Made by a program: the position numbers and the translations under genes
The notes under the pieces: generated by a model
What the model was told of the DNA's origin: nothing
What the model saw: only the letters and a program-made list of their open reading frames with translations
Databases searched by the model: none
In this document: positions 1-64,000 of the stretch, piece after piece
How the letters are laid out: the number at the start of each line of letters is the position of its first letter
Numbering within the stretch: position 1 is the first letter of the stretch
DNA from: a bacterium
GTDB taxonomy: Bacteria; RBG-13-66-14
NCBI GenBank assembly: GCA_035528375.1
Contig: DATKYS010000051.1
Span: 4,503 to 68,502 of the forward strand
Length of the DNA stretch: 64,000 nucleotides
Reading direction: 5' to 3'

Positions 1-397
1 CCTCCCGGTCGGTCCGCTCGACCATCGCCCCCTTGTCGCACTTCCAGCGGTCGGGCTCGCGGAAGTAGCCGCAGCAGCAGTCGCAGCAGAAGCAGATGCC
101 GTCGGCGCGCTCCGGTGTCACCTCGCGCCAGGGCCGTGCGACCAGGCGCTTCTGCCCGGCCTCGCGCAGGATGGCCAGGGCCTCCTCGCGGCTGATGGCC
201 CACGGGGCGCCGTCATCGCTGACCTCCTTCGCCCCGGGGAACATGAGGCACACGTCGGTGCGCGACCGTTCGCAGCCGCCCACCTCCTCGCGGCAGCCGC
301 AGTTGGTGAGCCGAAAGCCGCTCTGAGCCTCGATGAGCCGACGGGCCTCCTCGTGGGAGCATACACAGTGGATGTTGAAACCGCGCTCGTCCGTCAC
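1..397 (-). CDS. Cysteine-rich protein (CxxC..CFCCDCCCGY motifs), C-terminus truncated by window edge; possible Fe-S/metal-binding protein
   Basis: Manual translation of the minus strand from GTG at 397: VTDERGFNIHCVCSHEEARRLIEAQSGFRLTNCGCREEVGGCER...ICFCCDCCCGYFREPDRWKCDKG. The frame has no stop before the window edge. The GTG start overlaps the stop of the upstream VOC gene (GTGA). Confidence 0.4.
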   Translation of the reverse strand, partial: MTDERGFNIHCVCSHEEARRLIEAQSGFRLTNCGCREEVGGCERSRTDVCLMFPGAKEVSDDGAPWAISREEALAILREAGQKRLVARPWREVTPERADGICFCCDCCCGYFREPDRWKCDKGAMVERTDRE

Positions 398-756
398 TTG
401 CCCCCCTCGAGCGGCTTGAACACGCCGAACAGGGAGCCGTCGGGGTCGGAGAGGATGGAGAAGTTTCCGAGCTCGGGCGCCTCCTGGATGTCGGAGACCA
501 CGTCGCCGCCGAGCTTTTTGACCTTTTTCATATAGGGCTCCAGCTCGTCCACCTGGAAGTAGAGCAGCGGCCGGACGCTCGGCTCCAGATCGTCCACCTG
601 GGCCAGGGCGCCGGAGAGGCCCGAGGGCGTGTGGAACAGGATGTAGTTGTCGGCCCAGGGGATGAACTCCCAGCCGAAGAGGCCCTCGAAGAATTTCCGG
701 GTCGCCTCGATGTCGGTGCAGCCCCACTCGAAGTGGTACAGGTCGTGCTCGGCCAT
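394..756 (-). CDS. VOC-family (glyoxalase/bleomycin-resistance/dioxygenase fold) protein
   Basis: 120-aa ORF (MAEHDLYHFEWGCTDIEATRKFFEGLFGWEF...) with the typical small VOC-domain layout. It is a paralog of the ORF at 1662..2024. Confidence 0.75.
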   Translation of the reverse strand: MAEHDLYHFEWGCTDIEATRKFFEGLFGWEFIPWADNYILFHTPSGLSGALAQVDDLEPSVRPLLYFQVDELEPYMKKVKKLGGDVVSDIQEAPELGNFSILSDPDGSLFGVFKPLEGGK

Positions 757-815
757 GCCCCTCCCTTTCTGCAGTTATTCCAAGCGTCTCATAAACAAAA
801 TTACTGAATCAGATT

Positions 816-1589
816 TCACGCTTTTGCTTCTTTTTTAGTCTTGGATTTCGCGACAGATTTAGCGGCCTGCTTCAAAAAGTCCGCCGCTTGTTTCGCCTCT
901 TCGCCGTCCACAGTTTCTCTTTTAAGCACCTCATTTTGTAACTGTGCTTTAAGTTGATCCACTTGAATCTTGATGTTACCGCCAATATGCCTGAGTTCCC
1001 GCTTTAGCGCTTGAAGCATTGGCGGGCTGGTAAGGACTGCGGCAATTGAGAATTTGCTTGTTACTTGTTGCCGCTGGTAAAAAGCTGTCATGGATGATTG
1101 TGTAAAGCCTTCCCGGCTGAGGTTGCCGAAACACTCTATTAACTGCTGGTTACGTACGTTTTTTTGCAGGAGGTTAGTTTGAAAAATCAACGATTTGTCT
1201 ATGGGCTTGTGGAAGTGGATTTTATAAATCTGCCAAATTGCACCATTTGTGAGCACTACCCACTCTACACCGTGGTTTGCCCCATAGTCTAAAGCCTGCT
1301 TGATATGGCTGTCTTTAAGGGCGACGCCGATTGCTTTAACTTCAATTAAAAAACGCACATCGGCACCGACTTTAACGGCTAGGTCCACATATGTACCCCG
1401 AATGGCAAATTCTGTCGTAATTTCGGTGTACTTGTTATAACCGAGTATATCGGCAAGCATGTCAGCGATGATGACTACTGTGTCCGATTCGCTGATATCA
1501 CGGTCTTGTGCATCCGAAAGAATTGGTTGATACTTCTTGAGTTGTTGCACTATTCTATCGGAAACCTTTTTAGAAACAGCCATTTCCAA
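816..1589 (-). CDS. PD-(D/E)xK restriction-endonuclease-like protein (HsdR-N-like nuclease core) with Lys-rich coiled-coil tail, in an AT-rich island
   Basis: 257-aa ORF. Motif ...GTYVDLAV...(19 aa)...FLIEVKAIG matches the D...(D/E)xK nuclease core. The C-terminus is KQAAKSVAKSKTKKEAKA. The local sequence is clearly AT-richer than its flanks. Confidence 0.55.
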   Translation of the reverse strand: MEMAVSKKVSDRIVQQLKKYQPILSDAQDRDISESDTVVIIADMLADILGYNKYTEITTEFAIRGTYVDLAVKVGADVRFLIEVKAIGVALKDSHIKQALDYGANHGVEWVVLTNGAIWQIYKIHFHKPIDKSLIFQTNLLQKNVRNQQLIECFGNLSREGFTQSSMTAFYQRQQVTSKFSIAAVLTSPPMLQALKRELRHIGGNIKIQVDQLKAQLQNEVLKRETVDGEEAKQAADFLKQAAKSVAKSKTKKEAKA

Positions 1590-1661
1590 ACCACCCCTTT
1601 ACTAAAAATTGACTAACGTGGATGGGAACCGGACGCCGCGGCCCGATCCCCCGTCAACACT

Positions 1662-2024
1662 CTAGCCCTTCGGCTTGTCCTGGTAGAGGCCGAGGAGGTT
1701 CCCGTCGGGGTCCTTGACGATGGCGAACCAGCCGACCTCGGGAATCTCGGTCTTCGGCGTGTGGATGCGCCCGCCCAGGCCCTCCACCCGCGCCAGGTAG
1801 GGCTCTATCTCGTCCACCTCGACGTGGACCAGGGTGCCGGAGCCGCCCCGCATCTTGTCCACCCGGTTGAGGCCGCCGCCGGGACCGCCGGGGGTCGAGA
1901 ACAACAGGTAGTCGTCGCCCCACCCATCGAACTTCCAGTCCACAAAGAGGCCGACGAGGAAACGCCGCGTCCGCTCGAGGTCGGTGGAATCGAACTCGAC
2001 GTGGCAGATGTCGTGCTTACCCAA
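1662..2024 (-). CDS. VOC-family (glyoxalase-like) protein, paralog of 394..756
   Basis: 120-aa ORF (MGKHDICHVEFDSTDLERTRRFLVGLFVDWKF...) of the same length and with the same motif positions as 394..756. Confidence 0.75.
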   Translation of the reverse strand: MGKHDICHVEFDSTDLERTRRFLVGLFVDWKFDGWGDDYLLFSTPGGPGGGLNRVDKMRGGSGTLVHVEVDEIEPYLARVEGLGGRIHTPKTEIPEVGWFAIVKDPDGNLLGLYQDKPKG

Positions 2025-2397
2025 GATTGACTCCTTTCGCTGAATTACCGCACCGGGATTGCTGTGGATTCTCCGCGGGACACCGAACCCGATACGCTTC
2101 CCCCCCGTCGGCGCTCCCTCCGGTCCGGGTAACGCCGGTTTTACGCAGGGAAAGGATACAAAACCGCCCCGTCTGTGGCAAGGGTTTTAGTGCTTCGCCG
2201 GACGGCGGCCCGTCGAATGCAGACTCGATTGGTCGGAACGGCCGCGCCCCCCGGTCACGACCGTGTTTTTTTCTTCCGGGTCTTGACGGCGGGGAAGTTT
2301 CGGCTATTTTACCCGGTGGCGGAGGGTGGGCGGCCCGACCCGCGTAAAAAAGCGGGGGGTTAGGAAAACCAGGGGTTCACGGGCCGCCCTCCCCTAA

Positions 2398-2426
2398 ACC
2401 GCCGGCCGAAAGGTCGGCTTTTTTTA
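2398..2426 (+). terminator. Rho-independent terminator-like hairpin (GCCGA-AAGG-TCGGC) followed by T7
   Basis: gccggccgaaaggtcggcttttttt. There is no plus-strand CDS upstream of it, so it may end a small untranslated transcript. Confidence 0.4.
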
Positions 2427-2439
2427 TCCCCCACCCAGA

Positions 2440-2484
2440 CGTGCTATACTGATAAATGATGATGGAAAGGAAAAGGAGGAAAAA
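2440..2484 (+). promoter_or_regulatory. Putative promoter (-10 TATACT) and strong RBS (AAGGAGG) for the DNRLRE-like gene cluster
   Basis: gtgctatactgataaatgatgatggaaaggaaaaggaggaaaaaATG. This AT-rich stretch sits immediately after the terminator hairpin. Confidence 0.4.
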
Positions 2485-3132
2485 ATGAGGGGAATCGTCA
2501 TCCTCGTCCTGGCAGCCGCGGTCGGAGTCTGGGCCGCGGAGTGGATCACCGTGGAAGCCGACGCCGACAGCTACGTCTACTACTACAAAGATGACACCGA
2601 AGAAGAACCGCAGTACGTGGACGATAACTTCGGTGGAGAAGTAGAACTTTCCGCCTGGTACATCAATTTCTATCGGCGATACCCCTCGCTGATTCAACGA
2701 CGCTCCTTCATCTATTTCGATTTCGAGGGGATGGATCCCCAAAGTAGCGTTCTCGAAGCGATTCTGTCCCTTTACATCACCTACCTGGATTGGGGCGGTA
2801 GGTTCTGGGTGTATCGCTGCCGTGAAGCGTGGGATGAATACGAGGTCACCTGGAACGACCAACCGTGGTTTTCCGAAATTCTCGGTTCATGGGACGATAC
2901 CTTCCCCCTTTACCAGTACAGCGACGTCGCGGAGCTCAATGCCGAAGAGATAGAACTGATAGTGGATAATCCGGACGACAATAACGGTATTATCATTTTG
3001 ACCTCTGAGGACTGGAATTGTGTTGATTTCTCCTCGCGCGAAGGGGGCTTCCCGCCTCGGCTGAAACTCCTGGTCAGCGGGGCCGACGTCGTGGAGGCGA
3101 GCTGGGGGGAGATAAAGGCGGCGTTCGAGTAG
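2485..3132 (+). CDS. Secreted DNRLRE-like domain protein (paralog 1 of 3), C-terminal SWGEIKAAFE tail
   Basis: Signal peptide MRGIVILVLAAAVGVWA. Contains YVDDNFGGE and EVTWNDQPW motifs of the DNRLRE-type domain. Ends ...EASWGEIKAAFE. Confidence 0.6.
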   Translation: MRGIVILVLAAAVGVWAAEWITVEADADSYVYYYKDDTEEEPQYVDDNFGGEVELSAWYINFYRRYPSLIQRRSFIYFDFEGMDPQSSVLEAILSLYITYLDWGGRFWVYRCREAWDEYEVTWNDQPWFSEILGSWDDTFPLYQYSDVAELNAEEIELIVDNPDDNNGIIILTSEDWNCVDFSSREGGFPPRLKLLVSGADVVEASWGEIKAAFE

Positions 3133-3140
3133 GAGGAGAC

Positions 3141-3806
3141 ATGAACAGGATTTGGCTCGTTTGCGCGGTCTTCCTGGCCGCCGCGTCCGTCGCTCCGGCC
3201 ACCGAGCAGGTCGTCAAACTGGAAACAGATGGCGACAGCTATGTTTGTAGGTTTTACGAGCCGTCAGTACCCCTTGAGTTTTACGTCGACGACAACTTCG
3301 GCGATGCATGGGAGTTACATGTATCGAACACGTACACGTACATTTCGGATCCGTGGTGGATGGAAGTGCTCGAAATGGCATACATGCACTTTGATTTCTC
3401 CGGGCTCGGCGAATACGACGGCGCGGATTTGGTCGAGGCTCAACTGGTATTCAATGCCACTGATGCTGTCGAGGGAGCGGTACTCGCCGCCAAGGTGGCC
3501 GGCCCCTGGGAGGAGATGAGCATCACCTACAGAAACCGACCGCCGCGGGGCGACAGTGTGGCCTCGTTCGACATGGTCGAGGGGTACAACTACGTGGACC
3601 TCAATGTCGGCAAAATCGCGCCCTGGGTTGACGCGCCGGATTTGGCCTACGGCATCCAGCTTGACCATGGGGGGAATGGTAGTTGGGATAACTACGGGGT
3701 ATTCTGCAGCCGGGAAACCGATTCACCACCGGAGCTCTGGCTGACCTTCTCGGAGCCCGCGGTCCAGGAATCGAGCTGGGGGGAGATTAAGGCGTCATTC
3801 GAATAG
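3141..3806 (+). CDS. Secreted DNRLRE-like domain protein (paralog 2), C-terminal SWGEIKASFE tail
   Basis: Signal peptide MNRIWLVCAVFLAAASVAPA. Contains YVDDNFGDAWE. Ends ...ESSWGEIKASFE. It starts 8 nt after paralog 1 and has its own GGAGG RBS. Confidence 0.6.
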   Translation: MNRIWLVCAVFLAAASVAPATEQVVKLETDGDSYVCRFYEPSVPLEFYVDDNFGDAWELHVSNTYTYISDPWWMEVLEMAYMHFDFSGLGEYDGADLVEAQLVFNATDAVEGAVLAAKVAGPWEEMSITYRNRPPRGDSVASFDMVEGYNYVDLNVGKIAPWVDAPDLAYGIQLDHGGNGSWDNYGVFCSRETDSPPELWLTFSEPAVQESSWGEIKASFE

Positions 3807-3814
3807 GAGGCGAA

Positions 3815-4462
3815 ATGAACAACAGAGGTCGGCTCGTTTGCGCGGTCTTCCTGGCCGTCGCGACCACCGTCACGGCTACGGTCCAGGTCGTCCTGGAGGC
3901 CGACGGGGACAGCTACGTCAAATACTACGAAGAGTGGGAGAGCGACCCGGAGTACGCCGACGACAACTTCGGCGGCGAGCCTCTGATGTATGTGCTGGAT
4001 AACTATTACCAGTGGGGCGAGGAATTCGAGATACCCTTCATGCACTTCGATTTCTCGGGGCTCGGCGACTACGATGGCACGTATCTGGTCGGGGCGCAGC
4101 TCGTACTCCACGCCGCGTCTTACGCTAATGGTTTGCAGCAAGCCCACGCGGTGGGGGGCGCCTGGGAGGAGATGACCATCACATTCAACAACTGTCCGGG
4201 GGCGGGTGCCCTGTTGGCCTCCTTCTACATGGACGGTGGAGACAACTACGTGGACCTCGACATCGGCCCCATCGCGCCCTGGGTGGACGCGCCGGAAACG
4301 GCCTACGGAATCCTTATCTTTGACACCGAGCAGGTGTGGGAGGACGATCCTCCGGGGACAATCTACACCCGGGAGACCGAAAACGCGCCGGAGCTTTGGT
4401 TGACCTTCTCGGGGCCCGCGGTCGAGGGGGCGAGCTGGGGGGAGATCAAGGCGGCGTTCTAG
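3815..4462 (+). CDS. Secreted DNRLRE-like domain protein (paralog 3), C-terminal SWGEIKAAF tail
   Basis: Signal peptide MNNRGRLVCAVFLAVATTVTA. Contains YADDNFGGE. Ends ...GASWGEIKAAF. Confidence 0.6.
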   Translation: MNNRGRLVCAVFLAVATTVTATVQVVLEADGDSYVKYYEEWESDPEYADDNFGGEPLMYVLDNYYQWGEEFEIPFMHFDFSGLGDYDGTYLVGAQLVLHAASYANGLQQAHAVGGAWEEMTITFNNCPGAGALLASFYMDGGDNYVDLDIGPIAPWVDAPETAYGILIFDTEQVWEDDPPGTIYTRETENAPELWLTFSGPAVEGASWGEIKAAF

Positions 4463-4469
4463 CGGTTTT

Positions 4470-4742
4470 TTCACCCGCGGGCGACCGTGGACGGTCGCCC
4501 CTACGGGGGGCGCTGGATATTGACGTAGGGGCGGGTGTCCACACCCGCCCGTTTTTATCGACAAACCGCGATGATGTAGGGGCCGACCGACGGCGCGCCG
4601 TTCAGGTCGGCCCGCGGGCGACCGTGGACGGTCGCCCCTACGGTGAACTGCACGGTTCTAAATGTAGGGCGGGGACTTCAGTCCCCGCCGCTTTACCCCC
4701 CACCCTGACCCCCCCCAGAGGGGGGAGGGGATAGGGGAAACC
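4470..4742. repeat. REP-like palindromic element cluster (GTAGGGGCGACCGTCCACGGTCGCCCCTAC, GTAGGGGCGGGTGTCCACACCCGCCC, GTAGGGGCCGACC..GGTCGGCCC, GTAGGGCGGGGA..TCCCCGCC, CCCC..GGGGAGGGG units)
   Basis: Several distinct imperfect palindromes bounded by GTAG...CTAC are packed between the paralog-3 stop and the hutH stop. Confidence 0.8.
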
Positions 4743-4743
4743 G

Positions 4744-6264
4744 TCAGTCCAGCGGGCCGATGACCCCCTCGGCGGCCGCCAGTATCGCCCCCGAGCGCAC
4801 CAACTCGGCCATCTCGTTATTGTCGGCGTAGAGCGGCCGGTCCTCGTCCAGGTGCGCCACGTGCTCCCGGACCAGCCCGTAAACGGCTTTAGTGGCCGGG
4901 GCGAACTCGGTGTCGCGGAAATCGCGCGCCTGGCAGGCGGCCATGATTTCGATTCCCAGCACGCCGGGCACGAGGTCCATTATCTGGCGCGTCTTCAGGG
5001 CGGTGGTCCAGCCCATCGAGACGAAGTCCTCCTGGTCCGCCGCGGCGGGGATGCTGCCCACGGCCGCCGGCGTCGAGAGCACCCGACACTCGCAGATCAT
5101 GGCCCCGGCGGTGTACTGGGCCAGCATCAACCCGGAGAACATCCCGCCGCCGTGGGTCAGGAACCCGGGCAGCCCCGCCGACAGCGCGGGGTTCATCAGG
5201 CGGTTGATGCGCCGCTCGGCGAGGACCGCCGCCGTCACCACGCCCATCGAGGCGTACTCCAGGGCCAGGGCCATGGGCGTGCCCTGGAAGTTGGCCCCGG
5301 CGACGACCTCGTCGTCCTCGGGGAAGAAGACCGGGTTGTCGCCGACGCCGTTGAGCTCGGTGAGGAATACCTCGCGGGCGTGGGCCAGGGCGGTGCGGGC
5401 CGGACCGGCGGACTGGGGCGTCGAACGCAGGGAGTACGCGTCCTGGACCTTTTTGCCCGGACGCATCAAAAGCGGCGACCCTTCGGTCAGCCGCCGGACG
5501 TTTTTCGCCACCGTGATCGAGCCCCCGTGCCCCCGGACGCGGTGCAGCCTTTCGTCGTAGCCCGACATGTTGACGTTGAGGACCTCGAGGGTCATGGCGG
5601 CGGCCACGTCCTGGGTCTTGAGCCAGGTCTCCATCTCCAACAACAGAAGCGAACCCAGGCCGTTGATGAAGTTGGAGCCGTTGATGGAGGCCAGGCCGTC
5701 GCGGGCCTCGTAGGCGATGACCGGCACACCGGCCCGGCGCATCGCCTCGGCCCCGGGCAGCCGCTCGCCCCCGTAGAACGCCTCCCCCTCGCCCATCGCC
5801 ACCAGCGCCATCTGACCCATGGGCGACAGGTCACCCGAGGCCCCCACGGACCCCCGGGTGCAGACCACCGGGGTCACCCCGGCGTTGAGCATGGCAGCCA
5901 TGGTCTCCGGCACCTCGCGCCGGCAGCCGGAATTGCCGTGGACCAGCACGTTTATCCGGCCGGTCATCGCCGCCCGCACCCACGGCTCGGGCATGGGCTC
6001 CCCGATTCCCGCCGCGTGCGAGTAGATCAGATACCGCTGGAAATCACGGGTCTGCTCCGGCGTGAGCACCGTCTCGGAGAACTCGCCGATGCCCGTGGTC
6101 ACCCCGTACATGACCTCGCGGTTTTTTATCTTGACCTCGCACATGGCCCGGCAGCGGTCCACGCGCTCCAGGGCCTCGGGGGGAATCTCCACCCGCTCGC
6201 GGCCCACCGCGACGGCCTTCAGCCGCTCGAGGGTGAGGTTCTCGCCGCTGAGGATGACGGGCAT
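4744..6264 (-). CDS. hutH: Histidine ammonia-lyase (MIO-dependent aromatic amino-acid lyase family)
   Basis: MPVILSGENLTLERL... with the MIO-forming motif GSVGASGDLSPMG. GGAGAG RBS is 4 nt upstream of the ATG at 6264. The 800-aa ORF in the track is an upstream in-frame read-through of this gene. Confidence 0.9.
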   Translation of the reverse strand: MPVILSGENLTLERLKAVAVGRERVEIPPEALERVDRCRAMCEVKIKNREVMYGVTTGIGEFSETVLTPEQTRDFQRYLIYSHAAGIGEPMPEPWVRAAMTGRINVLVHGNSGCRREVPETMAAMLNAGVTPVVCTRGSVGASGDLSPMGQMALVAMGEGEAFYGGERLPGAEAMRRAGVPVIAYEARDGLASINGSNFINGLGSLLLLEMETWLKTQDVAAAMTLEVLNVNMSGYDERLHRVRGHGGSITVAKNVRRLTEGSPLLMRPGKKVQDAYSLRSTPQSAGPARTALAHAREVFLTELNGVGDNPVFFPEDDEVVAGANFQGTPMALALEYASMGVVTAAVLAERRINRLMNPALSAGLPGFLTHGGGMFSGLMLAQYTAGAMICECRVLSTPAAVGSIPAAADQEDFVSMGWTTALKTRQIMDLVPGVLGIEIMAACQARDFRDTEFAPATKAVYGLVREHVAHLDEDRPLYADNNEMAELVRSGAILAAAEGVIGPLD

Positions 6265-6343
6265 CGGCTCTCCTTGTGCGTCGGTTACCGGGGGATGATA
6301 CACCGAACCGGGCGTCCGCTCAAGCCCGAACGACCGCCCGCGA

Positions 6344-6374
6344 TGTGAAAAACGGGGCGGCCTGCACCGCCCCG
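6344..6374 (-). terminator. Rho-independent terminator downstream of the flavodiiron gene
   Basis: Plus-strand gaaaaaCGGGGCGGcctgcaCCGCCCCG. On the minus strand this is a GC stem followed by TTTTTC. Confidence 0.55.
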
Positions 6375-6389
6375 TGACGCGGATTTTTC

Positions 6390-7568
6390 CTATTTCAACC
6401 CGGCTTCCCCGTGCTTTTCCGCCACGGTATCGGCCAGGCGGTCCAGGGCCTCGAAATCGGCCTTCCCGGCCAGCCCCTTGGCCAGCACCGGTTCGAGCAC
6501 CTCGACCTTCAGGTTGGGGATGAGGGAAGCCAGGGTCTCCACCGTCTTGCCGCCCCAGCCGTAGGAGCCGACTATGGAGAGGAACCGCGCCTTCGGCCGC
6601 AGCGCGTTGGCCAGAAGAGTCGCGTAGGCCGCCAGCGGGTGGGGACCGGCGAGGACCGTCGGCGTGCCGACGATTATCGTCGCGGCGTCCACCAGGGACA
6701 TCGCCAGCGCCCCGATGTCCACCGAGGCCAGATCGAAGCGCTCCACCCGCACCCCGCGCTCCGCCAGGCCCGCCGTGAGGTGATTGACCATCTCCAGGGT
6801 GCTCCCGTGCATCGAGACGAAGGGCAGCACCGCGATGTTCTTCGGCTCGCCGTTCACCCACCCGTCGTAGGCCTTGACGATGACCTCCGGCCGGGAGTGA
6901 ATCGGGCCGTGGCTCGGCGCGATGAGCTTGAATTCGTAGGGCTCCAGCTTCTTCAGATTCTTCGCGATGATACCGGCGAAGGGCATCATAATCTCGGCGT
7001 AGTACCGCTTGGCCGGACCGGCCACCACCCGCTCCCCGTCGGCGTAGAGCTCGCTCGTCGCCAGGTGCGAGCCGAAGAAATCGCAACTGAAGAGGATTTT
7101 GTCCTCCTCGAGGTAGGTCACGAAGGTCTCCGGCCAGTGGACCCACGGCGTGTAGATGAACTTGAGCGTCTTGCCGCCCAGGTCCAGCGTCTCCCCGTCG
7201 GCCACCACCTTGAACCGCTCCTCCGGGACCCGCAGGAGGTCCATGAGCATCCCCTTGGCCCTCTCGGAGGTGACGAGCTTCGCGTCGGGGAACATCGCCA
7301 AAACGTCGGGGATGGAGCCGGAGTGGTCCTGCTCGGCGTGGTGGGCGACGAGGTAGTCCAGGCGCTTTACGCCCTCGAGCTGTTCGAGAAGGATGCCCCT
7401 CATCGGCGGGTCAACCGTGTCCAGGAGGACGGTCTTGTCGCGCCCGCGGACGAGGTAGGCGTTGTAACTTGTGCCGTCGGGCAGGGGGATGAGCTGGTCG
7501 AAGAGCCGGCGGTCCCAGTCCACGGCGCCGAGCCAGTGCACGTTTTCGGTAATCTTGCGCGGTTTCAT
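6390..7568 (-). CDS. Flavodiiron protein (metallo-beta-lactamase-like diiron domain + flavodoxin domain; O2/NO reductase)
   Basis: MKPRKITENVHWLGAVDWDRRLFDQ..., H-x-H-x-D-H motif YLVAHHAEQDHSGS, and a C-terminal flavodoxin-like domain. AAGGGAGG RBS before the ATG at 7568. Confidence 0.85.
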   Translation of the reverse strand: MKPRKITENVHWLGAVDWDRRLFDQLIPLPDGTSYNAYLVRGRDKTVLLDTVDPPMRGILLEQLEGVKRLDYLVAHHAEQDHSGSIPDVLAMFPDAKLVTSERAKGMLMDLLRVPEERFKVVADGETLDLGGKTLKFIYTPWVHWPETFVTYLEEDKILFSCDFFGSHLATSELYADGERVVAGPAKRYYAEIMMPFAGIIAKNLKKLEPYEFKLIAPSHGPIHSRPEVIVKAYDGWVNGEPKNIAVLPFVSMHGSTLEMVNHLTAGLAERGVRVERFDLASVDIGALAMSLVDAATIIVGTPTVLAGPHPLAAYATLLANALRPKARFLSIVGSYGWGGKTVETLASLIPNLKVEVLEPVLAKGLAGKADFEALDRLADTVAEKHGEAGLK

Positions 7569-7619
7569 GGGCCTCCCTTGATTGAATATTTCGCTTTCGA
7601 CACACCGATATTCTAGCAC

Positions 7620-8110
7620 AGATATTCCGACTGCTCAAGTCGGCTATTTGCCGACCGAATCCCCCGACGGTTTTTATACGCGGTAAGGTTGAACAGCCGT
7701 AGGGCGGGGACTCCTTTCCCCGCCGTTTTTTTTAAGGAAGCCCTCACCCCCATCCCCTCTCCCGGAGGGAGAGGGGGGCCGCTTCGACCCTCACCCCAAG
7801 CTGCGATGATGTAGGGGCGGGTCTTTAGACCCGCCCGCGGGCCGACATGAACGGCGCGCCGTCGGTCGGCCCCTACGAGGTTGACGCGCGATTCACACCT
7901 TAGCCGTAGGGGCGGGTGTCCACACCCGCCCGTTCGTTGCATCGGAGTGACTCAAAAGTAGGGCGGGGATTCCCATCCCCGCCGCGTTTTTTATAAGGTG
8001 GCCCTCACCCCCATCCCCTCTCCCGGAGGGAGAGGGGGACCGCTACACCCCCCTCCCCGGCCCGTAGGCAAGCCACTCCCCAAAGGGGAGAGGGGGAATA
8101 AGGCAGACCT
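7620..8110. repeat. Large REP-like palindromic element cluster (at least 8 units of 4 families, including two CCCTCACCCCCATCCCCTCTCCCGGAGGGAGAGGGG units)
   Basis: Contains gtagggcggggactcctttccccgcc, gtaggggcgggtctttagacccgccc, gtaggggcgggtgtccacacccgccc, gtagggcggggattcccatccccgcc and cccctctcccggagggagaggggg twice. Confidence 0.8.
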
Positions 8111-8171
8111 CCCACGGGGGGAGGGAAGCTTGGTATAATCACCCGGCAATCGAGCACCTGCGGAAACCCCC

Positions 8172-9395
8172 ATGACCGGACTCGCCGACCTCTTGAAAAA
8201 CGTCGTCTCCGACTGGCGGCGCAACCTCATGCGCAGCATCCTCACCGCGCTGGGCATCGTCATCGCCGTGATGACGGTGGTGACGATTCTGGCGCTGGTC
8301 GGCGGCCTGGACAGCTTCGTGCGCGAGGAGATAGGCGCTCTGGGGGCCAACAGCTTCATCATCAGCCGCACGGGCGTCATCCAGAGCGAGGAGGACTGGC
8401 TCGAGGCCGCCAAGCGTCCGCGAATCACCGACGCCGAGTACTCCTCCCTCGTCCGCAGGCTCAAGGGACGGTATCTCTACGCCTCGCCGCAGGTGCGGAG
8501 CTGGCTCAACATCGAGGCCGGGGGGAAGGAGCTGCGCTACATCCGGACCTTTGGGGTGGGCGCCGACATGTACAACATCAACGAGCGTCCGCTCGAGGAG
8601 GGGAGGTACTTCACCGAGGCCGAGGTCGCCCGGCGGAGGCCGGTGACGGTCCTGGGCTACGAGGTGGCCGGTGAGCTCTTCAGCGGCCTCGACCCCCTGG
8701 GCCGCGAGGTGCGCATCGGCGGGAGGCCCTTCACCGTGGTGGGCGTGTACGCGGAGCAGGGCCGGCTCATGGGCCAGTCCACCGACGACTTCGCCGACAT
8801 CCCCTACTCCACCTTCCGCAAGTACTACGGCTTCCGCAGCCCGGTGAGCATCTACCTCCGCGCGCGCTCCCAGGAGGAGGTCTCCGAGCTATCGTACGAG
8901 GCCCAGCAGGCGTTCCGCACCGTCCGCCACCTGGCGCCCGGGGAGCCGGACAACTTCGGCGTCGTCTCCGAGAAGCTCCTGGTGTCCGTCTTCGAGCAGA
9001 TGACCGGCGTCATCTTCGGCGTGATGATTGTAGTGGGCGGCATCAGCCTCCTGGTGGGCGGCATCGGCATCATGAACGTGATGCTGGTGGCCGTGAGCGA
9101 AAGGACGCGGGAGATAGGCATCCGCAAGGCGGTGGGGGCGCGGCGCTCGGACATCCTGCGCCAGTTCCTCACCGAGGCGCTCCTGGTGACGGTGGTGGGC
9201 GGGGTCATCGGGGTGGGGCTGGGGGCGCTGGTGGCCAACCTCATCGGGGGCGCGGTGGAGCTGCCCGTCGAGGTTTCCGCCGGCTCCGTGGCGCTGGCCA
9301 TGATCTTCTGCGGGGTGGTGGGGGTGAGCTTCGGCATATTCCCGGCGCTCAAGGCCGCCCGCCTGGACCCCATCGTCGCGCTGCAGAAGACGTAG
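8172..9395 (+). CDS. ABC transporter permease, MacB/FtsX family (periplasmic MacB-PCD + 4 TM FtsX domain)
   Basis: N-terminal TM helix, a roughly 200-aa periplasmic domain, then an FtsX-like 3-TM bundle with ...SERTREIGIRKAVGARRSDILRQFLTEA.... No ATPase or MFP gene is adjacent. Confidence 0.8.
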   Translation: MTGLADLLKNVVSDWRRNLMRSILTALGIVIAVMTVVTILALVGGLDSFVREEIGALGANSFIISRTGVIQSEEDWLEAAKRPRITDAEYSSLVRRLKGRYLYASPQVRSWLNIEAGGKELRYIRTFGVGADMYNINERPLEEGRYFTEAEVARRRPVTVLGYEVAGELFSGLDPLGREVRIGGRPFTVVGVYAEQGRLMGQSTDDFADIPYSTFRKYYGFRSPVSIYLRARSQEEVSELSYEAQQAFRTVRHLAPGEPDNFGVVSEKLLVSVFEQMTGVIFGVMIVVGGISLLVGGIGIMNVMLVAVSERTREIGIRKAVGARRSDILRQFLTEALLVTVVGGVIGVGLGALVANLIGGAVELPVEVSAGSVALAMIFCGVVGVSFGIFPALKAARLDPIVALQKT

Positions 9396-9399
9396 GGAC

Positions 9400-9700
9400 G
9401 GTTTTTCCCGAATGTAGGGCGGGGGGTTTTTTCCCCGCCTTTTTATAAGGTAGCCCTCACCCTATCCCTCTCCCACAGGGAGAGGGGACCGCGCCGACCC
9501 TCACCCGCGGATTGCGACGACGTAGGGGCGGGTATCCACACCCGCCCGTTTTTGCCCCTCACCCTAGCCCTCTCCCCAGAGGGGAGAGGGGACACGCGGC
9601 AACCCTAATCCCGACCCTCTCCTAAATGTAGGCGGGGATTTTAACCGAGCGAAGCGAGCTATGCCCCCGGCAAATCCCCGCCGTTTTTTAACGACCATCC
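9400..9700. repeat. REP-like palindromic element cluster
   Basis: Contains gtagggcggggggttttttccccgcc, ccctctcccacagggagagggg, gtaggggcgggtatccacacccgccc, ccctctccccagaggggagagggg and gtaggcggggattttaacc. Confidence 0.75.
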
Positions 9701-9710
9701 CCTCCGTTTT

Positions 9711-10212
9711 TTACCGGCCCACGGTCACCAGCCCCCGCATCGCCGCCAGCTTCCCCTCCCCGATCCCCTCCACCCGCAGCAAGTCGTCAACGGAGGAATA
9801 GGGCCTCCCCGCGATGATTCTGCGCGACAGCACCTCGCCGATGCCCGGCAGCCTTTCGAGCTCCCAGGCCGGGGCGCGGTTCAAATCGAACGGCCCCGTC
9901 GGTTCCGCCCGGGACCCGAGCCAGCGGCGGTCGAACCAGACCAGCGCCGGCAGGCCCGGCGTCACCCGGGGCAGCGAGGCGGCGAGAGCGGGTTCGCCCC
10001 CGGCCCGGCGGTAGATGTAGGCCAGATCGGGTGTGGTCCCCCGGAGGAAGGGGTAGGCGCCGGGACGGGCCACGGCGTCACCGAAGACGAAGGCGTAGTC
10101 CACCGCGGGTTTTTCACCCGGGGGCGGGGGATGGGGCTGGTCGAGGAGGATGAAGAGGGCCGCCGCGAGGGCGAGCGCGACCACGGCGGCGGTTTCGGCG
10201 CGGCCGATCAAC
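9711..10212 (-). CDS. ComEA-like helix-hairpin-helix DNA-binding protein (N-terminal TM anchor); start codon uncertain (possible TTG overlapping the TPR stop)
   Basis: C-terminal ...FDLNRAPAWELERLPGIGEVLSRRIIAGRPYSSVDDLLRVEGIGEGKLAAMRGLV is a tandem HhH (ComEA) motif. TM helix AAVVALALAAALFILL. The ATG-initiated 251-aa ORF in the track has an implausible N-terminal extension that overlaps the TPR gene. Confidence 0.55.
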
Positions 10213-11131
10213 GCTCCAGCTCGGCGACGGCGGCGACGTTGTGGGGGTCCAGGACGAGCACCCGTTCCCAGAGCTCGCGGGCCTCCGCGTCCCGGTCCGT
10301 GGCCCTGAGCCACTTGGTGACAATCTGGACCAAATTGTTGTCCAGGCGGCCGCGCTCGAGCATGGCCCGGGTCGCCTCCAGGGCGGCGGGGAAATCGCCC
10401 TGCCGGACCGAGACTATGCCCACGGCCCGCCAGGCGGAACCGCTCCCCGTCTGGTCGGCGCACCACCGCCCGGCCAGTTCCTGGGCCGGGATCAGCTCAT
10501 CCTTCTCGTAGTAAATCTCGAACAGCGGCTCGAAGGCGTAAGCGAAGGAGGGGTTGAGCTCCAGCGTACGCTCGAAGGCGCTCTGGGCCTCGTCCTTGAT
10601 GTCATTGAACAGGGCGGCCATGCCGTGGAGGTAGTGGTAGTCGGGTCGGGCGGGGTCGAGGTCCACCAGGCGCCGGGTGAGCGGCAACGCCTCGAGCGTG
10701 TCGCCCTGCTGGAGGAGGCTCTCGGCCAGACCGGCCAGGACCGGCGGGTTGTCCGGCAACAGCTTGTCGGACATGCGGAACATCTCCACCGCGTTGCCGT
10801 AATCCCTCACGTACTTGAAGATTATCCCGAGGTTCTGGAGGAAGATGGGGTCGCCCTGGTATTCGCCGATGAGCGGCTGGAGGAGGCGGAGCGCTTCCTC
10901 GTACCGGCCCCGGGCCAGCGCCACCTGCCCCAGACCGTTAATCGCCGCCGGGTAGCCCGGCTCGAGCTCCAGGGCCCGGTTGAAAGAGACCACCGCGTCC
11001 TCGTAGTTCCCCTCGCGCAGCGCCACGTTCCCGTCGCCCACCAGCTCCAGGGCCGAGTCGCCGACCGCCGGGGCAACGAGAACCAGGAGCGTGAAAAGAA
11101 CTTTTATCGCGGGGTCGCCCATACCCTTCAC
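10208..11131 (-). CDS. Secreted TPR-repeat protein
   Basis: Signal peptide MKGMGDPAIKVLFTLLVLVAPAVG followed by multiple 34-aa TPR-like repeats (...YEDAVVSFNRALELEPGY..., ...YEEALRLLQPLI...). Confidence 0.7.
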   Translation of the reverse strand: MKGMGDPAIKVLFTLLVLVAPAVGDSALELVGDGNVALREGNYEDAVVSFNRALELEPGYPAAINGLGQVALARGRYEEALRLLQPLIGEYQGDPIFLQNLGIIFKYVRDYGNAVEMFRMSDKLLPDNPPVLAGLAESLLQQGDTLEALPLTRRLVDLDPARPDYHYLHGMAALFNDIKDEAQSAFERTLELNPSFAYAFEPLFEIYYEKDELIPAQELAGRWCADQTGSGSAWRAVGIVSVRQGDFPAALEATRAMLERGRLDNNLVQIVTKWLRATDRDAEARELWERVLVLDPHNVAAVAELER

Positions 11132-11433
11132 TCTTCCAGTTGCGCGGCCAGGAGCCTTTCGACCTCCTCCGCCGTCAGGCCGGTGACGGCGGCGAGCTTG
11201 TCCCGGCTCCCGAACCCCCGTACCAACTCGACCCGGTTCCGGGGGATTCCCAACAGTTCGGCCAGGAGCCCCACCGCCTCGGCGTTGGCCCGACCGTCGA
11301 GAGGCGGGCTTTTCAGGCGGAGCTTCAGCGCCCCGCCGTGGAGGCCGGCCGGCCCGGCGCGTCGCGACCGCGGCTGGACGTGGAGCGGGACCAGCGCGCG
11401 TCCGGACGCGTCCTCGCCGACCTTAAGGGGCAC
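11128..11433 (-). CDS. DUF167/YggU-family protein
   Basis: 101 aa with ...LKLRLKSPPLDGRANAEAVGLLAELLGIPRNRVELVRGFGSRDK..., the YggU signature. It overlaps its neighbours by 4-11 nt. Confidence 0.65.
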   Translation of the reverse strand: MPLKVGEDASGRALVPLHVQPRSRRAGPAGLHGGALKLRLKSPPLDGRANAEAVGLLAELLGIPRNRVELVRGFGSRDKLAAVTGLTAEEVERLLAAQLEE

Positions 11434-11965
11434 GGCCCGCGTCTTCGGGATTATCCAGGTCCAGCTCCACGGGCACCTCCGGCGCGGGTCGCACCGGCCG
11501 CGGGGAATTCTTGTAGCCGCGGAGCTCCAGCTCGTCGAGGAGGTTCATCTGGGCCTGCAGGAAGGCCCGCATCTCGGTGATGTACACCAGACGCTGCTGG
11601 CTCAGCTGGGCCAGCTCGGCCTTGATCTCGTCGCGGCGGCGCTGGGCTTCCATGATCAGCTCCTCCGCCCGGAGCTCGGCCTCCCGGATGATCAGGTCGC
11701 GCTTACTCTCGGCGTTCTTGGTCATGTCCTCGGAGGCCTGGGTGGCCGCCATCAGCGTCTTCTCGATGCTCTTCTCCAGGCGGCGGTACTCGCCCAGGGA
11801 AGCCTCCAGCCCCTTGAGCTGGTCCCGGAGCTTGGTGTTGTCCTGGTGCACGTGCTCCAGCTCGTCGGCCACCCGCTCGAGGAAGGCGTCCACCTCCTCG
11901 ACGGTGTAGCCCCGCACCGAGCGGTTGAATTCCTGGCGGTGGATGTCCTGCGGCGTAATCCTCAC
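11423..11965 (-). CDS. divIVA: DivIVA-domain cell-division protein
   Basis: N-terminus MRITPQDIHRQEFNRSVRGYTVEEVDAFLERVADELE is the canonical DivIVA N-domain, followed by a coiled coil. Confidence 0.8.
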   Translation of the reverse strand: MRITPQDIHRQEFNRSVRGYTVEEVDAFLERVADELEHVHQDNTKLRDQLKGLEASLGEYRRLEKSIEKTLMAATQASEDMTKNAESKRDLIIREAELRAEELIMEAQRRRDEIKAELAQLSQQRLVYITEMRAFLQAQMNLLDELELRGYKNSPRPVRPAPEVPVELDLDNPEDAGRAP

Positions 11966-12157
11966 CGGCGGCTCCTGGTCTGTGGTGGAAAGAGAGGTTT
12001 AAGTTTCCATAATTATAGGCCCATCCGGGTCGCATGACAAGCCGCGGGCGTCAAAAAGGGTCCCCGCGCCGGCTTCCCCCTCTCCCCGTGGGTGGCCTGC
12101 AGTGTCTCCCCTCTCCCTGTGGGAGCGGCGCGCCGACGGGACGGGGTGAGGGCTTCC

Positions 12158-12526
12158 TTATTCCAAATATTTCGCTATCTCCGCCAACACAGCATCAATA
12201 TTCGCCAAGACATCATTACACCAGAACCGCAAAACAGTAATTCCCTGCCCCCTCAAAAACTCATCCCTCCGCCGATCATACTCCGCCTGTTCCGGTTGCG
12301 CATGTTGCCCGCCATCCACTTCCACCGCCAGGTCAGCCTCCGAGCAGAAGAAATCCAAGATGTAATTGCCGGTTACGTGCTGACGGCGGAACTTGGCCTT
12401 TATCAGTCGGCGGTCCCGCAAGAGACGCCAGAGCTTTCTCTCGGCTAGGGTCAGGTTCCGCCGCAGGGAGCGGGAGTGCTCGACCAGCTTGGGGGGCAGT
12501 TCGCCCTGTGGATGATGCAGAGACAT
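12158..12526 (-). CDS. DUF559 (Vsr-like very-short-patch endonuclease fold) protein
   Basis: ...LTLAERKLWRLLRDRRLIKAKFRRQHVTGNYILDFFCSEADLAVEVDGGQHAQ...DRRRDEFLRGQGITVLRFWCNDV. The distal part is AT-richer than its surroundings. The N-terminal extension in the track overlaps a REP element, so the start is set at MSLHHPQ. Confidence 0.65.
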   Translation of the reverse strand: MSLHHPQGELPPKLVEHSRSLRRNLTLAERKLWRLLRDRRLIKAKFRRQHVTGNYILDFFCSEADLAVEVDGGQHAQPEQAEYDRRRDEFLRGQGITVLRFWCNDVLANIDAVLAEIAKYLE

Positions 12527-12529
12527 TTT

Positions 12530-12680
12530 TATAAGGAAGCCCTCACCCCGGCCCTCTCCCACAGGGAGAGGGAGACGTAGGGCGGCCCCGTAGGACGAGT
12601 CCTCTGCGGGCCGCTTCGTTCACCCCCCTCCCTGGCCCGTAGGCACGCCTCCCCCCAGTGGGGGGAGGGGATTGCGGCGG
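12530..12680. repeat. REP-like palindromic elements
   Basis: ccctctcccacagggagaggg and ccccccagtggggggagggg units flank gtagggcggcccc. Confidence 0.7.
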
Positions 12681-12683
12681 CCC

Positions 12684-13382
12684 TCACCACCCGCCGCCCC
12701 GGGCCAGGTCGTGCCACTCGCCCAGAAAGCCCATGAAGGTCCGGCAGAAGCGGAACATCTCCACCGCCTCCTCCAGCCAGCCCCGCCGGTCGAGCCAGTC
12801 GCCGGGCTCCCGGGGCGCGTAGGTCACCAGCCCCTTGTAGAGGAAGAGGTCGGGGTGGGGCAGATCGAGCCCCCGGGCCTCGGGGGGCGCGCGCTTGAGC
12901 TGGGGCGCCGAGAGGGGATACTTTTCCGAAACGCGGGACACCTCGTCGCCGAACCGCCGGTTGATCCCCGGGTCGGCCACCCAGCTCCGGTAGGCGCGGA
13001 CGGCGGCCGGGGACGGCGCGTACCACCCGTTGGTCCAGAAAACCTCGTCCGTGGCAAAGTGGAGGTAGAGGCAGGGACTGTCCGAGCGGTCGCCCCGGTA
13101 GATCAGGAGGCCCAGGTGGGTCTTGTACGGCGACTTGTCCTTGGAGAAGCGCACGTCGCGGTTGACCCGGTAGAGGCTTTTATTGACCCGCGGGTCGGCG
13201 ACGTAGCCCGGGTAAAGCGACCCGATCCGCCCCCAGACCCAGCCCAGAATCTCCCGCAGGGCCGGGACCAGGACGTAGTCGTAGTAGTGCCGGTTCTCCT
13301 CGAACCAGCTCCGGGCGTTGTTGCGGGCGAGGTCCCGGAGGAACTCTATCCCCGCGGAGGGGAAAACGGGGTGCCCGGCCAT
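12684..13382 (-). CDS. DUF2461-family protein (TIGR02453-like)
   Basis: ...YVADPRVNKSLYRVNRDVRFSKDKSPYKTHLGLLI... is the signature of this conserved hypothetical family. Confidence 0.65.
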   Translation of the reverse strand: MAGHPVFPSAGIEFLRDLARNNARSWFEENRHYYDYVLVPALREILGWVWGRIGSLYPGYVADPRVNKSLYRVNRDVRFSKDKSPYKTHLGLLIYRGDRSDSPCLYLHFATDEVFWTNGWYAPSPAAVRAYRSWVADPGINRRFGDEVSRVSEKYPLSAPQLKRAPPEARGLDLPHPDLFLYKGLVTYAPREPGDWLDRRGWLEEAVEMFRFCRTFMGFLGEWHDLARGGGW

Positions 13383-13543
13383 GTGTGCTCCCGTCGTCGG
13401 CTACCGTATCATTTTAACCCGGCTGCGCCGCCCTGTCAGCCCGGTCTACCGTATCGGCCGTCCTTGGTTTATAATGACCGAAAAGCTCACCCACCACTTT
13501 CCCGGTGCAGACGAGCTGCGCCACCGACCGGAGGCCGGAGAAG

Positions 13544-14773
13544 ATGGCCGTCGAGATTCGACCCGTGGAGACCAAGAAAGAGCTGAAGGAGTTCATCTAC
13601 CTGCCCCGGAAGATATACGCCGGGGTTCCCCAGTGGGTGCCGCCCTTCTACGACGAGGAGCGGAAGTACTACGACCCGAGGAAGAACCCGGCCTTCGCCT
13701 CCGCCGAGGCCAAGTGCTTCCTGGCGTACTCCGACGGCGTGTTGGTGGGGCGGATCATGGGCATCGTCTCCCATAAAATGAACGATCGGTGGGCCACCAA
13801 GAACGCCCACTTCTGCCTCCTGGAATCCCCCGACGACCTCGAGGTGGCTCGGGGGCTCCTGGGCGCCGTGGAGGACTGGGCCAAGGCCGCGGGCATGGAA
13901 ACCATCACCGGCCCCCACGGCTTCTCCGACCAGGACCCCGAGGGGATGCTGGTCGCGGGCTTCGAGCACCGCGCCACCATCGCCACCTACTACAACTTCC
14001 CCTACCTCCCCGGGCTGGTCGAGCGGTGCGGCTTCGCCAAGGACTACGACTACCGCGTCTTCTGGATAAAAATCCCCGACGAGGCGCCGGCGGTGTACCT
14101 GAAAATAATGGAGCGCCTCGAGCGTCAGGGCTTCGTCCTGGTGGAGTTCGAGACGAAGAAGGAGCTGAAGGCCCACCTGGACAACTTCGTGGTCATCATC
14201 AACGACACCTTCGAACAGATCTACGGCTACGCCCACATGACCCCCGAGGAGGGTCGGGCCCTCATAGACTCCTACCTGCCCATCATAGACCCCCACTTCA
14301 TGAAGTACATCTACCGGGTCCCCAGGGAAGAAATCGGGCGGCCGGTGGATCCCAAGACGGACGAGGTGGTGGGCTTCATCGTGGGCATGCCCGACATCAC
14401 CGAGGGCATCCAGAAGGCGAAGGGGAACGTGCTCCCCTTCGGCATCTTCAAGATTCTCAAGGCGCGTAACACCACCAGGCAGCTCGACCTCTTCTACGCC
14501 GGGGTGAGGGAGAAGTACCGCAACCTGGGGCTGACCACCATGTTCGCCGTGGGGCTCATCCGGGACGCCAAGGCGCGGGGGCTGGAGTACATAGACGCCC
14601 ACCAGGAGCTGGAGTTCAACTCGAAGGTCCACGAGGAGTGGGGCCGCTTCGAGCACCGGGAGTGGAAGCGCCTGCGCATCTTCGTGAAGGAGCTGGTGCC
14701 GGGCGGCCTGAAGCGTGACCAGGCCAACACCGAGGAGGCCGTCCCGCGGCACATGATGCCGGGCGGGGAGTAA
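13544..14773 (+). CDS. Uncharacterised approx. 400-aa protein with acyl-CoA N-acyltransferase (GNAT/FemAB-like) fold features; paralog 1 of 2
   Basis: MAVEIRPVETKKELKEFIYLPRKIYAGVPQWVPPF... GGAGG RBS before the ATG at 13544. The 5' extension in the track is rejected. The function call is weak. Confidence 0.5.
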   Translation: MAVEIRPVETKKELKEFIYLPRKIYAGVPQWVPPFYDEERKYYDPRKNPAFASAEAKCFLAYSDGVLVGRIMGIVSHKMNDRWATKNAHFCLLESPDDLEVARGLLGAVEDWAKAAGMETITGPHGFSDQDPEGMLVAGFEHRATIATYYNFPYLPGLVERCGFAKDYDYRVFWIKIPDEAPAVYLKIMERLERQGFVLVEFETKKELKAHLDNFVVIINDTFEQIYGYAHMTPEEGRALIDSYLPIIDPHFMKYIYRVPREEIGRPVDPKTDEVVGFIVGMPDITEGIQKAKGNVLPFGIFKILKARNTTRQLDLFYAGVREKYRNLGLTTMFAVGLIRDAKARGLEYIDAHQELEFNSKVHEEWGRFEHREWKRLRIFVKELVPGGLKRDQANTEEAVPRHMMPGGE

Positions 14774-14779
14774 ATGCTC

Positions 14780-14868
14780 CCTCCCCCCCTGGGGGGAGGC
14801 GCGCCTTGGGCTTGGGTGTGGGGCGGGCGGGTGTGGACACCCGCCCCTACAAATTACTCCAAGGGGCG
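14780..14868. repeat. REP-like elements (GTAGGGGCGGGTGTCCACACCCGCCC family)
   Basis: gggcgggcgggtgtggacacccgcccctac lies between the two paralogs. Confidence 0.7.
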
Positions 14869-14870
14869 CC

Positions 14871-16097
14871 ATGCCGTTGGAAATCCGCGAAGTCGTAGGT
14901 AAAAAAGAACTGAAGGCGTTCATCCGCCTGCCGGTAGGCATCTACCGCGGCGTGCCCCAGTGGGTGCCCCCCATCTGGTCCGACGAGCGCACCTTCCACG
15001 ACCCGGCGAAGTACCCGGCCTACCGGACCGCCGACGCGGTCCGCTACCTGGCCTGGCGCTCCGGCGCTCCGGTGGGGCGCGTCATGGGCATCGTCCAGAG
15101 GAGGATGAACGAGCGCTGGCGCATCAAAAACGCGCGGTTCACCTTTCTGGAATGCCCCGACGAGCGGGAAATCTGCGCGGCCCTCCTGGGGGCGGTCGAG
15201 GGCTGGGCCCGCGAACGCGGAATGGAGACCGTCACCGGGCCCCACGGCTTCTCCGATCAGGACTGCCAGGGGATGCTCATCCACGGCTTCGAGCACCGCG
15301 CGACCATAGAGACCTTCTACAACCTCCCCTACCTGCCGAAACTCGTGGAGGCGTGCGGCTACTCCAAGGATTTCGATTACCGGGTGTTCCGGGTCCCCAT
15401 CCCCGCCGCGCCGCCGCCGGTGTACGTGAAGGTCAAGGAGCGCCTGGAGCGCCGGGGCTTCGTCCTGGTCGAGTTCACCAAGAGGAAGGCCCTCCTCCCC
15501 CACATCCCCGACTTCGTCCGCATCTACAACGACACCTTCGACGAGATTTACGGTTTCGTGTCCCTGACCGCCGAGGAGGGGAAGAAGCTCATCAGCGACT
15601 ACCTGCCCGTCCTCGACCCCCGGTTCGTGAAGTTCATCTACAAGCTGCCGCCCGGGGAGCGCGGTCGGCCCGTCGTGCCCGGCTCCGACGAGGTCGTCGC
15701 CTTCTTCATCGGCATCCCCGACATGACCGAGGGCATCCAGGCGGCCGGTGGGAGGCTCTTCCCCTTCGGTTTTTTGAAAATCATGGCCGCCCAGAAGAGG
15801 ACGGAGCAGCTCGACCTGATGATCGCCGGGGTGACGAAGGCGTACCGGAACCGTGGTCTGGCCGCCATGTTCGGCGTGGGGCTCATCCGCGACGCCAACG
15901 CCGCCGGCTTCACCTACGCCGACGCGCACCAGGAGTTGGAGTTCAACACCAAGGTCCAGGCGGAGATGCTGCGCTTCGGGGCGCGGGAGTACAAGAGGAT
16001 GCGTGTGTACAAGAAGGAGGTCGCGCCGGGGGGGCTGGAGCGCTACGACAACGCCTTCGAGCACCACCACGGCTTCGGCGTGGATGACCCGCTGTGA
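14871..16097 (+). CDS. Paralog 2 of the GNAT/FemAB-like approx. 400-aa family
   Basis: MPLEIREVVGKKELKAFIRLPVGIYRGVPQWVPPIW... It is colinear with 13544..14773 throughout. Confidence 0.5.
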   Translation: MPLEIREVVGKKELKAFIRLPVGIYRGVPQWVPPIWSDERTFHDPAKYPAYRTADAVRYLAWRSGAPVGRVMGIVQRRMNERWRIKNARFTFLECPDEREICAALLGAVEGWARERGMETVTGPHGFSDQDCQGMLIHGFEHRATIETFYNLPYLPKLVEACGYSKDFDYRVFRVPIPAAPPPVYVKVKERLERRGFVLVEFTKRKALLPHIPDFVRIYNDTFDEIYGFVSLTAEEGKKLISDYLPVLDPRFVKFIYKLPPGERGRPVVPGSDEVVAFFIGIPDMTEGIQAAGGRLFPFGFLKIMAAQKRTEQLDLMIAGVTKAYRNRGLAAMFGVGLIRDANAAGFTYADAHQELEFNTKVQAEMLRFGAREYKRMRVYKKEVAPGGLERYDNAFEHHHGFGVDDPL

Positions 16098-16099
16098 AT

Positions 16100-16300
16100 T
16101 GCACGTCACCCTCGTAGGGGCCGACCTTCAGGTCGGCCCGTGTTTTCCCTCTCCCTTTTAGGGAGAGGGTTGGGGTGAGGGGCGGGCGGGTGTGGACACC
16201 CGCCCCTACGTCATCGCAATCCGCGCGGCGCGGGCCGGGGTGAGGGGCGAGGTAAAAAAGCAGCGGGGATTAAAGTCCCCGCCATGCATTTTAATTGACG
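16100..16300. repeat. REP-like palindromic element cluster
   Basis: gtaggggccgaccttcaggtcggcccg, ctctcccttttagggagagg, gggcgggcgggtgtggacacccgcccctac and gcggggattaaagtccccgcc. Confidence 0.75.
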
Positions 16301-16359
16301 TCGGCCAACCACCGAACCGGCGCGCATGAACGCACGGCCCCGGACGACCGACCGCCGAC

Positions 16360-16947
16360 CTAGTGGACCAGGAACTCGAAGGAGCCCACCGCGACGGGTA
16401 TCTCCTTGACCCAGGCGTACCCGCCGCTGTCGAACTCGAAGGGACCGGCCAGCTCGACGTAGTAGGTGTACACGACGCGGTACGACCCGGTGACCACGAC
16501 GGGCGGATCGCCCCACTCCCGGCCGCAGTTCTCGATGGTCCGCACCCGGTTCTCGGCGTCCAGGCCGAACTCGCTGGGCAGGATACCCAGCATCGTGGCC
16601 TGGTCCTTGCTTCCCTTGAAGGGGCTTCCAATCTTCGTCCAGGTGTAGAGCGGCACCTCGCTCCCCGGCGCGTAAACCTCCAGGCGGTGGCCCGACGAAA
16701 GCACCTTCTCCGCCCCGGTCTCCACCTTGATCAGGCCGATGTGCATGGAGTAGTTGTAGGGCAGGTAGGCGCGGGCGTAGATGGTGATGTCGGCGCCGAA
16801 AACGAAGGAGTCCCGCGTGTAGTACTCCGTCGCCGGCTTTTCCACGGTCATCGGCTGGTCGGAGAAGTAGATGACCCCGACCTTGGCGGCGAGGGCCGCG
16901 GAGCAGAGAACGAGCAGCAGGGCCGCGGCGAACTTGAGTCGGCGCAT
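16360..16947 (-). CDS. Secreted hypothetical protein
   Basis: Only this frame carries a Sec signal peptide (MRRLKFAAALLLVLCSAALAAKVG). Three overlapping ORFs in other frames are rejected. Confidence 0.5.
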   Translation of the reverse strand: MRRLKFAAALLLVLCSAALAAKVGVIYFSDQPMTVEKPATEYYTRDSFVFGADITIYARAYLPYNYSMHIGLIKVETGAEKVLSSGHRLEVYAPGSEVPLYTWTKIGSPFKGSKDQATMLGILPSEFGLDAENRVRTIENCGREWGDPPVVVTGSYRVVYTYYVELAGPFEFDSGGYAWVKEIPVAVGSFEFLVH

Positions 16948-17039
16948 GGCGCACCTCCCGGTGCGGTATTTACTTACGTTTAATACTTATACACCCGAAA
17001 ACACACGCCGTCAAGACGTTCCGTGAATTCCCCTGTGGA

Positions 17040-17440
17040 TGGGCCCGTGGGGTGACGGAAAAAAAGCGGATGTGGACACCCGCCCCTACGGGTGAGGCGT
17101 AATTTATTCGTCACCCTCGTAGGGGCCGACCGACGGCGCGCCGTTTAGGTCGGCCCGCGGGTGACCGTGGACGGTCGCCCCTACGTCACTCAATCCACGA
17201 GTCACGGGTCGCTGCATATCCCTTCTCCCTTTCAGGGAGAGGCTCGCCTACGGGTTAGGGTGAGGGTCAAGGTTGGGAACGTATAAAACGCGGCGGCCCG
17301 CAGGGGATGTATCCCACGGGGCCGCCCTACATGTATGCAGAAAGCGGCGAATAAACGGGTGGGGTACGGAGCCCCCGCCATACGTTAAAACGCACAGAGG
17401 TGTATAACCGAACGGCCTAGCGCGAACTTCCACCCCCCTA
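17040..17440. repeat. REP-like palindromic element cluster
   Basis: gtggacacccgcccctac, gtaggggccgaccgacggcgcgccgtttaggtcggcccgcggg, gaccgtggacggtcgcccctac, ctctccctttcagggagagg and cggcccgcaggggatgtatcccacggggccgccctac. Confidence 0.75.
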
Positions 17441-17450
17441 CCAGCCCAAC

Positions 17451-17963
17451 CTACTTCGGCAGGTTGGCCTCGATCTTGGCCCGGAAAGTCTCTTCCATCT
17501 GGGACCCGACGAGCACCTCCACCAGGTCCCCCCGGGCGATGATGAAGGTGACCGGGATGGCCTGGTGGGCGTAGAACCTGTTGGCCTCCTCGTTAGAGGC
17601 GAATGGCTCCTCGGCGGCCAGGAGCACCGGCACGGAGATGCCCAGGTCGTCCACCATGCCCTGGGCCAGGGCGGGCGCGGTGTCCTCGGTGACATAAATG
17701 AGCTGGAAGGGCTTGCCCTCGTACTCCTTGGCCAGCCGTAGCATGCCGGGCACCTCTACGCGGCACGGCTCGCACCAGCTGGCGAAGAAGTTGAGGAAGA
17801 CCAGATCGTCAAAATAGTCGGAAAGTTTGTACATCTTGCCGTCGAGCCCCGAGGCCTCGAAGTCCACGGCGGGATTGCCCAGGGTGCCGCCGCCCCCGCC
17901 GCAGCCCGCGGCCAGGATGAGCGCGACCGCCGCCGCAGCGACGGAAAGGGTCAACTTACGCAT
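17451..17963 (-). CDS. Thioredoxin-fold thiol:disulfide oxidoreductase lipoprotein (TlpA/ResA family)
   Basis: Lipoprotein signal [21 protein letters not shown]. Thioredoxin active site [12 protein letters not shown]. Its start overlaps the rpmE stop by 8 nt. Confidence 0.8.
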
Positions 17964-18231
17964 CGGCCTCTCCTTCTCCCTCGGTCCCGGTTTCCTCGTC
18001 CTTCTCCTCATCCTTCTTCGCCTCGGCGCCCCTCTCCAGGCCGTACTTGCGCATGTAGCGCTCGACGCGGCCCGCCGAGTCCACCAGCTTCTGCTTGCCG
18101 GTGTAGAAGGGGTGACAGGCGCTGCACACGTCCACCTTGATCTCCTTCTTGGTGGAGCGCGTTTTGACCTGATTGCCGCAGGCGCAGGTGATGGTCGCGT
18201 CCACGTACTCGGGGTGTATCTTGGGCTTCAT
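17956..18231 (-). CDS. rpmE: 50S ribosomal protein L31 with acidic C-terminal extension
   Basis: [48 protein letters not shown]... carries the zinc-ribbon CxxC...CxxC. The tail is ...[20 protein letters not shown]. Confidence 0.85.
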
Positions 18232-18379
18232 GGCTACTCCCGTAAAATGGCCCGGTGGTGCCCCTCCGACCGGTGAACGGTGGCGAACTCCATCGCCGTC
18301 AGTTGGGCTTTCATCGCAACACTCCCCCGGCCGGGGAGCGGTATGTTAATTCAATTCAGGGCCGCCGTCAACGGACCGC

Positions 18380-18910
18380 CTAGGCGCCCGGCGTCGGGCG
18401 GGGCTCCCTGGGGTTGCCCTGGCGGGTGAAGCGGTGGTAGTCCATGTAGGAGGCCGGGTCGGCTTCGTAGTCGTCGCGGCTCTCGTAGAGAAAGGCCACG
18501 TCCTCCTCCACGCTCCAGATGTACTCCTTGCGCTGGAGAAACACACGGGTGGCCTCCTCGGCGATGTAGCAGCGGGCCGGGTCCCGGGGGTTGTCCGGCA
18601 TCCCGGTGAAGACGAGCATGGACTGCCCGCGCCGCAGAATCAATGATTCGCGCCCGACGAGGTTGATGGTGAACTCGTACCCGCCCCCGTTGATGATGAA
18701 GAAACCGGAGACATCCACCGGGAGTTCGGACACGTTCTGCAGCTCGATCCACTCCGAGTTGAACCGGGGCAGCCCCTGGGTGAGGCGGTACTCGCGGTGG
18801 GAGTCGGGGTGGATGGCGGCGATTCTGATACTGGGGCGACGCAAGCTCCGACCTCCGCCTGGTTTCGCGGAGAGGAGAGTGTAGCAGGGCCCGGCGGGTC
18901 TAGTCAACAT
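18380..18910 (-). CDS. Lamin-tail-domain (LTD)-like protein
   Basis: ...IRIAAIHPDSHREYRLTQGLPRFNSEWIELQNVSELPVDVSGFFIINGGGYEFTI... matches the LTD pattern (I.EI..NP......EWIEL.N.S...VDLSGW.L...). Confidence 0.45.
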   Translation of the reverse strand: MLTRPAGPCYTLLSAKPGGGRSLRRPSIRIAAIHPDSHREYRLTQGLPRFNSEWIELQNVSELPVDVSGFFIINGGGYEFTINLVGRESLILRRGQSMLVFTGMPDNPRDPARCYIAEEATRVFLQRKEYIWSVEEDVAFLYESRDDYEADPASYMDYHRFTRQGNPREPRPTPGA

Positions 18911-18973
18911 TCAATCGGGTTGAAAGCGGCCGGGTGCTGTGCTACCATGCCGCAATAATCCAACGAGTGCGCT

Positions 18974-19996
18974 ATGTTCAACCCACCCGCCGCGGCAGCC
19001 TCTTTCGTATACGCCGTGGGCGTCCAGGCGGACCGCCTGCTGGACGGCCTGCGCGGAGGCGTCCGGACCCGGACCCCCGTGGTGAGCGTGGGGAACCTCG
19101 CGGCGGGCGGTTCGGGGAAGACTCCGCTCGTCCACTGGCTCACCCGGCGGCTGGAGGAGCGGGGGCTCGCCGCGGGCGTCGTCGCCCGGGGCTACCGGGG
19201 AAGCTGGGCGCACAGAACGGCCCGACCGGCGCTGGTCCGCGACCTCTCGGTCCAGGAGGCGGGGGACGAGGCGGCGCTCCTGGCGAAAAGGCTCCCGCGC
19301 GCCGAGGTCGCCGTCTGCCGGGTGAAGGCCCGGGCGGCGGAGCTCCTCGACCCGCTGAACCTGGACCTGATTCTGGTGGACGACGGCCTGCAGCACCGGC
19401 GGTTGGCGCGGGACTACGACATCGCGGTGTTGGAGCGCGGCGACTGGCTCGGTTACGTCGAGCGCGGCACGCGTCTGGTCCCCTGGGGAAGGATGCGGGA
19501 ACCCTTCGTGCGCCTGGAGCGCGTGGACGCCGTGGTCTTCTGGGACGCGTCGGAGGAGGAGGCCCGGCGGTTGAGCCTTCGTTTCCCCGCCCCGTTGATG
19601 CTGCGCGCCCGGCGGGAGCCCGTGGAGCTCGCCCCGGACGGCGGAGAACTTCCACCGGGCGGGTTGAGTGGGAGAAGGGTGATCGCCTTCTGCGGCGTCG
19701 CCCGGCCGACGGTCTTCTTCGACGACTTGAGGGCGTTGGGGGTGGAGCTGGTGGAGACGCGGGCCTTTCCCGACCACGCCCGCTACGACGCCCGGCGTTT
19801 CGGCGAGCTGCGCCGCCTGATGGATGCCCACCCCGGCGACCTTCCCGTCACCACCGCCAAGGACGCGGTGAAAATACCCTCCGGGGCGCTCGACGGCCTG
19901 CGGGTCCTGGACCGGCGCGTGGTCTTCGCCGGGGAGGACGGCGCGAGGCTTTTGGGGGAAGTCGGCGCGGTCGCGCGGAGGTGCGGACGTGGCTGA
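18974..19996 (+). CDS. lpxK: Tetraacyldisaccharide 4'-kinase
   Basis: P-loop VVSVGNLAAGGSGKTPLVHWL and the LILVDDGLQH motif. Confidence 0.85.
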   Translation: MFNPPAAAASFVYAVGVQADRLLDGLRGGVRTRTPVVSVGNLAAGGSGKTPLVHWLTRRLEERGLAAGVVARGYRGSWAHRTARPALVRDLSVQEAGDEAALLAKRLPRAEVAVCRVKARAAELLDPLNLDLILVDDGLQHRRLARDYDIAVLERGDWLGYVERGTRLVPWGRMREPFVRLERVDAVVFWDASEEEARRLSLRFPAPLMLRARREPVELAPDGGELPPGGLSGRRVIAFCGVARPTVFFDDLRALGVELVETRAFPDHARYDARRFGELRRLMDAHPGDLPVTTAKDAVKIPSGALDGLRVLDRRVVFAGEDGARLLGEVGAVARRCGRG

Positions 19997-20915
19997 GGAA
20001 GACTACAGGCCCACCCTGGGGCACCGGCTCCAGTACGCCCTGGTCTGGCTGATTTTTCTTCTGGCCAACCTGAGCCCGCGCGCCCTGGCCCGGTTCAACG
20101 CCTGGCTTTTGGGCAATTTTTTATTCCTGGTCCTCGGTCGGCGCCGGCGGATCGCCAAGGGAAACCTCCGCGATCGGCTGGGGCTGGACCGGCGCGCGGC
20201 GGCCCAAACCGCCCGCCGGAATTTCTGCCGCACCGCCCAGAATTTCGTGGACTTCATGCGCCTGCCCTACTTCACCAAAAAACGGCGGCACAGGTGGATG
20301 ACCGTGGAGGGGATGGAGCACCTGCACGGGGCGCTGAAGGCGAAGGGGGGAGTCATCCTGGCGTCGGCCCACACCGGGCCCTGGGAGCTGACCTCGGCCT
20401 ACCTCTCGGCGGAGGCGGCCCCCGGCGCGGCCCTGGCCACCCGCCAGCACAACCGGCTCGTGGACGTTTTCTTGAACAAGCTGCGCGCCAAGGCCGGCCT
20501 CGACGTCATCTTCGTGGACGAGGAGCTCCGGCCGGTGGTCCGCGCCCTCAAAAAAAACCGCATCCTCTACATCCTGGCGGACCAGGACGCCGGTCCCGCG
20601 GGCGAGTTCGTGGAGTTCCTCGGCGCCCCGGCCAGCTTCCACCGCGGGCCGGCCTTCTTCGCCTACAAGCTGGGCGCCCCGGTCTGTTTCGGCTTCGCCC
20701 GCCGGGGCAAAAACGGCCACCTCCACGCGGAGATTTTCCCCGCCCTCCGCGCCGACCGCTCCGCCGACGAGGCGGCCGAGGTCCGCCGGCTCACGGTCGG
20801 GTACGCCCGCGCCCTGGAGGACTGGGTCCGGCGCTATCCCGCCGATTGGTACTGGCTGCACCGGCGATGGAAAACTAAGTCCCTTGTAAAAGACGGTCGA
20901 ACGGCGTTAGAATAG
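19989..20915 (+). CDS. Lipid A biosynthesis (Kdo2-lipid IVA) acyltransferase, LpxL/HtrB family
   Basis: N-terminal TM region, HX4D-type acyltransferase region (ASAHTGPWEL), and LpxL-family colinearity. It overlaps lpxK by 8 nt. Confidence 0.7.
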   Translation: MAEEDYRPTLGHRLQYALVWLIFLLANLSPRALARFNAWLLGNFLFLVLGRRRRIAKGNLRDRLGLDRRAAAQTARRNFCRTAQNFVDFMRLPYFTKKRRHRWMTVEGMEHLHGALKAKGGVILASAHTGPWELTSAYLSAEAAPGAALATRQHNRLVDVFLNKLRAKAGLDVIFVDEELRPVVRALKKNRILYILADQDAGPAGEFVEFLGAPASFHRGPAFFAYKLGAPVCFGFARRGKNGHLHAEIFPALRADRSADEAAEVRRLTVGYARALEDWVRRYPADWYWLHRRWKTKSLVKDGRTALE

Positions 20916-20971
20916 CCCCCAACATTTCAAGCGGGAAAACCTAAACAAACACGGGAACCGGGATCGGCGTC

Positions 20972-21445
20972 ATGAACCTCTCCGATGCGATTGAAAAGAA
21001 GGCCGTCCTCCTCGAGCTCAAGGCCGAGACCAAGGACGAGCTCCTCAAGACCCTGACCCATGCGGTCGGCCGCTCCGGCCGCGTGAAGGATTCCGCCGCC
21101 GCCCGCGAGGCCATCCTCGAGCGCGAGGAGCTTTCCTCCACCGGGATGGGCTACGGCGTGGCCATGCCCCACGCCCGGGTCAAATCGGTCACCTTCCCCG
21201 TCCTGGGCTTCGCCCGCCTCGTCAAGGGCGTGGACTACGGCTCGGTGGACGGAGAGCCGGTCCGGCTCGTCTTCCTCCTCCTCACACCCTCCACCAACCC
21301 CGAGCTCAACGTCCAGCTCCTGGGCAAGCTCTCCCGCATCTGTCAGCAGGAGGACAACCGCCGCCGGCTCCTGGACCTCGAGAAGATTGGCGATTTCCTC
21401 ACCTTCATCCGGGAGATGGACGCGATGAACGGCATACCCGGTTAA
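20972..21445 (+). CDS. ptsN: PTS EIIA(Ntr)-type regulatory protein (PtsN family)
   Basis: 157 aa with the EIIA type-2 active-site region GMGYGVAMPHARV. Confidence 0.75.
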   Translation: MNLSDAIEKKAVLLELKAETKDELLKTLTHAVGRSGRVKDSAAAREAILEREELSSTGMGYGVAMPHARVKSVTFPVLGFARLVKGVDYGSVDGEPVRLVFLLLTPSTNPELNVQLLGKLSRICQQEDNRRRLLDLEKIGDFLTFIREMDAMNGIPG

Positions 21446-21624
21446 CATGCCCCGCCCTCGTCAATCGCAGCCGTCCCCCGGCGCCGGGACGCCCGATGGT
21501 CGCGGCGTCATGAGCCGTAATTGCGCCCGAAGGGATAACTGCGACCGAAGGTAATCCCGCCGGTCCGGGGCTTGAGGAGCCTACAGACCCTTTCGAATAA
21601 ACGTCGTCAGTTCAAGGAGTTGCG

Positions 21625-22092
21625 ATGCCCTCCCGACAAGTGCGCGACTTCATGGTCACCGACGTCATCACCTGCCGCCGCGGTGACAAGCTGCGCGAGG
21701 TCGCCGCCCTCTTCGCCGCCAGCACCATCTCCGGCGTGCCGGTGGTGAACCGCGAGGGGAAGCTCTGCGGCGTCATCACCAAGCTCAACCTCCTGGGCTA
21801 TTTCCTCCCCGAGTACCTGGAGCTCTTCGCCGACATAGACTTCATCCAGGATTTCTCCACCCTCCAGTCGTGCAACCTGGACGTCCTCGACGCGGACCTC
21901 CTGCTGGCCGAGGACGTGATGAACTACGAGCCGCTGAAGGTGGGCCCGGAGACGACGCTCCTGAAGTGCGCGGCGCTCCTGCACAAGCACCGGGCCGACA
22001 TCCTCTGCGTGGTGGACGACGGGGGGAAGCTCCTGGGGGTCATCACCGCCACGGACATCGCCCGGGCCTTCTTCGGGAAGTACACCGGGTAG
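21625..22092 (+). CDS. CBS-domain pair protein
   Basis: Two CBS motifs (DFMVTDVITC...GVPVVNREGKLCGVIT and EDVMNYEPLKV...CVVDDGGKLLGVITATD). Confidence 0.8.
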   Translation: MPSRQVRDFMVTDVITCRRGDKLREVAALFAASTISGVPVVNREGKLCGVITKLNLLGYFLPEYLELFADIDFIQDFSTLQSCNLDVLDADLLLAEDVMNYEPLKVGPETTLLKCAALLHKHRADILCVVDDGGKLLGVITATDIARAFFGKYTG

Positions 22093-22148
22093 CGGGTCGG
22101 GACGACCGGGAACGGCCGACGGACGACCCACGCCCTACTCTTTTCATT

Positions 22149-23432
22149 ATGGAATCTTACGAGCCCATCTTCGCCATCGCACTCTTCGTGGCGGCCTTCG
22201 CCCTGATCATCTCGGAGAAGGTCCACCGGACGAAGGTCGTCGCCCTGGGCGCAGCCCTGCTCCTGGTGACCGGGATCGTCCCCCTGGGGGACGCCTGGCG
22301 GGAGTACATAGACTTCAACACCCTGGGCCTGCTGTTCGGGATGATGCTCATCGTGAACATCACGAAGCGCACCGGGGTGTTCGAGTTCGTCGCCCTGAGG
22401 ATAGCCCGTTGGAGCGGCGGCAACTACCTGAAGGTCATGGTCGGGTTCTCCATCATCACCGCCGTCTTCTCCGCATTCCTGGACAACGTGACGACGGTCC
22501 TGTTGATCGCCCCGATCACCCTCTACATCGCGGACCTGTTGGGCAAGAGCCCGCGGCCGCTTTTAATCGCCGAGATACTGGCCTCCAACATCGGCGGCAC
22601 GGCCACCCTCATCGGCGACCCGCCCAACATCCTCATCGGCTCGGCCGCGGGGAAGGGCTTCGCGGAATTCGTGACCAACCTGGGCCCCGTTATAGTCGTA
22701 GTACTCGCGGTCATCATCCTCTACAACCGTTTCGCCTTCCGCCGGCAATTCGCCGGGGTGAGCGACGGGCACCGGATCTCCAGCTACGACGAGAAGAAGG
22801 CCATCCACGACAAGCCGCTCTTGATCAAGTGCCTGGTGGTCCTGGGGCTGACCATCGTGGCCTTCATGGTCCACGACCTCTTCGGGCTCCCCCCGGCGGT
22901 GGTGGCGCTTGTCTCGGCGGCCGTGCTCGCCTTCATCACGAAGCCGCCGGTCGAGGAGCTGCTGCGCGAGATAGAGTGGCCCACCCTCGTCTTCTTCGCC
23001 GGTCTTTTTGTCCTGGTGGGGGGACTGAAGGCCACCGGCGTCACCACCGCGCTCGCCGGCCTCATCGCCGGTTCAACCTCGAGCGTCCTGGTCCTCAGCC
23101 TCATCATCCTCTGGGGCAGCGCGTTTCTTTCGGCCTTCCTGGACAACATCCCCTTCGTGGCCGCGATGATTCCGCTCCTGCAGGGCACCATCGCCCAACT
23201 GGGGCTGACCCAGGTCCAGGCCGACCCGCTCTGGTGGGCGCTGGCGTTGGGGGCCTGTCTGGGCGGCAACGGCACTCTGGTCGGCGCCAGCGCCAACGTC
23301 ATCGTCGGCGGCATCAGCGAGAGGACCAAGGACCCCATCACCTTCCGCAGCTACCTGAAGGTCGGCCTGCCGGCCATGCTCATATCCATGGTCATCTGCT
23401 CGTTCTACATCTACCTGAGGTACTTCTCCTAG
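22149..23432 (+). CDS. ArsB/NhaD-superfamily (CitMHS-like) anion/ion transporter, paralog 1
   Basis: Polytopic membrane protein with the repeated signature GGTATLIGDPPNILIG and a second half ...LGGNGTLVGASANV.... The true start is ATG at 22149, in frame with the longer track ORF. Confidence 0.8.
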   Translation: MESYEPIFAIALFVAAFALIISEKVHRTKVVALGAALLLVTGIVPLGDAWREYIDFNTLGLLFGMMLIVNITKRTGVFEFVALRIARWSGGNYLKVMVGFSIITAVFSAFLDNVTTVLLIAPITLYIADLLGKSPRPLLIAEILASNIGGTATLIGDPPNILIGSAAGKGFAEFVTNLGPVIVVVLAVIILYNRFAFRRQFAGVSDGHRISSYDEKKAIHDKPLLIKCLVVLGLTIVAFMVHDLFGLPPAVVALVSAAVLAFITKPPVEELLREIEWPTLVFFAGLFVLVGGLKATGVTTALAGLIAGSTSSVLVLSLIILWGSAFLSAFLDNIPFVAAMIPLLQGTIAQLGLTQVQADPLWWALALGACLGGNGTLVGASANVIVGGISERTKDPITFRSYLKVGLPAMLISMVICSFYIYLRYFS

Positions 23433-24722
23433 ATGTGGGGTTTCCCGACCATTGCGACCCTGGCCGTCCTGGCCTTCGTCTACTTCTGCGTCGTCACGGA
23501 GAAGCTCGACAAGGCGAAGGCGGCCTTTTTCGGCGGCGTGCTTTTAATCGCCGCCGGGGTGACGTCTCTCGAGGAGGCCTGGCGGTACTTCATAGACTTC
23601 GAGACCATCGGCCTGTTGGTCGGGATGATGCTCATCGCCGGGGTCATCGGTCAGACCGGGGTCTTCCAGTTCGTCGCTCTGCGGGCGGTGCGTCTGACCC
23701 GGGGGCGCTACGGCCTCCTGCTGGTGGCGCTGTCGGTCATCACCGCCGTCGCCAGCGCCTTTCTGGACAACGTCACCACCATCCTGTTGCTCGGCCCCGT
23801 GGCCGTATTCGCCGCCGACGCCCTGCACCACAAGCCCTACCTGTTGTTGATCGCGCTGACGCTGGCGGCCAACATCGGCGGCACCGCCACCCTCATCGGC
23901 GACCCGCCCAACATGCTCATCGGCTCGGCCGCCGGGTTGGGCTTCCACAACTTCGTCGTAAACACCGGCCCGCCCTCCGTCCTGGCGCTGGCCGTAAGCC
24001 TCGGCTACCTCTTCGTCGCCCGGCGCGAGGAATTGAGGCCCACGGGCCGAACCATCAGCGCCGATTCCTTCGACGAAACCAAGTACATCCAGGACCGACC
24101 GACCCTCGCGGTGAGCCTGATCGTCCTGGGCCTGGTGCTGACGGGGTTCGTGGTGCTGCCCTCCTTCGGCGCCACTCCGGCCGCGGTGGCCCTGGTCGGC
24201 GCCGGGGTGCTGATGCTGGTCAACCGATCGAAGCCCAAGGAGCTGTTGGGCCACATCGAGTGGCCGTTGATATTTTTCTTCCTGGGGCTCTTCGTCATCA
24301 CCGGCGCCCTGGAAAAAGTGGGGCTCATCGTCGTGGTGGGGCGCTTCTTCGCCTCGCTGACCCCGAACCCATTCTGGTTCTGCATCGCGATTCTCTGGGT
24401 CTCCTCCTTCGGCGCGGCCTTCCTCTCCGCGGTGCCCTTCATCACGGTCATGATTCCCATCACGGCCGCGGCCATCGCGCATCTGGGCCTGGGGCCCGCG
24501 GCGGCGGAGCCCGTCTGGTGGGCCCTCTCCCTGGGCGCCTGCATCGGCGGCAACGGCACGCTCATCGGCTCCGCCTGCAACATGGCCATGAGCGCCATCT
24601 CCGAGCGGACGCCGGAGCCCATAAACTTCAGGAGCTACTTCCGTCTGGGCTTCCCGGCGATGGTCCTGGCCCAGGTCGTCTCCAGCCTCTACATCTACCT
24701 GCGCTACTTCGCGTTCAATTAA
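23433..24722 (+). CDS. ArsB/NhaD-superfamily transporter, paralog 2 (tandem)
   Basis: It starts at the nucleotide after the paralog-1 stop (TAGATG) and repeats the same GGTATLIGDPPNMLIG and LGGNGTLIGSACNM motifs. Confidence 0.8.
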   Translation: MWGFPTIATLAVLAFVYFCVVTEKLDKAKAAFFGGVLLIAAGVTSLEEAWRYFIDFETIGLLVGMMLIAGVIGQTGVFQFVALRAVRLTRGRYGLLLVALSVITAVASAFLDNVTTILLLGPVAVFAADALHHKPYLLLIALTLAANIGGTATLIGDPPNMLIGSAAGLGFHNFVVNTGPPSVLALAVSLGYLFVARREELRPTGRTISADSFDETKYIQDRPTLAVSLIVLGLVLTGFVVLPSFGATPAAVALVGAGVLMLVNRSKPKELLGHIEWPLIFFFLGLFVITGALEKVGLIVVVGRFFASLTPNPFWFCIAILWVSSFGAAFLSAVPFITVMIPITAAAIAHLGLGPAAAEPVWWALSLGACIGGNGTLIGSACNMAMSAISERTPEPINFRSYFRLGFPAMVLAQVVSSLYIYLRYFAFN

Positions 24723-24752
24723 AAAAACGGGGGCCGCGGCCCCCGTCTTTAC
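24721..24752. terminator. Bidirectional rho-independent terminator between convergent genes
   Basis: aaaaaaaCGGGGGCCGCGGCCCCCGtcttta. The stem is perfect. A T-run follows it on the minus strand and an A-rich or weak T-run on the plus strand. Confidence 0.6.
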
Positions 24753-24764
24753 GTCCGTATCGAG

Positions 24765-25424
24765 CTACCGGCCCGCCGTCCACGCGGCTCCGTTGCCGTA
24801 GTAGACGACGTACCACCAGTCGTAATCATCGCCATCGCCGTCGGCATCAATGGCTATGGCGCCCCAGGCGTAATCATCGCCACGGTCCTCGTAGAAGTAG
24901 ACTAAGAACATGTTGTCCGCGTCATCAAAGTCGTCGTACCAGTCGGTGCGCACCTCGGCCGCCCAGTTGAAGTCCTCAGGGTCTACTCCGCAGTCGTCCC
25001 AGAACGAGTCCGTCTCGTACAGGGCGAACTGCATCATCTCTTCGAGCTTGTCGTTGGAGTACGATGCAATCTCGTCAATTTCGCCCCCCTGATCGCCGTA
25101 GTCGTCTCCGTTGCAGTCGCCGTCAGAATCAACTAAGACGCTGTAGGCCGCGTCGTCGGCGTTCTGGAAGAATACAACCCAGTAAGAATCAGCCTGGGGC
25201 CGGCCCAGCATGCACTTGTCGTCGGCCCAGACGCACTGGTACAGGAAAACATGGGCGGCCGATTCCCAACTTCCCCAATGGTCCTCAGCCCAGGATTTCG
25301 CCTTGTCCAGCGCCCAGTCGAAGGCGTACTGCGTCAATCCATCACCATCTCCATCGGTAGTCGTGGTGCAGGAGAAGAGTAGCGCCGAGGCCAGGACCAG
25401 CGTCAGAATCACTATCTTCCTCAT
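24765..25424 (-). CDS. Acidic Asp/Trp/Tyr-rich putative lipoprotein
   Basis: Lipobox MRKIVILTLVLASALLFSC. Extremely D/W/Y-rich (DGDGDG, DADGDGDDYDWWYVVYYGNG). Confidence 0.55.
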   Translation of the reverse strand: MRKIVILTLVLASALLFSCTTTTDGDGDGLTQYAFDWALDKAKSWAEDHWGSWESAAHVFLYQCVWADDKCMLGRPQADSYWVVFFQNADDAAYSVLVDSDGDCNGDDYGDQGGEIDEIASYSNDKLEEMMQFALYETDSFWDDCGVDPEDFNWAAEVRTDWYDDFDDADNMFLVYFYEDRGDDYAWGAIAIDADGDGDDYDWWYVVYYGNGAAWTAGR

Positions 25425-25499
25425 GTTTCGGCTCCTTTCAGGTGACGAGTATCAGGTTACCTCGACCAATTGAATCATGCTACCAAATTTGCGGTCGCC

Positions 25500-25860
25500 G
25501 GGCAACAAAAAAGGTGTCGCGCAGACGCCGCCCGGTTCCCGGTCCGGGTTGCGCTGACGTAGGGCAGGGATTTTAATCCCCACCGCGGTTTCTACGTTCC
25601 CAAACTTCACCCTCACCCTAACCCGTGCCTCGTATTCGCGATGATGTAGGGGCGGGTCTTTAGACCAGCCCGCGGGCCGACCTGAACGGCGCGCCGTCGG
25701 TCGGCCCCTACGTTTGGTAAATGAGGAAACGGGCGACCGTGGACGGTCGCCCCTACGGGACGGATTCGCGGTTGGACGTAGGGGCGGGTGTCCACACCCG
25801 CCCGCTCCCCCCTCCCCGGTCCGTAAGCGCGCTTCCCCCAGAGGGGGGAGGGAGTGGACA
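25500..25860. repeat. REP-like palindromic element cluster
   Basis: gtagggcagggattttaatccccacc, gtaggggcgggtctttagaccagcccgcgggccgacctgaacggcgcgccgtcggtcggcccctac, ggcgaccgtggacggtcgcccctac, gtaggggcgggtgtccacacccgccc and cccccagaggggggaggg. Confidence 0.8.
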
Positions 25861-25863
25861 CAT

Positions 25864-28254
25864 TCACAGCCAGAGAGAACCGACGAGCCGGGTGAGCCCC
25901 GCCGCGAGCCAGGCCAGTACGGTGAGGTACGCCGCGGTGAAGGCCACCCAGCGCCACTTCCCGGTCTCCCGTCTTATCACCGCCAACACCGCCACGCAGG
26001 GTACATAAACCAGGACGAAGACCATGAGTGAAAGGGCGACCAGCCAGCCTCCGCCGCCGGTGCGGGCGTCCCATTCCTCCTTCAGGCGTCCCTGCAGCGG
26101 GGCGGTTCCCGCATCGCCCCCGCTCTCGGAGTAGAGCACGCCGAAGGTCCCCACGACGACCTCCTTGGCGGCGAAACCGGCGACGAGTGCTGACGATACC
26201 TTCCAGTCGAAACCCAGCGGTTCCATCACCACCGAAACGCCGCGGCCGATGACGCCCAGCGGGGTGTGGTAGAGCCTTTCGGCCTCACGGTCGGCCTCGA
26301 TTCCGGCCAGCCGCGAGCGGTGGGCATCCCGTGCGGCGAGAAGTTTTCCCGCGGCGTCGAGGAGGGAGTCCGCCCCCGTGGCGGTCGGCATGACCGCAGT
26401 TCCCAGGCCGGGCAGGCGCGGCGCCGATTCCAGCGCCTCCAGACGGTGTACCGCCGCCATCAGCGGCGCATCGTTCTCCAACTCCGGCAGGAAGCCGTCG
26501 CCGGTCGCGGCGGAGCCCTCCGCCGGTCCGAGACCGAGCGACGCGGCCACCGCGGTCTGCTCCTCGACGTACTCCGCGTCCGCCCCCGCGATCGAGCCAT
26601 CGAACTTTCCGCCGTCCTCCGGCTCCAAGGGGAAGGCGGTGAGCGCCCAGATGACGATCATGGCCAAAAGAATCACCGTCCCCGCCTTGCGGATGTACAT
26701 CCAGGCCCGGTTCCAGGCGTGCAGGAGCACCGCCTTCACCGTGGGCGCGTGGTACGGCGGGAGCTCCATGACGAAGGGGACCTGCTCCCCCTTGAGGACG
26801 GTGGAGCGCAGAACCTTGGCGGCGACGACCGCCAGGACGATGCCCAGGGCGTAAACGGCGAATATTACGGTCCCCGCGTAGCGCGCCGGGAAGAAGGCCC
26901 CGGCCAAAAGGATGTACACCGGTAGCCGCGCGCCGCAACTCATCAGAGGCACCGTCAGAATCGTCACCAGCCGGTCCCGGGGGTTCTCCAGCGTCCGGGC
27001 CGCCATCACCGCCGGCACCGTGCAGCCGAAACCGATGACCATGGGGATGAAGCTCTTGCCGTGCAGCCCCAGCCGGTGCATGAGCCGGTCCATGACGAAG
27101 GCGCCCCGGGCCATGTACCCCGAATCCTCCAACAGCGAAATCATCACGAACAGCAGGAGGATGTTGGGCACGAAGACCAGCACCCCGCCCACGCCGCCGA
27201 TGATCCCGTCCGCCACCAGGGACCGGACGAGCCCCGCCGGGATGAGCGTGTTCGCCAGGCCTCCCAGCCAGCCGAACAGCCCGCCGATGACGCCCATCAG
27301 CGGCTCGCCCAGCCGGAATGTGACCTCGAAGGTGAGCCAGAGGACGACGGCGAAGATGGGCAGGCCCCAGATGCGGTGGGTGAGGACGTGGTCTATCTTC
27401 TCCGCCGTTTTGACGCGCCCCTCGACGTTGCGGGTCAAGGTCTCGCGGATGGCCCCGGCGGCGAATCCGTAGGCCGCCTCGACGAAGTGGTCCTCGGGAT
27501 CGTGGCCCAGGAGGCTCCGCAGGCGCTCCCGGGATTCCTCCACCAGCTTCGCCAGCGGTTTGCCCGCTTCACCGAGACGAGCCAGTCGGCTTTGGTACTC
27601 GGCGTCGGACTCCAGGAGCTTGACCGCCTGCCAGCGCGGCGGCCCGCCCAGGAAGGCCTCGGGGTGCTCCTGGAGAAATCCCTCGACCCGGGCGATCTCC
27701 CGTTCCAGGTCCCGCCCGTAGTGGACGTGGACCTCCTTGCGCGGCTCGTCGGAGGTGAACACCCGGACCACCGCCGCGAGGAGCTCGTCCAGGCCGCGCC
27801 TCTTCACGGCGACGACACCGACTACCGGGCAGCCCAGAAGCTCCGCCAGCGCCGCCGTGTCCAGCGTGTCCCCCCGCGACTCCACCACGTCCATCATGTT
27901 CACCGCCACCACCAGCGGCAGGCCGAGCTCCAGGAGCTGTGTGGTGAGGTAGAGGTTGCGCTCGAGGTTGGAGCCGTCGAGGATGTTAACGATGACGTCG
28001 GGCTCGCCCGAGGTGATGAAATCCCGGGCCACGAGCTGGTCCGGGGTGAGGGGGGAGAGGGAGTAGGTGCCCGGGAGGTCGGTTATTTCGAGGTCGAAGC
28101 CATCGAAGACGCGCCGGCCCATGCGCCGCTCGACGGTCACGCCGGGCCAGTTGCCCACCTGCTGGTGGCCGCCGGTCAGCGAGTTGAAGAGCGCCGTCTT
28201 GCCGCAGTTGGGGTTGCCGGCGATGGCGACCCGGATGGTTCTGCCGTCGGCCAT
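25864..28254 (-). CDS. feoB: Ferrous iron transport protein B
   Basis: N-terminal G-domain (IAGNPNCGKTALFNSLTG, DLPGTYSL) followed by a polytopic membrane domain with tandem gate motifs. Confidence 0.9.
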   Translation of the reverse strand: MADGRTIRVAIAGNPNCGKTALFNSLTGGHQQVGNWPGVTVERRMGRRVFDGFDLEITDLPGTYSLSPLTPDQLVARDFITSGEPDVIVNILDGSNLERNLYLTTQLLELGLPLVVAVNMMDVVESRGDTLDTAALAELLGCPVVGVVAVKRRGLDELLAAVVRVFTSDEPRKEVHVHYGRDLEREIARVEGFLQEHPEAFLGGPPRWQAVKLLESDAEYQSRLARLGEAGKPLAKLVEESRERLRSLLGHDPEDHFVEAAYGFAAGAIRETLTRNVEGRVKTAEKIDHVLTHRIWGLPIFAVVLWLTFEVTFRLGEPLMGVIGGLFGWLGGLANTLIPAGLVRSLVADGIIGGVGGVLVFVPNILLLFVMISLLEDSGYMARGAFVMDRLMHRLGLHGKSFIPMVIGFGCTVPAVMAARTLENPRDRLVTILTVPLMSCGARLPVYILLAGAFFPARYAGTVIFAVYALGIVLAVVAAKVLRSTVLKGEQVPFVMELPPYHAPTVKAVLLHAWNRAWMYIRKAGTVILLAMIVIWALTAFPLEPEDGGKFDGSIAGADAEYVEEQTAVAASLGLGPAEGSAATGDGFLPELENDAPLMAAVHRLEALESAPRLPGLGTAVMPTATGADSLLDAAGKLLAARDAHRSRLAGIEADREAERLYHTPLGVIGRGVSVVMEPLGFDWKVSSALVAGFAAKEVVVGTFGVLYSESGGDAGTAPLQGRLKEEWDARTGGGGWLVALSLMVFVLVYVPCVAVLAVIRRETGKWRWVAFTAAYLTVLAWLAAGLTRLVGSLWL

Positions 28255-28317
28255 GAGTCCCGCGGGAGGAAAAAGGAGAGGCCGATCCCTCCCCCTATCA
28301 GAAAAACGAACGGGCCG

Positions 28318-28617
28318 CTAATCCACCCGGCGCACGTCCACCTTGCGGGCCAGGCCCCGGCCCAGGGCCAGGCGGGTGTCGCCGATGGAGATGATGAGGG
28401 GGTAGATTTCCTCCACGACGGCCCGGACGCCCGGCGCCAGTCCCAGCTCGCAGAGCCGTTGCCGCGCCATGCGCCCTCCGTAAACGGCGACCACCTCGAA
28501 GGCGTCGCCGGGGGCCAGGTCCTCGATGAAGAGGGCCTCGCCGGGTCGCCTCTCGACCACGCGACCGAACCCATGATGCCTGCCGAAGTGTTGCGGGGCG
28601 CCGTGGTCGTGTCTCAT
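28318..28617 (-). CDS. feoA: FeoA-domain protein with His-rich N-terminal extension
   Basis: The SH3-like FeoA core is LFIEDLAPGDAFEVVAV...RLCELGLAPGVRAVVEEIYPLIISIGDTRLALGRGLARKVDV. The N-terminus is MRHDHGAPQHFGRHHGFG. Confidence 0.65.
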   Translation of the reverse strand: MRHDHGAPQHFGRHHGFGRVVERRPGEALFIEDLAPGDAFEVVAVYGGRMARQRLCELGLAPGVRAVVEEIYPLIISIGDTRLALGRGLARKVDVRRVD

Positions 28618-28689
28618 TTAATCCGCCCTATTGAGAGCCAGTCTCATTCATAGTCTAGCCTAAATTAGATTAAATGTCAATAGGAGGGC

Positions 28690-28960
28690 GGAATGGCCCC
28701 CCGCCTTAACGGGTGAGGCGCGATTCCGCTACATACTCGTAGGGGCCGACCGACCGGCCGGTCCTTTTTTCAAAGGTAGCCCTCACCCTGACCCTCTCCC
28801 ACAGGGAGAGGGAAAACTTTCCCACGCTCTCCCCGTTATCTTTCGCGGATGCGCCTCCCCCAAATGTAGGGCGGCCCCGTGGGATGCATCCCCTGCGGGC
28901 CGCCCTACATCATCGCAGCTTTGGGGTGAGGGCTGCCTTTATAAAAAACGGGCGCCCCAA
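28690..28960. repeat. REP-like palindromic element cluster
   Basis: gtaggggccgaccgaccggccggtcc, ccctctcccacagggagaggg, gtagggcggccccgtgggatgcatcccctgcgggccgccctac and ttggggtgagggctg. Confidence 0.75.
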
Positions 28961-28990
28961 CGGACTCCCGCGCCAATCCTCCGCCCCGGC

Positions 28991-29563
28991 TCAAATCAGC
29001 CCGGTGAGCCCGATGAAGGCCATCGCCATGATGCCGGCGGAAATCATCGTTATCCCCGGCCCCTTCAGCCCCGCCGGGATGTCCGACTTCTCTATCTTCT
29101 CCCGGATGCCCGCCAGCGCGACGATCGCCAGCATCCACCCCAACCCCGACCCGATCCCGTACCCCACCGTCTCCAGGAATCCGTACCCCCGCAGGACCAT
29201 GAACAGGCTCACCCCGAGGATGGCGCAGTTCACCGTGATCAGCGCCAGGAACACACCGAAGGAGGCGTAGAGGTCGGGGGAGAACCGCTCGATGGCCAGC
29301 TCGAGCACCTGGGTGATGGCCGCGATGACCACGATGAAGATGATGAACTGGAGGTGCTCCACGCCGAAGGGCACCAGCAGGTAATGCTGGATGGCCCAGT
29401 TGGCCGCCGAGGTCAGCGTCATCACCAGCGTCACCGCCATCCCCATGCCGAAGGCGGTTTTCACGTCCCGGCTGACGGCGATGAAGGGGCACATGCCCAG
29501 GAAGTTGGTGAGGGCGATGTTGTTGGTGAAGGTGGCGGCGAAGAGGACGACCAGCGCTTGCAT
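28991..29563 (-). CDS. nqrE: Nqr/Rnf-type membrane subunit NqrE (RnfA homolog)
   Basis: MQALVVLFAATFTNNIALTNFLGMCPFIAVSRDVKTAFGMGMAVTLVMT... is colinear with NqrE/RnfA (LGxCPF motif). Confidence 0.75.
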   Translation of the reverse strand: MQALVVLFAATFTNNIALTNFLGMCPFIAVSRDVKTAFGMGMAVTLVMTLTSAANWAIQHYLLVPFGVEHLQFIIFIVVIAAITQVLELAIERFSPDLYASFGVFLALITVNCAILGVSLFMVLRGYGFLETVGYGIGSGLGWMLAIVALAGIREKIEKSDIPAGLKGPGITMISAGIMAMAFIGLTGLI

Positions 29564-29565
29564 GG

Positions 29566-30621
29566 CTATTCCCCCTTGACGGCGGCCCAGGCTGGCTCGC
29601 CGTCGTAGCTCTCGTTTTCCGTAAGCCGGATTTCCACCGGAAGCTCGGATTCGGCCCCGCTCCCGAACAGGATTATCTCAGAGGAAGGGTCGCCCACGTC
29701 GGCCGTCTGGCCGATGAACCAGTCCCCCCCGGCGGGATCGGGCGCGAGGTTGAATCGGTCCGGCTCCAGGGGCCGGGAGGAAAGAACCGTCTCCGTGGGG
29801 GCGTCCATCCGGGCGCCGTACATCAATTCCCCCTCCCGGTACGGGACGAGGAGAGTGCCGTCGGGGAAGCGGCGGAGCGGGCCGAAAACCTCGTCCCCCG
29901 GGGTGGCGAGATCCGAGTTCGCCAGGGCGTCATGAACGAAAACCAACCCGGCGGTGAAGGGCGACACCAACTCGGACCAGGGTTCGTAGACGCAGACCAC
30001 ACCGAAGCCCGCCACGTGGACCGGCCAGCGGTAGTCTCCCGGCTCCAGGCTCTGCGGCTCCAAGACCCCGCGCTCCAGATCGTAGTAGTAAACTGCGAAA
30101 CAGTTCCGCCGCCCGGACAGGTGCTCCAGCTCCTCGGTGCTCCCCGCGAAGAGCCCCACCGCGCCGTAGTCAATGGCCTCGTAAGAGGAGAAATAAATCC
30201 GCTCGCCGTCGGCGGACCACGAGAGGTCGTTCTCGACGCCGGGGGTGTCGGTCAGCTTGTCCCAGACGCGGTCCCGCCCGGTATTGTTCAGGTCCATCAG
30301 GTAGAGGTCGGGCTGTCCGTACATCTCGCTCACCCAGGCCAGGTAGCGCCCGTCCGGTGAGAGGGCGGGGGACCGGTCCGCGCACGTGTTGTAAGTAATC
30401 CGGTCCGGGAGACCCGTGTCCAGGTCCATCACGTAGATTTCGAGGTCGCCTTCGCAATCGGAGACCCAGGCCACGCGGCCGGCCAGTCCGTTCTCGGCGC
30501 AGAGGGCGGCTATCCCCTCGCCGTTGGAGGCCAGGGCCGGTTCGATTTTATCCTGCACCGCCGACGCGGCGGTCAACATCGCCAAAAGGCAGAGAAACAC
30601 CGGTTTCATCGCACCGTCCAA
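29566..30621 (-). CDS. Secreted TolB-like WD40/PD40 beta-propeller protein
   Basis: Signal peptide, then repeated PD40 motifs (SPALSPDGRYLAWVS, DLSWSADGERIYFSS). Confidence 0.65.
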   Translation of the reverse strand: MDGAMKPVFLCLLAMLTAASAVQDKIEPALASNGEGIAALCAENGLAGRVAWVSDCEGDLEIYVMDLDTGLPDRITYNTCADRSPALSPDGRYLAWVSEMYGQPDLYLMDLNNTGRDRVWDKLTDTPGVENDLSWSADGERIYFSSYEAIDYGAVGLFAGSTEELEHLSGRRNCFAVYYYDLERGVLEPQSLEPGDYRWPVHVAGFGVVCVYEPWSELVSPFTAGLVFVHDALANSDLATPGDEVFGPLRRFPDGTLLVPYREGELMYGARMDAPTETVLSSRPLEPDRFNLAPDPAGGDWFIGQTADVGDPSSEIILFGSGAESELPVEIRLTENESYDGEPAWAAVKGE

Positions 30622-30699
30622 AAGGTATCGCTCGCGGCGAAGGTCATTGAATCAACGAAGCTCGACCTCGCGGAACCGGGGTGCAGCGCCCCGCGCTGC

Positions 30700-31794
30700 C
30701 TAGCCGAATTTGTCGAAGTGTATCCGGCCTTCCGGGACGCCCTTCTCGATGAGCTCGGCGGTGAGGGAGTTGACCACCACCGGCGCCCCGCACAGGTAGT
30801 ACTCGTCGTCCGCGTGGCCCTCGAAAAATTTGCCGAAGAACACGAGGTCCATGCGCCCCCACTCGCCGCCCCAGTCCTTCTCCTCATCGGCCGACAGCAC
30901 CGGGATGTAGTGGAACTTGGGGTTCTTCTCCCACTCTCCGATGTCCGTCTCGCCGTAGAGGTCCCCCTTCACGCGGGCGCCGAAAAAGAGAAAAACCTCC
31001 ACCTCCGGGTCGCTCGCCAAAATGTCCGGGATCAGGCTGCGGAAGGGGGCCAGGCCGACGCCGGTGGCCAGGCAGACGGCGTTGCGCCCCGAATGGGCGT
31101 AGAGGAATTCGCCGTAGGGCCCGGAGAATTTCACCGGGTCGCCCTCCTTCATGTTGTGCAGGTAGTTGCTGGCGACGCCGAGTGCTTCGAGGCGCACGTT
31201 GAAGGAGACGGTCTCCCGCAGGCTGGGCAGGCTGGACATGGAGTAGGCGCGGTAGACCGCCTCACCGGTCTCGGGGTCCGGGGCCTGTATCTGGACGTAC
31301 TGCCCGGCCTTGAACTTTATCTGCGGCGGGTCGCTGAGCCGGAAGGTCAGCTCCTTGATGGCCGGCGTCACCAGCTCGGCCCGCTCCAGCACCGCCTCGT
31401 ACTCGCTTATTTCAAAATACTGCGACGGAATTTCGACCCGCATGTCGTTGCGGACCTTGACCTGGCAACTCAAGCGCACGTTCCTGGCCATCTCCTCGTC
31501 GGTGAGTACGATTTTTTCCGTGGGCAGGTACGGCCCGGCGCCCTCGGTGACCACCAGCTTGCAGTAGGCGCAGGTCCCCTTCCCGCCGCAGGCCGAGGGG
31601 ATGAAGTACTTCTGCTGGAAGAGGGTGTAGAGGAGCGAGTTGCCGCCCCTGACCGAGAGCTCCTTGTCCCCGTTGAGGGTGAGGGTGACCTGGCCGTAGT
31701 CGGCCAAAAATTTGTCGGCCAGGGCGAGGATGAGCCCCAGGGCGAGGGCTATCCCGCCGATGACCGCCGCCGAGGTGAGGATGATGGGGAGCAT
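30700..31794 (-). CDS. nqrF: Na+-translocating NADH:quinone oxidoreductase subunit F-like protein (TM anchor + 2Fe-2S ferredoxin + FAD/NADH-binding FNR domain)
   Basis: N-terminal TM helix, ferredoxin cysteines (SACGGKGTCAYCK...C), and FNR-like RAYSMSS...GVGLAPFRS. Confidence 0.8.
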   Translation of the reverse strand: MLPIILTSAAVIGGIALALGLILALADKFLADYGQVTLTLNGDKELSVRGGNSLLYTLFQQKYFIPSACGGKGTCAYCKLVVTEGAGPYLPTEKIVLTDEEMARNVRLSCQVKVRNDMRVEIPSQYFEISEYEAVLERAELVTPAIKELTFRLSDPPQIKFKAGQYVQIQAPDPETGEAVYRAYSMSSLPSLRETVSFNVRLEALGVASNYLHNMKEGDPVKFSGPYGEFLYAHSGRNAVCLATGVGLAPFRSLIPDILASDPEVEVFLFFGARVKGDLYGETDIGEWEKNPKFHYIPVLSADEEKDWGGEWGRMDLVFFGKFFEGHADDEYYLCGAPVVVNSLTAELIEKGVPEGRIHFDKFG

Positions 31795-31823
31795 ATACCT
31801 CTAATACCGGCTGACGTGAGTTC

Positions 31824-32465
31824 TCAAGGCTCGGAGAAGACGACCGTCGTTCCCTCTGGTGGCTCCTCGCGGAGGGATTCGGCGATTTTTTCGAAGTCCG
31901 GCGCGTCGGCCGCCAGGACGCCCACCACCAGGAAAAGCCTACTCACCCCCGTGGTCTCCACGCCCTCGGTTTCGGCGAAGAACCCGCCGGTCTGAACCAC
32001 CACCGAGTGGAGGGAGCCCGACATCCGCCCGGAAGTCACCGGCGCGCTCCAGCAGTGCCCCTCCACCGCGGCCGTGTCGTACTCGCCGCCGGTGAAGCGG
32101 TGCGTCACCGTGTACGCCACGTCACGGTCCACCCACTCGTCGCCGGAGACGCCGAAATAGACGTGAACCGAGTAGGGCTCCCGCGCCGGATCGTACTCGG
32201 GAACGGGCGGCAACTCGATCTCTATCTCGCTCCCGGCCTCCACCGGCCCCAGGGCGAGGGGGAAGACGTATCCCGCGGCGGGATCGCCGTCCAGGAGGGC
32301 CGCCTCTTCCCACACCACCCCGTCGAGGATGATGAAATCGTCGTAGCGTTCCAGGTACGCCGAGTAGTATTCATTCTCCAGGGAGGTCCAGAAGTCGGGG
32401 CCGCGCACGTCGGCCGCCGAGCCGAGAACCAGAAGCGTCACGAGAATGAGGCCGATTCCCCGCAT
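31824..32465 (-). CDS. Secreted hypothetical protein
   Basis: Signal peptide MRGIGLILVTLLVLGSAADVRG. The start is set at this internal Met. Confidence 0.45.
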   Translation of the reverse strand: MRGIGLILVTLLVLGSAADVRGPDFWTSLENEYYSAYLERYDDFIILDGVVWEEAALLDGDPAAGYVFPLALGPVEAGSEIEIELPPVPEYDPAREPYSVHVYFGVSGDEWVDRDVAYTVTHRFTGGEYDTAAVEGHCWSAPVTSGRMSGSLHSVVVQTGGFFAETEGVETTGVSRLFLVVGVLAADAPDFEKIAESLREEPPEGTTVVFSEP

Positions 32466-32505
32466 GTTCCCTCCTAAGCCGCCCGGGCGCGCAGCCCACT
32501 CCCCC

Positions 32506-33873
32506 TCAACGCCCCGTCCCGGACGGTGCGGATGACGCCGTTTCCGCGGCGCCGCGCGCATCCGTAAACCGCCGCCTGAGAAAGTAAACGCTCATGCCGA
32601 TCAGGTACACAGTGATGGAGGACACCACGAACAGCAAATAAGCCGGCTTGTAAACCCCCAGGCGGTTGGCGAAAAAGGCCGCCGCCTCGACCAGGGGCCA
32701 GGCGAGCAGGACGATGCCGGCGAAGGACCACCTTTCGCGCCGCACGTTATCGGCCGTAACCAGGGCCAGGGGCAAAATCAAGAAAATCAGGTAGGTAGGC
32801 CATGTCACCGCGTTGAGCAGAAATACGGCCAACAGAATCACGATGTACTCGTTGAGCCGCCGGCGCGGTTCGCGCGGTTCGCGCCGGAACGCGACCATCA
32901 GCGGGACCAGCAGAGCCAGGCGCAGCGCCTTATCTATCCAGGAGAAGACCGCCGGCGGGACGTTCAACAGGTTGACGCCGGGTGCCCCGGCCCCCTCCGG
33001 GGCGACCAGGTAGCGCGCCAGCGCGCCTGAGAGCGAGACGTTCTTGTCGTGATAGACCAGGTAGTGAACCCCTTGGCTGCCGAACATCGTCGGTTGGAGA
33101 AAGTTGACGTAATACTCGTTGTATAAGGCCAGCGTTCCATCCCATCCGCGGATCAACACCGGCAGCAAGCCGTTGAACACCAAGAAAACGATCACCGCGC
33201 CCACCGCGATCCTTGCGCGTTTGTGGAGCAGAAAGTACAGGACGAAGAGCGCCGGGGCGAGCTTCACCGCCACCGCCATTCCCAGGAGGATACCGGCGCT
33301 CCAATCCCGCTGTTTCTCCGCCATGACCAAGCCGCCCAGGACGAGGGCCATCAACAGGATGTTCGCCTGCCCGTAGATGAAGAGGTTGCAGAACCAGTAA
33401 TGCGCCGTACACAGAAGCGGCAGGCCGATGACGACGAACAGGCGGCTCCCGACGAGCGCCGGATCGGCGTTGCGGAGCAGGCGGTAAACGAGGGACAGGC
33501 AGAGCAGCGTGAGACCGAGGTTGACGAGCCCAAAGGCGACGTAGAAGGCCGACGGGGGCAGCCATGCGATCAGACCGAGCAGGACGACGAACGCGGGGGG
33601 ATATAAGTATCCCCACTGCCCGGGCTCGTAGACCCGCCGGCCGGCGTAGAAGTCGTTGGCGGCCCTGTAGAAGATGGACAGGTCGTTGTCGCTTCCCAGG
33701 TTCACGCGCACCAGGGAGGCCAGGCTCAGGTAACAGAAGGCGGCGACGGCTACGGCGCCGAGGATTATCCAGAGCCGGTAAATCGGTCTGACGCTCCAGG
33801 ATTCCTTCACCCACGCCCAAATGTGGGCGAAGAGACCCGTCGCAGCCGAATCACCCAGTCGTCGTTCGACCAT
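32506..33873 (-). CDS. Polytopic GT-C-type glycosyltransferase-like membrane protein (DUF2029/GT87-like)
   Basis: About 12 predicted TM helices with a DUF2029-like arrangement (..YPPAF.., LLCTAHYWFCNLF, KLAPALFVLYFLLHKR). Confidence 0.5.
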   Translation of the reverse strand: MVERRLGDSAATGLFAHIWAWVKESWSVRPIYRLWIILGAVAVAAFCYLSLASLVRVNLGSDNDLSIFYRAANDFYAGRRVYEPGQWGYLYPPAFVVLLGLIAWLPPSAFYVAFGLVNLGLTLLCLSLVYRLLRNADPALVGSRLFVVIGLPLLCTAHYWFCNLFIYGQANILLMALVLGGLVMAEKQRDWSAGILLGMAVAVKLAPALFVLYFLLHKRARIAVGAVIVFLVFNGLLPVLIRGWDGTLALYNEYYVNFLQPTMFGSQGVHYLVYHDKNVSLSGALARYLVAPEGAGAPGVNLLNVPPAVFSWIDKALRLALLVPLMVAFRREPREPRRRLNEYIVILLAVFLLNAVTWPTYLIFLILPLALVTADNVRRERWSFAGIVLLAWPLVEAAAFFANRLGVYKPAYLLFVVSSITVYLIGMSVYFLRRRFTDARGAAETASSAPSGTGR

Positions 33874-33880
33874 GCGTCAC

Positions 33881-34516
33881 CTACGCCGTTGATTTGCCGA
33901 GGTCCCTTTTCCTCGCGGCTCCATCCTGGACCGTGCGGATGACCCAGATGTATGTCCCGAGCATGAAGAAGGCGCCGGGGGCCATGACCATTATCACCCA
34001 CGGCTCGAATCCCGGCCCGAGGACCGGAATCCCCGCCAGCGTCCCGAAGCCCAGCAGCTCCCGGAAAATTGAAATTATCAACAGGCTCATGGCGTAGCCC
34101 AGGCTCACCCCGGCGGCGTCCAGAATGCTGGGCAGGGGCTTGTTGTTCGAGGCGAAGGCCTCGGCCCGGCCCATGATGATGCAGTTGGTTATTATCAGCC
34201 CCACGTACGGCCCGATGGCCTTGGAAACCGTTGGTACGAAGGACTTTAACGCGATGTCCACCATGATGACGAAGGCGGCGATGATGAGCGTGTAAACCGC
34301 CATGCGGATGCGCTTGCCGGTGACGTTGCGCACCAGGCTCACCAGAAACGAGCTGCACACGGTGACGAAGACCACGGCTGCGCCCATCGCCACGGTGTTT
34401 ATCACCTGGTTGGTCACGGCCAGGGTGGAGCAGATGCCCAGGATCATGCGGAAGATGGGGTTGTCCTCCCACAGCCCCTTGACGAATATCTTCCAGTTTT
34501 CACCCTTCTTGGCCAC
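33881..34516 (-). CDS. nqrD: Nqr/Rnf-type membrane subunit NqrD (RnfE homolog)
   Basis: ...NPIFRMILGICSTLAVT...GLIITNCIIMGRAEAFA... is colinear with NqrD. Confidence 0.85.
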   Translation of the reverse strand: MAKKGENWKIFVKGLWEDNPIFRMILGICSTLAVTNQVINTVAMGAAVVFVTVCSSFLVSLVRNVTGKRIRMAVYTLIIAAFVIMVDIALKSFVPTVSKAIGPYVGLIITNCIIMGRAEAFASNNKPLPSILDAAGVSLGYAMSLLIISIFRELLGFGTLAGIPVLGPGFEPWVIMVMAPGAFFMLGTYIWVIRTVQDGAARKRDLGKSTA

Positions 34517-34519
34517 GGG

Positions 34520-35923
34520 TCACTCCTCCATCTTCGGCGGGGTGCGGCTCCAGCCCATCAACGGCGCAGCTTCTTCGTAGAACACGTCCCACTGCCCGGT
34601 GTAAACCAGGTACCAGTCTCCTTTACCGGTGGAGAAGCTCAGCACCCGGACGGACGTCCCCGCCTCCAACACCCCCGCCTCGGCGGAACCCGCCTCCGGC
34701 AGACAGAGGAGGGTCAGCGGTTCGAGCAGCTCGCCATACGAGCCGTCCTCACACCGAACTTCGTAGAGAAGTCGGGTCAGGTTTACCGGGCTCCAGAAGT
34801 AACCCAGGGGCCGGGCGTAGTCGTTGCCCGGCGGGCAGTAGAGGGCGTAGAAGCCGGCCTCGGGAATCCAGCGGGCCTCCAGGTCCGTCGAGAACCACGT
34901 GCCGCCGGCGAGATAATCGGGCGGCGGCAGCGGGTGCCGCACCCAGTCCAGGGGACTGAGCCACTCGCGGGCCATCAGGATGTGGTCCGGCTCATCGAGG
35001 TAACTCATCACGGAGTGGTAGCGCATCACCTCCGGGGTCAGCTCCGCCCCGCCGCTGATGTAGAACCAGCGCCCGGTAGGTTCTTCCTCCCATTCGGGGA
35101 TGAACGCCCATTCGGTGTAATCGTAGATGCAACGCAGACCGTCGCCGTCCCGGATAAAGCCCAACACACGCTGTTGGGTTGAGGGAGGCCCTCCGACCGG
35201 CCTGGGGGATGAAGAGCGCGCGTCCAGGGTCAGTTGCAGCTCGGCCGCCCCGTCGCCGTTGAAGTCGCCCGCCTCCAGGCCGTAGAGGCTCCAGTTGTAG
35301 TCCCAACCGAGATATCCGGACTCCTTCTCCCGGGCGATGAACTCCTCCGCGGGCACCTCCTCGACGCTCGTCCCCAGGAAGAAATCGGCCAGGCGCACCT
35401 CGGCGCTGAACGAGCCCTCGACCCGGAGCACCAGTGGCAGGTAATAGACGTAATCCGTATCGTAGTAGAACTGCTCGTACTCCGCGTGGATTTCCCCCGG
35501 CCCGACCCGGACCTGCTCCGGGGCGCCGTCGGAGTCCAGGTCCGCGGCGAGCGTGAGCTCCGGCTCGCCGAAGGCGTGCTCGACGACCAGGTGGCGTACG
35601 CCATCCTCCTCCCAGTAGTAGTTATCCTCCTCGGCGGCGACGTAGCCGCGGAGGTCGCCCGAGCGCACCTCGGCCCAGACGTAATCATCCGATGAGTCGT
35701 AATCCACCGCCCAGGCCAGAATCTCGACCCGGTCGCCCCGGTGGAGCAGGCCGATTTTGTTCCCGTCCACCGACGGTGCGTCGCGGACGTTGAGTGCGTC
35801 CACGTCCACCAGGGCGTACATCGGCTCCGGTTCCGGCGTTGAAATCGAATCGGCCCACCCCGGCGCGTCCAGGGCCCCGGCGGCCGCCGTCAGGCCGAGA
35901 ACGATGACGGTCATCAATTTCAC
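34520..35923 (-). CDS. Secreted SH3b-domain protein of unknown function
   Basis: Signal peptide MKLMTVIVLGLTAAAGALDA. SH3b-like segment ALVDVDALNVRDAPSVDGNKIGLLHRGDRVEIL. Confidence 0.55.
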   Translation of the reverse strand: MKLMTVIVLGLTAAAGALDAPGWADSISTPEPEPMYALVDVDALNVRDAPSVDGNKIGLLHRGDRVEILAWAVDYDSSDDYVWAEVRSGDLRGYVAAEEDNYYWEEDGVRHLVVEHAFGEPELTLAADLDSDGAPEQVRVGPGEIHAEYEQFYYDTDYVYYLPLVLRVEGSFSAEVRLADFFLGTSVEEVPAEEFIAREKESGYLGWDYNWSLYGLEAGDFNGDGAAELQLTLDARSSSPRPVGGPPSTQQRVLGFIRDGDGLRCIYDYTEWAFIPEWEEEPTGRWFYISGGAELTPEVMRYHSVMSYLDEPDHILMAREWLSPLDWVRHPLPPPDYLAGGTWFSTDLEARWIPEAGFYALYCPPGNDYARPLGYFWSPVNLTRLLYEVRCEDGSYGELLEPLTLLCLPEAGSAEAGVLEAGTSVRVLSFSTGKGDWYLVYTGQWDVFYEEAAPLMGWSRTPPKMEE

Positions 35924-36552
35924 GGCGTCCCCCCCTTCGCCGCGGCGAGAAAGGCCGCGATGCCCTCGTTCAGCAGCTTTTCGAGCGATTTCGAGGTCTG
36001 GGTGGCCCCGGTGATGGCCGCCACCTCGTAGGGCTTGTCGGGGGCCTGGTAGGCCACGAGGCCCACGTAGCCCGGCGCCGGGCCCAGCGGCAGGTCGTCG
36101 AACTTTTGCAGAAACTCCGGCTCGGCGATCCGCCCCCCCAGCCCCGGCGTTTCCCCCTGCTCCAGGACCCGCAGGCGGTAAATATTTTTGTAATCGGGCG
36201 TCAGGGCCACCAGGACTTTAATCACGCTCCACAGGCCGCTCCCCGAGGCCTCGAACGCCACGCCCAGCTCCTTCCCCGCGTCGTCGTAGCCCCGGTAGAG
36301 CGTCATCCCGCCGGTCTGGTCCTTCTTGACGTGCTTGGAGTAAATTTCGTCCACCCGGGCGGGCGGGAGCTCCACCCCGGGGTCGGCCAGGCCGAAAACC
36401 TCGATGACGCGGCGGTTGAACAGGCGCGCCTTCTGCTCGTCTATCACCGGCTTGGTGTAGGCGTAGAGGGCGGTCAGGGCCGAGGCCACCAGCACCGAGG
36501 CGGCGACGAGGAAGAGGACCATGAAGGGCCGCGAGTCTTTATTGAAGGGCAT
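35920..36552 (-). CDS. nqrC: Nqr/Rnf FMN-binding subunit NqrC (RnfG homolog)
   Basis: N-terminal TM helix and the FMN-attachment motif AAITGATQTSKSL. Confidence 0.8.
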   Translation of the reverse strand: MPFNKDSRPFMVLFLVAASVLVASALTALYAYTKPVIDEQKARLFNRRVIEVFGLADPGVELPPARVDEIYSKHVKKDQTGGMTLYRGYDDAGKELGVAFEASGSGLWSVIKVLVALTPDYKNIYRLRVLEQGETPGLGGRIAEPEFLQKFDDLPLGPAPGYVGLVAYQAPDKPYEVAAITGATQTSKSLEKLLNEGIAAFLAAAKGGTP

Positions 36553-36955
36553 GTTGTTTTATCACTACGATGTTGTACGAGTAGAACTGATAGTCAGGAC
36601 CAGAATACAGATTCCCGGATGATGTCCGCCTCTGTTTTCTACCTTTCTCTTGATGCTGCTTAAGCACATCCTTGTATTGCTTATAGAGGCTATCCGAAAG
36701 ACCAATCAACTTTATGTCTGTAAATGACAGCAGTTCAAGCGTATCTAACTCCTCTCTGACATCGTATATCTCCCCGTAGGTTTTATTTATCCCTTTTTTG
36801 TCCGCCCAACTGGAGACGATATAGAACTCCCAACGCTCGTACAGACCGTAATAGGACCAGAAGGCGGCCTCGACGGGAATGCTGTGCTTGAGTAATGCCT
36901 TGACAATTATCGAGCCTTCCTCCCGATACTCCTTTACCAGAATGTTCTCAACCAT
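36539..36955 (-). CDS. Hypothetical protein, AT-rich island gene (putative partner of the HEPN protein)
   Basis: 138-aa ORF in a low-GC stretch with no recognisable motifs. It overlaps the HEPN gene by 22 nt and the nqrC start by 14 nt. Confidence 0.45.
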   Translation of the reverse strand: MVENILVKEYREEGSIIVKALLKHSIPVEAAFWSYYGLYERWEFYIVSSWADKKGINKTYGEIYDVREELDTLELLSFTDIKLIGLSDSLYKQYKDVLKQHQEKGRKQRRTSSGNLYSGPDYQFYSYNIVVIKQHALQ

Positions 36956-37347
36956 GATAGAACTCCATCGTGAGGATGTGTCACTGCCTCGAAAAGGTCT
37001 TCAGCTTCGTTTTTACTTTTCGTTGGCTCATACCTCGAATCAGGTTTCCATTTTTTTACTGTAGCCAAATATATCGCTGTCTGGTTATTCGCTGGTCCCT
37101 CTCCCAAAGCTGCTTTATCGAATAATTTATCGAAATTATGGGTCCAACTTGCATCCACACGTTCTTTCTCTGGGAATTCGTGTCGCCGGGTTCGTTTAGC
37201 AATTACAGCCTTCAGGGCACATTCAACGGCATACCCTATCAAGTAATAGGCACCGACGTATCTTCTAGCTTCTAACAAAATCTGAGCATCTCTTACGCGA
37301 TCAAGTGCCATTTGTTTTAAATCACTACTCATTAGTAGTGTACCCAT
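36934..37347 (-). CDS. HEPN-domain protein (putative RNase toxin/abortive-infection component)
   Basis: ...ARRYVGAYYLIGYAVECALKAVIAKR... is the HEPN helix. The Rx4-6H motif is present as R-VDASWT-H-NF. It is AT-rich and overlaps the nqrB stop. Confidence 0.6.
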   Translation of the reverse strand: MGTLLMSSDLKQMALDRVRDAQILLEARRYVGAYYLIGYAVECALKAVIAKRTRRHEFPEKERVDASWTHNFDKLFDKAALGEGPANNQTAIYLATVKKWKPDSRYEPTKSKNEAEDLFEAVTHPHDGVLSWLRTFW

Positions 37348-37348
37348 A

Positions 37349-38362
37349 TCAAACTCCCCTCTTTCTCTTTTGTCGTTCCTTAATAAGCGAGTCCACCAGC
37401 GGGGTGAAGGTGTTGGCGAAGAGGATGGCGAAGAAGACGCCCCCGGAGAAGCTCGACGCCGCTCGGATGATTACGACCAGAACGCCGATGAGCGCGCCCA
37501 TGAGCCAGCGGCCGCCGTTCGTGGCCGGGGCGCTCACCGGGTCGGTGGCGAAGAAGAGCGCCCCGAAGAGGAGCCCCCCGCCGGCCAGGGTGAACGGAAC
37601 GTCCGGGACGAAACCGGGCCAGAGGAAATGAAGCACGAGGGCGGCCAGCGACGCGGCGCCCAGGACCGCCAGCGGCGTGCGCCAGTTGACGATTTTCCGC
37701 GCGAGGAGGTAAATCCCCAAGAGGACGAGGAGAACCGCCGCCGTCTCACCCATCGCCCCGCCGGTGTCCCCCCAGAGCATCGGCCCCAGCGGCCCCTGGA
37801 CGCCGGAGCCCTTGAAGGCCGCCAGGGGGGTGGCGGTGGTCACCGCGTCGGCCGCGGTCAGGTCGGGGGCCCAGCGGGCGAACCCCCCGATCCCGCCCCA
37901 GAACGGCTTCCACCAGTAGCCGGCGAAGTACGTCGGGAAGCTGATGGTCACGAAGGCCCGCCCGACCAGCGCCGGGTTGAAAACATTGCGCCCGAAGCCC
38001 CCGAAGACCTCCTTCCCGAAGAGCTGCCCCACGGCCACCCCGATGACCACCAGCCACCAGGGGACGTGCGCCGGGAGGGTCAGGCCGAAAAGAAGCGCCG
38101 TAATCCAGAAGCTGGGGTCCATGGGCCGACGGCGGACGATGGAGAACGCCGCGGCGGTGACCCAGCCCACGGCGTAGGCCAGGGCCAAAAGGAAGGCGCA
38201 GCGCCAGCCGAAGAGATAAACCGAGGTGAGCGCGAGGGGGAGGAAGGCCCAGGAGAACTTGGCGTGGAGCGGCAGGGGCTTGGTCCGGCCCCGGAAGAAG
38301 GGCAGGGCGTGGAGGCTTCCGCGCGCATGGTCCGCGAGAGAGGGCTTCGTAGCGTCCGCCAT
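37349..38362 (-). CDS. nqrB: Nqr/Rnf subunit NqrB (RnfD homolog)
   Basis: FGGFGRNVFNPALVGRAFV motif, a polytopic layout, and a TxAT FMN-site-like segment (DAVTTATPL). Confidence 0.85.
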   Translation of the reverse strand: MADATKPSLADHARGSLHALPFFRGRTKPLPLHAKFSWAFLPLALTSVYLFGWRCAFLLALAYAVGWVTAAAFSIVRRRPMDPSFWITALLFGLTLPAHVPWWLVVIGVAVGQLFGKEVFGGFGRNVFNPALVGRAFVTISFPTYFAGYWWKPFWGGIGGFARWAPDLTAADAVTTATPLAAFKGSGVQGPLGPMLWGDTGGAMGETAAVLLVLLGIYLLARKIVNWRTPLAVLGAASLAALVLHFLWPGFVPDVPFTLAGGGLLFGALFFATDPVSAPATNGGRWLMGALIGVLVVIIRAASSFSGGVFFAILFANTFTPLVDSLIKERQKRKRGV

Positions 38363-38515
38363 GCCTCCGCCCGGGGAAGGGTTGGAATCAGTTTAAGCTA
38401 GGAAAAAAACGGCCCCTTTGTCAAGCTCGCAAACCCGAACCACCGGGGGACGGGACCCGCGGACCCTCGACATAAACCGACCCCCGCAGGCCCGAACCAC
38501 CGGGGGGCGGGCGCG

Positions 38516-41155
38516 TCACGCCTCGGTTTCCCCGACACCCTCCGGCTCTTCCCCCTCCAGATCCGGCTTGTTGAAGCGGAGGGTGAAGGTGGCGCCCTTT
38601 CCGGGAGTGGAGGCCACCAGGACCTCGGCGCGGTGCAGCCGGGCCACCTGGGCCACGAAGGAGAGACCGAGGCCGGTGCCGCCCACGTCCCGCGCCGCCT
38701 TCGCCCGGTAGAACTTCTCGAAGATGTGCTCCCGCTCCTCGGGCTCGATCCCCGGCCCCTCGTCGGTCACCGACACCTCCACCGCCCGCTCGAGCTCCCG
38801 GACGGCCACGGTCACGTCGGTCCCGGCGGGGGCGTACTTGACGGCGTTGTCCAGCAGGTTCGCCAGCGCCCGGCTGACCAGGTTCACGTCGGCCAGGACG
38901 GCGCTCACGGCGGGGGGACGGTCGAGGAGGAGGGTCTTGCCGGCCTGGTTGGCGGTTATCCGCCCCAGCTCGATGACCTCCTCGGCCACCGCGCAGAGGT
39001 CCACGGGGAGGAACTGGCCCCGCCGCCGGCCACTCTCCAGGCGGCTCACGTCGAGGAACGTCTCGATGAGCTTCAACAGCTTGTCCGTTTCGGCGGCCAG
39101 GTGCCCCACGTACTCCAGGCGCTCGTCCCGGGAGACCTCCCGGTCCGCGAGGAGCTCGGCGAAGCCGCGGATGGTCCCCAGCGGGCTCTTCAGGTCGTGG
39201 GACAGGATGTGCATCACGTCGCTCTTCATCCGGTCTATGCGGGCCAGCTCGGTGATGTCGGTGAGGGTGACGACGAAGCCGCGCAGGCCGCGCTCGTCGG
39301 CCAGGGGGGCCACCGCAAGAAGGAAGGTCATCCCCTGGATTTTCACCGTGTCGCTGATGGCCCCGTCCACGGCATCCACCAGGAACTGGCGCAGGTTCTG
39401 CCCCGGCATGAGGGAGTATATGCTCTGACCCACCGTCTCCTTGGGTCCACGGGTCCCGTCGCCGTCGGCGAAGAGCTCCCGGGCCGCGGTGTTGGCCAGG
39501 CGGACCACCCCGTACACGCTGGTGAGCAGGATGACCTCGGCGGCGGCGTCCAGGACGTGCTGGAGCGTGAGCCGGCTGGCGGCCAGGTTCTCCTCCAGGT
39601 GGGACAGGATGTCCAGCTTGGCCTGGGTGTGCTCCCGGGTGAGGGTGGCCAGGGGCCAGGCGATCTCCCCGCCGGCGGGGCGGAAGATGCGCTTGAACTG
39701 CTGCGCGCCCGCGGTCAACAGCGCCACCTCGTTCACCGATGGGGTCCCCGAGTAGAAGAGGCAGAGCTCGGTCCCGGCGGAGTTGTCCCGGTACGTGCGC
39801 AGCGGCGGCTCCGGCTCATCCTCGGGGTTGCCGACCTCGCCCTGCCGGAAGAGCACCTTGCCCGTTCCGTCGCGCAGCAACAGGCCGTGGAGCCCCAGGG
39901 TGTAGGTGAGGCTCGTGGCCGCCTCCGCGGCGCCGGTCACCGGCTCCTCCCGGGAGAGCTGGTCGGAGAGGAGCAGCTCCAGGTCCATGAGACGCTTGTC
40001 CAGGGCCCGGTTGACCGATACGAGCCGGCCCAGGCTGGTGAACAAAAACGCCAGGGAGCCCGCCAGAAGGCCCGACACGACGGGGAGTAAATGGTTCGCC
40101 AGGGCGAAAACGGCCCCGGCCGCGAGGGGGTAGCCGACGACGAAACCGATGAAAACGACGATGGAGATTTTCGGGCGGAAGCGGGCGAAGAGGTCGCCTG
40201 TCACCGCCGCCAGGACCAGGGACAGGACGATGAGGGCCCAGCGCGGCCAGACGGTGGGCTCGTCGCCCTCCAGAATCGTAGCCGCCGCGTTGGCGTGCAC
40301 CTCCACCGCCGGCATGGGCGCCCGCATGGAGAAGGGGGTGATGACGGCGTCGTGCAGCCCCTCCGCCGAGGCGCCGAAGAAGACCAGCTTACCCTGGAAC
40401 CACTCCGCGAGCTGGGCTTCGTCGGAGCGCAGGACGGCCACGGCGCTGTACGTCGGGAAGGTGCCCGTGGGGCCCCGGTACGTGATGTCCAACCGGTCGC
40501 TCTGGCTCACCCCGGATTCGAGGGACGCGGACAGCGGTTCGAGCCTCCCCCCGCCGAAAGCGGTGGCGGCGGCGGCGGAGAAGGCGGGGTATGAAAGGCC
40601 GCCGTAGCTCTGGTAGGCGTACAGTGTGCGGTAAACGCCGTCCAGGTCGGGAACCAGCGCCACGTGACCCAGCGAGTGGGCCTTGGCGGAAAAGGGCGCC
40701 GCCGGCGTCAGCCATCTGAGCGGCTGGCCGGGAATCGGGGAGAGGTACACCGGTAGAACGGTGACGCCCATGCCGATGGCGTCGGCCAGACGCTCGTCGG
40801 AGGCCGGGTTGTCCGGCTCCAGGAGGGCCAGGTCCAGCGCCAGGCAGGCCGGATCCGCGGAGTGAATCCGCTCGACGAGCTGCGCCAACAGACCCCGGGG
40901 CCACGGGTAGCGCCCCAGCTCCGTCAGCGAACGCTGGTCAATGGTCACCAGGGCGATTTCGGGATCGGGTTCGACCGGTCCCCGCAAGCGGAACCGCAGG
41001 TCCCGGGTGCCCACCTCGAGCCGGTCCAGGAGGCCGGCGGCGCTCAACGCCGCGGCCACGACGCCGGCCAGGAGGCCCACCGTGAACCCCCAGGAGAGGA
41101 ACCGCTTTTTCTTCCCCCGATCCGCGCCGTTCATCGCTTTCTCGTCGTTTTCCAT
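38516..41155 (-). CDS. Sensor histidine kinase with periplasmic CHASE2 domain, PAS, HisKA and HATPase_c
   Basis: CHASE2 signature (...GRYPWPRGLLAQLV...), multiple TM helices, H-box MHILSHDLKSPLGTIRGFAELL, and C-terminal G1/G2 boxes. Confidence 0.85.
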   Translation of the reverse strand: MENDEKAMNGADRGKKKRFLSWGFTVGLLAGVVAAALSAAGLLDRLEVGTRDLRFRLRGPVEPDPEIALVTIDQRSLTELGRYPWPRGLLAQLVERIHSADPACLALDLALLEPDNPASDERLADAIGMGVTVLPVYLSPIPGQPLRWLTPAAPFSAKAHSLGHVALVPDLDGVYRTLYAYQSYGGLSYPAFSAAAATAFGGGRLEPLSASLESGVSQSDRLDITYRGPTGTFPTYSAVAVLRSDEAQLAEWFQGKLVFFGASAEGLHDAVITPFSMRAPMPAVEVHANAAATILEGDEPTVWPRWALIVLSLVLAAVTGDLFARFRPKISIVVFIGFVVGYPLAAGAVFALANHLLPVVSGLLAGSLAFLFTSLGRLVSVNRALDKRLMDLELLLSDQLSREEPVTGAAEAATSLTYTLGLHGLLLRDGTGKVLFRQGEVGNPEDEPEPPLRTYRDNSAGTELCLFYSGTPSVNEVALLTAGAQQFKRIFRPAGGEIAWPLATLTREHTQAKLDILSHLEENLAASRLTLQHVLDAAAEVILLTSVYGVVRLANTAARELFADGDGTRGPKETVGQSIYSLMPGQNLRQFLVDAVDGAISDTVKIQGMTFLLAVAPLADERGLRGFVVTLTDITELARIDRMKSDVMHILSHDLKSPLGTIRGFAELLADREVSRDERLEYVGHLAAETDKLLKLIETFLDVSRLESGRRRGQFLPVDLCAVAEEVIELGRITANQAGKTLLLDRPPAVSAVLADVNLVSRALANLLDNAVKYAPAGTDVTVAVRELERAVEVSVTDEGPGIEPEEREHIFEKFYRAKAARDVGGTGLGLSFVAQVARLHRAEVLVASTPGKGATFTLRFNKPDLEGEEPEGVGETEA

Positions 41156-41369
41156 CCCGACCCGCCGTCGAGGCGCAGGGGGTAACCACCCGATTCCATT
41201 TTAGCACAGCGCGCCGGCGACGTATTTCCTTGACAACGACCACTTTTTTTCCTAGCTTAGTGCATGGAGAAGTCCAGCGCTGAAATCCTTCCCGGAAGGT
41301 CGTACGGTGTTGACGTATACCCTGTGGGTGCGCCCCCACCGGTCAATGACACATTCCCTTGGGAGTAAC

Positions 41370-44009
41370 ATGAAAAAGATAGCCCTTATTTCGATCCTTC
41401 TCGTCTGCGCCGGGGCGGCCATGACACCGCAGGAGGCCGGTGGGCTCGTCATCGAGCGCGATCTCGGCGGCGTCACCGAGGCCAAGAGGGTCTACGTGTA
41501 CCCCGAGAACCTCTCCGGCGGCGAGATCGAGTTCTGGCACCACTCGATCACACTTCCCGACGAGTCGGGGTACTTCGTCTTCGTGGACGATTACCCCGCG
41601 GCCAACTGGGAACACCCCGCCCGCGCCTTCTTCGTCACCGAGGACGGACGGATCACCATCTGGGACGTTTCCACGCCCCCCAAGTACCTCCAGGACGACC
41701 TGGTCGAGCTCACCGACGGCAGCATCTACGACGGGCTCATTCACACCGAGTACCACATCCCCACCTTGGAGGAGGTCCAGCCCACCCGCGAGTACCTGGA
41801 CAAGATAATCCCCCAGCCGGATGAGCGGGCCGGCGTGCGCTACGCGTTCCTCATGAGCGGCGGCGCCAACCAGGGCAACAACCACATCCGCTACTGGAAC
41901 GACATGGCCTCCATGTACTGGACGCTCATCAACATCTATGGCTACGACGAGAACGACATCTTCGTCCTGATGTCCGACGGTGACAACCCGGGCGTTGATC
42001 GCTCCGACGGCACGAACTCGCCCCTGGACCTCGACGGCGACTCGGACGACGACTACCACGACCCCTGCACCCGGACCTACGTCTTCCAGTACTTCAACGA
42101 CCTCGAGGCCCTGTTGACGTCCGAGGACAGCCTCTTCATCTTCACCACCGACCACGGCGGGAGCGGTTCCTACCTCAACCTGTGGAACTTTGAGTCGCTC
42201 TGGGACTACGAGTTCGCCGACGAGCTGGACGACATCGCCTTCTCCCAGTGCATCATCACCATGGAGCAGTGCTACTCCGGCGGCTTCGTAGACGACGTGG
42301 ACGATATACCCAACGTGGTCATCTCCACGGCCTGCTCGGCCAGTGAGTCCTCCTGGGCCATGCCTCCCAACTACTACTACGACACCTACGTGTACTTCTG
42401 GACGGCGGGCGTAAACGGTGAGTTCCCCGGCTGGCCCGTGGACATGGGCGGCGGGACGGCCGACGCCGACTCCGACGACGACGGCACCGTGACCGCGCAC
42501 GAGGCCTTCATCTACGCCGAGGCGGAGGACTTCTCATCCGAAACGCCGCAGTACTGCGACGTCTCCGGCATCGGCGAGGAAATCAGCCTCTGGGGCGGCG
42601 GGCTCGGGCCCCGCATCCGCATGACATCCTACGAGGTGCTGGGCGACGAGGGCGACGCGCTCCTGGTTCCCGGCGAGGATGCCGACATATCCCTCACCCT
42701 GAAGAACACGGGCGGCGAGACAGCCACCAATGTGGTCGCCGTCCTCTCCTCCGATGACACCGACATCGAGGTCACCGTGGACGAGATTGACTTCGGCGAC
42801 CTCGATCCCGACGAGGAGACGGAGGGGCCCAACCCCTTCGAAATTACAGTTTCCAGCTTCGCCGACGATCCCGGCGTCTACTACCTCGGCTGCGATGTCA
42901 CCGCGGACGGCGGAATCCAAGAAACCTTCACCATCATGGTCACCGTGGGTTCCGAGTTCGGCTTCTTCGACGACATCGAGGACGGCGAGGGCGACTGGGC
43001 CCACTCGGGTGACGTGGACCTGTGGCACATCGAGGACTACCGCGCCCGCTCACCGGAATATTCATGGAAGTGCGGCGGCGAGGATGACGGGAACTACGAG
43101 CCCAACATGGACTGCTACCTCTACTCCCCGATGATTCTCGTCGGTCTGGAAAACCCGCAGCTCGACTTCTGGACCTTCTACAAAATCGCTCCCGGAGGCG
43201 ACGGCTGCAGGCTCGAATTCGGCGACGACGCCCGTACCTGGGAGGAGCTGGAGGTGTACTACGGCACCCAGCAGGATTGGCTGCAGGAGACCTTCGACCT
43301 CACCGACTACGCCGGCGTCATCGGCCAGTTCCGCTTCAACTTCTTCTCCAACGGTTCGACCGAGCGCGAGGGCTTCTACTTCGACGACTTCGAGGTCTCG
43401 CCGCCCGACGTGGGCATCGCGCTGGTTGATTTCACCGTCGGGTCCACCGACGCGGGAGCCCTGGTGTCCTGGACCCCGGGCGACGGCGACACCACCGTCG
43501 GATTCAGCATTTACCGCCAGGACGGCGTTCTCGTTGACTCCATGGTCCTGGCGACCGGAGACCGCAACCCGCTGGTTCCGCTGAACTCCACGCCGATTCC
43601 CGGCGGCAGCTCCAGCTACCGCTACCTGGACTCAGACGTGACCTCCGGCGGCGACTACCTCTACTACCTCAAGGCCACCGACTCCGACGGGACCCTGTCC
43701 CTCTTCGGACCGGTCGAGTTCCACTACGACGCCGAGGCCGGCTCGCGGACGACCAAGTTCGACGCGCCATTCCCGAATCCCGCCTCGGGCGAGGTGACCT
43801 TCGCCTTCAGCCTCGCCGTTGACGGCCGGGCCTCCCTGGCGGTGTACGACCTCGCCGGGCGCCGGGTGGCCACGCTGGTGGACACCGACCTCGTCGCCGG
43901 GCGGCACGAGATAGGCTGGGACGCCTCGGGTATCGCCTCGGGCGCTTACATCATCCGCCTGGTAACCGAAGGGCGCACCCTGAACCAGCGCCTGGTCATC
44001 AGCCGGTAG
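41370..44009 (+). CDS. Secreted clan-CD (legumain/gingipain-like) cysteine peptidase with Ig-like domains and a T9SS C-terminal sorting domain
   Basis: Signal peptide MKKIALISILLVCAGAAM. His-Gly / Gln-Cys dyad context (FIFTTDHGGSGS ... FSQCIITMEQCYSGGF). C-terminal ...TFAFSLAVDGRASLAVYDLAGRRVATLVDTDLVAGRHEIGWDASGIASGAYIIRL is a por_Secre_tail-type domain. Confidence 0.7.
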   Translation: MKKIALISILLVCAGAAMTPQEAGGLVIERDLGGVTEAKRVYVYPENLSGGEIEFWHHSITLPDESGYFVFVDDYPAANWEHPARAFFVTEDGRITIWDVSTPPKYLQDDLVELTDGSIYDGLIHTEYHIPTLEEVQPTREYLDKIIPQPDERAGVRYAFLMSGGANQGNNHIRYWNDMASMYWTLINIYGYDENDIFVLMSDGDNPGVDRSDGTNSPLDLDGDSDDDYHDPCTRTYVFQYFNDLEALLTSEDSLFIFTTDHGGSGSYLNLWNFESLWDYEFADELDDIAFSQCIITMEQCYSGGFVDDVDDIPNVVISTACSASESSWAMPPNYYYDTYVYFWTAGVNGEFPGWPVDMGGGTADADSDDDGTVTAHEAFIYAEAEDFSSETPQYCDVSGIGEEISLWGGGLGPRIRMTSYEVLGDEGDALLVPGEDADISLTLKNTGGETATNVVAVLSSDDTDIEVTVDEIDFGDLDPDEETEGPNPFEITVSSFADDPGVYYLGCDVTADGGIQETFTIMVTVGSEFGFFDDIEDGEGDWAHSGDVDLWHIEDYRARSPEYSWKCGGEDDGNYEPNMDCYLYSPMILVGLENPQLDFWTFYKIAPGGDGCRLEFGDDARTWEELEVYYGTQQDWLQETFDLTDYAGVIGQFRFNFFSNGSTEREGFYFDDFEVSPPDVGIALVDFTVGSTDAGALVSWTPGDGDTTVGFSIYRQDGVLVDSMVLATGDRNPLVPLNSTPIPGGSSSYRYLDSDVTSGGDYLYYLKATDSDGTLSLFGPVEFHYDAEAGSRTTKFDAPFPNPASGEVTFAFSLAVDGRASLAVYDLAGRRVATLVDTDLVAGRHEIGWDASGIASGAYIIRLVTEGRTLNQRLVISR

Positions 44010-44021
44010 CGGCGCGGCAAT

Positions 44022-44052
44022 TGCAGATAAAACGGAACCCAGTACGGGTTCC
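44022..44052 (+). terminator. Rho-independent terminator after the peptidase gene
   Basis: aaacGGAACCCagtaCGGGTTCCgttttttt. Confidence 0.7.
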
Positions 44053-44133
44053 GTTTTTTTCTTGAAATTCTTGTGAATGTGGTATAATATTTACCACAGA
44101 CACTTGAACAGACAACATAGTAATGGAGGAGCT

Positions 44134-44499
44134 ATGTTCGGTGACTTCGTAAAGGCGCAAAGATTGGCGTTGGATTTGAGCCTACGCCAATTTTGCCAGA
44201 AGCTGGAACTGGATCCCAGCAACTGGAGCAAGGTCGAGCGCGGGATTCTTCCGCCGCCCAAGGATGAGGTATTTCTGGAGCGGTTGGCAAATTTACTGCA
44301 AATCGAAATTGGCTCACCGAAGTGGCAAGAGCTCTCCGACCTGGCGCATGTTGACCGGGGAGAGATCCCAGGGTATGTGATGCAGGATGAGGAGCTAGTT
44401 AAATTGCTGCCCGTCTTTTTCAGGACCATTGACAGCATCAAACCCACTAGACAAGAGATAATCCAACTGCTGGAGAGCATTAAGGAGGCGCATAAATGA
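44134..44499 (+). CDS. XRE-family helix-turn-helix transcriptional regulator (AT-rich island)
   Basis: MFGDFVKAQRLALDLSLRQFCQKLELDPSNWSKVERG is a Cro/C1-type HTH. Perfect RBS taatGGAGGAgctATG. Confidence 0.7.
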   Translation: MFGDFVKAQRLALDLSLRQFCQKLELDPSNWSKVERGILPPPKDEVFLERLANLLQIEIGSPKWQELSDLAHVDRGEIPGYVMQDEELVKLLPVFFRTIDSIKPTRQEIIQLLESIKEAHK

Positions 44500-45110
44500 G
44501 CTTTCAATTCATGTGTCCCTTCATCAGAAAGGAAGAGCTTTGGGGGAGGGCGGAAGATATTCGGACCACTTACCTAGTGGACTATAAATTACCTATTGAT
44601 AGCGAGCTGATATGCGAAAAGGCAGGCTTGGATGTAGTACCAACAGCTATGCCGAATGTATTCGATTGTTGCATCATTGTAAGTAGAAATGAGTTATGTG
44701 TTAGTCTGAATAGATATTTAGATGACCGTAACGAAAATCGTCTTCGTTTCACTTTTGCGCACGAATTGGGGCACTTCATCTTACACCGGAGCATTCTTGA
44801 AGAGTTAAGTCTGCAAACGATAGATGATTATCTGGAATTCTTGGATGCAGAGCAAGATGAAGCGTATTTACGTTTTGAGTTTCAAGCCAATGAATTTGCA
44901 GGGCGTCTGTTAGTGCCTAGAGACCTGCTTCAAGAGAGATTCGAAAAGCTAATAAGCTCGATTCCGTCTGACCAACGGGCATTTGTTGCAGATAATCTTG
45001 ACTACCTAAAAACCGTGGCGAGCGAAAAGATTTGTGTCGAGTTTGGTGTTTCCCCAAGAGTCATAGCAATAAGGCTCGAACGCGAAGGGTTGTGGCCTCC
45101 CAGGTTGTAG
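44496..45110 (+). CDS. ImmA/IrrE-family zinc metallopeptidase (DUF955, HEXXH)
   Basis: FAHELGHFILH motif. It overlaps the XRE gene by ATGA. Confidence 0.8.
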   Translation: MSFQFMCPFIRKEELWGRAEDIRTTYLVDYKLPIDSELICEKAGLDVVPTAMPNVFDCCIIVSRNELCVSLNRYLDDRNENRLRFTFAHELGHFILHRSILEELSLQTIDDYLEFLDAEQDEAYLRFEFQANEFAGRLLVPRDLLQERFEKLISSIPSDQRAFVADNLDYLKTVASEKICVEFGVSPRVIAIRLEREGLWPPRL

Positions 45111-45164
45111 AGGGAAATGCTTCACTTCCAAACCGGCTCGATAAGTAAGCTCTTTGTTAATAAA

Positions 45165-45300
45165 CGGGCGGACCTAAAGGTCCGCCCCTACGTCATCGCA
45201 ATTCATACGGCGCGGGCCGGGGTGAGGGTCGGGGTCTTGAACGTGATATGGGCGGGGTACTCAAGCCCCCGCCCTACGCGCTTCATCTACCCCCACCGGG
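45165..45300. repeat. REP-like palindromic elements
   Basis: gcggacctaaaggtccgcccctac and cgggccggggtgagggtcggggtc. Confidence 0.65.
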
Positions 45301-45316
45301 GTTGGACACCGACCGC

Positions 45317-46903
45317 CTACTCGGCAGGCCCCTCCGCCCGCGGTTCCAGAATCAGCCGCTCCCGGGGGTAATCGAAGATCACGGCGGCGAAGCGAACGAG
45401 AAAGGGCAGCCCCAGCAGCGCGTCGGCGTCCATGACGGACAGCGGCCCCCCGGCCTCGCCCAGGGTGTAGGTCACCCGGGGGTCGTCCACCCGCCAGAAC
45501 GAAGGATGTACGCCCGTCGCCGGTTGAGCGCCGACGAGGTAGTAATCCGCCTGCCGTAAGAGCGCCCCCATGATCCCGCCGAGCCCCGTCAGGCTCATGA
45601 AGGTGTAATCCCCGGGCTGCGCCCCCGAGAGGTCCATCAGCCGGCCCGCGCTGCGCGGCAGGACCAGGAGCTCCAGCGGCGACCCCGAATCCAGTATGAA
45701 GGAAAGGCCGCCCACCCCCTCCAATTCGCCCGGGACCTGCGGCAGCCGCCCCGGCAGGTGTATCGGGACCACCACCGCCCCCGGGGGGACCACGGGCTCC
45801 GCACCGGGCGGCAGGAGCTCCAGGGTGCCGGCCTCCACGTCCAGCCGCGCCGGGACCTGACCCAGCAGATCGTAACCGATCAGCCCGTCGAAGGGGGCGA
45901 CGAGGCTCAACAGGAACGACGGCTCCCCGATGACCACCGTCTGCCCCTCGAGTGTCACCGGCCCGATTACGAGCCCGTCCACCACGGCCACGCCGTGCCC
46001 CGTGGCGTCGTTGCCCAGGGAGACGACCAGGCTCTCGCCGACGGGGACGAGCCCGAGTTTTTCAGCGACATCGGGCCGAAGGTAGCTTATCGCCGCGCCG
46101 GAATCCACCGCGAGCTCCAGCTCGAGGCCGCCCACGGTCGCCGACGCCAGGAGCATACCACCCGCCAGGCGCAACGGGATGGTGCGCTCCGCGCTCTCGT
46201 CGTAGACCAGGCCCGAGGGCTCGGGCGGGGTCAGGTCCACCTCCCCGGGGTCCAGCTCCCGGAACTCCGCCCGCTCGAGCTCGTAGGCGGGGGAATCGCC
46301 GGGGTTCACGGAGACGGTGCGGGAGAGGTGCGGCGCCCCGTCGCCCGGCTCGCCGAAGCCCGCGTACCAGATACGTTCGTCGAAGAACACCTCGGCCCCG
46401 GACAGGCGCCCGTCGGGCTCCAGGGTGAGCCTGAGCAGCGCCCCGTCCCAGTTTAAAATCACCTCGCCCTCCGGCCCGAAGGAGGGTTCGAGCTCCAGGT
46501 AGGCCCCGCTCAGGAACAGGGCGTTGATCGCCGCCTCCTCGTTCTCGCGGGGGGAGAGGCGGCGGACGGCGCCCCCCGTGGTCTTTTCCAATCCCCCGTC
46601 CGGCGACCAGACGACGAGCCCCTGGTCGGGACCGCTGAGCGGGATGATCCGGAAACCCTCCAGCGAGCCGTCCTCCCCGAGGCGGTACTCCAGCTCCGAC
46701 TCGGTGAGGTACCCCAGGACGTCCGTGGTGAAGATGAGGCTCCCCGCGCGGGGGAGCTCCCCCCGTCCCAGGACGAGCCGTTGGTGAACCTCCCAGAGGG
46801 CCCCGGCGTCGCCGGCCCCTTCGCACCCGGGAAGCCACGCCGCCGCCAGCGCCAGGGCGAGGGGGAGGGACAGGGCGTTCCGCTGGAGAGTCTTTCCCGT
46901 CAT
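45317..46903 (-). CDS. Lipoprotein with two retropepsin-like (clan AA) aspartic-protease domains
   Basis: Lipobox ...LALALAAAWLPGC. Two D-S-G-A/S motifs (LELAVDSGAAIS and SFILDSGSPLEL) form a pepsin-like pseudo-dimer on one chain. Confidence 0.6.
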   Translation of the reverse strand: MTGKTLQRNALSLPLALALAAAWLPGCEGAGDAGALWEVHQRLVLGRGELPRAGSLIFTTDVLGYLTESELEYRLGEDGSLEGFRIIPLSGPDQGLVVWSPDGGLEKTTGGAVRRLSPRENEEAAINALFLSGAYLELEPSFGPEGEVILNWDGALLRLTLEPDGRLSGAEVFFDERIWYAGFGEPGDGAPHLSRTVSVNPGDSPAYELERAEFRELDPGEVDLTPPEPSGLVYDESAERTIPLRLAGGMLLASATVGGLELELAVDSGAAISYLRPDVAEKLGLVPVGESLVVSLGNDATGHGVAVVDGLVIGPVTLEGQTVVIGEPSFLLSLVAPFDGLIGYDLLGQVPARLDVEAGTLELLPPGAEPVVPPGAVVVPIHLPGRLPQVPGELEGVGGLSFILDSGSPLELLVLPRSAGRLMDLSGAQPGDYTFMSLTGLGGIMGALLRQADYYLVGAQPATGVHPSFWRVDDPRVTYTLGEAGGPLSVMDADALLGLPFLVRFAAVIFDYPRERLILEPRAEGPAE

Positions 46904-46910
46904 CGGTTTT

Positions 46911-48806
46911 TTACCAAATCTCCTCGGTCGTCATGCGTAATTCCAGCTCCTCCCCGCCGCGCAGGACGGTGAGGGTTCGCTCGGTGCCCGGCTCGGCCGC
47001 CGACCACTCGACGAGATCCAGAGCGGTGAGGATCTCGAGAGGCACGCCGTCAAGGGCCAGGACGACGTCGCCCTCGAGGAGCCCCGCCCGCTCCGCCGGG
47101 GAATTTTCCCAGACGACGACCACCGTGCCGCCCGCCGTGGTGAATCCGAGGCGGTTGGGGGGAACGCCTTCCCCGAGACCGTCGGAGCCCACCTCGAGAA
47201 TCAGCCGCCAGTCGGGGTAGTCCAGCGTCACCCGCCGGAAGCGCCGAAGAACGTCCTGCCCGATGTTCCCCAACTCCCGGCTGCGGGCCAGCGCCCCTTC
47301 CGTCTCGCCGGTCAGCACCGCCAGGGGCTCGGGGATGCTCACCGACCCCAGACGCAACTCGCCCGACTTCACCAGCCGGTGGAAGTTCGCCCCGCCGAAG
47401 CCGCTCACCAGCTGCGGCCGCCAGTCCGGATAACGCTCCTCGAGGCCGTACTCCTCCACCGTCGGGCGGTAAACGGTGGTGTAGTTCAGGTTCCCCAGGT
47501 CGAGGGCGAAGTAGCCCCGGACGCCGTCGAGCTCCGCCTCCACCGCGGGGATGCCCTCGTCCAGCCGGAGCGGCAGAATCTCGATGACGCCGGGCTCGGG
47601 CTCCGGCGGCACGTAGGTCTCCGGGTCGTAAATCGTGAGCGCGGACTCCGCGTAATCTATCTCGACCACGGTCCGGGCGAAGAGCTCGTAGCCCAGGATT
47701 CCGCCCCATTCCCGGCCGAAGTGCCAACCGAATACGGAGAGGTCCGCCGTCGCCAGGGTCGGCTCCTCGAAGGTCAGGCCGCCGATGGTCAGGCTGTCGG
47801 CCTGCAGGATGCCGACCTCCCCCAGGCCGCCGGTCCCGACCCCCGCCCCGGTGCCGACAGTGGTGATGCCCAGTTCCTCGGCCACCGGCGTGGACAGGAC
47901 GCTCATCGTGGCCCCGCTGTCCAGAATCATCCACACCGGCTCCCCGTTCACCAGGGTCGGGACGAAGATGGCGTCGCCGGTGAACTCAACGGGCACCCGA
48001 ACCCGGTCCTCACCCTCCGGGAACACCAGGCGCGCCCCGACCGGCGGGAGGAAGAGGGCCGGGTCCACCGGCTCGTCGAGGGCTACGTCTTCCATCGTCT
48101 GGTCAATCGTGAGGGGCAGCCCCGTGAGGGTGGTGTGGAAGCGGGAGGGAAGACGGAGGCCGGAGAAATCTCTGACATCCGAGCACGTCGTGACGTGGAC
48201 GATCCCGTCCAGCTCGGAGGTGATGCGGCGCAGGGAACCGTCGCCGGAGTCCAGGTGGTAGCGCCGGGGGTGGAAGGGGAGGCCGCCGGACACGGGACCG
48301 AAGTCCAGCACGTCGCAGGGGGCGCCGTCCACATCCTCGACACCGGCCCAGGCCACGGAAAAGAGGGCCGGGTCGGGGTGACAGTAGAGGAGGGCGTCCA
48401 TGACCAGAGAGGTGGTGTAATCCGCGAGCTCGACACCGGCCAGCTCCCGGACCTCGCCGTTGGAAGCGGCGATCCAGCCCCCCTCGGGCGTGATGAGCAC
48501 CAGCTCGTGCAGGGGACCGAGGGTGACCTCGCTTCTGTAGTAAATCCCCCGGATGAAGTCCCCGGCGTCGCAGGTCCCGTCGGCGTTCACCGCGGGCTTC
48601 TCCGCCGGCAGGACCACCAGGATTTCGGAAAAACCCTCCATCCCGCCCGAGGCGATGGTCCCCGAGTAGCGGATGGACTCCAGCGATTCCCAGATGGCGT
48701 CCACGCCGAGGGATTCCCGGTGCAGGGCGAGGGCGTCCTGCGCCTCCCCGGCGCCGGCGGCCATGACGAGGGACAGAACAAAGACCAGCGTGGCGATCCG
48801 GCGCAT
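46911..48806 (-). CDS. Secreted paralog with two retropepsin-like domains plus C-terminal PDZ domain
   Basis: Signal peptide. VWMILDSGATMSVL and YFALDLGNLN. The PDZ-like tail is GFTTAGGTVVVVWENSPAERAGLLEGDVVLALDGVPL. Confidence 0.6.
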   Translation of the reverse strand: MRRIATLVFVLSLVMAAGAGEAQDALALHRESLGVDAIWESLESIRYSGTIASGGMEGFSEILVVLPAEKPAVNADGTCDAGDFIRGIYYRSEVTLGPLHELVLITPEGGWIAASNGEVRELAGVELADYTTSLVMDALLYCHPDPALFSVAWAGVEDVDGAPCDVLDFGPVSGGLPFHPRRYHLDSGDGSLRRITSELDGIVHVTTCSDVRDFSGLRLPSRFHTTLTGLPLTIDQTMEDVALDEPVDPALFLPPVGARLVFPEGEDRVRVPVEFTGDAIFVPTLVNGEPVWMILDSGATMSVLSTPVAEELGITTVGTGAGVGTGGLGEVGILQADSLTIGGLTFEEPTLATADLSVFGWHFGREWGGILGYELFARTVVEIDYAESALTIYDPETYVPPEPEPGVIEILPLRLDEGIPAVEAELDGVRGYFALDLGNLNYTTVYRPTVEEYGLEERYPDWRPQLVSGFGGANFHRLVKSGELRLGSVSIPEPLAVLTGETEGALARSRELGNIGQDVLRRFRRVTLDYPDWRLILEVGSDGLGEGVPPNRLGFTTAGGTVVVVWENSPAERAGLLEGDVVLALDGVPLEILTALDLVEWSAAEPGTERTLTVLRGGEELELRMTTEEIW

Positions 48807-48895
48807 CGGTCCGACTCCCGCGTTGACGTTTCGGTTAGATTAAAGGCGCCCCGGGGCCTTGTCAAGCTGCGCCCCGCGGCGGTAAACTCGCCTCG

Positions 48896-49411
48896 ATGGA
48901 CGTCCTCATCCACATCTGCTGCGGCATCTGCATCCTCGAGCCGCTCCGGGACCTGCGCGGCGAGGGGCACGACGTGCTCGGGGTGTGGGTCAACCCGAAC
49001 ATCGAGCCGGCCGCCGAGCACGACCGCCGCCTGGACGCCCTGGGGACCGTCGTCCGGGTCGAGGGGCTGCCGTTGGTGCGCCTGGACGCGCCGGAGTTTT
49101 CGCCTCCCGCGGCGGAGCCCTCCGACGAGCGCTGCGGCTATTGCTACCGCCTGCGCCTCCTCCCCACGGCCCGCCTCGCCGCCGAGTCCGGCGCCGCCTT
49201 CACCACCACACTTTTATTCTCCCGCCATCAGCGCCACGAATTGATAAAAAGCGTCGCGGAACAGGTGGCCGCCGAGACCGGGGCGGAGTTCCTCTACCGT
49301 GACTGGCGGCCGCTCTTCGCCCGGGGCCAGAGCCGGGCCCGGCGGCTCGGCATCTACCGCCAGCGCTACTGCGGCTGCCTGCCCAGCCTCGACGCCCGGC
49401 TGAAGGAGTAG
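48896..49411 (+). CDS. queH: Epoxyqueuosine reductase QueH (DUF208)
   Basis: LIHICCGICIL...VWVNPNIEP...ERCGYCYRLRL...YRQRYCGCL is the QueH cysteine pattern. Confidence 0.8.
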   Translation: MDVLIHICCGICILEPLRDLRGEGHDVLGVWVNPNIEPAAEHDRRLDALGTVVRVEGLPLVRLDAPEFSPPAAEPSDERCGYCYRLRLLPTARLAAESGAAFTTTLLFSRHQRHELIKSVAEQVAAETGAEFLYRDWRPLFARGQSRARRLGIYRQRYCGCLPSLDARLKE

Positions 49412-49414
49412 GGC

Positions 49415-49700
49415 GGGATTTTACCCCCACCGCTACCTCTACGAAATCCCCCGTATGCGCGTTGCGATGACGTAGGGGCCGACCTTTAGGTCGGCCCGTT
49501 CTTCAAAGGCAACCCTCACCCTTTATCCCGCTCCCACGGGGAGAGGGGGGCCGCTTCACCCCTCACCCCGGCTATATCCCAAACGTAGGGCGGGGATTTT
49601 AATCCCCGCCGCTTTACCCCCCACCCCAACCCGTAAGCGCGCTTCCCCCCAGAGGGGGGAGGGGACCGCGGGACGACTTCACTTCTTCGTCCAACCGTCA
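49415..49700. repeat. REP-like palindromic element cluster
   Basis: gtaggggccgacctttaggtcggcccg, ctcccacggggagagggggg, gtagggcggggattttaatccccgcc and ccccccagaggggggagggg. Confidence 0.75.
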
Positions 49701-49750
49701 ACTCTTAAAAAAAACCGGCCGCAGGGCCGTTCTCTTTTACAGGCTCTCGT

Positions 49751-49936
49751 TCAAGGTTGTGGAATCCCCAGGTCGGCGCATATCTTCTTCGCCAATGTAT
49801 CGCTGATCCCGGTGTGCCTGGGGACCGTGGACATCTTTCCCGTCGTCGCATTCACGAATACGCTGTGCTTACCACCCTCGCGTTTCAGAAGGCACCCGGA
49901 CCCGATCAAATGCTGGATCAGATCCCGGCGTTTCAT
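49751..49936 (-). CDS. hicA: HicA-family mRNA interferase toxin
   Basis: MKRRDLIQHLIGSGCLLKREGGKHSVFVNATTGKMSTVPRH... is the HicA/YcfA fold signature. Confidence 0.8.
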   Translation of the reverse strand: MKRRDLIQHLIGSGCLLKREGGKHSVFVNATTGKMSTVPRHTGISDTLAKKICADLGIPQP

Positions 49937-50202
49937 GCCGTCAGCTGCAAGGGTTCCCGGATAACCTCAGTATTCTCCAATCGTTTTTCCGCTTCCTCCC
50001 GGTAGCACTCCAGCAACAGCCGGACCGCGTCGAGAAGATTCTCCCGGGCCTCTTCGAGGGTCGCGCCCTGGGTGTTCGCGCCGGGAAGCTCTTCCACGAA
50101 GGCGATATAGCCTTCCGGCACTTTCTGAAAAACAGCGGTCAGCTGCACTTTCATCTCCGCTCCTCCATCCGCCGGACGAAACCTGGGTACAGTATAGCTC
50201 AT
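49933..50202 (-). CDS. hicB: HicB-family antitoxin (UPF0150)
   Basis: ...KVPEGYIAFVEELPGANTQGATLEEARENLLDAVRLLLE... It overlaps hicA by 4 nt and lies upstream of it. Confidence 0.7.
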   Translation of the reverse strand: MSYTVPRFRPADGGAEMKVQLTAVFQKVPEGYIAFVEELPGANTQGATLEEARENLLDAVRLLLECYREEAEKRLENTEVIREPLQLTA

Positions 50203-50214
50203 TTTTCAACCAAG

Positions 50215-50320
50215 CGGCTGGTTTTACCCCTCACCCTAGCCCGTAGGCGAGCCTCCCCCCAAAGGGGGGAGGGGACAAGCGACCCTCACCCCAGCCCGTT
50301 CCGACAAACGGCCCCGGTTT
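50215..50320. repeat. REP-like palindromic elements
   Basis: ccctcaccctagcccgtaggcgagcctccccccaaaggggggagggga. Confidence 0.65.
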
Positions 50321-50377
50321 GACTCACCGCGGGGCGGGGGCTATAATGCCCCGGCGGTCAGCCTTCGCGGGGGATTT

Positions 50378-51385
50378 GTGAAACTGCCCGATAAAATCGC
50401 CGTCATGGGGGCCGGGAGCTGGGGCACCGCCCTGGCCATCGCCTTCGACTACGCGGGCGTCCCGGTCACCCTCTGGGCCCACACACCCGCCCTGGCCGCC
50501 AAACTCTCCCTGCACCGGGAGAACGTGGACTACCTCCCCGGCGCTCGGCTGCCCGATTCGATAAAAATCACCGATGACATCGCCGAGGCGGCCCGCGGCG
50601 CGGGGACGGTCTTCTCCATGGGGCCGACCCAGTTCGCCCGCGACGTCATCACCCGCTTCAAACCGTACCTCACCAAGGGCGCCATCGTCGTCAACGCCGC
50701 CAAGGGCATCGAGCGCACCAGCCACCAGACGATGACCGAGCTGGCCGAGGAGGTGCTCCCCGACCGGTTCCACAAGCGGCTGAGCGTGCTCTCGGGGCCG
50801 AACTTCGCCGAGGAGGTGGCCCAGGGGCTCCCCGCCGCCGCCGTCATCGCCAGCCGCTCCAAGGCCGCCGCCCGTTGGATCCAGCAGAAGCTATCCTCCG
50901 ACCGCCTCCGCCTCTACACCTCCAACGACCCCATCGGCGCCGACATCGGCGGCTCGATGAAGAACATCTTCGCCATCGCCGCCGGGGCCATAGACGCCCT
51001 GGGGCTGGGGGACAACGCCCGCGCCGCGCTCATCACCCGCGCCCTCGTCGAGATAGCCCGCCTGGGCAAGGCCGTCAGCGCCAAGGGAAAAACCTTCAAG
51101 GGGCTCTCCGGCCTGGGCGACCTCCTCCTCTCCTGCTCCAGCCCCAAGAGCCGCAACTACAACGTGGGCTACCGCCTGGGGCGGGGGGAGAGCCTGCGGG
51201 ACATCCTGGCCGACATGGTCCACGTCGCCGAGGGTGTGCCCACCACCGTTGCCGCCACGGCCCTCGCCGAGCGCCACAAAATCGAGCTCCCCATCACCGC
51301 CGAGGTCTTCCGGATGCTATACGGGGAGAAGAGCCCCGCCGACTGCGTCCGCGACCTGATGACCCGGGAGCTCAAGCCCGAGTAG
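50378..51385 (+). CDS. gpsA: NAD(P)H-dependent glycerol-3-phosphate dehydrogenase
   Basis: MKLPDKIAVMGAGSWGTALA Rossmann motif, with GpsA colinearity throughout. Confidence 0.9.
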   Translation: MKLPDKIAVMGAGSWGTALAIAFDYAGVPVTLWAHTPALAAKLSLHRENVDYLPGARLPDSIKITDDIAEAARGAGTVFSMGPTQFARDVITRFKPYLTKGAIVVNAAKGIERTSHQTMTELAEEVLPDRFHKRLSVLSGPNFAEEVAQGLPAAAVIASRSKAAARWIQQKLSSDRLRLYTSNDPIGADIGGSMKNIFAIAAGAIDALGLGDNARAALITRALVEIARLGKAVSAKGKTFKGLSGLGDLLLSCSSPKSRNYNVGYRLGRGESLRDILADMVHVAEGVPTTVAATALAERHKIELPITAEVFRMLYGEKSPADCVRDLMTRELKPE

Positions 51386-51394
51386 TCGCGACCT

Positions 51395-51760
51395 TTCCCT
51401 AAATGTAGGGCGGGGACTTCTGTCCCCGCCGCCGGCCCCGACCCTCACCCCGGCCCGTCGGCGAGCCGCTCCCTAGAAGGGAGAGGGGGCCGTCGCACCC
51501 TTTATCCGCGCCTGCGATAACGTAGGGCGGCCCCTCTGCGGGCCGCCGCGAATTGCAATGACGTAGGGGCCGACCGACGGCGCGCCGTTCAGGTCGGCCC
51601 GTCTCGACATGGTGCCCGTAGGGCGGGGAACCGAGAGAAGCGAGCTATGCGAAGCAAATCCTTTCCCCGCCGTTTTCACGTTCCCGGCCCCGACCCTCAC
51701 CCTATCCCTCTCCCTAAAAGGGAGAGGGGGTCGTCCGCGGGCGTCTTTTTGTTCCCCCCG
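51395..51760. repeat. REP-like palindromic element cluster
   Basis: gtagggcggggacttctgtccccgcc, ccctagaagggagaggggg, gtagggcggcccctctgcgggccgcc, gtaggggccgaccgacggcgcgccgttcaggtcggcccg and ccctctccctaaaagggagaggggg. Confidence 0.8.
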
Positions 51761-51769
51761 AGTATCGGA

Positions 51770-52873
51770 TTAAAACTCCGCCTTGACGGCGCCCCAACTC
51801 GTCTGCACCACGTTGAGCTCCTCGGTGGTAAAGCTCCAGACGAAGTCGTATCTCATCTCACGACCGGTACGATCCGCCAGGCAACCGTCCACGGTGCAGG
51901 TGATGAGGTCCACCGGCAGGTCCTCGTCGGGGGTGAATGTGCAGACGACATCGGTCCAGTCGCTGTCATCAATCACGAGCGTTCCCGGAATCTCGCCCGC
52001 GGGCCGGGGATTACAGCTCGTCGAGAGGGAAGACGAACCGGCGCGCAGGGCTCTGTCTCCCGATCGCCGCGACTGGTCCTCCGCCGTGAAGACTATCGTG
52101 GAAACTTCAATTCCAAACATCCCGCTGCAACAGTGGAACACGATGTCCCTGCCCACCGGCACGTCGGATTCCCCGTCATCGGGGTCCATGCCCTCCACCC
52201 AAGGTCGGGGGGAGGTATCGTACCCTATCGCGAATTTGATGGCGTTGTTGTAGAGCACCCAGCCGTCGCCGTCCCAAAAGTGGTAGTCACCGGGGCACAG
52301 GTTGACGGCGGCAGCGAAGCACCATTCACTGACCGCCACCATGTCGGTGCCGTTTTCCAGGTCGGCGATCCAGATAGCGCCGCTCTCCGTCGAGATGTAC
52401 TGCCAGTAGTTGATGTGGGAAATGCTCGAAACGCCGTCCATGATGCCCCAGTAATCTTCGTAATCGCCCAGGCGGGTGCTGGAGTGATAGGTGTAGCCGC
52501 GGGTCAGGGGGCAGTAGTCAGGGTCGCTGGCGTAACGGCCGGCGATGCCCCAGCTGCCCGAGTCGTGAGCGAAGCAGCAGGATACGACGCCGCCGTAGTA
52601 GTCTAAGTAGTCGGCCAGGTTATTCCCGAAGGCCGTGGGGTCGTCGTAGGCGTAGTTGCTCCACGTGAAGACGACGCCGTAATCGTTCAGGGTGTCCATG
52701 CTGGGGGTGGTCGTGGTGCAGTCCAGGAATGTAACGCTGTCGTAGTAGGGGTCGCCGCCGATGTAGGTTTGGGCGTCCGAGGTTGCGCCGGGGTCGGTGT
52801 GGCAGATCAAGATGTCGTACCGCCCCGCGATAGCCGCGGTAACGACCACCAAGACTAACAACGCTCTTCGCAT
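51770..52873 (-). CDS. Secreted protein of unknown function with Ig-like C-region and C-terminal ...QTSWGAVKAEF tail (paralog A)
   Basis: Signal peptide MRRALLVLVVVTAAIAG. Ends ...FVWSFTTEELNVVQTSWGAVKAEF. Confidence 0.6.
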   Translation of the reverse strand: MRRALLVLVVVTAAIAGRYDILICHTDPGATSDAQTYIGGDPYYDSVTFLDCTTTTPSMDTLNDYGVVFTWSNYAYDDPTAFGNNLADYLDYYGGVVSCCFAHDSGSWGIAGRYASDPDYCPLTRGYTYHSSTRLGDYEDYWGIMDGVSSISHINYWQYISTESGAIWIADLENGTDMVAVSEWCFAAAVNLCPGDYHFWDGDGWVLYNNAIKFAIGYDTSPRPWVEGMDPDDGESDVPVGRDIVFHCCSGMFGIEVSTIVFTAEDQSRRSGDRALRAGSSSLSTSCNPRPAGEIPGTLVIDDSDWTDVVCTFTPDEDLPVDLITCTVDGCLADRTGREMRYDFVWSFTTEELNVVQTSWGAVKAEF

Positions 52874-52907
52874 TTTCTCCTCCTTTGGTTGAACGTTCCC
52901 GGATTAT

Positions 52908-54017
52908 TTAAAACTCCGCCTTGATGGCCCCCCAACTCGTCTGCACCACGTTGAGCTCCTCGGTGGTAAAGCTCCAGACGAAGTCCTCCTCCATCTCGAT
53001 ATCGTAGCGGTTGGCCAGGCCGGCGGCGACGGTGCAGGTGATGGCGTCGTCGCCGTTCAGCGGATCGGCGGGGGTGAAGGTGCAGACGACATCCCTGGGG
53101 TCGGTGTCGTCCAGGTCCAGGTCGCCGGCGATCGAGCGGGCGGACTCGAAGTTGGCGCTGATGGCGGCGCTGGCGCTCACCGCACGGCCACCGGAGAGGG
53201 TGGTGTCGCGGGCGGTGAAGTCAATCGTATCCAGGTCAATGGCGAAGAAGTCATCCACGCAGTGAAAGACGATGTTGGTGTCCACCGGCACGCCGGTGTC
53301 CCCGTCGTCGGGGTCCATGCCGGTCACGTAAGGCGGATCATTCGGTATCCAGTAGTTCGTGAGCACGTTCTCCCACAGTTGCTGCTCCTGGCCGCCGCCG
53401 ATGAAGCTCTCATACAGGCCGGTGACGACACCCATGCCGTTCTCCGCCTCCAGAATACCAGCCTGGCCGGCGGTCTCGGTCGCGGTCCAACCGGTCACCG
53501 GGTGAGCGGTGGTCCACGGGTAGCGGTGGTGATAGACGCTTAAGCCCCAGCCGTGGTCGTCCAGTGTCCACGAGGTGATGCCATAGGTGAAGGCGTGGCC
53601 CAGATCCCAGCAGTAGTGGGACGCGGTGAAGACCATCGAGGTCGGGTTGCCGACCCCCATGGCCGTCTCGAGGGCGTCGTTGTAGCTGCCGTGCGCGTAC
53701 CAGTCGAAGTAGTGCAGCTTTGCGAAGTCGTTGTACCAGTTCGTCAGGGCGGTGTAGTCGCTGGTGGTGTAGCTGGTGTAGTTAATTGCGGCGACGATGC
53801 ACATATCCCAGTCGCCGCCTGTCAGGCTGGATATGAAGGTGGACCAGGTGCTGCCATCGTAGTACGTGGCGGAGCAACTCGGCCACAGGTCGCTTATCGC
53901 GCTGGAGAGGTAGCTGCCGCCGTACGCAGTGTCGTACTTGACGATTATGTTGTCGGGGTCCTGCCCCATCGAAGCCAGTACCAACAGAGACCACAGTATT
54001 ATCAACGCCTTGCGCAT
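52908..54017 (-). CDS. Secreted paralog B with the same C-terminal ...QTSWGAIKAEF tail
   Basis: Signal peptide MRKALIILWSLLVLASMG. The last 25 aa are almost identical to paralog A. Confidence 0.6.
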   Translation of the reverse strand: MRKALIILWSLLVLASMGQDPDNIIVKYDTAYGGSYLSSAISDLWPSCSATYYDGSTWSTFISSLTGGDWDMCIVAAINYTSYTTSDYTALTNWYNDFAKLHYFDWYAHGSYNDALETAMGVGNPTSMVFTASHYCWDLGHAFTYGITSWTLDDHGWGLSVYHHRYPWTTAHPVTGWTATETAGQAGILEAENGMGVVTGLYESFIGGGQEQQLWENVLTNYWIPNDPPYVTGMDPDDGDTGVPVDTNIVFHCVDDFFAIDLDTIDFTARDTTLSGGRAVSASAAISANFESARSIAGDLDLDDTDPRDVVCTFTPADPLNGDDAITCTVAAGLANRYDIEMEEDFVWSFTTEELNVVQTSWGAIKAEF

Positions 54018-54230
54018 TTCAACCTCCTTGGGTCGAACGCCTGCGAAGTATTCAAAACACAGCTATAACGGCACTTCTTGAGAAAGTCCACTCCTCCACG
54101 TAAGTAATATACCACCGTCTGCGCGGTGTGGCAAGGGGCCGGTAAAAAAAACGCCCGGCGTAATGCCAGGCATTTTCCATCAAATTTACGTAACGGTTCT
54201 CCGCAAGCCTACCCAAACCTACACCACCCT

Positions 54231-54412
54231 CTTCCGGCTTGAAGCCGGCCACGGCCCCGCGAGGAGTGTTCCGGTCGTTCTCAATCCCTCCCCGCGAGCG
54301 AACGCGAACCTACATCCCATACTTCCGGCTTGAAGCCGGCCACGGCCCCGCGGGGAACGGTTCAGGTTTCTCACAATTCCGCCCCGCGAGCGAACGCGAA
54401 CCTACATGCCGT
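54231..54412. repeat. Imperfect tandem duplication (approx. 92-bp unit x2) each carrying the hairpin CCGGCTTGAAGCCGG
   Basis: cttccggcttgaagccggccacggccccgcg....cccgcgagcgaacgcgaacctacat occurs at 54231 and again at 54323. The second copy abuts the kbl stop. Confidence 0.7.
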
Positions 54413-55649
54413 ACTTGGCGATTATCCCGTCCTTGTCCAGGCCGAGGATGCCGTACTTATCGCCCACCTTGCGGAAGGCCTCCACGCACTTGTCAATGTG
54501 CGCCTTCTCGTGGGCGGCGGAGAGCTGGACGCGGATGCGCGCCTGGCCGTTGGGCACCACGGGGAAAAAGAAGCCGATGACGTAGATGCCCTCGGCGTAC
54601 ATGTCGCGGGCCATGTCGTTGGCCAGCTTTGCGTTGTAGAGCATGACCGGGACGATGGGGGTCTCGCCGGGGCGGACGCTGAGCCCGGCGGCGGTTATCC
54701 CCTCCCGGAAGTACTTTGTATTGGCCTCCAGCTTGTCCCGGCGCTCCGTGCTCTTCATGATTATCTCCAGGACCTTGAGCGAGGCGGCGGTGATGACCGG
54801 CGAGAGCGAGTTCGAGAAGAGGTAGGGCCGGGCCTTCTGGCGGCAGAGCTCCACCAGCTCCCTGCGGCCCGACACGCACCCGCCCGACGCACCGCCCAGC
54901 GCCTTGCCCAGCGTCGTCGTGATGATGTCAATCTTGCCCATCACGCCGAAGTGCTCGTGGACCCCGCGGCCGGTCTTGCCGATGAACCCCGAGGCGTGGG
55001 AGTCGTCCACCAGAATCATGGCGTCGTACTCCTCGGCCAGGGCCACCATCTCGCCCAGGGGGCACATATCGCCGTCCATGGAAAAAACGCCGTCGGTGAC
55101 GATGAGCCGGTTGCGCTTGCCCTGGTGCTGCTCCAGCTTCTGCGCCAGGTGCTTGGTGTTCATGTGCTTGAAGGTGTCGTACTCGGCGGAGCAGAGCCGG
55201 ATGCCGTCCACCAGGCTGGCGTGGATGAGCCGGTCGGCGATGATGACGTCCTCGGGGCCCAGGACGGCCTCGAAGACCCCGGCGTTGGCGTCCATGCACG
55301 ACGGGAACAGAAGCGTGTCCTCGGTGCCCAGGAACTCGGTCAGTTTATCCTGCAGCTCGCGGTGGATGTCCTGGGTGCCGCAGATGAAGCGGACCGAGCT
55401 CATGCCGTAGCCGCGGGTGTCCAGGCCTTTGTGGGCGGCGGCGATGACCTCGGGGTGGCTCGAGAGGCCGAGGTAGTTGTTGGCGCAGAAATTTAAAACC
55501 TTCTCCTGAGCCGCGCCCTCGGGGTACTCCACGGTGATTTCCGCGTCCTGGGGCGAGCAGATGAACCGTTTTTCCTTGTAGAGGCCCTTGCTCTTGATCG
55601 CTTCTATTTCCTCGGCGAATCCGGCGCGGGACACCTTCGAGTAGGCCAT
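54402..55649 (-). CDS. kbl: 2-amino-3-ketobutyrate CoA ligase (glycine C-acetyltransferase), PLP-dependent alpha-oxoamine synthase family
   Basis: NFCANNYLGL, SVRFICGTQD, PLP-lysine region TLGKALGGASGG, RPYLFSNSL and GIYVIGFFFPVVPNGQARIRVQLSAAH match Kbl residue for residue. Confidence 0.8.
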   Translation of the reverse strand: MAYSKVSRAGFAEEIEAIKSKGLYKEKRFICSPQDAEITVEYPEGAAQEKVLNFCANNYLGLSSHPEVIAAAHKGLDTRGYGMSSVRFICGTQDIHRELQDKLTEFLGTEDTLLFPSCMDANAGVFEAVLGPEDVIIADRLIHASLVDGIRLCSAEYDTFKHMNTKHLAQKLEQHQGKRNRLIVTDGVFSMDGDMCPLGEMVALAEEYDAMILVDDSHASGFIGKTGRGVHEHFGVMGKIDIITTTLGKALGGASGGCVSGRRELVELCRQKARPYLFSNSLSPVITAASLKVLEIIMKSTERRDKLEANTKYFREGITAAGLSVRPGETPIVPVMLYNAKLANDMARDMYAEGIYVIGFFFPVVPNGQARIRVQLSAAHEKAHIDKCVEAFRKVGDKYGILGLDKDGIIAKYGM

Positions 55650-55745
55650 GACTCCTCCTGACGAAAAGAGGTGGCGTTTTTTTTATAGATGAGTGCGTAG
55701 GCCGTCCCCTCCCCCCTTGGGGGGAGGGTTAGGGAGGGGGGTCCC

Positions 55746-56000
55746 CTACTTGGCCTGGAACTTCTTCACCAGCGCCACGATGGAGTTCACCGTGTCGAAG
55801 GCCTCGGGGGTGGCCTCCTCGTCGGGGAGCTTGATGTCGTACTTCTTCTCCAGGAAGACCTTGAGGGAGACCATGGAGAAGCTGTCCACGATTCCGCTGG
55901 AGATGAGCGGCGTATCGTCATCTATTTTGATGTCGTCGTCCTCGTCAACGTATTCGCCGATGACGTACTCGCGGACGGTATCGTGCATCTCGCGGGACAT
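55746..56000 (-). CDS. Acyl-carrier-protein-like protein (phosphopantetheine-attachment Ser in ...SSGIVDSFSMV...)
   Basis: 84 aa, acidic, with a DSx-type attachment motif and ACP length. Confidence 0.6.
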   Translation of the reverse strand: MSREMHDTVREYVIGEYVDEDDDIKIDDDTPLISSGIVDSFSMVSLKVFLEKKYDIKLPDEEATPEAFDTVNSIVALVKKFQAK

Positions 56001-56036
56001 GGGCGTTCCTTTCAGATTTAATATCTATGTTAGAAG

Positions 56037-56387
56037 TTAACTTTCATCTATCTCAATCAAGTTAACTGCTTCCTGTTTTAGTCTGGAGCTTATTATTTGA
56101 TTCATTAAATTGTAATCGTTTTTATCCATTTTTTTAACTTTAAGTCTATTTTTTACCTCACATAAAGGTAACGACATCACCAATAAGCCAAATGCTTCAT
56201 CAAGAAAAGAAACTGAAGCGATAATTAACCCTTCAAAGTCCAAAATAATAACTTCACCCTTAGGCCATCGGCCTATAATAGCTTCTCTAACTGCTTTCCC
56301 TGCATCACGCGTCGCAACCCACTGACCAGCAGTTATTTTCTTAATTGAAAAGATCATCCGAAATCTCCTCGAAAAGTGTTTGTTCAT
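56037..56387 (-). CDS. STAS-like (DUF4325-type) small protein, AT-rich island
   Basis: ...GEVIILDFEGLIIASVSFLDEAFGLL... is a STAS/anti-sigma-antagonist-like core. Low GC. Confidence 0.45.
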   Translation of the reverse strand: MNKHFSRRFRMIFSIKKITAGQWVATRDAGKAVREAIIGRWPKGEVIILDFEGLIIASVSFLDEAFGLLVMSLPLCEVKNRLKVKKMDKNDYNLMNQIISSRLKQEAVNLIEIDES

Positions 56388-57210
56388 CTGTATAGACTAG
56401 AGGGATAATTATATAAATAGTAACGCCTTTTACATAAGCAGTTAATTTTTTCACGATTCTACGTGTTTTCTTTTTTTGTTTTTCATATGTAACCATACCC
56501 AAACCAGACAAATAACTTACATTTCCATTAACGTTTAATATACCTACCTTAATATGTTGCAGTCCCATTCCCCCAACAGCCTGTTTTCTCGTTGTAACTT
56601 GTGTTTCTACTGCTGTTTTTATTGCTTCAATATCATTAGATAAATCTTTTTTTACTGTTAACAATGAATTTAAAAACCCTATACCATAGTCTGAAATTGA
56701 AATATGAATTTGTTTTTTCTTAGAGTAAATTTGACCACATACAACACACCCAAACGGTGATTCACTATGGTCTTTTACATTCGTTGTTAATTCATTCATA
56801 CATAATTGAGTTATAAATAATATATTATCATGCAAATAAGGAACTTGGTCCTTAATTATCTCTAAATATTCTAACACTTTCTGCTCATAGTGTTTACTAA
56901 TAGGAGTAAGTTCGAATGTAGTTCTATTCAACTTCCTTGTTGTAGCTTGACCATAAAATCCACTTGATTTTAAATATTCTCTAGTTCCTTGTGACCTTGG
57001 TTCAATTATATACAATCTTTTAAAATTCCTGAAATATTGTTTTATTGAATGATATAATAGAGATATTGCAAATGGTTTAATACTTAGTACATTACTAAAA
57101 TCCAGAGTTACTTCATCTTTGGTTTCTGATAATTCATTACATCTTTTTATCATTGCATCCACAAAATGAATACTTAAATGTGAATGAAACTTTATTGTTT
57201 TCATAATCAA
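56341..57210 (-). CDS. GHKL-superfamily ATPase (RsbW/SpoIIAB-like histidine-kinase-like ATPase), AT-rich island
   Basis: N-box LCMNELTTNVKDHS, G1 box ISDYGIGF and G2 GGMGL. Low GC. It overlaps the downstream STAS-like gene. Confidence 0.55.
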   Translation of the reverse strand: MIMKTIKFHSHLSIHFVDAMIKRCNELSETKDEVTLDFSNVLSIKPFAISLLYHSIKQYFRNFKRLYIIEPRSQGTREYLKSSGFYGQATTRKLNRTTFELTPISKHYEQKVLEYLEIIKDQVPYLHDNILFITQLCMNELTTNVKDHSESPFGCVVCGQIYSKKKQIHISISDYGIGFLNSLLTVKKDLSNDIEAIKTAVETQVTTRKQAVGGMGLQHIKVGILNVNGNVSYLSGLGMVTYEKQKKKTRRIVKKLTAYVKGVTIYIIIPLVYTDEQTLFEEISDDLFN

Positions 57211-57332
57211 ATTCCTTTTAAAAAGTGCTTTTTAGTAAAGTGTATACAAAACCCCACTGAAGACTTTCAGGCGAACCTGGAAGTTGGTCCAGTGGGGAGG
57301 AAGTACGGACGTAGTATAGACCGATTCATCGG

Positions 57333-57368
57333 GTTTGTCAAGTTTGTCGGGTTTGTCAGGTTTGTCAA
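57333..57368. repeat. Four tandem copies of a 9-bp unit GTTTGTC(A/G)(A/G)
   Basis: gtttgtcaa gtttgtcgg gtttgtcag gtttgtcaa lies at the right edge of the AT-rich island. Confidence 0.8.
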
Positions 57369-57406
57369 GGGAGGCAGGCAGTGGCCTCTTGTTGCCGCCT
57401 TCGGGG

Positions 57407-57426
57407 CAAGGGGCTTAAGCCCCTTG
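57407..57426. promoter_or_regulatory. Perfect 20-bp palindrome CAAGGGGCTTAAGCCCCTTG
   Basis: It is self-complementary. A near-identical palindrome is CAAGGGGTTTAAACCCCTTG at 63353..63372. Confidence 0.5.
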
Positions 57427-57445
57427 TATTACCGTCCGCAGGGTG

Positions 57446-59191
57446 TCAATCGTCTTCCAGAGTGGATAAATCCCCGACTTCCTCGCCCCACTCGAGGGCG
57501 CGGAGGTAGCGCCGCAGAATCTTCCCCGACCGCGTCTTCGGCAGCTTGTCCGTGAACTCGATTTCCTGGGGCATGGCCAGGGGCGAGAGCTTCTTGCGGA
57601 TGAAGTTCATTATCGAGAGCTCGAGGTCGCCCGTGGGCTCGTAACCCGGATTGAGGGTGACGAAGGCCTTGACGACCTCCATGTTGACCTCGTCGGGCTT
57701 GCCGACTGCGGCGGCCTCGGCCACGGCTTCGTGCTCGATGAGGGCGGATTCTATCTCGAAGGGCCCGACCAGGTGACCGCCGGTGTTTATCACGTCGTCG
57801 TCGCGGCCCACGAACCAGTAGTACCCCTCGGGGTCTATGGAGGCCCGGTCGCCGGAGACGTACCACAAACTTTTATCCTGCCGCAGGTCGTCGGGGTCGC
57901 GGTCGTCCACGTCGCCGACGAACTTCGAGCGGTACACGTCGGGCTTCGCGTGGTAGGCGCGGAACATGGCGGGCCAGCCGGGGCGGAAGGCGATGAGCCC
58001 CACCCGGCCCGGCTCGGTCACCGGCTCGTGGGTCTTCAAATCCAGCACGGTGGCCTCGATGCCGGGGAAGGGCTTGCCCATGGATCCCGGCTTGATGGGC
58101 ATTCCGGGGTAGTTGGAGATCATTATGGAGCCGGTCTCGGTCTGCCAGAAGGAGTCGTGGAAGGGCAGCCCGAAAGCCTCCTGGCTCCAGATGACGGCCT
58201 CGGCGTTCAGCGGCTCGCCCACGCTGACCAGGTGCCGCAGGCAGGAGAGGTCGTACTTTTTCACCGTTTCCGTGCCCTGGCGCATGAGGGAGCGGATGGC
58301 GGTGGGGGCGGAGTACCACACGGTGATCCGGTTGTCCTGGATGAACTTGTACCAGCGGTCGGCGCTGAAGCCCTCGTCGAGGACGCACTGGGTTATCCCC
58401 ATGCTCCAGGGGCCGATGATGCCGTAGCTGGTGCCGGTGACCCAGCCGGGATCGGCGGTGCACCAGTAGACGTCGTCGTCGGTCAGGTCCAGAACCCACT
58501 TGGTGGTGATGTACTGGGCCCAGATGGAGGCGTGGACGTGCTGGGCGCCCTTGGGCTGCCCCGTGGTGCCCGAGGTGTAGTGGAGGACCGAGGGGGTCTC
58601 GGGGCCGGAGGGGAATACGTCGAAGCGTTCGAGGCGCGGGGCGGCCTCCACGTCGAAGAAAATCTCGCCGGGCTTGAGCTTGGCCTCCTCGCCGTCCACG
58701 ACGATGACCTTCTCCAGGGCCGGGAGGGAATCCCGGATTTTGCGGACCTTGCGCACGTGCTTTTGGGTGGTGAGGATGGCGCGGGTTCCGGCACTTTCCA
58801 GGCGGACATGGAGGGAGTCGTCGCCGAAGGCGGAGAAGAGCGGCTGCGCGATGCCGCCCATTTTCAAGACGCCCAGGAAGGAGAAGTAGAGGCTCGGAAT
58901 CTTGTCCATGAAGATGCAGATGCGGTCGCCGGGCGCCAGGCCCTGGCCGGCGAGGAATTTGGCGAAGGCGTTGGAGTGGGCCCGCAGGTCCGCGAAGGTG
59001 TAGGCGGCCCGCCTGCCGCCGAAGCCCTCCCACACCAGGGCGGTATTAGCGCCAAGGCCGCGGTCGCAGACCCGGTCGGAGCAGACGGCGCCGATGTTCA
59101 GGGGCTCGCCCTCGGTCCAGCCCAGCTCCCGCCGGGCGATGTCCCAGGAAAAACCTTTCAGCCTCTCGTCGTAGGAGCCGATGTTACTCAT
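57446..59191 (-). CDS. AMP-forming acyl-CoA synthetase of the acetyl/propionyl-CoA synthetase family
   Basis: AMP-binding motifs YTSGTTGQPKG and FWQTETG, hinge ...GDRASIDPEGYYWFVGRDDDVIN, and the C-terminal KTRSGKILRR. Confidence 0.85.
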   Translation of the reverse strand: MSNIGSYDERLKGFSWDIARRELGWTEGEPLNIGAVCSDRVCDRGLGANTALVWEGFGGRRAAYTFADLRAHSNAFAKFLAGQGLAPGDRICIFMDKIPSLYFSFLGVLKMGGIAQPLFSAFGDDSLHVRLESAGTRAILTTQKHVRKVRKIRDSLPALEKVIVVDGEEAKLKPGEIFFDVEAAPRLERFDVFPSGPETPSVLHYTSGTTGQPKGAQHVHASIWAQYITTKWVLDLTDDDVYWCTADPGWVTGTSYGIIGPWSMGITQCVLDEGFSADRWYKFIQDNRITVWYSAPTAIRSLMRQGTETVKKYDLSCLRHLVSVGEPLNAEAVIWSQEAFGLPFHDSFWQTETGSIMISNYPGMPIKPGSMGKPFPGIEATVLDLKTHEPVTEPGRVGLIAFRPGWPAMFRAYHAKPDVYRSKFVGDVDDRDPDDLRQDKSLWYVSGDRASIDPEGYYWFVGRDDDVINTGGHLVGPFEIESALIEHEAVAEAAAVGKPDEVNMEVVKAFVTLNPGYEPTGDLELSIMNFIRKKLSPLAMPQEIEFTDKLPKTRSGKILRRYLRALEWGEEVGDLSTLEDD

Positions 59192-59222
59192 CGAGGTGTC
59201 CCTCCTTGGGGCGGCTCGAGTA

Positions 59223-59606
59223 TCAATCCCTGCTCTCCAGCACGACCACGGCGGCGGCGGAATGGCGGTTGTGGGTCAGGGTGAGATGAATTTTCGTAAT
59301 CCGCAGAGACCGGACCATCTCGGTGGCCCGACCGCTGAAGAGGAGGGAGACCGCGCCCGACGGCTCCCGCACCACCTCGACCATCTTCCAGCGCATGCCC
59401 TGGGCCAGCCCGGCGCCGAGGGCCTTGAAGGCCGCCTCCTTGGCGGCGAAACGCGCGGCGAAGTGCTCCCAGTACCGCGCTTGGGAGCGGCAGTACTTCA
59501 CCTCGGCCGGGGTGAAGACCTCCTCGGTGAATTCGAGGCCCCCCTCGTGGTGACCGCGCCGGAAGCGCTCCACCTCGACCAGGTCTACGCCTATGCCCTT
59601 GATCAT
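59223..59606 (-). CDS. acpS: Holo-[acyl-carrier-protein] synthase (4'-phosphopantetheinyl transferase)
   Basis: MIKGIGVDLVEVERFRR... with ...AAKEAAFKALG.... Confidence 0.8.
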   Translation of the reverse strand: MIKGIGVDLVEVERFRRGHHEGGLEFTEEVFTPAEVKYCRSQARYWEHFAARFAAKEAAFKALGAGLAQGMRWKMVEVVREPSGAVSLLFSGRATEMVRSLRITKIHLTLTHNRHSAAAVVVLESRD

Positions 59607-59699
59607 TATTATCCGGGATTGGAATGTTGCCGGGGAACTATCTTACCGACTGCGCCGCCCCTTGTCCAGTTCCTTCCGCGAGGGGAAGTTGCGTATATG

Positions 59700-59930
59700 G
59701 CAACGTAGGGCGGGGAATCCGTTCCCCGCCGCTTTTATTCCTCACCCGACTTGCGATGGTGTAGGGGCCGACCATTATGTCGGCCCGCCCCACACCCTAG
59801 CCCGTAAGCGCGCTTCCCCCAAGAGGGGGGAGGGGACACACGGGCCGACCTAAACGGCGCGCCGTCTGTCGGCCCCTACGTTTGGCAATCGTGGAAACGG
59901 GCGGCCGCGGCCGTCCCCCCCGAGGCGCCG
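59700..59930. repeat. REP-like palindromic element cluster
   Basis: gtagggcggggaatccgttccccgcc, gtaggggccgaccattatgtcggcccg, cccccaagaggggggagggga and gccgacctaaacggcgcgccgtctgtcggcccctac. Confidence 0.8.
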
Positions 59931-59934
59931 CCGA

Positions 59935-60765
59935 TCAGTCCTCCCGGAGCTCCGGCGGGACCGGCAGCCCCTCGCGGATGTAGTCCTTGGCCTCGGGCTC
60001 GTAGTCCAGCATGTAGGAGTAGTCCTTGCCGCTGAAGTCGCTGATGACGAGGATGGCCACGCGGCGGACCTCGATATCGGGGCTCTGGAGGTAATCATCC
60101 AGGAAGTTGACGCCGAACTGGCCGCCGGCTGAGAAGATGACCGGGGCGTAGGACATGGCGCCGGGCCGGCGCTCGCGGATGGCGGAGACGAGCGCGGCGT
60201 ACGCCTCCTCCCCGGCGCCCTGGAGACCGAGCACGGACAGCATGGCGGGCTGACCCTTGAGGGACAACGCCCGCACCAGGCCATCCACGTGGACCTCGCC
60301 CTCCAGGTCGAAGAGGACGCAGGCCGCCGACGCGGACTCGCCGTCACCGCTCCGGGCGCAATCCCGCAACTCTTCGCGTATAACGTCCAGACCCAGGTAC
60401 ATGGCGACCAGCAGACGCTCCCGGGCCTCGTCGTCCACCACCCAGCGGTAGAAAGCCAGGAGCAGGTCGAGGTTCCCCGGCAGCCCCTCGGCGAGCGCCA
60501 GGATGGGAAGCCCGTCGGCGGAAACCCGCAGCAGGGCTTCCACCCCGATTTCCTGGTCGGCGAAGCGGCTGAGGCGGTCGAGCCTCGCGCCGGCGGAGAG
60601 GGTGATGTCATCGGCGATGCGCTCCAGACCGGCGACCAGCTCGATCAGACCGACCTCCTCGACCCGCCCCGCCCAGTCGGGACTGTCGGGCTCGACGGCC
60701 AGCTCTTCAACCGTCACCGCCGCCGCCGCCAGGGGGAGCAGGAGTATTACGAGCGGGTACTTCAT
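59935..60765 (-). CDS. Secreted hypothetical protein
   Basis: Signal peptide MKYPLVILLLPLAAAAVTV. The start is set at this Met and the upstream extension is rejected. Confidence 0.5.
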   Translation of the reverse strand: MKYPLVILLLPLAAAAVTVEELAVEPDSPDWAGRVEEVGLIELVAGLERIADDITLSAGARLDRLSRFADQEIGVEALLRVSADGLPILALAEGLPGNLDLLLAFYRWVVDDEARERLLVAMYLGLDVIREELRDCARSGDGESASAACVLFDLEGEVHVDGLVRALSLKGQPAMLSVLGLQGAGEEAYAALVSAIRERRPGAMSYAPVIFSAGGQFGVNFLDDYLQSPDIEVRRVAILVISDFSGKDYSYMLDYEPEAKDYIREGLPVPPELRED

Positions 60766-61023
60766 CAATCCCTCTCCTTCCAGAGTGTGACCTTCCAGAC
60801 GCCGTCGAAGCGCATCATGCAGAAAAAGCACAGGGTCGGTTCCCCCCAGTCGCCCGCGTCGTCGGTGTATAAAAGTTCGGCCTCGCAGATGACGACTCCG
60901 CCGCCGCGGAGGTCGCCAGCAGGGCGCCGCAGAGGGCCACCTTCAATAAAACCGAATCCCGCATACACTTTTCCGCCGCATTCCGGGGGGATTCAACCGA
61001 CAGACCCCCTCCGGTCGCCCCCG

Positions 61024-63033
61024 TTAAAGCTCGAAAAGCACGACGGCCAGCCCGGTTTCCAGGACCTCATCGGCGGCGAAGGGCACGTCCACGTAGAGCG
61101 AGACGTCCAGGTCGGCGACGCGGAAGTGGAAACCGGGGACCAGGGAGAAGGCGTTGTAGGGCGACACGCCGTACTGGCCCTCCACGGAGAGGGAGAGCCA
61201 GTCGGTGGCGGCCCAGACGAGTCCGATGCCGCCTTCGAAGCCGCCCCCCGCCGCGAAGTCGTAGCCCAGATTACCCAGAACCCCGCCCTTGAGGAAATCG
61301 TACTGGAGGGCCAGACCGGCGGTCAGGGCCGCGCGGCCGTCGGGGGTCCCGGGGCCCAGGTCCACCGGCGGGCGGTAGTTCGCGACCTCGTCCCGCTCGG
61401 GATAGGTCGGTCCGGTGGGCAGGGCGGCGCGGGCGTAGAGGGCGTAGGCGAAATCGCCGGGCGCGGGGGGCGAGAGCTTCCCCTCCAGCGCCAGGTCGCC
61501 CATCCCGCCAAAAGTCTCGCCGCCGGAGAAAATCTGGTTCACGTAGGGCGCCTTGAGGGAGAGCTCCCCCCAGCCGCCGAGGCCGAGGGAGACGGCCAGC
61601 CAGGGCTGCACCGCCCGCTCCAGGGGTGTGTACTCCGGAACGGTGGAGCCGACCAGCCAGTCGTAGTAGTCCGCGCCGAGGGCGACGCGCATGGACCAGG
61701 GCTCCAGGCCGCGCGGCGAGACGAGGGCGTTCAGGCCGGTGCCCCCCGTGGGCCCCACCAGGCCCACCGGCAGGTCGGGGATGTGGAACACGAGGCGGTA
61801 CTCCCGGGAGTTGCCCGCCGCGTCGCGGACGATCAGGGGCACCGAGCCGTCGTAGGCGCCCGTGGGCACGGTGGCCTCGAAGCCGCCGTCGCCGGAGAGG
61901 GGGACCGGCCCGGCGCCGACGACGAGGTTGGCCGCGTCCGTGGTCCGGCCCCACAGGGTGAGGGTGCGTCCGCCGCCGCCCAGCCGCCAGCCCTGAATCT
62001 CCAGGTCCGGCGGAGTGTCGTCAACGACCACCTCGAAGGAGCGCGCCGGGGAGAACTCGCCCGCCAGGCCGTTGTCGTCCAGGGCGGCCGCGCGCCAGTA
62101 GTACGTGCCGGGGACCAGCTCCAGGCGGAGGGCCTCGCCGGCGGCCGACTCGCGCTCCTCGTAGAGTCGCGTGCAGGCCGGATCGGCGGCGAGCTGGAAG
62201 TAAACGCGGATCGCCCCCGCGGGGGCCTCCCACTCGAACACCACGCCCCGCCGGGCGTCGGCGGCGAAGACCAGGGACGCGCCGTCCCCGGGCCGAAGCA
62301 GGGATGGTTCGGCGGGGAGGGCCACCCGGGTGACGCCGTGCTCGCGGACGACCGCGCCCTCGCCGGGGCCCAGCTCGAAAGGCTCCCCGGCGGGCTCGCC
62401 CGCGAGCCGCGGCTCTACCAGCACCCGCCCGCGGAAAACGGCTATCTGGGTCACGCCCGGGTCGGGCGACGCGACCTCGAAATCCGTCCCGCGGACGATG
62501 GCCACCGCCGTGGGTCCGCCGATGCGGAACTCCTCGCCGTCGCCCAGGATCGCGTCCAGCACCGCCCGGACCCGCCCGTAGAGGAGCTCCAACAGGGTCG
62601 AGCTCGCGTCCGCGCTCCGGACGGACCCCTCGAGGCGCAGGCCCGTCGAGGGGGCCAGGATGACCCGGGCGCCGCCCACCGATAGCTCCGCGGTGGAGAG
62701 CTCCCCCGTGCGCGCAGTGTCGCCGGGGGCCACGGCTGTGTCGGGGTGGAGCGGCTCGAAACCGCCGTGCTCACGGCCGACTACGACGTGACCGTCGCCC
62801 GCCACCAGCTCCGCCCACCCCACCTCGGGACCGGGGAGCGTCAGCCGCTCGCCGGCCTGGGGGTCGCGACCGGCCAGGTCCTCGTTCACCGTCAACAAGA
62901 GGCGCCAGAGACCGGCCTGCCCCATGGCGCGCTCCGCCAGCGCCTCCAGGGTCTCCCCGGGGCGCAGGACCGCTTCCTCGGCGAAGGCCGCGGTCAACAG
63001 GCAGAGCGCCAGCGCTGGTATGAGAAAACGCAT
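61024..63033 (-). CDS. Secreted protein with FecR-like domain and Ig-like repeats, possible outer-membrane-associated C-region
   Basis: Signal peptide MRFLIPALALCLLTAAFAEE. FecR-like segment ...IAVFRGRVLVEP.... C-terminal alternating hydrophobic strands end ...GLAVVLFEL. Confidence 0.5.
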   Translation of the reverse strand: MRFLIPALALCLLTAAFAEEAVLRPGETLEALAERAMGQAGLWRLLLTVNEDLAGRDPQAGERLTLPGPEVGWAELVAGDGHVVVGREHGGFEPLHPDTAVAPGDTARTGELSTAELSVGGARVILAPSTGLRLEGSVRSADASSTLLELLYGRVRAVLDAILGDGEEFRIGGPTAVAIVRGTDFEVASPDPGVTQIAVFRGRVLVEPRLAGEPAGEPFELGPGEGAVVREHGVTRVALPAEPSLLRPGDGASLVFAADARRGVVFEWEAPAGAIRVYFQLAADPACTRLYEERESAAGEALRLELVPGTYYWRAAALDDNGLAGEFSPARSFEVVVDDTPPDLEIQGWRLGGGGRTLTLWGRTTDAANLVVGAGPVPLSGDGGFEATVPTGAYDGSVPLIVRDAAGNSREYRLVFHIPDLPVGLVGPTGGTGLNALVSPRGLEPWSMRVALGADYYDWLVGSTVPEYTPLERAVQPWLAVSLGLGGWGELSLKAPYVNQIFSGGETFGGMGDLALEGKLSPPAPGDFAYALYARAALPTGPTYPERDEVANYRPPVDLGPGTPDGRAALTAGLALQYDFLKGGVLGNLGYDFAAGGGFEGGIGLVWAATDWLSLSVEGQYGVSPYNAFSLVPGFHFRVADLDVSLYVDVPFAADEVLETGLAVVLFEL

Positions 63034-63352
63034 CGTGCAGAAATAAACCTCACACAGGATTATAGCAACATTCGTTCCACGGTCAAGGTCGGGTCGGAGA
63101 ACCCCCGTCCCCCCGGAGCGACGGACGGGTCCCGATCCGCGCCGAAGGCCCCTTTGGCCCCCAGCCACCAGAAGAACTCAGGAACCGGCCGAAAGTTTCC
63201 CGCGTAGGGGTAGGCAATCATCCGGCACATTTTTCGTGGGGGTTCGACCCCCCGGGGGGGATTTCCCCCCCCGCCTTGACTCCGACGAACTTTTCATCTA
63301 TTATTGGATGATTAAAACCGGCTCTCCACCGCTCCCAATAAAAAAAATGGAG

Positions 63353-63372
63353 ACAAGGGGTTTAAACCCCTT
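63353..63372. promoter_or_regulatory. Perfect 20-bp palindrome CAAGGGGTTTAAACCCCTTG 11 nt upstream of uvrA start; candidate operator
   Basis: It is self-complementary and sits immediately 5' of the ATG at 63384, after an A8 run. Confidence 0.45.
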
Positions 63373-63383
63373 GCCACTACCAC

Positions 63384-64000
63384 ATGGAAGACATCACCAT
63401 CCGCGGGGCCCGCGAGCACAACCTCAAGAACATAGACCTCGTCATCCCCCGGGGCCGCCTGGTGGTATTCACCGGCGTCTCCGGTTCCGGGAAGAGCTCC
63501 CTGGCCTTCGACACGCTCTACGCCGAGGGCCAGCGGCGATACGTCGAGAGCCTCTCCAGCTACGCCCGCCAGTTCCTGGGGCAGATGGAGAAGCCCAAGG
63601 TGGACCAGATAACCGGTCTCTCGCCGGCCATCAGCATCCAGCAGAAGGCCGCCAGCCGCAACCCCCGCTCCACCGTGGGCACCATCACCGAGATCTACGA
63701 CTACCTCCGCGTCCTCTACGCCCGGGTGGGCAAGCCCCACTGTCCCTCCTGCGGCCGGCCCATCGGCTCCCAGAGCGCCGAGCAGATCGTCGAGGAGGTG
63801 ATGAAGCTCCCCGCCGGGACCCGCTTCATGGTCAACGCCCCGGTGGTGAAGAACCGGAAGGGCGAGTTCAAGAACCTCCTGGAGAGCCTGCGCCAGCAGG
63901 GGTTCGTCCGGGCGGTCATAGACGGTCGGATGGAGGAGCTGACCGAGATTGCCGGTCTGGACCGCAAGCGGCCCCACGATGTGGAAGTCATCGTGGACCG
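63384..64000 (+). CDS. uvrA: Excinuclease ABC subunit A, N-terminal part (continues beyond window)
   Basis: [71 protein letters not shown]... with zinc finger CPSCGRPI. Confidence 0.9.

Follow-up and report, generated by a model that had tools for sequence, protein, structure and literature searches.

The nuclease core described below has one of its closest known counterparts in the HsdR nuclease domain of type I restriction enzymes (EcoR124I, PDB 2w00, and a V. vulnificus fragment, 3h1t). A survey of PD-(D/E)xK proteins places HSDR_N_2 and COG2810 together with EcoR124I HsdR and also refers to predicted type IV enzymes (PMC3424549). In type I systems HsdR also carries an SF2 helicase/translocase and has hsdM and hsdS partners, while type IIG and IIL enzymes (BpuSI, 3s1s; DrdV, 7lo5; MmeI-like) possess similar N-terminal nuclease heads joined to methyltransferase and target-recognition domains, and the COG2810-type or Mrr-like predicted type IV enzymes are solitary PD-(D/E)xK nucleases with no cognate methylase. 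Temperate phages offer a further comparison in the exclusion genes carried in their repressor operons, as in lambda, where rexAB is co-transcribed with cI.

We analyzed a 64,000-nucleotide stretch of a bacterial contig (the window) in which a solitary nuclease gene is flanked by two glyoxalase-fold (VOC) genes instead of hsdM and hsdS. Three co-oriented minus-strand ORFs occupy positions 394-2024, namely VOC2, an ORF of 255 aa and VOC1, and the locus is laid out as follows.

1662-2024, minus strand: VOC2, the upstream glyoxalase-fold paralogue, a host gene of 120 aa that is also present in the related loci L006-L008
1624-1651, minus strand: host hairpin just downstream of VOC2, from junction alignment and centroid fold
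767-1617, minus strand: inserted low-GC cassette of about 850 bp, from the empty sites in L006, L007 and L008 and from GC content
1584-1617, minus strand: foreign 5' leader of 34 nt with the Shine-Dalgarno-like sequence AAAGGGGTGG
816-1583, minus strand: solitary HsdR-N-type nuclease CDS of 255 aa, stop codon at 816-818
767-815, minus strand: foreign 3' trailer of 49 nt, from junction alignment, also kept in the L005 scar
394-756, minus strand: VOC1, the downstream glyoxalase-fold paralogue, a host gene of 120 aa with a Pfam match

The two 120-aa VOC paralogs had been placed at the right coordinates in the original prediction and both score above the Pfam Glyoxalase cut-off, VOC1 with 29.6 and 29.8 bits (Glyoxalase and Glyoxalase_6, above threshold) and VOC2 as a borderline match with 21.0 bits against a cut-off of 20.6. 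They share 44% identity over 115 residues, and VOC1 overlaps the next gene (Fer4) by 4 bp. GC content is 0.64-0.73 in the flanks and drops to 0.42-0.47 over about 780-1600, and the AT-rich segment between the VOC genes does carry one long ORF, as had been proposed. The inserted cassette has a GC content of 0.44 compared with about 0.65 around it, and GC3 is 0.465 in the nuclease ORF compared with 0.94 and 0.93 in the VOC genes. The ORF had been listed as 816-1589 from a TTG at 1589; its real start is the ATG at 1583, and the resulting 255-aa protein is identical to database protein P0001.

When VOC1 was used to scan species-representative genomes, four related loci were recovered, two of them named Candidatus Coatesbacteria. 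VOC2 and VOC1 are directly adjacent in L006, L007 and L008 (in L007 at 4583-4945 and 5001-5363, respectively), and window positions 1624-2586 and 1-766 align contiguously to all three, with about 8-45 bp between the two aligned blocks. The junction alignments delimit the foreign DNA to about 767-1617, with boundaries uncertain by 1-3 bp, so that the cassette starts about 6 nt past the host hairpin and its far end directly precedes the VOC1 ribosome-binding site (GGGAGGGG, at about 757-766), which is intact. The GC-rich hairpin is present in L006-L008 as well, with a conserved stem (GGGACCGG/CCGGTCCC) and a variable loop; no U-tract follows it and it is therefore not a canonical intrinsic terminator. 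The locus is thus a bare single-gene cassette placed in the 55-bp spacer of an existing VOC2-VOC1-ferredoxin array in a Coatesbacteria-like lineage. Since three relatives have empty sites, the gene was acquired horizontally and is not vertically conserved in this lineage. Two origins had been offered for the arrangement, of which insertion into a tandem duplication stands, the VOC pair being intact in relatives that have no insert, while duplication generated by the insertion does not, because the two VOC genes are only 44% identical and are adjacent where the insert is absent.

A target-site duplication, which had been suggested as a mark of the event, was not found at the junctions, and neither target-site duplications nor terminal inverted repeats were detected within 700-1700. 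The cassette encodes no transposase, the nuclease being its sole ORF. An integron cassette was considered on account of a GTTAGTC motif at the 5' junction and was rejected, as the 49-nt 3' trailer contains no attC-like or extended palindrome and the family copies share no conserved non-coding ends of the kind that mark an insertion sequence, transposon or integron cassette. The simplest reading of the insertion route is illegitimate recombination of a phage-derived fragment.

In VOC1 and the ferredoxin gene the fourth related locus, L005, shares about 92.6% identity with the window; it retains 143 bp of the 3' end of the insert (window 767-909) at 87.4% identity. At L005 positions 4833-4990 this remnant is joined to DNA from upstream of VOC2 (window position ~2099), forming a deletion scar. 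As read from this alignment, a deletion of about 1.2 kb in the L005 lineage removed the rest of the nuclease gene together with VOC2, and the insertion is older than the divergence of the L005 lineage from that of the window because the remnant is still there; the insert was kept intact in the window lineage and lost in that of L005. The insert recurs at no less than 99.9% identity on contigs from other samples (L001, L002, L047 and L048). The only SNPs relative to these four near-identical contigs over 2.6 kb are at positions 1113 and 1175, both inside the nuclease CDS, and are too few to interpret. The cassette is therefore polymorphic among relatives, being present, absent or largely deleted. 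As a locus it is an ordinary horizontal-transfer event, a clean and well-bounded acquisition of a single gene into an operon, for which the empty sites and the deletion scar of the relatives provide a series of before, after and lost.

A promoter scan revealed no minus-strand site within the insert, the nearest being at 2181-2153, upstream of VOC2. As the nuclease gene has no promoter-like site of its own, shares its strand with the host genes and has both ribosome-binding sites (its own and that of VOC1) intact, transcription probably reaches it by reading through from the VOC2 promoter, and it would be translated from its own ribosome-binding site.

To these observations can be fitted a reading in which the cassette is a neutral passenger, that is, phage DNA captured by illegitimate recombination which is intact by chance, has no host role and is heading for loss. 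Such a fate would agree with its absence from three relatives and its deletion in L005, with the missing promoter and with an extreme mismatch in codon usage (GC3 of 0.47 against 0.94). It agrees less well with an ORF that is intact and keeps all of the family-conserved residues, with an L005 remnant at 87% identity next to flanking genes at about 93%, with the presence of the same insert in several samples and with the strong purifying selection seen throughout the family, solo copies included; we regard it as quite unlikely.

The protein itself was modelled with AlphaFold2 from 24 homologues (mean pLDDT 84.9), and its parts map to the window as follows.

1440-1583, minus strand: N-terminal helical pair, residues 1-48, with conserved R10, E32-S33-D34 and T35, from the model and conservation
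1173-1439, minus strand: PD-(D/E)xK nuclease core, residues 49-137
1383-1385, 1341-1343 and 1335-1337, minus strand: catalytic codons of D67, E81 and K83, followed by Q96 and Y100
819-1172, minus strand: C-terminal all-helical domain (residues 138-227) and lysine-rich terminal helix (residues 228-255), from the model

The HsdR-N-like PD-(D/E)xK core of the original prediction was borne out. Pfam HSDR_N_2 (PF13588) matches residues 49-125 with 29.4 bits (cut-off 25), the catalytic D, E and K are in register and conserved among homologues, and the motifs that had been quoted, YVDLAV and FLIEVKA, are present and correspond to D67 and to E81-x-K83. The model has a restriction-endonuclease-like alpha/beta fold preceded by helices at residues 5-27 and 32-47, with D67 adjoining strand 68-72 and E81 and K83 at the end of strand 75-82. 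Among close homologues (alignment A1) 68 columns are invariant, D67, E81 and K83 included, and in a broader alignment (A5, 56 sequences down to 28% identity) R10, E32, T35, G48, E58, D67, E81, K83, L89, Q96, Y100, L111, T112, N113 and W117 are at least 90% conserved. This set contains the D...ExK triad and a QxxxY motif of the type described for HsdR and RecB-type nucleases, and the window copy keeps every conserved residue. The protein would thus most likely cut DNA, as a metal-dependent endonuclease acting through D67, E81, K83 and QxxxY.

Residues 138-227 form a helical domain that is conserved across the family, and searches of Pfam, PDB and fold databases with residues 138-255 returned no recognised family and no modified-base reader domain. 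The lysine-rich tail that had been predicted is present at residues 228-254, where the model places one long helix with falling confidence; across the family residues 228-255 form a helix of variable length and low complexity. The helical C-terminal domain and basic tail would provide contact with DNA or another substrate, and would in this way replace the helicase, methylase and specificity modules of type I and type IIG enzymes.

Neither the single protein nor the family profile had a significant match in sequence searches of the PDB, matches being obtained only by fold comparison, and NCBIfam contained no meaningful match. With 255 aa, no SF2 domains (HSDR_N_2 alone was detected) and no HsdM or HsdS nearby the protein cannot be a type I enzyme, and its family-specific helical C-terminal domain is not found in HsdR. 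Compared with type IIG and IIL enzymes it is a detached head with a different tail, lacking methyltransferase and target-recognition domains; only the nuclease head aligns to PADLOC MTase_II (positions 24-106 of 831, E = 1.7e-5) and to phrog_14719 (positions 15-198 of 833). The weak and partial match to the N-terminus of MTase_II was the sole one in PADLOC-DB v2.0.0, which yielded no full-length defence model for the nuclease. It shares its solitary state with the predicted type IV enzymes, and some family members are named "predicted type IV restriction endonuclease" in IMG, although the window protein has no recognisable modified-base reader domain.

The nuclease belongs to phrog_17239 (PHROGs v4, "unknown function"), with residues 1-253 aligned to positions 2-254 of the 259-position profile (E = 6.3e-78). 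What is known is thus an annotated, uncharacterised family; what is new is a member in an unusual host phylum, structurally the same as the phage family and located on a chromosome outside any prophage. A word-index search returned 3643 homologues, the best 120 of which are 66-78% identical and include named Pseudomonadota, Gallionella, Methylotenera and Syntrophales. An exhaustive search of 50%-identity representatives gave 2179 matches at E <= 1e-3, with 195 of them at E <= 1e-30; most are full-length and 250-290 aa long. No match was obtained in E. coli genomes by a distant blastn search. A standalone nuclease with no methyltransferase had been called unusual, which does not hold for a family of thousands whose members are typically solitary. 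Nor was there a signature in the window of a cognate methyltransferase, for which a search had been suggested: a crude motif and tblastn scan found no methyltransferase there, only a secreted protein with chance motifs. The family is under strong purifying selection, solo copies included, with dN/dS values (Nei-Gojobori) of 0.02-0.07 for solo-solo, prophage-prophage and window-homologue pairs, in which synonymous sites were often saturated. We found no experimental study of any family member in the literature.

The genomic contexts of the family were examined in viral and in general metagenomic sequence. At 29 IMG/VR loci the gene is usually directly downstream of a co-oriented regulator, with gaps mostly below 100 bp, and the 25 non-redundant upstream neighbours include Peptidase_S24 in 12, HTH_3 in 13 and an Arc-like protein in one. 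Lambdoid and Mu-like prophages on long assembly contigs have the same regulator-nuclease order. In Thermus phage Riverbug a LexA-like regulator is followed by the family gene (annotated "restriction endonuclease"), a periplasmic protein and an integrase, an arrangement noted by the authors of that genome, who proposed that it is a module for defence which the lysogen expresses (PMC11437467). Downstream neighbours are heterogeneous (integrases, recombinases, amidases, a HipA-like kinase and, in 1 of 19, a methylase), and no conserved downstream methylase, immunity protein or antitoxin was found among the family neighbours.

An initial view from IMG/VR and a few long contigs, that the family is essentially always prophage-borne, had to be abandoned when a general metagenome sample was scanned with alignment A1. 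Among 37 non-redundant upstream neighbours in this sample HTH regulators account for about six, four of them with S24, and the rest are ordinary chromosomal genes; another eight loci, the majority on large contigs (up to 2.4 Mb), have no ORF within 450 bp upstream. Solo copies are located among housekeeping genes and not in defence islands. A third kind of context, beside prophage and chromosome, is provided by Leptospira weilii plasmids: a 45%-identical family member at 6001-6837 of pDO6 (L039, NZ_CP040842) recurs on six plasmids amid toxin-antitoxin genes (PIN-like, HigB, MazEF) and IS5 copies.

In Methylotenera genomes solo copies are present at two different chromosomal sites, and similarity between them stops at the ends of the CDS; homologues of the window gene likewise resemble it at the nucleotide level within the CDS only. 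When all loci were compared, flanks were similar only between syntenic relatives, from which it follows that some solo copies have long been inherited vertically and that there are no portable element ends; long vertical retention was observed in Methylophilaceae-like genomes. These results weigh against a selfish element that aids its own spread or retention, whether as a free-standing homing endonuclease or as a toxin or addiction gene; a homing or selfish element had been entertained in the original prediction and is now disfavoured. Single-gene islands at unrelated chromosomal sites (the window, L004 and L049), nuclease chemistry and the toxin-antitoxin surroundings in Leptospira plasmids would all suit such an element. 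The copies, however, lie in unrelated contexts with neither a recurrent conserved target site nor homologous flanks, which a homing endonuclease would have; their similarity stops at the CDS ends, the cassette has no terminal inverted repeats or target-site duplications, and no antitoxin or immunity partner is conserved. Solo copies exist that have no repressor, so a repressor cannot be an obligatory antidote, and a dN/dS of about 0.02-0.07 with long vertical retention does not fit the gain and decay cycle of homing genes. We consider a selfish role very improbable.

Our best explanation, to which we give about an even chance, is that the locus is a horizontally acquired, phage-type HsdR-N nuclease cassette whose likely role is methyltransferase-independent protection against phage or other foreign DNA. 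Phage members of the family occupy the same position as lambda rexAB-type genes, directly downstream of and co-oriented with a CI/LexA-like repressor, and some also adjoin an integrase. This position in temperate phages would be that of exclusion genes expressed in the lysogen, and the solo chromosomal copies, the window's included, would be captured phage versions. The likeness to rexAB is one of position, since the proteins are unrelated, presumably with unrelated chemistry, and the window copy is separated from any repressor. Neither the SNIPE membrane nuclease nor the set of Fc02 exclusion genes, both considered from the literature, is related to the nuclease. Protection would be type IV-like or structure-specific.

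A role in defence or exclusion is plausible and is favoured by the restriction-enzyme ancestry of the protein together with its place in prophage repressor operons. The reading is weakened by long vertical retention and a dN/dS near 0.02, which fit a housekeeping-type function better than fast-evolving defence, by solo copies that adjoin housekeeping genes and not defence islands, by the unbiased metagenome sample, where repressors account for no more than about 6 of the 37 upstream neighbours, and by the lack of a model for the nuclease in PADLOC v2. We also know of no way in which a solitary nuclease with neither a methylase nor a recognisable modification-reader domain would spare self DNA, and if this is a defence or exclusion nuclease how self DNA is spared would be worth knowing.

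The very strong conservation would be accounted for if the protein were instead an accessory of DNA metabolism, a structure-specific nuclease useful to phage and host alike in repair, recombination, the processing of replication intermediates or prophage induction and maintenance. This we hold to be unlikely, as the best structural and sequence matches are nuclease heads of restriction enzymes and not resolvases or RecB-type repair nucleases, the phage copies are found in the repressor operon and not in recombination or replication modules, and the gene is dispensable in close relatives.

Returning to protection as the preferred role, the family is a more useful lead than the locus, with thousands of members in distant phyla, strong purifying selection and a recurrent position in phage repressor operons. 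It has no methylase partner and no entry in the defence catalogue searched, and is a reasonable candidate for a prophage-associated single-gene defence. We propose tentatively, and with less than even confidence, that phrog_17239 may be an unrecognised single-gene anti-phage or superinfection-exclusion system, expressed by prophages from the repressor operon and repeatedly captured by bacteria as a solo chromosomal gene. If so, the family would combine an HsdR-type nuclease head with a private helical domain and would tell foreign from self DNA with no methyltransferase, and the window would be one capture caught as a presence/absence polymorphism. Cultured handles on the family are Thermus phage Riverbug, Methylotenera isolates and the Leptospira weilii plasmids.

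Several other low-GC segments were noted in the window. At 36539-37347 (minus strand) a two-gene cassette (GC about 0.46) encodes a 138-aa protein to which no family was assigned and a 137-aa HEPN-domain protein (Pfam HEPN, 5e-9; PADLOC candidate PDC-M28A, 2e-11), and lies in an apparent rnf operon, with an RnfG-like FMN_bind gene (35920-36552) on one side and RnfD (37349-38362) on the other. At 44077-45110 (plus strand) a pair of genes with a GC content of 0.42-0.49 comprises one for an HTH_31 regulator of 140 aa and, overlapping it, one for a Peptidase_M78/ImmA-IrrE metalloprotease of 204 aa (PADLOC capP, 8e-20), with no obvious adjoining effector gene. A very low-GC island (0.27-0.34 compared with 0.64 for the window) at 56037-57210 (minus strand) carries genes for two proteins, one HATPase_c-like (289 aa) and one DUF4325 STAS-like (116 aa), which both weakly match the N-terminal part of PADLOC DrmA, and is adjoined by an 84-aa carrier-protein-like ORF at 55746-56000.

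Five signal-peptide proteins, encoded at 2485-3132, 3141-3806 and 3815-4462 (plus strand) and at 51770-52873 and 52908-54017 (minus strand) and including three tandem CBM96 paralogues, share the C-terminal end SWG(E/A)(I/V)KA(A/S/E)F(E). The same ending was found on CBM96-like proteins and on a 463-aa protein in related Coatesbacteria loci (L005 and L007), and it may be a lineage-specific sorting or anchoring tag.

Follow-up and report, generated by a model that had tools for sequence, protein, structure and literature searches.

The locus examined here, a window of 64,000 nucleotides (the whole stretch of bacterial DNA that was analysed), raises the question of why secreted proteins with different upstream domains should end in the same few residues. 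The initial annotation had reported five such proteins with an identical tail of about 10 residues, and had taken it for the mark of a dedicated processing or sorting system. The five ORFs were all found as described, coordinates and endings included (Table 1), and the phenomenon proved larger than claimed.

Table 1. Tailed genes of the window and the position of their tails.
Feature	Position (strand)	Product or tail sequence	Basis or location in protein
W1 gene	2485..3132 (+)	215 aa, secreted DNRLRE/CBM96 protein with tail	ORF
W1 tail	3088..3129 (+)	VVEASWGEIKAAFE	residues 202-215, past the end of the domain model
W2 gene	3141..3806 (+)	221 aa, secreted DNRLRE/CBM96 paralog with tail	ORF and profile matches
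W2 tail	3762..3803 (+)	VQESSWGEIKASFE	residues 208-221
W3 gene	3815..4462 (+)	215 aa, secreted DNRLRE/CBM96 paralog with tail	ORF and profile matches
W3 tail	4421..4459 (+)	VEGASWGEIKAAF	residues 203-215
W4 gene	51770..52873 (-)	367 aa, secreted: unknown N-terminal domain, Big_5 Ig-like domain and tail	ORF
W4 tail	51773..51811 (-)	VVQTSWGAVKAEF	residues 355-367
W5 gene	52908..54017 (-)	369 aa, secreted: alpha/beta N-terminal domain, Big_5 Ig-like domain and tail	ORF
W5 tail	52911..52949 (-)	VVQTSWGAIKAEF	residues 357-369

A conserved peptide at the ends of secreted proteins

The five proteins end in ASWGEIKAAFE (W1), SSWGEIKASFE (W2), ASWGEIKAAF (W3), TSWGAVKAEF (W4) and TSWGAIKAEF (W5). The motif SWG[EA][IV]KA[AES]F(E) is shared by all of them, but the copies are similar rather than identical. 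The tail is also terminal, as had been proposed, but it does not always end on its aromatic, since an extra Glu follows in two of the five window copies. When the window was translated in all six frames, WG.[IVLM]K was seen at six places: five occurrences are the ORF ends, 3-4 residues before the stop, and the sixth is an 8-residue stop-to-stop fragment. From the window's own residue frequencies, 0.9 occurrences were expected window-wide and 0.036 with this spacing to a stop. The length of 10 residues was an underestimate, as the conserved unit spans about 14, [PA]-V-[EQ]-x-x-[ST]-W-G-x-[IV]-K-A-x-[FY], then 0-3 residues, with a near-invariant Val five residues ahead of the Trp. Synonymous sites vary among the five copies (ATA/ATT/ATC, GGG/GGC, AGC/AGT, TTC/TTT); therefore it is the peptide that is conserved, and not a DNA element. 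Judging from these sequences, selection acts on the tail peptide.

Upstream of the tail, two unrelated kinds of protein were found. W1 matched NF033679 DNRLRE_dom (residues 43-194) and PF24517 CBM96 (residues 23-190), with a signal-peptide-like N-terminus; W2 is 50% identical to W3 and 28% to W1. In W5, Big_5 covers residues 226-352, and 102 of 109 homologs of this protein carry the tail. The corresponding match in W4 (residues 224-350) is weak, with an E-value of 0.0048 that fails the Pfam cut-off. W4 and W5 have the Big_5 region alone in common, their N-terminal parts of about 220 aa being unrelated to each other. Once the tails were cut off, the DNRLRE trio (W1-W3) displayed no significant similarity to W4 or W5 (E > 0.9), in agreement with the initial annotation. 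Its assignment of Sec signal peptides was also borne out, all five N-termini having the look of type I signal peptides without a lipobox according to a crude rule (not a trained predictor).

The distribution of the tail was assessed in species-representative genomes, with taxon labels as given by the submitters, and the figures are lower bounds. The tail ends at least 120 signal-peptide proteins and is not confined to two paralog families of one genome. With the last 15 residues removed, the cargo of these ORFs fell into at least 29 BLAST-unrelated clusters. Among the matches listed, tail-bearing MAGs were labelled Coatesbacteria, Eisenbacteria, Latescibacterota, Krumholzibacteriota and Gemmatimonadota. 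Metagenomes, MAGs labelled Zixibacteria among them, also contain a Leu/Phe dialect of the tail (SLGRVKALYK), which brings the range to six or more bacterial phyla that have been little studied. In four Coatesbacteria-type MAGs, tailed proteins number at least 13-24 per genome, and arrays of 6-8 tailed paralogs were seen. Eighteen of 20 cargo-cluster representatives matched no Pfam family; the other two were one CHRD and one weakly SusE-like protein. Other tailed cargo includes CBM96, Big_5, F5/8-type-C, CBM9-like, PD40 and NHL domains. Tailed proteins have a median length of 300 aa. By the crude rule, 87 of 106 tailed ORFs have a signal peptide, most of the others being explained by wrong start choice, and a lipobox is rare.

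When homologs were collected without recourse to the motif, Gly and Lys showed no variation, and conservation of at least 90% was seen for Val, Trp, Ile and Ala; conservation figures from pattern scans are partly imposed by the pattern itself. Among about 5,000 ORF segments, 159 of the 177 occurrences of a loosened motif lay 3-5 residues ahead of the stop. The residues found after the aromatic are E in two window copies and K or R in the whole of the Leu dialect; Q, W, NK, KY and LLP were seen as well.

Position of the tail relative to the folded domains

Pfam and NCBIfam domain models stop 15-20 residues short of the protein end, so that the tail is not the final strand of a known domain. AlphaFold2 models agree with this placement. 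In W5, the Ig domain has a pLDDT above 90 and its last strand covers residues 346-353, followed by coil (354-361) and a helix (362-368) of moderate confidence (pLDDT about 77). The W3 model (mean pLDDT 84) has its last strand at 193-199, and residues 200-215, at pLDDT 44-51, form no helix. According to these models, the tail is a flexible appendage outside the DNRLRE/CBM96 and Big_5 folds. In helical projection, W, I, K and F lie on one face and the two variable positions opposite, but the helical hydrophobic moment was not significant against shuffles.

The tail is also modular. The best distant DNRLRE relatives numbered 146, of which about 35 stop exactly at the last strand of the domain, without a tail, and about 40 finish in a T9SS type-A-like CTD; only 5-7, all small proteins, carry the tail. 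Neither of the two findings that the initial annotation had named as fatal to its reading, confinement to two paralog families and identity with the final strand of a known domain, was obtained.

Known C-terminal signals and gene neighbourhoods

The tail found no match in Pfam or NCBIfam models, PDB chains or the literature searched, in line with the initial view that it is not a described tag. Five of the seven criteria of Haft for small C-terminal sorting domains describe it: it lies at the extreme C-terminus, exists in many copies per genome, has several near-invariant residues, accompanies N-terminal signal peptides and occurs on pairs of proteins otherwise without homology. In contrast to the tripartite sorting domains (LPXTG/sortase, PEP-CTERM/exosortase, GlyGly-CTERM/rhombosortase, MYXO-CTERM/myxosortase and PGF-CTERM/archaeosortase), it has neither a transmembrane segment nor an Arg/Lys cluster, and the motif itself is the protein end. 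NCBIfam CTERM models did not match it even at E <= 10, and no intramembrane protease recurs near tailed genes (two Rce1-like proteins were seen in one set of 112 neighbours, and the 25 top families of the remaining 106 included no such protease).

The distinction from PEP-CTERM-type signals made in the initial annotation therefore holds, as does that from the T9SS CTD. Like the T9SS CTDs (type A, Por_Secre_tail/TIGR04183; type B, CHU_C), the tail is a C-terminal add-on of Sec-exported proteins in FCB-group phyla, and it takes the place where distant DNRLRE/CBM96 relatives have a type-A-like CTD. The CTD, however, folds into a beta-sandwich and comprises about 75-100 residues; the tail has about 14, is unstructured or helical, shows no sequence similarity to the CTD and gave no Pfam match. 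CTD proteins are present alongside tailed proteins in the same genomes and loci, where they mostly measure 500-900 aa, i.e. more than the typical tailed protein.

KDEL/HDEL retrieval signals and PTS1 (-SKL) are likewise very short, cargo-independent C-terminal linear motifs outside the fold. Those signals, however, are eukaryotic, serve other compartments, have known receptors and demand an exact terminal register, which the tail does not keep. With the dockerin-cohesin system the tail shares the character of a modular C-terminal appendage on many unrelated secreted proteins per organism, often carbohydrate-binding or Ig-like. Dockerin, in contrast, folds into a Ca-binding domain, about 70 residues long, and has known cohesin partners, whereas the partner of the 14-residue tail is hypothetical.

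Gene neighbourhoods were inspected at about 160 loci, and no receptor, protease or transporter gene recurs beside tailed genes. The dedicated protease, sortase or receptor deduced in the initial annotation thus found no support, and the partner half of a tag system is wholly hypothetical because no candidate gene recurs. Tailed CBM9-like genes in Latescibacterota and Gemmatimonadota are always preceded by a gene for a protein of about 907 aa.

Possible roles of the tail

Several roles other than a tag might account for such a peptide. The tail could be the C-terminal ligand of a periplasmic PDZ protease, Prc/CtpA-like, DegS/DegP-like or the window's own Asp-protease-PDZ protein, and would then serve as a degron, as a stress signal or as a propeptide trimmed off the C-terminus in maturation. 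We regard this as unlikely. It is true that the tail is flexible and exposed, that its A-x-[FY] end resembles class II PDZ ligands, that YxF-COOH activates DegS, and that a 631-aa retropepsin-like protease with a C-terminal PDZ is encoded at 46911-48806, about 3 kb from the W4 and W5 genes. However, PDZ binding needs a free carboxylate in fixed register, and the 0-3 extra residues leave that register unfixed. Moreover, conservation reaches 13 residues upstream, far past a PDZ footprint, families of the Asp_protease and PDZ kinds do not recur in a set of 218 genes next to tailed ones, and we know of no precedent for an encoded degron on at least 20 unrelated secreted proteins per genome. The unfixed register of the free C-terminus also weakens the outer-membrane insertion signal offered as an option in the initial annotation. 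We give little credence to the related idea that the tail is a beta-signal-like strand added to an outer-membrane barrel (BamA, another Omp85 protein or a partner) or to a periplasmic chaperone, for which the C-terminal Phe signal of outer-membrane proteins and the pilin C-termini bound by PapD-type chaperones are precedents. Like the beta-signal and the DegS-activating YxF, the tail has an aromatic at or near the C-terminus after alternating small and hydrophobic residues (G-I-A-F), and its beta-type hydrophobic moment, at 170 degrees, somewhat exceeds the helical moment (p 0.03-0.1 for several tails). The protein of about 907 aa could be an outer-membrane protein, but it has no detectable family and its gene is missing at Coatesbacteria loci. 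Soluble domains (beta-sandwich, propeller and Ig) make up the cargo, and not barrels, 1-3 residues often come after the aromatic, AlphaFold2 never gives the tail as a strand, and its most conserved residues, Trp-Gly and Lys, lie outside the published beta-signal consensus, as does the upstream P-V-E.

Also unlikely in our view is an in-plane membrane anchor, i.e. a short amphipathic helix by which the exported protein is retained at one leaflet of a membrane, in the way of the C-terminal helices of PBP5/6 and the membrane-targeting sequence of MinD. Such a role would suit cargo that has no other anchor, the lipobox being rare, and the helix modelled for WGAIKAE; on a helical wheel, SLGRVKALYK would show a Leu/Val/Leu/Tyr face with three flanking basic residues. 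But 8-9 residues make a very short anchor, the helical moment does not exceed that of shuffles, and the interfacial free energy of WGAIKAEF, which we estimate at roughly 0 kcal/mol by summing Wimley-White values, gives no intrinsic drive into the membrane. Generic membrane anchors, to our knowledge, lack residue-by-residue conservation across phyla, whereas the tail has its invariant Gly and Lys and keeps the upstream P-V-E-x-x-S/T. At position +6, Glu or Gln is frequent in Coatesbacteria and Latescibacterota. That the tail is a structural cap or stabilising element without function in trans, inherited and spread by domain shuffling and paralog expansion, is improbable. The largest expansions are indeed paralog arrays, and the neighbourhood analyses gave no machinery; yet the tail lies outside the fold at low to moderate pLDDT, the DNRLRE domain family is complete without it, and the cargo that bears it forms 29 or more mutually unrelated clusters that differ in fold. 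A cap would not be expected to retain the same 14 residues on folds as different as Ig, jelly-roll, propeller and CHRD over six phyla. Finally, we hold it very improbable that the tail is a nascent-chain arrest or termination-pausing peptide acting in the exit tunnel at the stop, for instance coupling release to Sec engagement. The near-constant distance to the stop codon, a length of about 14 residues that fits the upper exit tunnel, independence from cargo and from any partner gene, and a loose resemblance to G-I-R-A-G-P of SecM are compatible with it. However, tailed ORFs end in any of the three stop codons (TAG 55, TAA 33, TGA 18), 0-3 residues may follow the motif, a C-terminal Pro is absent and no regulated downstream gene is apparent; known arrest peptides regulate a neighbouring gene and are not known to exist in dozens of copies per genome.

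We put at about even the chance that Sec-exported proteins are sorted or docked by means of this tail, acting as a linear tag that is recognised in trans. Across all dialects, this portable tag would read [PA]-V-[EQ]-x-x-[ST]-[W/L/F]-G-x-[IV]-K-[A/G/S]-x-[F/Y], then 0-3 residues, and would be borne by unrelated, mostly small, Sec-exported cargo of diderm, T9SS-bearing FCB-group phyla. The N-terminal signal peptide would take the protein across the inner membrane, where the cargo domain would fold, with the tail remaining outside it at the end of a short linker rich in Pro, Gly and Ser. The tail would then be bound in trans by a shared component of the envelope, probably as a short helix with Trp/Leu, Ile/Val, Lys and Phe/Tyr along the same side. 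The reader may be an outer-membrane or cell-surface receptor, an adaptor or a processing enzyme, and the tail may be either cleaved or retained. The docking reading is suggested by the functional analogy with dockerin-cohesin in cellulosome subunits. Altogether, the tail has the look of an address or docking tag of a new type, by which cargo might be held on the surface or on an outer-membrane structure, in the manner of a mini-dockerin, or passed on for a second sorting step.

Conserved C-terminal tail and its position beyond the folded domains

The five secreted proteins reported in the initial annotation to share a C-terminal motif were recovered with the same coordinates and endings, three on the forward and two on the reverse strand (see table). 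Translated in all six frames, the window contains WG.[IVLM]K six times: at the ends of the five tailed ORFs, in each case 3-4 residues from the stop, and in an 8-residue fragment. From the residue frequencies of the window, 0.9 copies would be expected in total and 0.036 that far from a stop. The copies are encoded by different synonymous codons (Ile ATA/ATT/ATC, Gly GGG/GGC, Ser AGC/AGT, Phe TTC/TTT, Val GTC/GTG), indicating that the peptide is under selection, and not a DNA element.

Features of the window, with coordinates and domain content
Feature	Position	Strand	Description
W1	2485-3132	+	tailed DNRLRE/CBM96 protein
W2	3141-3806	+	tailed DNRLRE/CBM96 protein
W3	3815-4462	+	tailed DNRLRE/CBM96 protein
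Sensor kinase	38516-41155	-	878 aa, CHASE2-PAS-HisKA-HATPase
C13 peptidase	41370-44009	+	879 aa, Peptidase_C13 (legumain/GPI-transamidase clan), MAM-like, Por_Secre_tail T9SS CTD
Protease pair, first gene	45317-46903	-	528 aa, retropepsin-like (Asp_protease_2)
Protease pair, second gene	46911-48806	-	631 aa, retropepsin-like (Asp_protease_2), adjacent to the first
HicA-like gene and partner	49751-50154		small HicA-like toxin gene and adjacent 73-aa partner
W4	51770-52873	-	367 aa, tailed Big_5 protein
W5	52908-54017	-	369 aa, tailed Big_5 protein
Kbl-ACP-Acs cluster	54402-59606	-	Kbl-type glycine C-acetyltransferase, 84-aa acyl carrier protein, 287-aa unknown, Acs-like AMP-binding enzyme, AcpS

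The tail had been described as carried by unrelated cargo. This holds between the DNRLRE trio and the larger pair, which match only at E > 0.9 without their last 14 residues. W4 and W5 share a Big_5 domain. This C-terminal region (53% identity) is all that they have in common, their N-terminal parts of ~220 residues being unrelated. As previously proposed, all five proteins have signal peptides, which by a crude rule are type I-like and lack a lipobox.

The position of the tail at the extreme C-terminus was also confirmed, but its extent was revised from ~10 to ~14 residues. Among W5 homologs collected by full-length similarity and not selected for the motif, 102 of 109 end in [ST]WGx[IV]KAx[FY]. 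Gly363 and Lys366 are invariant in their alignment, and conservation reaches at least 90% at Val357, Trp362, Ile365 and Ala367. In the DNRLRE homolog set, Ser-Trp-Gly, Ile-Lys-Ala and the upstream Val are all invariant. These homolog sets were used for the positions fixed by the pattern of the genome scan described below, since conservation there is forced by construction in the scan set. At the positions left unfixed, a family-weighted profile displayed preferences for Pro/Ala six residues before the Trp (0.71) and for Glu four residues before it (0.44), and no conservation more than 9 residues upstream. The homolog conservation and the profile preferences together define the unit as [PA]-V-[EQ]-x-x-[ST]-W-G-x-[IV]-K-A-x-[FY]. 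Within families, replacement of Gly by Ala (SWAKIKAQF) and of Ala by Ser, Thr, Asp or Gly is tolerated, and the aromatic residue can be followed by one to three others (E, Q, R, N, W, KY, NK, LLP).

Was the tail simply the final strand of a known domain? Neither database models nor AlphaFold2 indicate this for DNRLRE/CBM96 or Big_5. Matches to NCBIfam DNRLRE_dom (NF033679) and Pfam CBM96 (PF24517) stop at residues 194-202 of 215-221, and the Big_5 match (PF13205) at residues 350-352 of 367-369. The AlphaFold2 model of W5, built from a 78-sequence alignment, has a mean pLDDT of 71, with values above 90 in the Ig domain; the last Ig strand (346-353) is followed by coil (354-361) and a short helix (362-368) at pLDDT ~77. 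In the model of a DNRLRE paralog (mean pLDDT 84, pTM 0.80) the last strand spans residues 193-199, and the tail (200-215) is coil with pLDDT 44-51. Because the models place it beyond the last strand in both folds, the tail is predicted to be a flexible appendage on two unrelated folds, and the final strand of neither. It was also found on some proteins without a Big_5 domain.

Relatives of the DNRLRE proteins were collected in two ways. A word-indexed search with one paralog returned 24 close relatives, with the tail on every intact one. An exhaustive profile search with the DNRLRE-plus-tail alignment gave 7,762 relatives with E ≤ 0.001. Of the 146 best, ~35 have their C-terminus right at the domain's last strand (…SRE…P.L.I…), indicating that the domain is complete without the tail. 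Another ~40, mostly long and Bacteroidota-style, end like a T9SS type A CTD (…G.YF.….K[IL][IV][KR]), so the tail sits where related cargo of other lineages has a T9SS CTD. The tail itself, intact or degenerate, is present on only 5-7 small proteins of these 146. Paralogs seemingly without a tail in tailed families were either cut by locus ends or carried a slightly degenerate tail.

Distribution, dialects and exported cargo

The nearest named relative of the window's MAG contig is Candidatus Coatesbacteria RBG_13_66_14. The window encodes LpxK and a lipid A acyltransferase; the host is therefore a diderm with LPS. Contig k141_2951805 of ENA assembly ERZ27256828 carries the window's initial ~14.7 kb, and contig k141_2324757 the remainder. 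Proteins of both parts (1-14700 and 14700-64000) were found on one 84,340-bp NCBI contig, and the join is thus backed by that different assembly, not by ERZ27256828.

A degenerate DNA pattern of 36 bits, encoding V-x4-[ST]-W-G-x-[IV]-K-A-x-[FY]-stop, was run against the GTDB species-representative genomes. At least 136 matches were obtained in at least 120 stretches, against ~17 expected by chance in 596 Gb. Among the matches listed, all but ~5 terminate ORFs of 115-572 residues (median 300) whose N-termini resemble signal peptides. The genomes among these matches are labelled, as given by submitters, Coatesbacteria, Eisenbacteria/Eiseniibacteriota, Latescibacterota, Krumholzibacteriota and Gemmatimonadota, with one short contig of Woeseia and many plain "uncultured bacterium". 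Four Coatesbacteria-type MAGs encode at least 24, 19, 13 and 13 tailed proteins, and other genomes at least 1-3; the 64-kb window holds five. With a loosened motif, 159 of 177 occurrences in ~5,000 ORF segments of the listed loci lay 3-5 residues from the stop. Internal occurrences look like chance, except in one internally duplicated lipoprotein. This Eisenbacteria-type protein (lipobox LVGGC), encoded at two loci outside the window (L070, a 444-residue ORF on the reverse strand, and L032), has two tandem repeats each ending in ...GRxEDATWG[RS]IK...; the first motif copy is internal and degenerate, the second terminal with one extra Trp. Here the tail was therefore duplicated along with the domain.

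A Leu/Phe variant of the tail was first met in three homologs, and metagenome contigs were scanned with V-x4-S-L-G-K-[IV]-K-x-L-Y-K-stop. This second scan returned 35 stretches, on contigs of 37-69% GC, with 55 tailed genes often arranged in arrays of four to eight paralogs; two of the loci were deposited as candidate division Zixibacteria. The consensus ending is V-[EA]-P-x-S-[LF]-G-[RK]-[IV]-K-[AGS]-L-[YF]-[KR]. The existence of this variant makes the Trp-containing tail of the window one lineage dialect of a broader terminal-motif family, and the variable positions of the tail are also lineage-dependent.

After removal of the last 15 residues, the 120 tailed proteins among the matches listed formed 29 single-linkage BLAST clusters. 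Restriction of the tail to two paralog families of one genome, which would have meant shared ancestry of a C-terminal domain, is thus contradicted by its presence in MAGs of several phyla and on 29 cargo clusters. The tail is a cross-phylum family of C-terminal motifs, real and not due to chance, and wider than could be seen from the window. By the crude rule, 87 of 106 tailed proteins have signal peptides, the rest being mostly start-codon artefacts.

A Pfam search with 20 cluster representatives left 18 without a family match; one contained a CHRD domain and one was weakly SusE-like. Other recognisable cargo comprises CBM96/DNRLRE, Big_5, F5/8-type-C, PD40 and NHL repeats. In a CBM9-like family of ~297 residues from Latescibacterota and Gemmatimonadota, the tail is at the terminus of 46 of 50 homologs. 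The cargo is small, and beta-rich binding-type modules predominate in it over enzymes. Mature CBM9-like proteins are predicted to start with His (HEPPGE after AQA, HDNG after VQA). One or two tailed CBM9-like genes always have directly upstream of them the gene for a ~907-aa protein (L021 1860-4595, reverse strand; L031, L035, L037 and ~10 other Latescibacterota/Gemmatimonadota loci), for which no relatives were found in Pfam, NCBIfam or PDB. CHU_C/FlgD_ig T9SS proteins and ABC sugar-transporter genes occur near these genes, suggesting that the locus may be polysaccharide-utilisation-like.

Comparison with described sorting signals and alternative readings

Small C-terminal sorting domains are characterized by seven attributes: terminal location, multiple copies per genome, at least three near-invariant residues, signal peptides, unrelated cargo and, as architectural features, a strongly hydrophobic TM segment after the motif and a cluster of 2-5 basic residues at the end (Haft, bioRxiv 10.1101/2023.06.07.544157). 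The tail resembles these tripartite domains in the first five attributes but lacks both architectural ones. As the initial annotation had noted, it is followed by neither TM helix nor basic cluster, the protein ending 0-3 residues past the motif; the Trp dialect has no such cluster, and the Leu/Phe dialect just one K or R.

The type A/B CTD of the T9SS is, unlike the tail, a folded beta-sandwich of ~75-100 residues (PF18962/TIGR04183 or PF13585), and neither the tail nor any tailed protein matched it. The size difference previously remarked within the window was borne out: the CTD of the C13 peptidase matches PF18962 at residues 801-877 of 879. This peptidase is a surface-directed clan CD protease, and its Por_Secre_tail confirms that the T9SS is in use in this organism in addition to the short tail. 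True CTDs also co-occur with the tail elsewhere, on CHU_C/FlgD_ig proteins at Latescibacterota and Eisenbacteria loci. The gene of the sensor kinase adjoins that of the C13 peptidase in divergent orientation.

The tail did not correspond to any described tag, in agreement with the earlier claim. Pfam and NCBIfam gave no match to it, either with whole proteins or with isolated tail peptides of 25-31 residues at E ≤ 10. A PDB sequence search with the tail profile gave chance internal matches only, and Foldseek against PDB with the whole model only generic Ig folds. The motif strings were absent from ~8 million full texts, and sorting terms combined with these phyla likewise gave no match; the Coatesbacteria literature found consists of a few papers, metagenome surveys. 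Source annotations of the tailed proteins read "hypothetical protein", "Ig-like domain-containing protein" or "DNRLRE domain-containing protein". By this evidence the tail family is undescribed: in genomes it behaves as a sorting or docking tag would, and its architecture resembles no described one.

Other roles for a conserved C-terminus were weighed. PDZ domains recognise the last 3-4 residues of their ligands, with the free carboxylate in fixed register. The A-x-[FY] ending fits a class II ligand, but the register of the tail varies by 0-3 residues and its conservation reaches 13 residues upstream. An OMP beta-signal has an aromatic final residue, on the last strand of a barrel, whereas tailed cargo is of Ig/jelly-roll type and the aromatic is often followed by 1-3 residues. 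The variable register of the free C-terminus argues against a classical OMP beta-signal and makes a PDZ ligand less likely. The invariance of Gly and Lys argues against a generic membrane anchor, as does the interfacial free energy of WGAIKAEF, which sums to near zero on the Wimley-White scale. A termination-arrest peptide finds no support, all three stop codons being in use among tailed ORFs.

Search for a reader and proposed function

Machinery serving the tail was sought along five lines: all ORFs in the ~120 loci were clustered by BLAST, 218 genes (112 + 106) lying no more than 3 kb from a tailed gene were scanned against Pfam, the two dialects were compared for their neighbours, gene annotations on either side of two paralog arrays were examined, and the genes of the window were mapped. 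No dedicated machinery appeared near tailed genes in these neighbourhood analyses, the surroundings being housekeeping genes. The only recurrent neighbours were T9SS-CTD proteins, TPR proteins, antisense shadow ORFs, housekeeping genes and lineage-specific operon partners. Tag machinery, if any, would evidently be encoded elsewhere, as with other sorting signals.

Two groups of window genes were considered as candidates. The retropepsin-like protease pair was rejected as dedicated machinery because it does not recur near tailed genes elsewhere. Its 631-aa member has a C-terminal PDZ domain, a domain combination unusual among bacterial envelope proteases; the HicA-like toxin gene and its partner sit between this pair and the W4/W5 genes. 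The Kbl-ACP-Acs cluster directly adjoins the W4/W5 genes and was also noted at loci beyond the window (L161 14181-17449, L130, L005 and L106). It lies by tailed genes in Coatesbacteria-type MAGs, and its trio is found (65-70% identity) inside an eight-paralog array of another tailed cargo family in a Zixibacteria-labelled MAG. A sphingolipid-type cluster was rejected, since the aminotransferase scores above the NCBIfam glycine C-acetyltransferase cut-off and thus belongs to ordinary metabolism. The adjacency in two lineages is therefore probably conserved gene order.

An exposed and flexible tail that does not depend on its cargo, keeps its individual residues across phyla and is found only on Sec-exported diderm proteins suggests recognition in trans by a common envelope component. 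We give an even chance to the tail being a docking or sorting tag read by a receptor, an adaptor or a processing enzyme. When the tail is plotted as a helical wheel, its large conserved residues, Trp (0°), Lys (40°), Ile (300°) and Phe (340°), fall on one face, flanked by the small Gly and Ala, with the two variable positions (200°, 240°) opposite. This is consistent with the helix modelled by AlphaFold2; the helical hydrophobic moment was not significant against shuffles. A salt bridge is one conceivable role of the invariant Lys, and covalent chemistry or attachment at this residue another. As the cargo is small and binding-type, retention on the surface or on an outer-membrane structure seems slightly more likely than onward secretion. 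More tentatively, with the balance somewhat against so specific a proposal, the tail might be the ~14-residue TM-less peptide of a new pathway for envelope sorting or surface docking, used by diderm candidate phyla of the FCB group (Coatesbacteria, Eisenbacteria, Latescibacterota, Krumholzibacteriota, Gemmatimonadota, Zixibacteria). Its reader would be a dedicated receptor or enzyme, and the system would operate next to the T9SS on a class of its own, that of small binding proteins without, for the most part, enzymatic activity.

New envelope machineries, among them sortases, exosortases, rhombosortase, myxosortases and the T9SS, have been reached time and again by way of C-terminal sorting tags. 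The tail has the genomic signature of a sorting signal, yet it breaks the rule of a motif followed by a TM helix and a basic cluster. Because of this, and because it is too short for a T9SS domain, its reader is probably a kind of component not previously tied to sorting. Dozens of proteins in a genome carry the tag, nearly all of them annotated as hypothetical, in phyla known almost solely from metagenomes. A simple tail profile would thus begin to open up the surface or secreted proteome of these phyla; with it, phylogenetic profiling could be used to test directly for the machinery, and thousands of dark-matter proteins could be better annotated. Should the tag serve for docking, it could also become a compact tool for surface display.

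Follow-up and report, generated by a model that had tools for sequence, protein, structure and literature searches.

Hairpin units of the window

The window, by which we mean the whole 64-kb stretch of DNA analysed, contains approximately 41 hairpin units headed by GTAG (about 0.6 per kb), which are intergenic without exception; such high copy number and confinement between genes are among the features that define REPs. The 14 clusters listed by a previous sequence-only reading are all present where it placed them, each between genes. A single unit is a 27-nt module that opens with an unpaired GTAG at its 5' end, continues with a G+C-rich stem of 9 bp closing a 4-nt loop, and ends in a single 3' G; long-loop variants measure 39-57 nt. 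Each 27-nt family folds into four free nucleotides, the 9-bp stem and the 4-nt loop, with energies of -11.6 to -12.2 kcal/mol (z -4 to -5.5). A degenerate 27-nt pattern for families A, B and C finds 16 matches in the window against 0.00 by chance, those at 4478, 7906, 16183, 25730 and 59761 among them, and a family-D pattern finds 9 against 0.03, including the units at 4664 and 59705.

The order of a unit is asymmetric, running from GTAGGG through the stem-loop to CCCG or CCG, and where CTAC occurs it belongs to a unit read from the opposite strand or lies at the outer edge of an inverted partner. The proposal that units carry GTAG...CTAC ends is consequently wrong for single units, whose tag is one-ended, and four of the five GTAG...CTAC consensus strings that accompanied it have no match at all. 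The fifth matches only the family-E unit at 28866-28908 (43 nt), the sole symmetric GTAGGG...CCCTAC unit. Seven families had been proposed, of which five share the GTAGGG head and stand; the other two (CCCTCTCCC/GGGAGAGGG) lack GTAG and belong to a separate element, here called CT, comprising CCCTCTCCC-nnn-GGGAGAGGG hairpins and C-rich variants. We count 13 perfect copies of the CT element, or about 20 with imperfect ones picked by eye, and it adjoins REP tails in fixed polarity.

The first cluster comprises a family-B REP (GTAGGGGCGACCGTCCACGGTCGCCCG; 4478-4504, minus strand), a family-A REP with a T-run (GTAGGGGCGGGTGTCCACACCCGCCCG; 4525-4551, plus strand) that is terminator-like behind the gene at 3815-4462, a tight inverted doublet with GTAG heads outward (4576-4641), in which C-long (4576-4614, plus) abuts B (4615-4641, minus), and a family-D REP (GTAGGGCGGGGA-n6-TCCCCGCCG; 4664-4690, plus). 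The divergent promoter region at 7620-8171 holds five units: a family-D REP with a T8 run (7699-7725, plus) followed by a CT element (7741-7800), a doublet of A' (7811-7837, plus) abutting C-long (7838-7876, minus), a family-A REP (7906-7932, plus), and a second family-D REP (7958-7984, plus) followed by CT elements at 8002-8100. Nineteen nucleotides past the gene at 8172-9395 lies a family-D variant (9414-9441, plus), then a CT element (9454-9510), a family-A REP with a T-run (9522-9548, plus) and another CT element (9556-9620). The plus-strand D-long REP at 9627-9686, which has the head GTAGGC, a loop insert of about 30 nt (AACCGAGCGAAGCGAGCTATGC...) and a T-run, had been overlooked, and this variant also occurs in the related loci L121 and L204.

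On the plus strand at 12540-12670 a CT element precedes a family-E REP (12577-12617) and a C-rich hairpin (12648-12668), and the minus-strand cluster at 14779-14850 pairs a C-rich hairpin (14780-14799) with a family-A REP (14824-14850). A terminator-like C-short REP (16114-16140, plus) stands 17 nt past the gene at 14871-16097, together with a CT hairpin (16147-16169), a family-A REP (16183-16209, minus) and a degenerate D-like hairpin with the head GCATGG and a T-run (16261-16287, minus). Next are a family-A REP with a degenerate 3' arm (17062-17089, minus), a doublet of C-long (plus) abutting B (minus) at 17119-17184 and a family-E REP (17291-17330, minus). The cluster beginning at 25559 has a family-D variant (25559-25585, plus), a doublet of A' (plus) abutting C-long (minus) at 25646-25711, a family-B REP (25730-25756, minus), and a family-A REP (25778-25804, plus) followed by a C-rich hairpin near 25832-25852. 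The symmetric family-E unit is preceded on the plus strand (28739-28812) by a degenerate C-like REP (28739-28766), a T-run and a CT element (28780-28812).

In the second half of the window, an A'' REP (GTAGGGGCGGACCTTTAGGTCCGCCCG; 45165-45191, minus), which is conserved at the orthologous site of L107, neighbours a degenerate D-like REP (45248-45277, minus). A further degenerate D-like REP (49408-49452, plus) overlaps the end of the gene at 48896-49411 and is followed by a C-short REP (49472-49498, plus) with its CT element, and by a family-D REP (49585-49611, plus) with a C-rich hairpin (49644-49660). The cluster at 50215-50320 has the CT element only (CCCTCACCC...CCTCCCCCC-AAA-GGGGGGAGG...CCCTCACCCC; 50226-50300, plus), without a GTAG unit. 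A family-D REP (51405-51431, plus) lies 20 nt past the gene at 50378-51385, ahead of a short family-E variant (51522-51548, plus), a C-long REP (51563-51602, plus) and a D-long REP (51618-51674, plus) that precedes a CT hairpin (51706-51728). An isolated C-rich/G-rich hairpin of the CT type at 55707-55728 was absent from the previous list. The last cluster comprises a family-D REP (59705-59731, plus), a C-short variant (59761-59787, plus) and a C-long REP (59840-59879, minus). Scans of the window for tRNA genes and against Rfam gave no matches.

Stem covariation and position relative to genes

The stems fall into at least five sequence families (A/A', B, C, D and E), all with one geometry and the GTAGGG head. 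REPs generally are palindromes of 20-50 nt that follow a conserved unpaired tetranucleotide, usually GTAG, and in an alignment of 23 such units of 27 nt from the window the stem is kept by compensatory changes in seven of its nine pairs and 95.4% of cells are paired. The covariation score of 0.678 was attained by none of 500 shuffles (0.166), and slid partners gave 0.13 or less. GTAGGG is invariant in these units despite being unpaired, and the compensatory changes separate sub-families in the manner of known REPs. Linkers also recur, with TGCGATGAY ahead of GTAGGGG units and a T-run plus TATAAGG behind D units.

On a rough gene map called from GC3, units occupy six of eight convergent gaps, one of eight divergent gaps and seven tandem gaps (six minus-strand, one plus-strand), and so display the preference of REPs for convergent and unidirectional gaps, that is, for gene 3' ends. 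The claim that they replace conventional terminators after most operons was overstated, given that REP clusters lie behind roughly half of gene 3' ends. This enrichment, and the fact that the best terminator-like sites between 1 and 20 kb are REP units with T-runs (4529, 7703, 7962, 9526 and 16118), would be expected if the repeats were ordinary intrinsic terminators or 3'-end stabilisers that had evolved in situ, operon by operon, and were not mobile. We consider this very unlikely, because 27-mers are repeated without change at numerous unrelated positions and across four genomes, because the invariant unpaired GTAGGG is dispensable for a terminator, and because the divergent promoter region described above holds five units. 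A T-rich tail follows only about 12 of the 41 units, approximately eight of which are co-oriented behind a gene; the class as a whole therefore lacks the form of an intrinsic terminator, in which a G+C-rich hairpin runs straight into a T-run in the direction of the upstream gene, and terminator character is a property of a subset. The different content of orthologous sites and the bracketing of RAYT genes by the same units, both described below, argue in the same direction.

The repeats had also been credited with spurious N-terminal extensions of several reading frames, but the one large case checked (4744-7146) enters a neighbouring gene and not a REP cluster. Long mechanical ORFs through clusters are artefacts of ORF listing in stop-poor, G+C-rich DNA. 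In two cases the TAG of a REP head supplies the stop codon of a gene (9393-9395 and 49409-49411). Across the window and 46 related, non-independent loci, the strand of REP heads follows neither GC skew nor majority gene direction beyond a weak trend; A/B/C heads lie on the C-rich strand in 42 cases against 25 (p 0.05), and D heads in 19 against 13, which is not significant. The plus-strand excess of family D in the window, 8:0 (or 9:1 if the degenerate copy at 16261 is counted), is probably local, since there is only this weak trend across loci that are not independent.

RAYT genes and REP turnover in related genomes

The window belongs to a Candidatus Coatesbacteria chromosome and has REP families in common with four Candidatus Coatesbacteria MAGs, to which it is 75-96% identical in nucleotide sequence; REP density in their loci, which were selected by REP match, is 0.5-0.6 per kb. 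No RAYT gene or remnant was found in the window by tblastn and profile HMM on six-frame translations, the tblastn queries being E. coli RayT (an approximate sequence) and three RAYTs recovered from loci, and none was found in the approximately 240 kb covered of the three MAGs nearest to it. RAYTs usually occur once per genome (PMC5581495), such that a failure to find one in a limited sample is hardly informative. The fourth MAG, which is the most distant (75-79% identity), does supply one, a RAYT gene truncated by the end of its contig L008, and three metagenome contigs with the common REP families have a RAYT gene as well. The sequence-only reading had suggested looking for a RAYT flanked by two inverted REPs, and this search was positive, outside the window, in the sister Coatesbacteria MAG and related contigs. 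In L123, L204 and L205 a plus-strand D unit lies 11-16 nt ahead of the RAYT start and a minus-strand D unit directly past the stop, while in L008, L121 and L205 the upstream family-D REP is identical to the window unit at 7958-7984.

Three of the encoded proteins (P0001, P0003 and P0004) are full-length RAYT homologues. P0003 and P0001 score 103.7 and 94.6 bits against the NCBIfam model NF047646, 'REP-associated tyrosine transposase' (cutoff 80), and the HUH motif and catalytic tyrosine are retained, H70, H72 and Y128 being invariant in alignment A1; the relatives' gene is accordingly a member of the RAYT family. Of PDB structures, E. coli TnpA-REP (4ER8) matches best, and the profile match to E. 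coli TnpA-REP, of group 2, has an E value of 6e-15. GC content of the RAYT genes is 43-47% compared with 63-70% for the genome, some 20-25 points under the surroundings. A second RAYT clade is bracketed by family-C REPs (L055 and L097), and cognate RAYTs were found only for families D and C, with none for A, B or E. At 74 further RAYT loci a GTAG hairpin occurs upstream on the plus strand in 58, downstream on the minus strand in 54, and on both sides in 51. None of the best 120 of 1,775 database homologues is named Coatesbacteria.

Should the transposase have been lost from the source genome, the repeats would be relics, persisting or spreading by recombination, gene conversion or replication slippage only. 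Besides the lack of a RAYT in the window and in the sampled MAG sequence, this is suggested by the many degenerate units (e.g., 17062, 28739, 45248 and 49408) and by P0002 (L121/L122), a decayed RAYT copy whose C-terminal tyrosine motif was lost to a REP. We think it unlikely nonetheless; the single-copy habit of RAYTs weakens the first point, perfect copies are also numerous, four related contigs have intact RAYTs (76-96% identity), and REPs turn over between closely similar genomes. At 59607-59934 the REP content is entirely different from that of the orthologous site in L016, although the flanks are 92% identical, and the site at 49409-50313 is filled in the window and empty in L107. A candidate empty-versus-filled site at 60832-61023, compared with L064, was rejected, the length difference being a coding indel and not a REP.

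The explanation we prefer, with a probability of about 0.87, is that the clusters are REPs of the GTAG super-family, arranged as BIME-like mosaics, in a Candidatus Coatesbacteria chromosome. This upholds the core of the sequence-only reading, and the units agree with the published definition of REPs (PMC3733652; PMC8266576). That reading also took the units for RAYT substrates, which is consistent with the REP-RAYT-REP arrangement in relatives, an association from which we infer mobilisation. In single-stranded DNA, the hairpin and GTAG tag would be recognised, cut and rejoined by a RAYT, an HUH/Y1 enzyme related to IS200/IS605 TnpA, whose gene presumably occurs in one or a few copies at other places in the genome, between two inverted REPs (a 'REPtron'). 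Acting in trans, such an enzyme would distribute units among intergenic regions, chiefly downstream of genes; a subset, those followed by a T-run, probably function there as intrinsic terminators or stabilisers of 3' ends, and the remainder may be neutral or serve other host uses.

Affinities with known REP systems and the CT element

The GTAG REP super-family was described from 24 GTAG families in eight phyla (Di Nocera et al. 2013, BMC Genomics 14:522; PMC3733652), and its members resemble the window's units in most respects. Both are short stem-loops that carry an unpaired GTAG on just one side, both have stem sub-families set by complementary changes (published stems are of 6-13 bp), both have short- and long-loop variants, the long loops being self-complementary, and in both several families occur per genome. 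Further similarities are closely spaced dimers whose GTAG ends face outward, some of them hybrids between families, as well as clustering, a preference for unidirectional and convergent gaps, and sometimes a second small palindrome as insertion context. However, Candidatus Coatesbacteria was not among the phyla surveyed, and a search for the window's exact REP strings turned up nothing relevant in the searchable literature. The novelty lies in the host and not in the kind of element, which is well known; with this host the REP/RAYT system reaches an uncultured candidate phylum, and our understanding of the nature of REPs is unchanged. Locally, five or more families coexist at a density of about 0.6 units per kb, which is unusually high and exceeds that of E. 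coli K12, which has roughly 600 REPs genome-wide (PMC8266576).

REPtrons of group 3, from S. maltophilia, Pseudomonas and Marinomonas Mb (Corneloup et al. 2021, NAR 49:6982; PMC8266576), likewise have short, perfectly palindromic REPs with a preceding GTAG, and place tnpA-REP, with its HUH motif and catalytic tyrosine, between a REP and an inverted REP as in the Coatesbacteria-related loci. The Coatesbacteria RAYT may differ in group, its profile match being to E. coli TnpA-REP of group 2, and its gene is low in GC relative to its surroundings. As in the BIMEs of E. coli (REPs y, z1 and z2), REP types in the window alternate in orientation and are joined by recurrent linkers, and the two REPs flanking a RAYT often have unlike stems, as do E. 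coli y and z; such differences are frequent among the 74 further RAYT loci. Unlike E. coli BIMEs, the window has no regular tandem REP/inverted REP arrays and no bulged stems, its linkers are unrelated, and its clusters also hold the GTAG-less CT element.

Most units are singletons, and the four doublets (4576-4641, 7811-7876, 17119-17184 and 25646-25711) resemble REPINs (Bertels & Rainey 2011) in being inverted REP pairs whose heads point outward, as do those of the REPs on either side of RAYT genes. A REPIN has the same REP twice, with a spacer, in one long hairpin, whereas each doublet combines two families, either C-long and B or A' and C-long, across a gap of 1-3 nt, and the one folded (4576-4641) forms two separate hairpins; hence they are not classical REPINs. 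Being short, clustered and intergenic, the repeats might be taken for miniature inverted-repeat elements of a DDE transposon or for a CRISPR-like array. Either identity is scarcely credible: both orientations and mixed families occur at irregular spacing (1-110 nt) with no repeat-spacer periodicity, Rfam gives no match, each unit consists of one 27-nt hairpin tagged on one side in place of a terminal inverted repeat pair, and the HUH/Y1 RAYT is the only repeat-associated gene found beside the units.

For genome projects, REP clusters have a practical consequence in that they inflate mechanical ORFs and break short-read assemblies, as judged from the length of most related RAYT contigs, which is only 1-3 kb. 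The exact family-C 27-mer occurs in MAGs of at least six phyla among the matches listed, some single matches (Streptomyces and Firmicutes MAGs) being possibly due to chance, and two RAYTs flanking it that were compared are only 39% identical. Together with the low GC of the RAYTs, this spread bears on whether REP-RAYT systems are inherited strictly vertically.

The CCCTCACCC/CCCTCTCCC-nnn-GGGAGAGGG modules make up another element, lineage-specific and separate from the REPs, which is new as far as could be told. Its position at REP tails could reflect a preferred insertion context or a co-travelling partner. More speculatively, any REP family, a T-run/TATAAGG linker and a CT element in fixed polarity may constitute a composite, lineage-specific module, in which the CT element would be either the preferred insertion context of the RAYT or part of a new co-mobilised unit; alternatively or relatedly, one low-GC, apparently imported RAYT might serve all five stem families by reading hairpin shape together with the GTAGGG head and not the sequence of the stem. 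We regard these suggestions as doubtful. In the CT element, the C-rich arm is capable of hairpin formation and the G-rich strand reads as a canonical quadruplex motif, G3N3G3N3G3N3G3; G-quadruplex motifs are in modest excess over the whole window, at 30 compared with 21.6 in shuffled sequences (range 13-29).

Structure and abundance of the REP units

A recurring unit was seen throughout the window (64 kb, approximately 65% G+C) on reading the clusters and listing each GTAGGG or CCCTAC in its context. This unit, a short GTAG-tagged hairpin repeat (REP), is asymmetric: 5'-GTAG is followed by a G+C-rich stem of 9 bp whose arms enclose a 4-nt loop, and a single G ends the unit. Families are told apart by stem sequence, represented by A (GTAGGGGCGGGTGTCCACACCCGCCCG), A' (GTAGGGGCGGGTCTTTAGACCCGCCCG), B (GTAGGGGCGACCGTCCACGGTCGCCCG), C-short (GTAGGGGCCGACCTTCAGGTCGGCCCG) and D (GTAGGGCGGGGA-n6-TCCCCGCCG); longer loops are found in C-long and D-long, that of C-long being self-complementary, while family E is a bulged hairpin of 40-43 nt. 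When folded as single-stranded DNA, all 27-nt families share one structure (4 free nt, 9 bp and a loop of 4 nt), with energies from -11.6 to -12.2 kcal/mol (z -4 to -5.5). An alignment of 23 units shows no variation in GTAGGG or in the closing CC-G; 95.4% of its stem cells are paired, and compensatory double changes occur at seven of the nine stem pairs. The covariation score was 0.678 against 0.166 in shuffled alignments, a value reached by none of 500 shuffles, and did not exceed 0.13 when the pairing partners were slid.

A hairpin-aware scan recovered approximately 41 real units in the window, one of them with a GTAGGC head (9627-9686) and a few of them degenerate. For families A, A', B and C-short, a degenerate 27-nt pattern had 16 matches where dinucleotide-preserving shuffles predicted 0.00, and the family D pattern gave nine where 0.03 were expected. 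Five additional matches to GTAGGG with a weak hairpin lie within genes and were dismissed as chance. The sequence-only reading had described 14 repeat clusters, all of which are present, and both its observation of the repeats and its core interpretation are correct. The anatomy had to be amended, since it placed GTAG and CTAC at opposite ends of one unit: four of its five consensus strings have no matches, CTAC is a unit on the opposite strand, and the sole truly symmetric unit belongs to family E (28866-28908).

Units of different families are joined in four tight doublets with their GTAG heads outward (4576-4641, 7811-7876, 17119-17184 and 25646-25711); the doublet that was folded, 4576-4641, forms two separate hairpins. 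The motif TGCGATGAY usually lies directly 5' of GTAGGGG-type units (A, A' and C), and CYAAAY precedes D units and also flanks inverted C-long units on their outer side. Such recurrent 5' linkers, seen at 4570-4576, 7805-7811, 16209-16217, 25640-25646, 45191-45199, 49466-49472 and 51557-51563, might contain a cleavage or target site. A conserved loop insert of approximately 30 nt (AACCGAGCGAAGCGAGCTATGC...) is common to D-long REPs of the window (9627-9686 and 51618-51674) and to REPs flanking transposase genes on related contigs (L121, approximately 9885-9940, and L204, approximately 690-765).

A second hairpin module and the position of repeats relative to genes

Two further sequences that had been taken for GTAG REP families lack GTAG and belong to a separate module, the CT element, with the form (T-run)(TATAAGGTRG)CCCTCACCC-n3-5-CCCTCTCCC-nnn-GGGAGAGGG-GRCCGC-n-CCCTCACCC, of which a C-richer variant is also present. 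CT elements occur at 7741-7800, 8002-8100, 9454-9510, 9556-9620, 12540-12572, 28780-28812, 50226-50300 and elsewhere. In Coatesbacteria DNA, 18 of 32 CT modules follow a REP tail of one polarity at a distance of no more than 30 nt, and just one has an inverted REP in that place; the adjoining REP family varies (D, A, C or E). Among the lineages tabulated, the module is a feature of Coatesbacteria loci, turns up twice among those of WOR-3, and is absent from the Acidobacteriota, Zixibacteria and Stahlbacteria loci counted. Its G-rich strand reads G3N3G3N3G3N3G3 (for example GGGAGAGGGATAGGGTGAGGG), a canonical quadruplex motif that overlaps a 9-10-bp hairpin. Approximately 14 of 30 quadruplex motifs in the window fall within these intergenic elements when their coordinates are compared with the REP/CT map, and the excess of such motifs across the window is modest.

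On a rough gene map based on GC3, with Pfam support in places, every REP unit is intergenic. REPs occupy six of eight convergent gaps, one of eight divergent gaps (7620-8171, with five units) and seven tandem gaps, six on the minus strand and one on the plus strand. Between 1 and 20 kb the best-scoring terminator-like sites are REPs with T-runs; only about 12 of the 41 units have a T-rich tail, approximately eight of these being co-oriented behind a gene, and therefore a probable role in termination is confined to a subset of units and does not extend to 'most operons' as had been proposed. The TAG of the GTAGGG head provides the stop codon of two genes, 8172-9395 (at 9392-9395) and 48896-49411 (at 49408-49411); the orthologue of the latter on a related contig, L107, has its own TGA stop and no REP, and gene 3' ends have therefore been remodelled by REP insertion.

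According to a published survey of GTAG-tagged REPs, the tag stands at one end only, sub-families differ by complementary changes in the stem, and loops are either short or long and self-complementary; a genome may carry several families, units can form tight dimers (hybrids included) with GTAG outside, and they cluster, favour unidirectional and convergent gaps, and are occasionally associated with a second small palindrome (PMC3733652). The REPs of the window share these features. The system belongs to a kind already described; its host phylum is new and its density high. Exact REP strings were absent from the searchable literature, and the titles and abstracts of the eight papers mentioning Coatesbacteria give no sign of repeats.

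RAYT genes in related contigs

Neither a gene nor a remnant of a REP-associated tyrosine transposase (RAYT) was found within the 64-kb window, which says little, because RAYTs are typically single-copy (PMC5581495). RAYT-like genes do adjoin the REP pattern in loci outside the window. Two of these (L055 and L097) encode a 150-170-aa HUH/Tyr protein with family C REPs on both sides. On a Coatesbacteria contig, L008, a RAYT gene truncated by the contig end is preceded immediately upstream by a REP doublet and a family D REP, the latter identical to window 7958-7984. Database homologues with 78-96% identity belong to PF01797, and the homologue P0002 and more distant proteins are annotated by JGI as 'REP element-mobilizing transposase RayT'. 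Two homologues exceed the cutoff of 80 bits for NCBIfam NF047646, 'REP-associated tyrosine transposase' (P0003, 103.7 bits; P0001, 94.6 bits). The RAYT alignment has H70, H72 and Y128 in every sequence, and the closest solved structure is E. coli TnpA-REP (4ER8).

The sequence-only reading had suggested looking for a RAYT gene bracketed by inverted REPs, and this arrangement exists on three related contigs (L123, L204 and L205), where the RAYT start lies 11-16 nt after a D(+) unit and its stop is directly followed by an inverted D or D-long unit, with A-type REPs and CT elements nearby. It fits the REPtron concept, in which group 2 has bulged REPs and group 3 has short, perfect ones (PMC8266576). 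Among 74 RAYT loci recovered by scanning metagenomes with the RAYT alignment, a GTAG hairpin stands upstream (+) in 58, downstream (-) in 54 and on both sides in 51, the two stems often being unlike. P0002 (L121 10001-10423; L122 4605-5027) is 81% identical to the L008 protein and ends ...LVINAAGLGNPALRRH, its C-terminal YxxxNPVR tyrosine motif having been replaced by a family D REP; it looks like a RAYT copy in decay and is located within a contig of 38 kb.

Coatesbacteria-type RAYT genes have 43-47% G+C in surroundings of 63-70% (L123 555-1013, L204 231-689, L205 103-561, L008 4096-4466 and L121 10001-10423; also L124-L201). RAYT is also lower in G+C than its flanks at 48 of 49 other metagenome loci, by a mean of 7 points, and there gene G+C follows flank G+C (r = 0.93). 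The deficit of 20-25 points in this lineage suggests that the gene was imported recently or that poor codon usage has been selected for.

Distribution and turnover of REPs, and neighbouring genes

The degenerate pattern matched at least 120 stretches in GTDB species representatives. Four MAGs align with the window, MFAF01 (Candidatus Coatesbacteria bacterium RBG_13_66_14) at 95.6% identity, CAYTCV01 at 91-94%, CAZNZF01 at 87-89% and DAOVLG01 (Coatesbacteria CSMAG_1439) at 75-79%; the same REP families are present in every one, their density being 0.5-0.6 per kb in the loci compared, which had been chosen for a REP match. Among the matches listed, families A and B are essentially limited to this lineage, and the exact family C 27-mer (GTAGGGGCCGACCTT[CT]AGGTCGGCCCG) extends beyond Coatesbacteria to MAGs of Acidobacteriota/Vicinamibacterales, WOR-3, Stahlbacteria, Zixibacteria and Chloroflexia. 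Two RAYTs flanked by this 27-mer are only 39% identical. Its presence across phyla may reflect horizontal transfer, convergence or MAG contamination.

REP content differs between close relatives. In the gap after window 59606 and its orthologue on contig L016, the flanks are 92% identical and the REP content is entirely different. Window 49409-50313, in which a HicB-like gene accompanies three REPs and CT elements, has no counterpart on L107; there, approximately 110 bp separate the flanking pair of genes, and an A'' unit (45165-45191) occupies the same place in both. Hence, some units are old and others recent.

Small accessory modules lie beside or between REP clusters at 36539-37347, 44077-45110, 49933-50205, 56037-57210, 12158-12562 and 816-1589, of which 816-1589, 36539-37347, 44077-45110 and 56037-57210 are clearly low in G+C. 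In that order, they comprise a HEPN protein with a partner, an XRE HTH protein accompanied by an ImmA/IrrE M78 peptidase, a HicB-like antitoxin, a DUF4325 (STAS-like) protein that shares a 42% G+C island with a weak HATPase_c protein, a DUF559 endonuclease-like protein, and an HSDR_N_2 protein. The island at 56.0-57.4 kb is shorter in L016. Three tandem paralogous genes at 2485-4462, each with a CBM96 carbohydrate-binding module, also lie in a region of lower G+C (57-58%).
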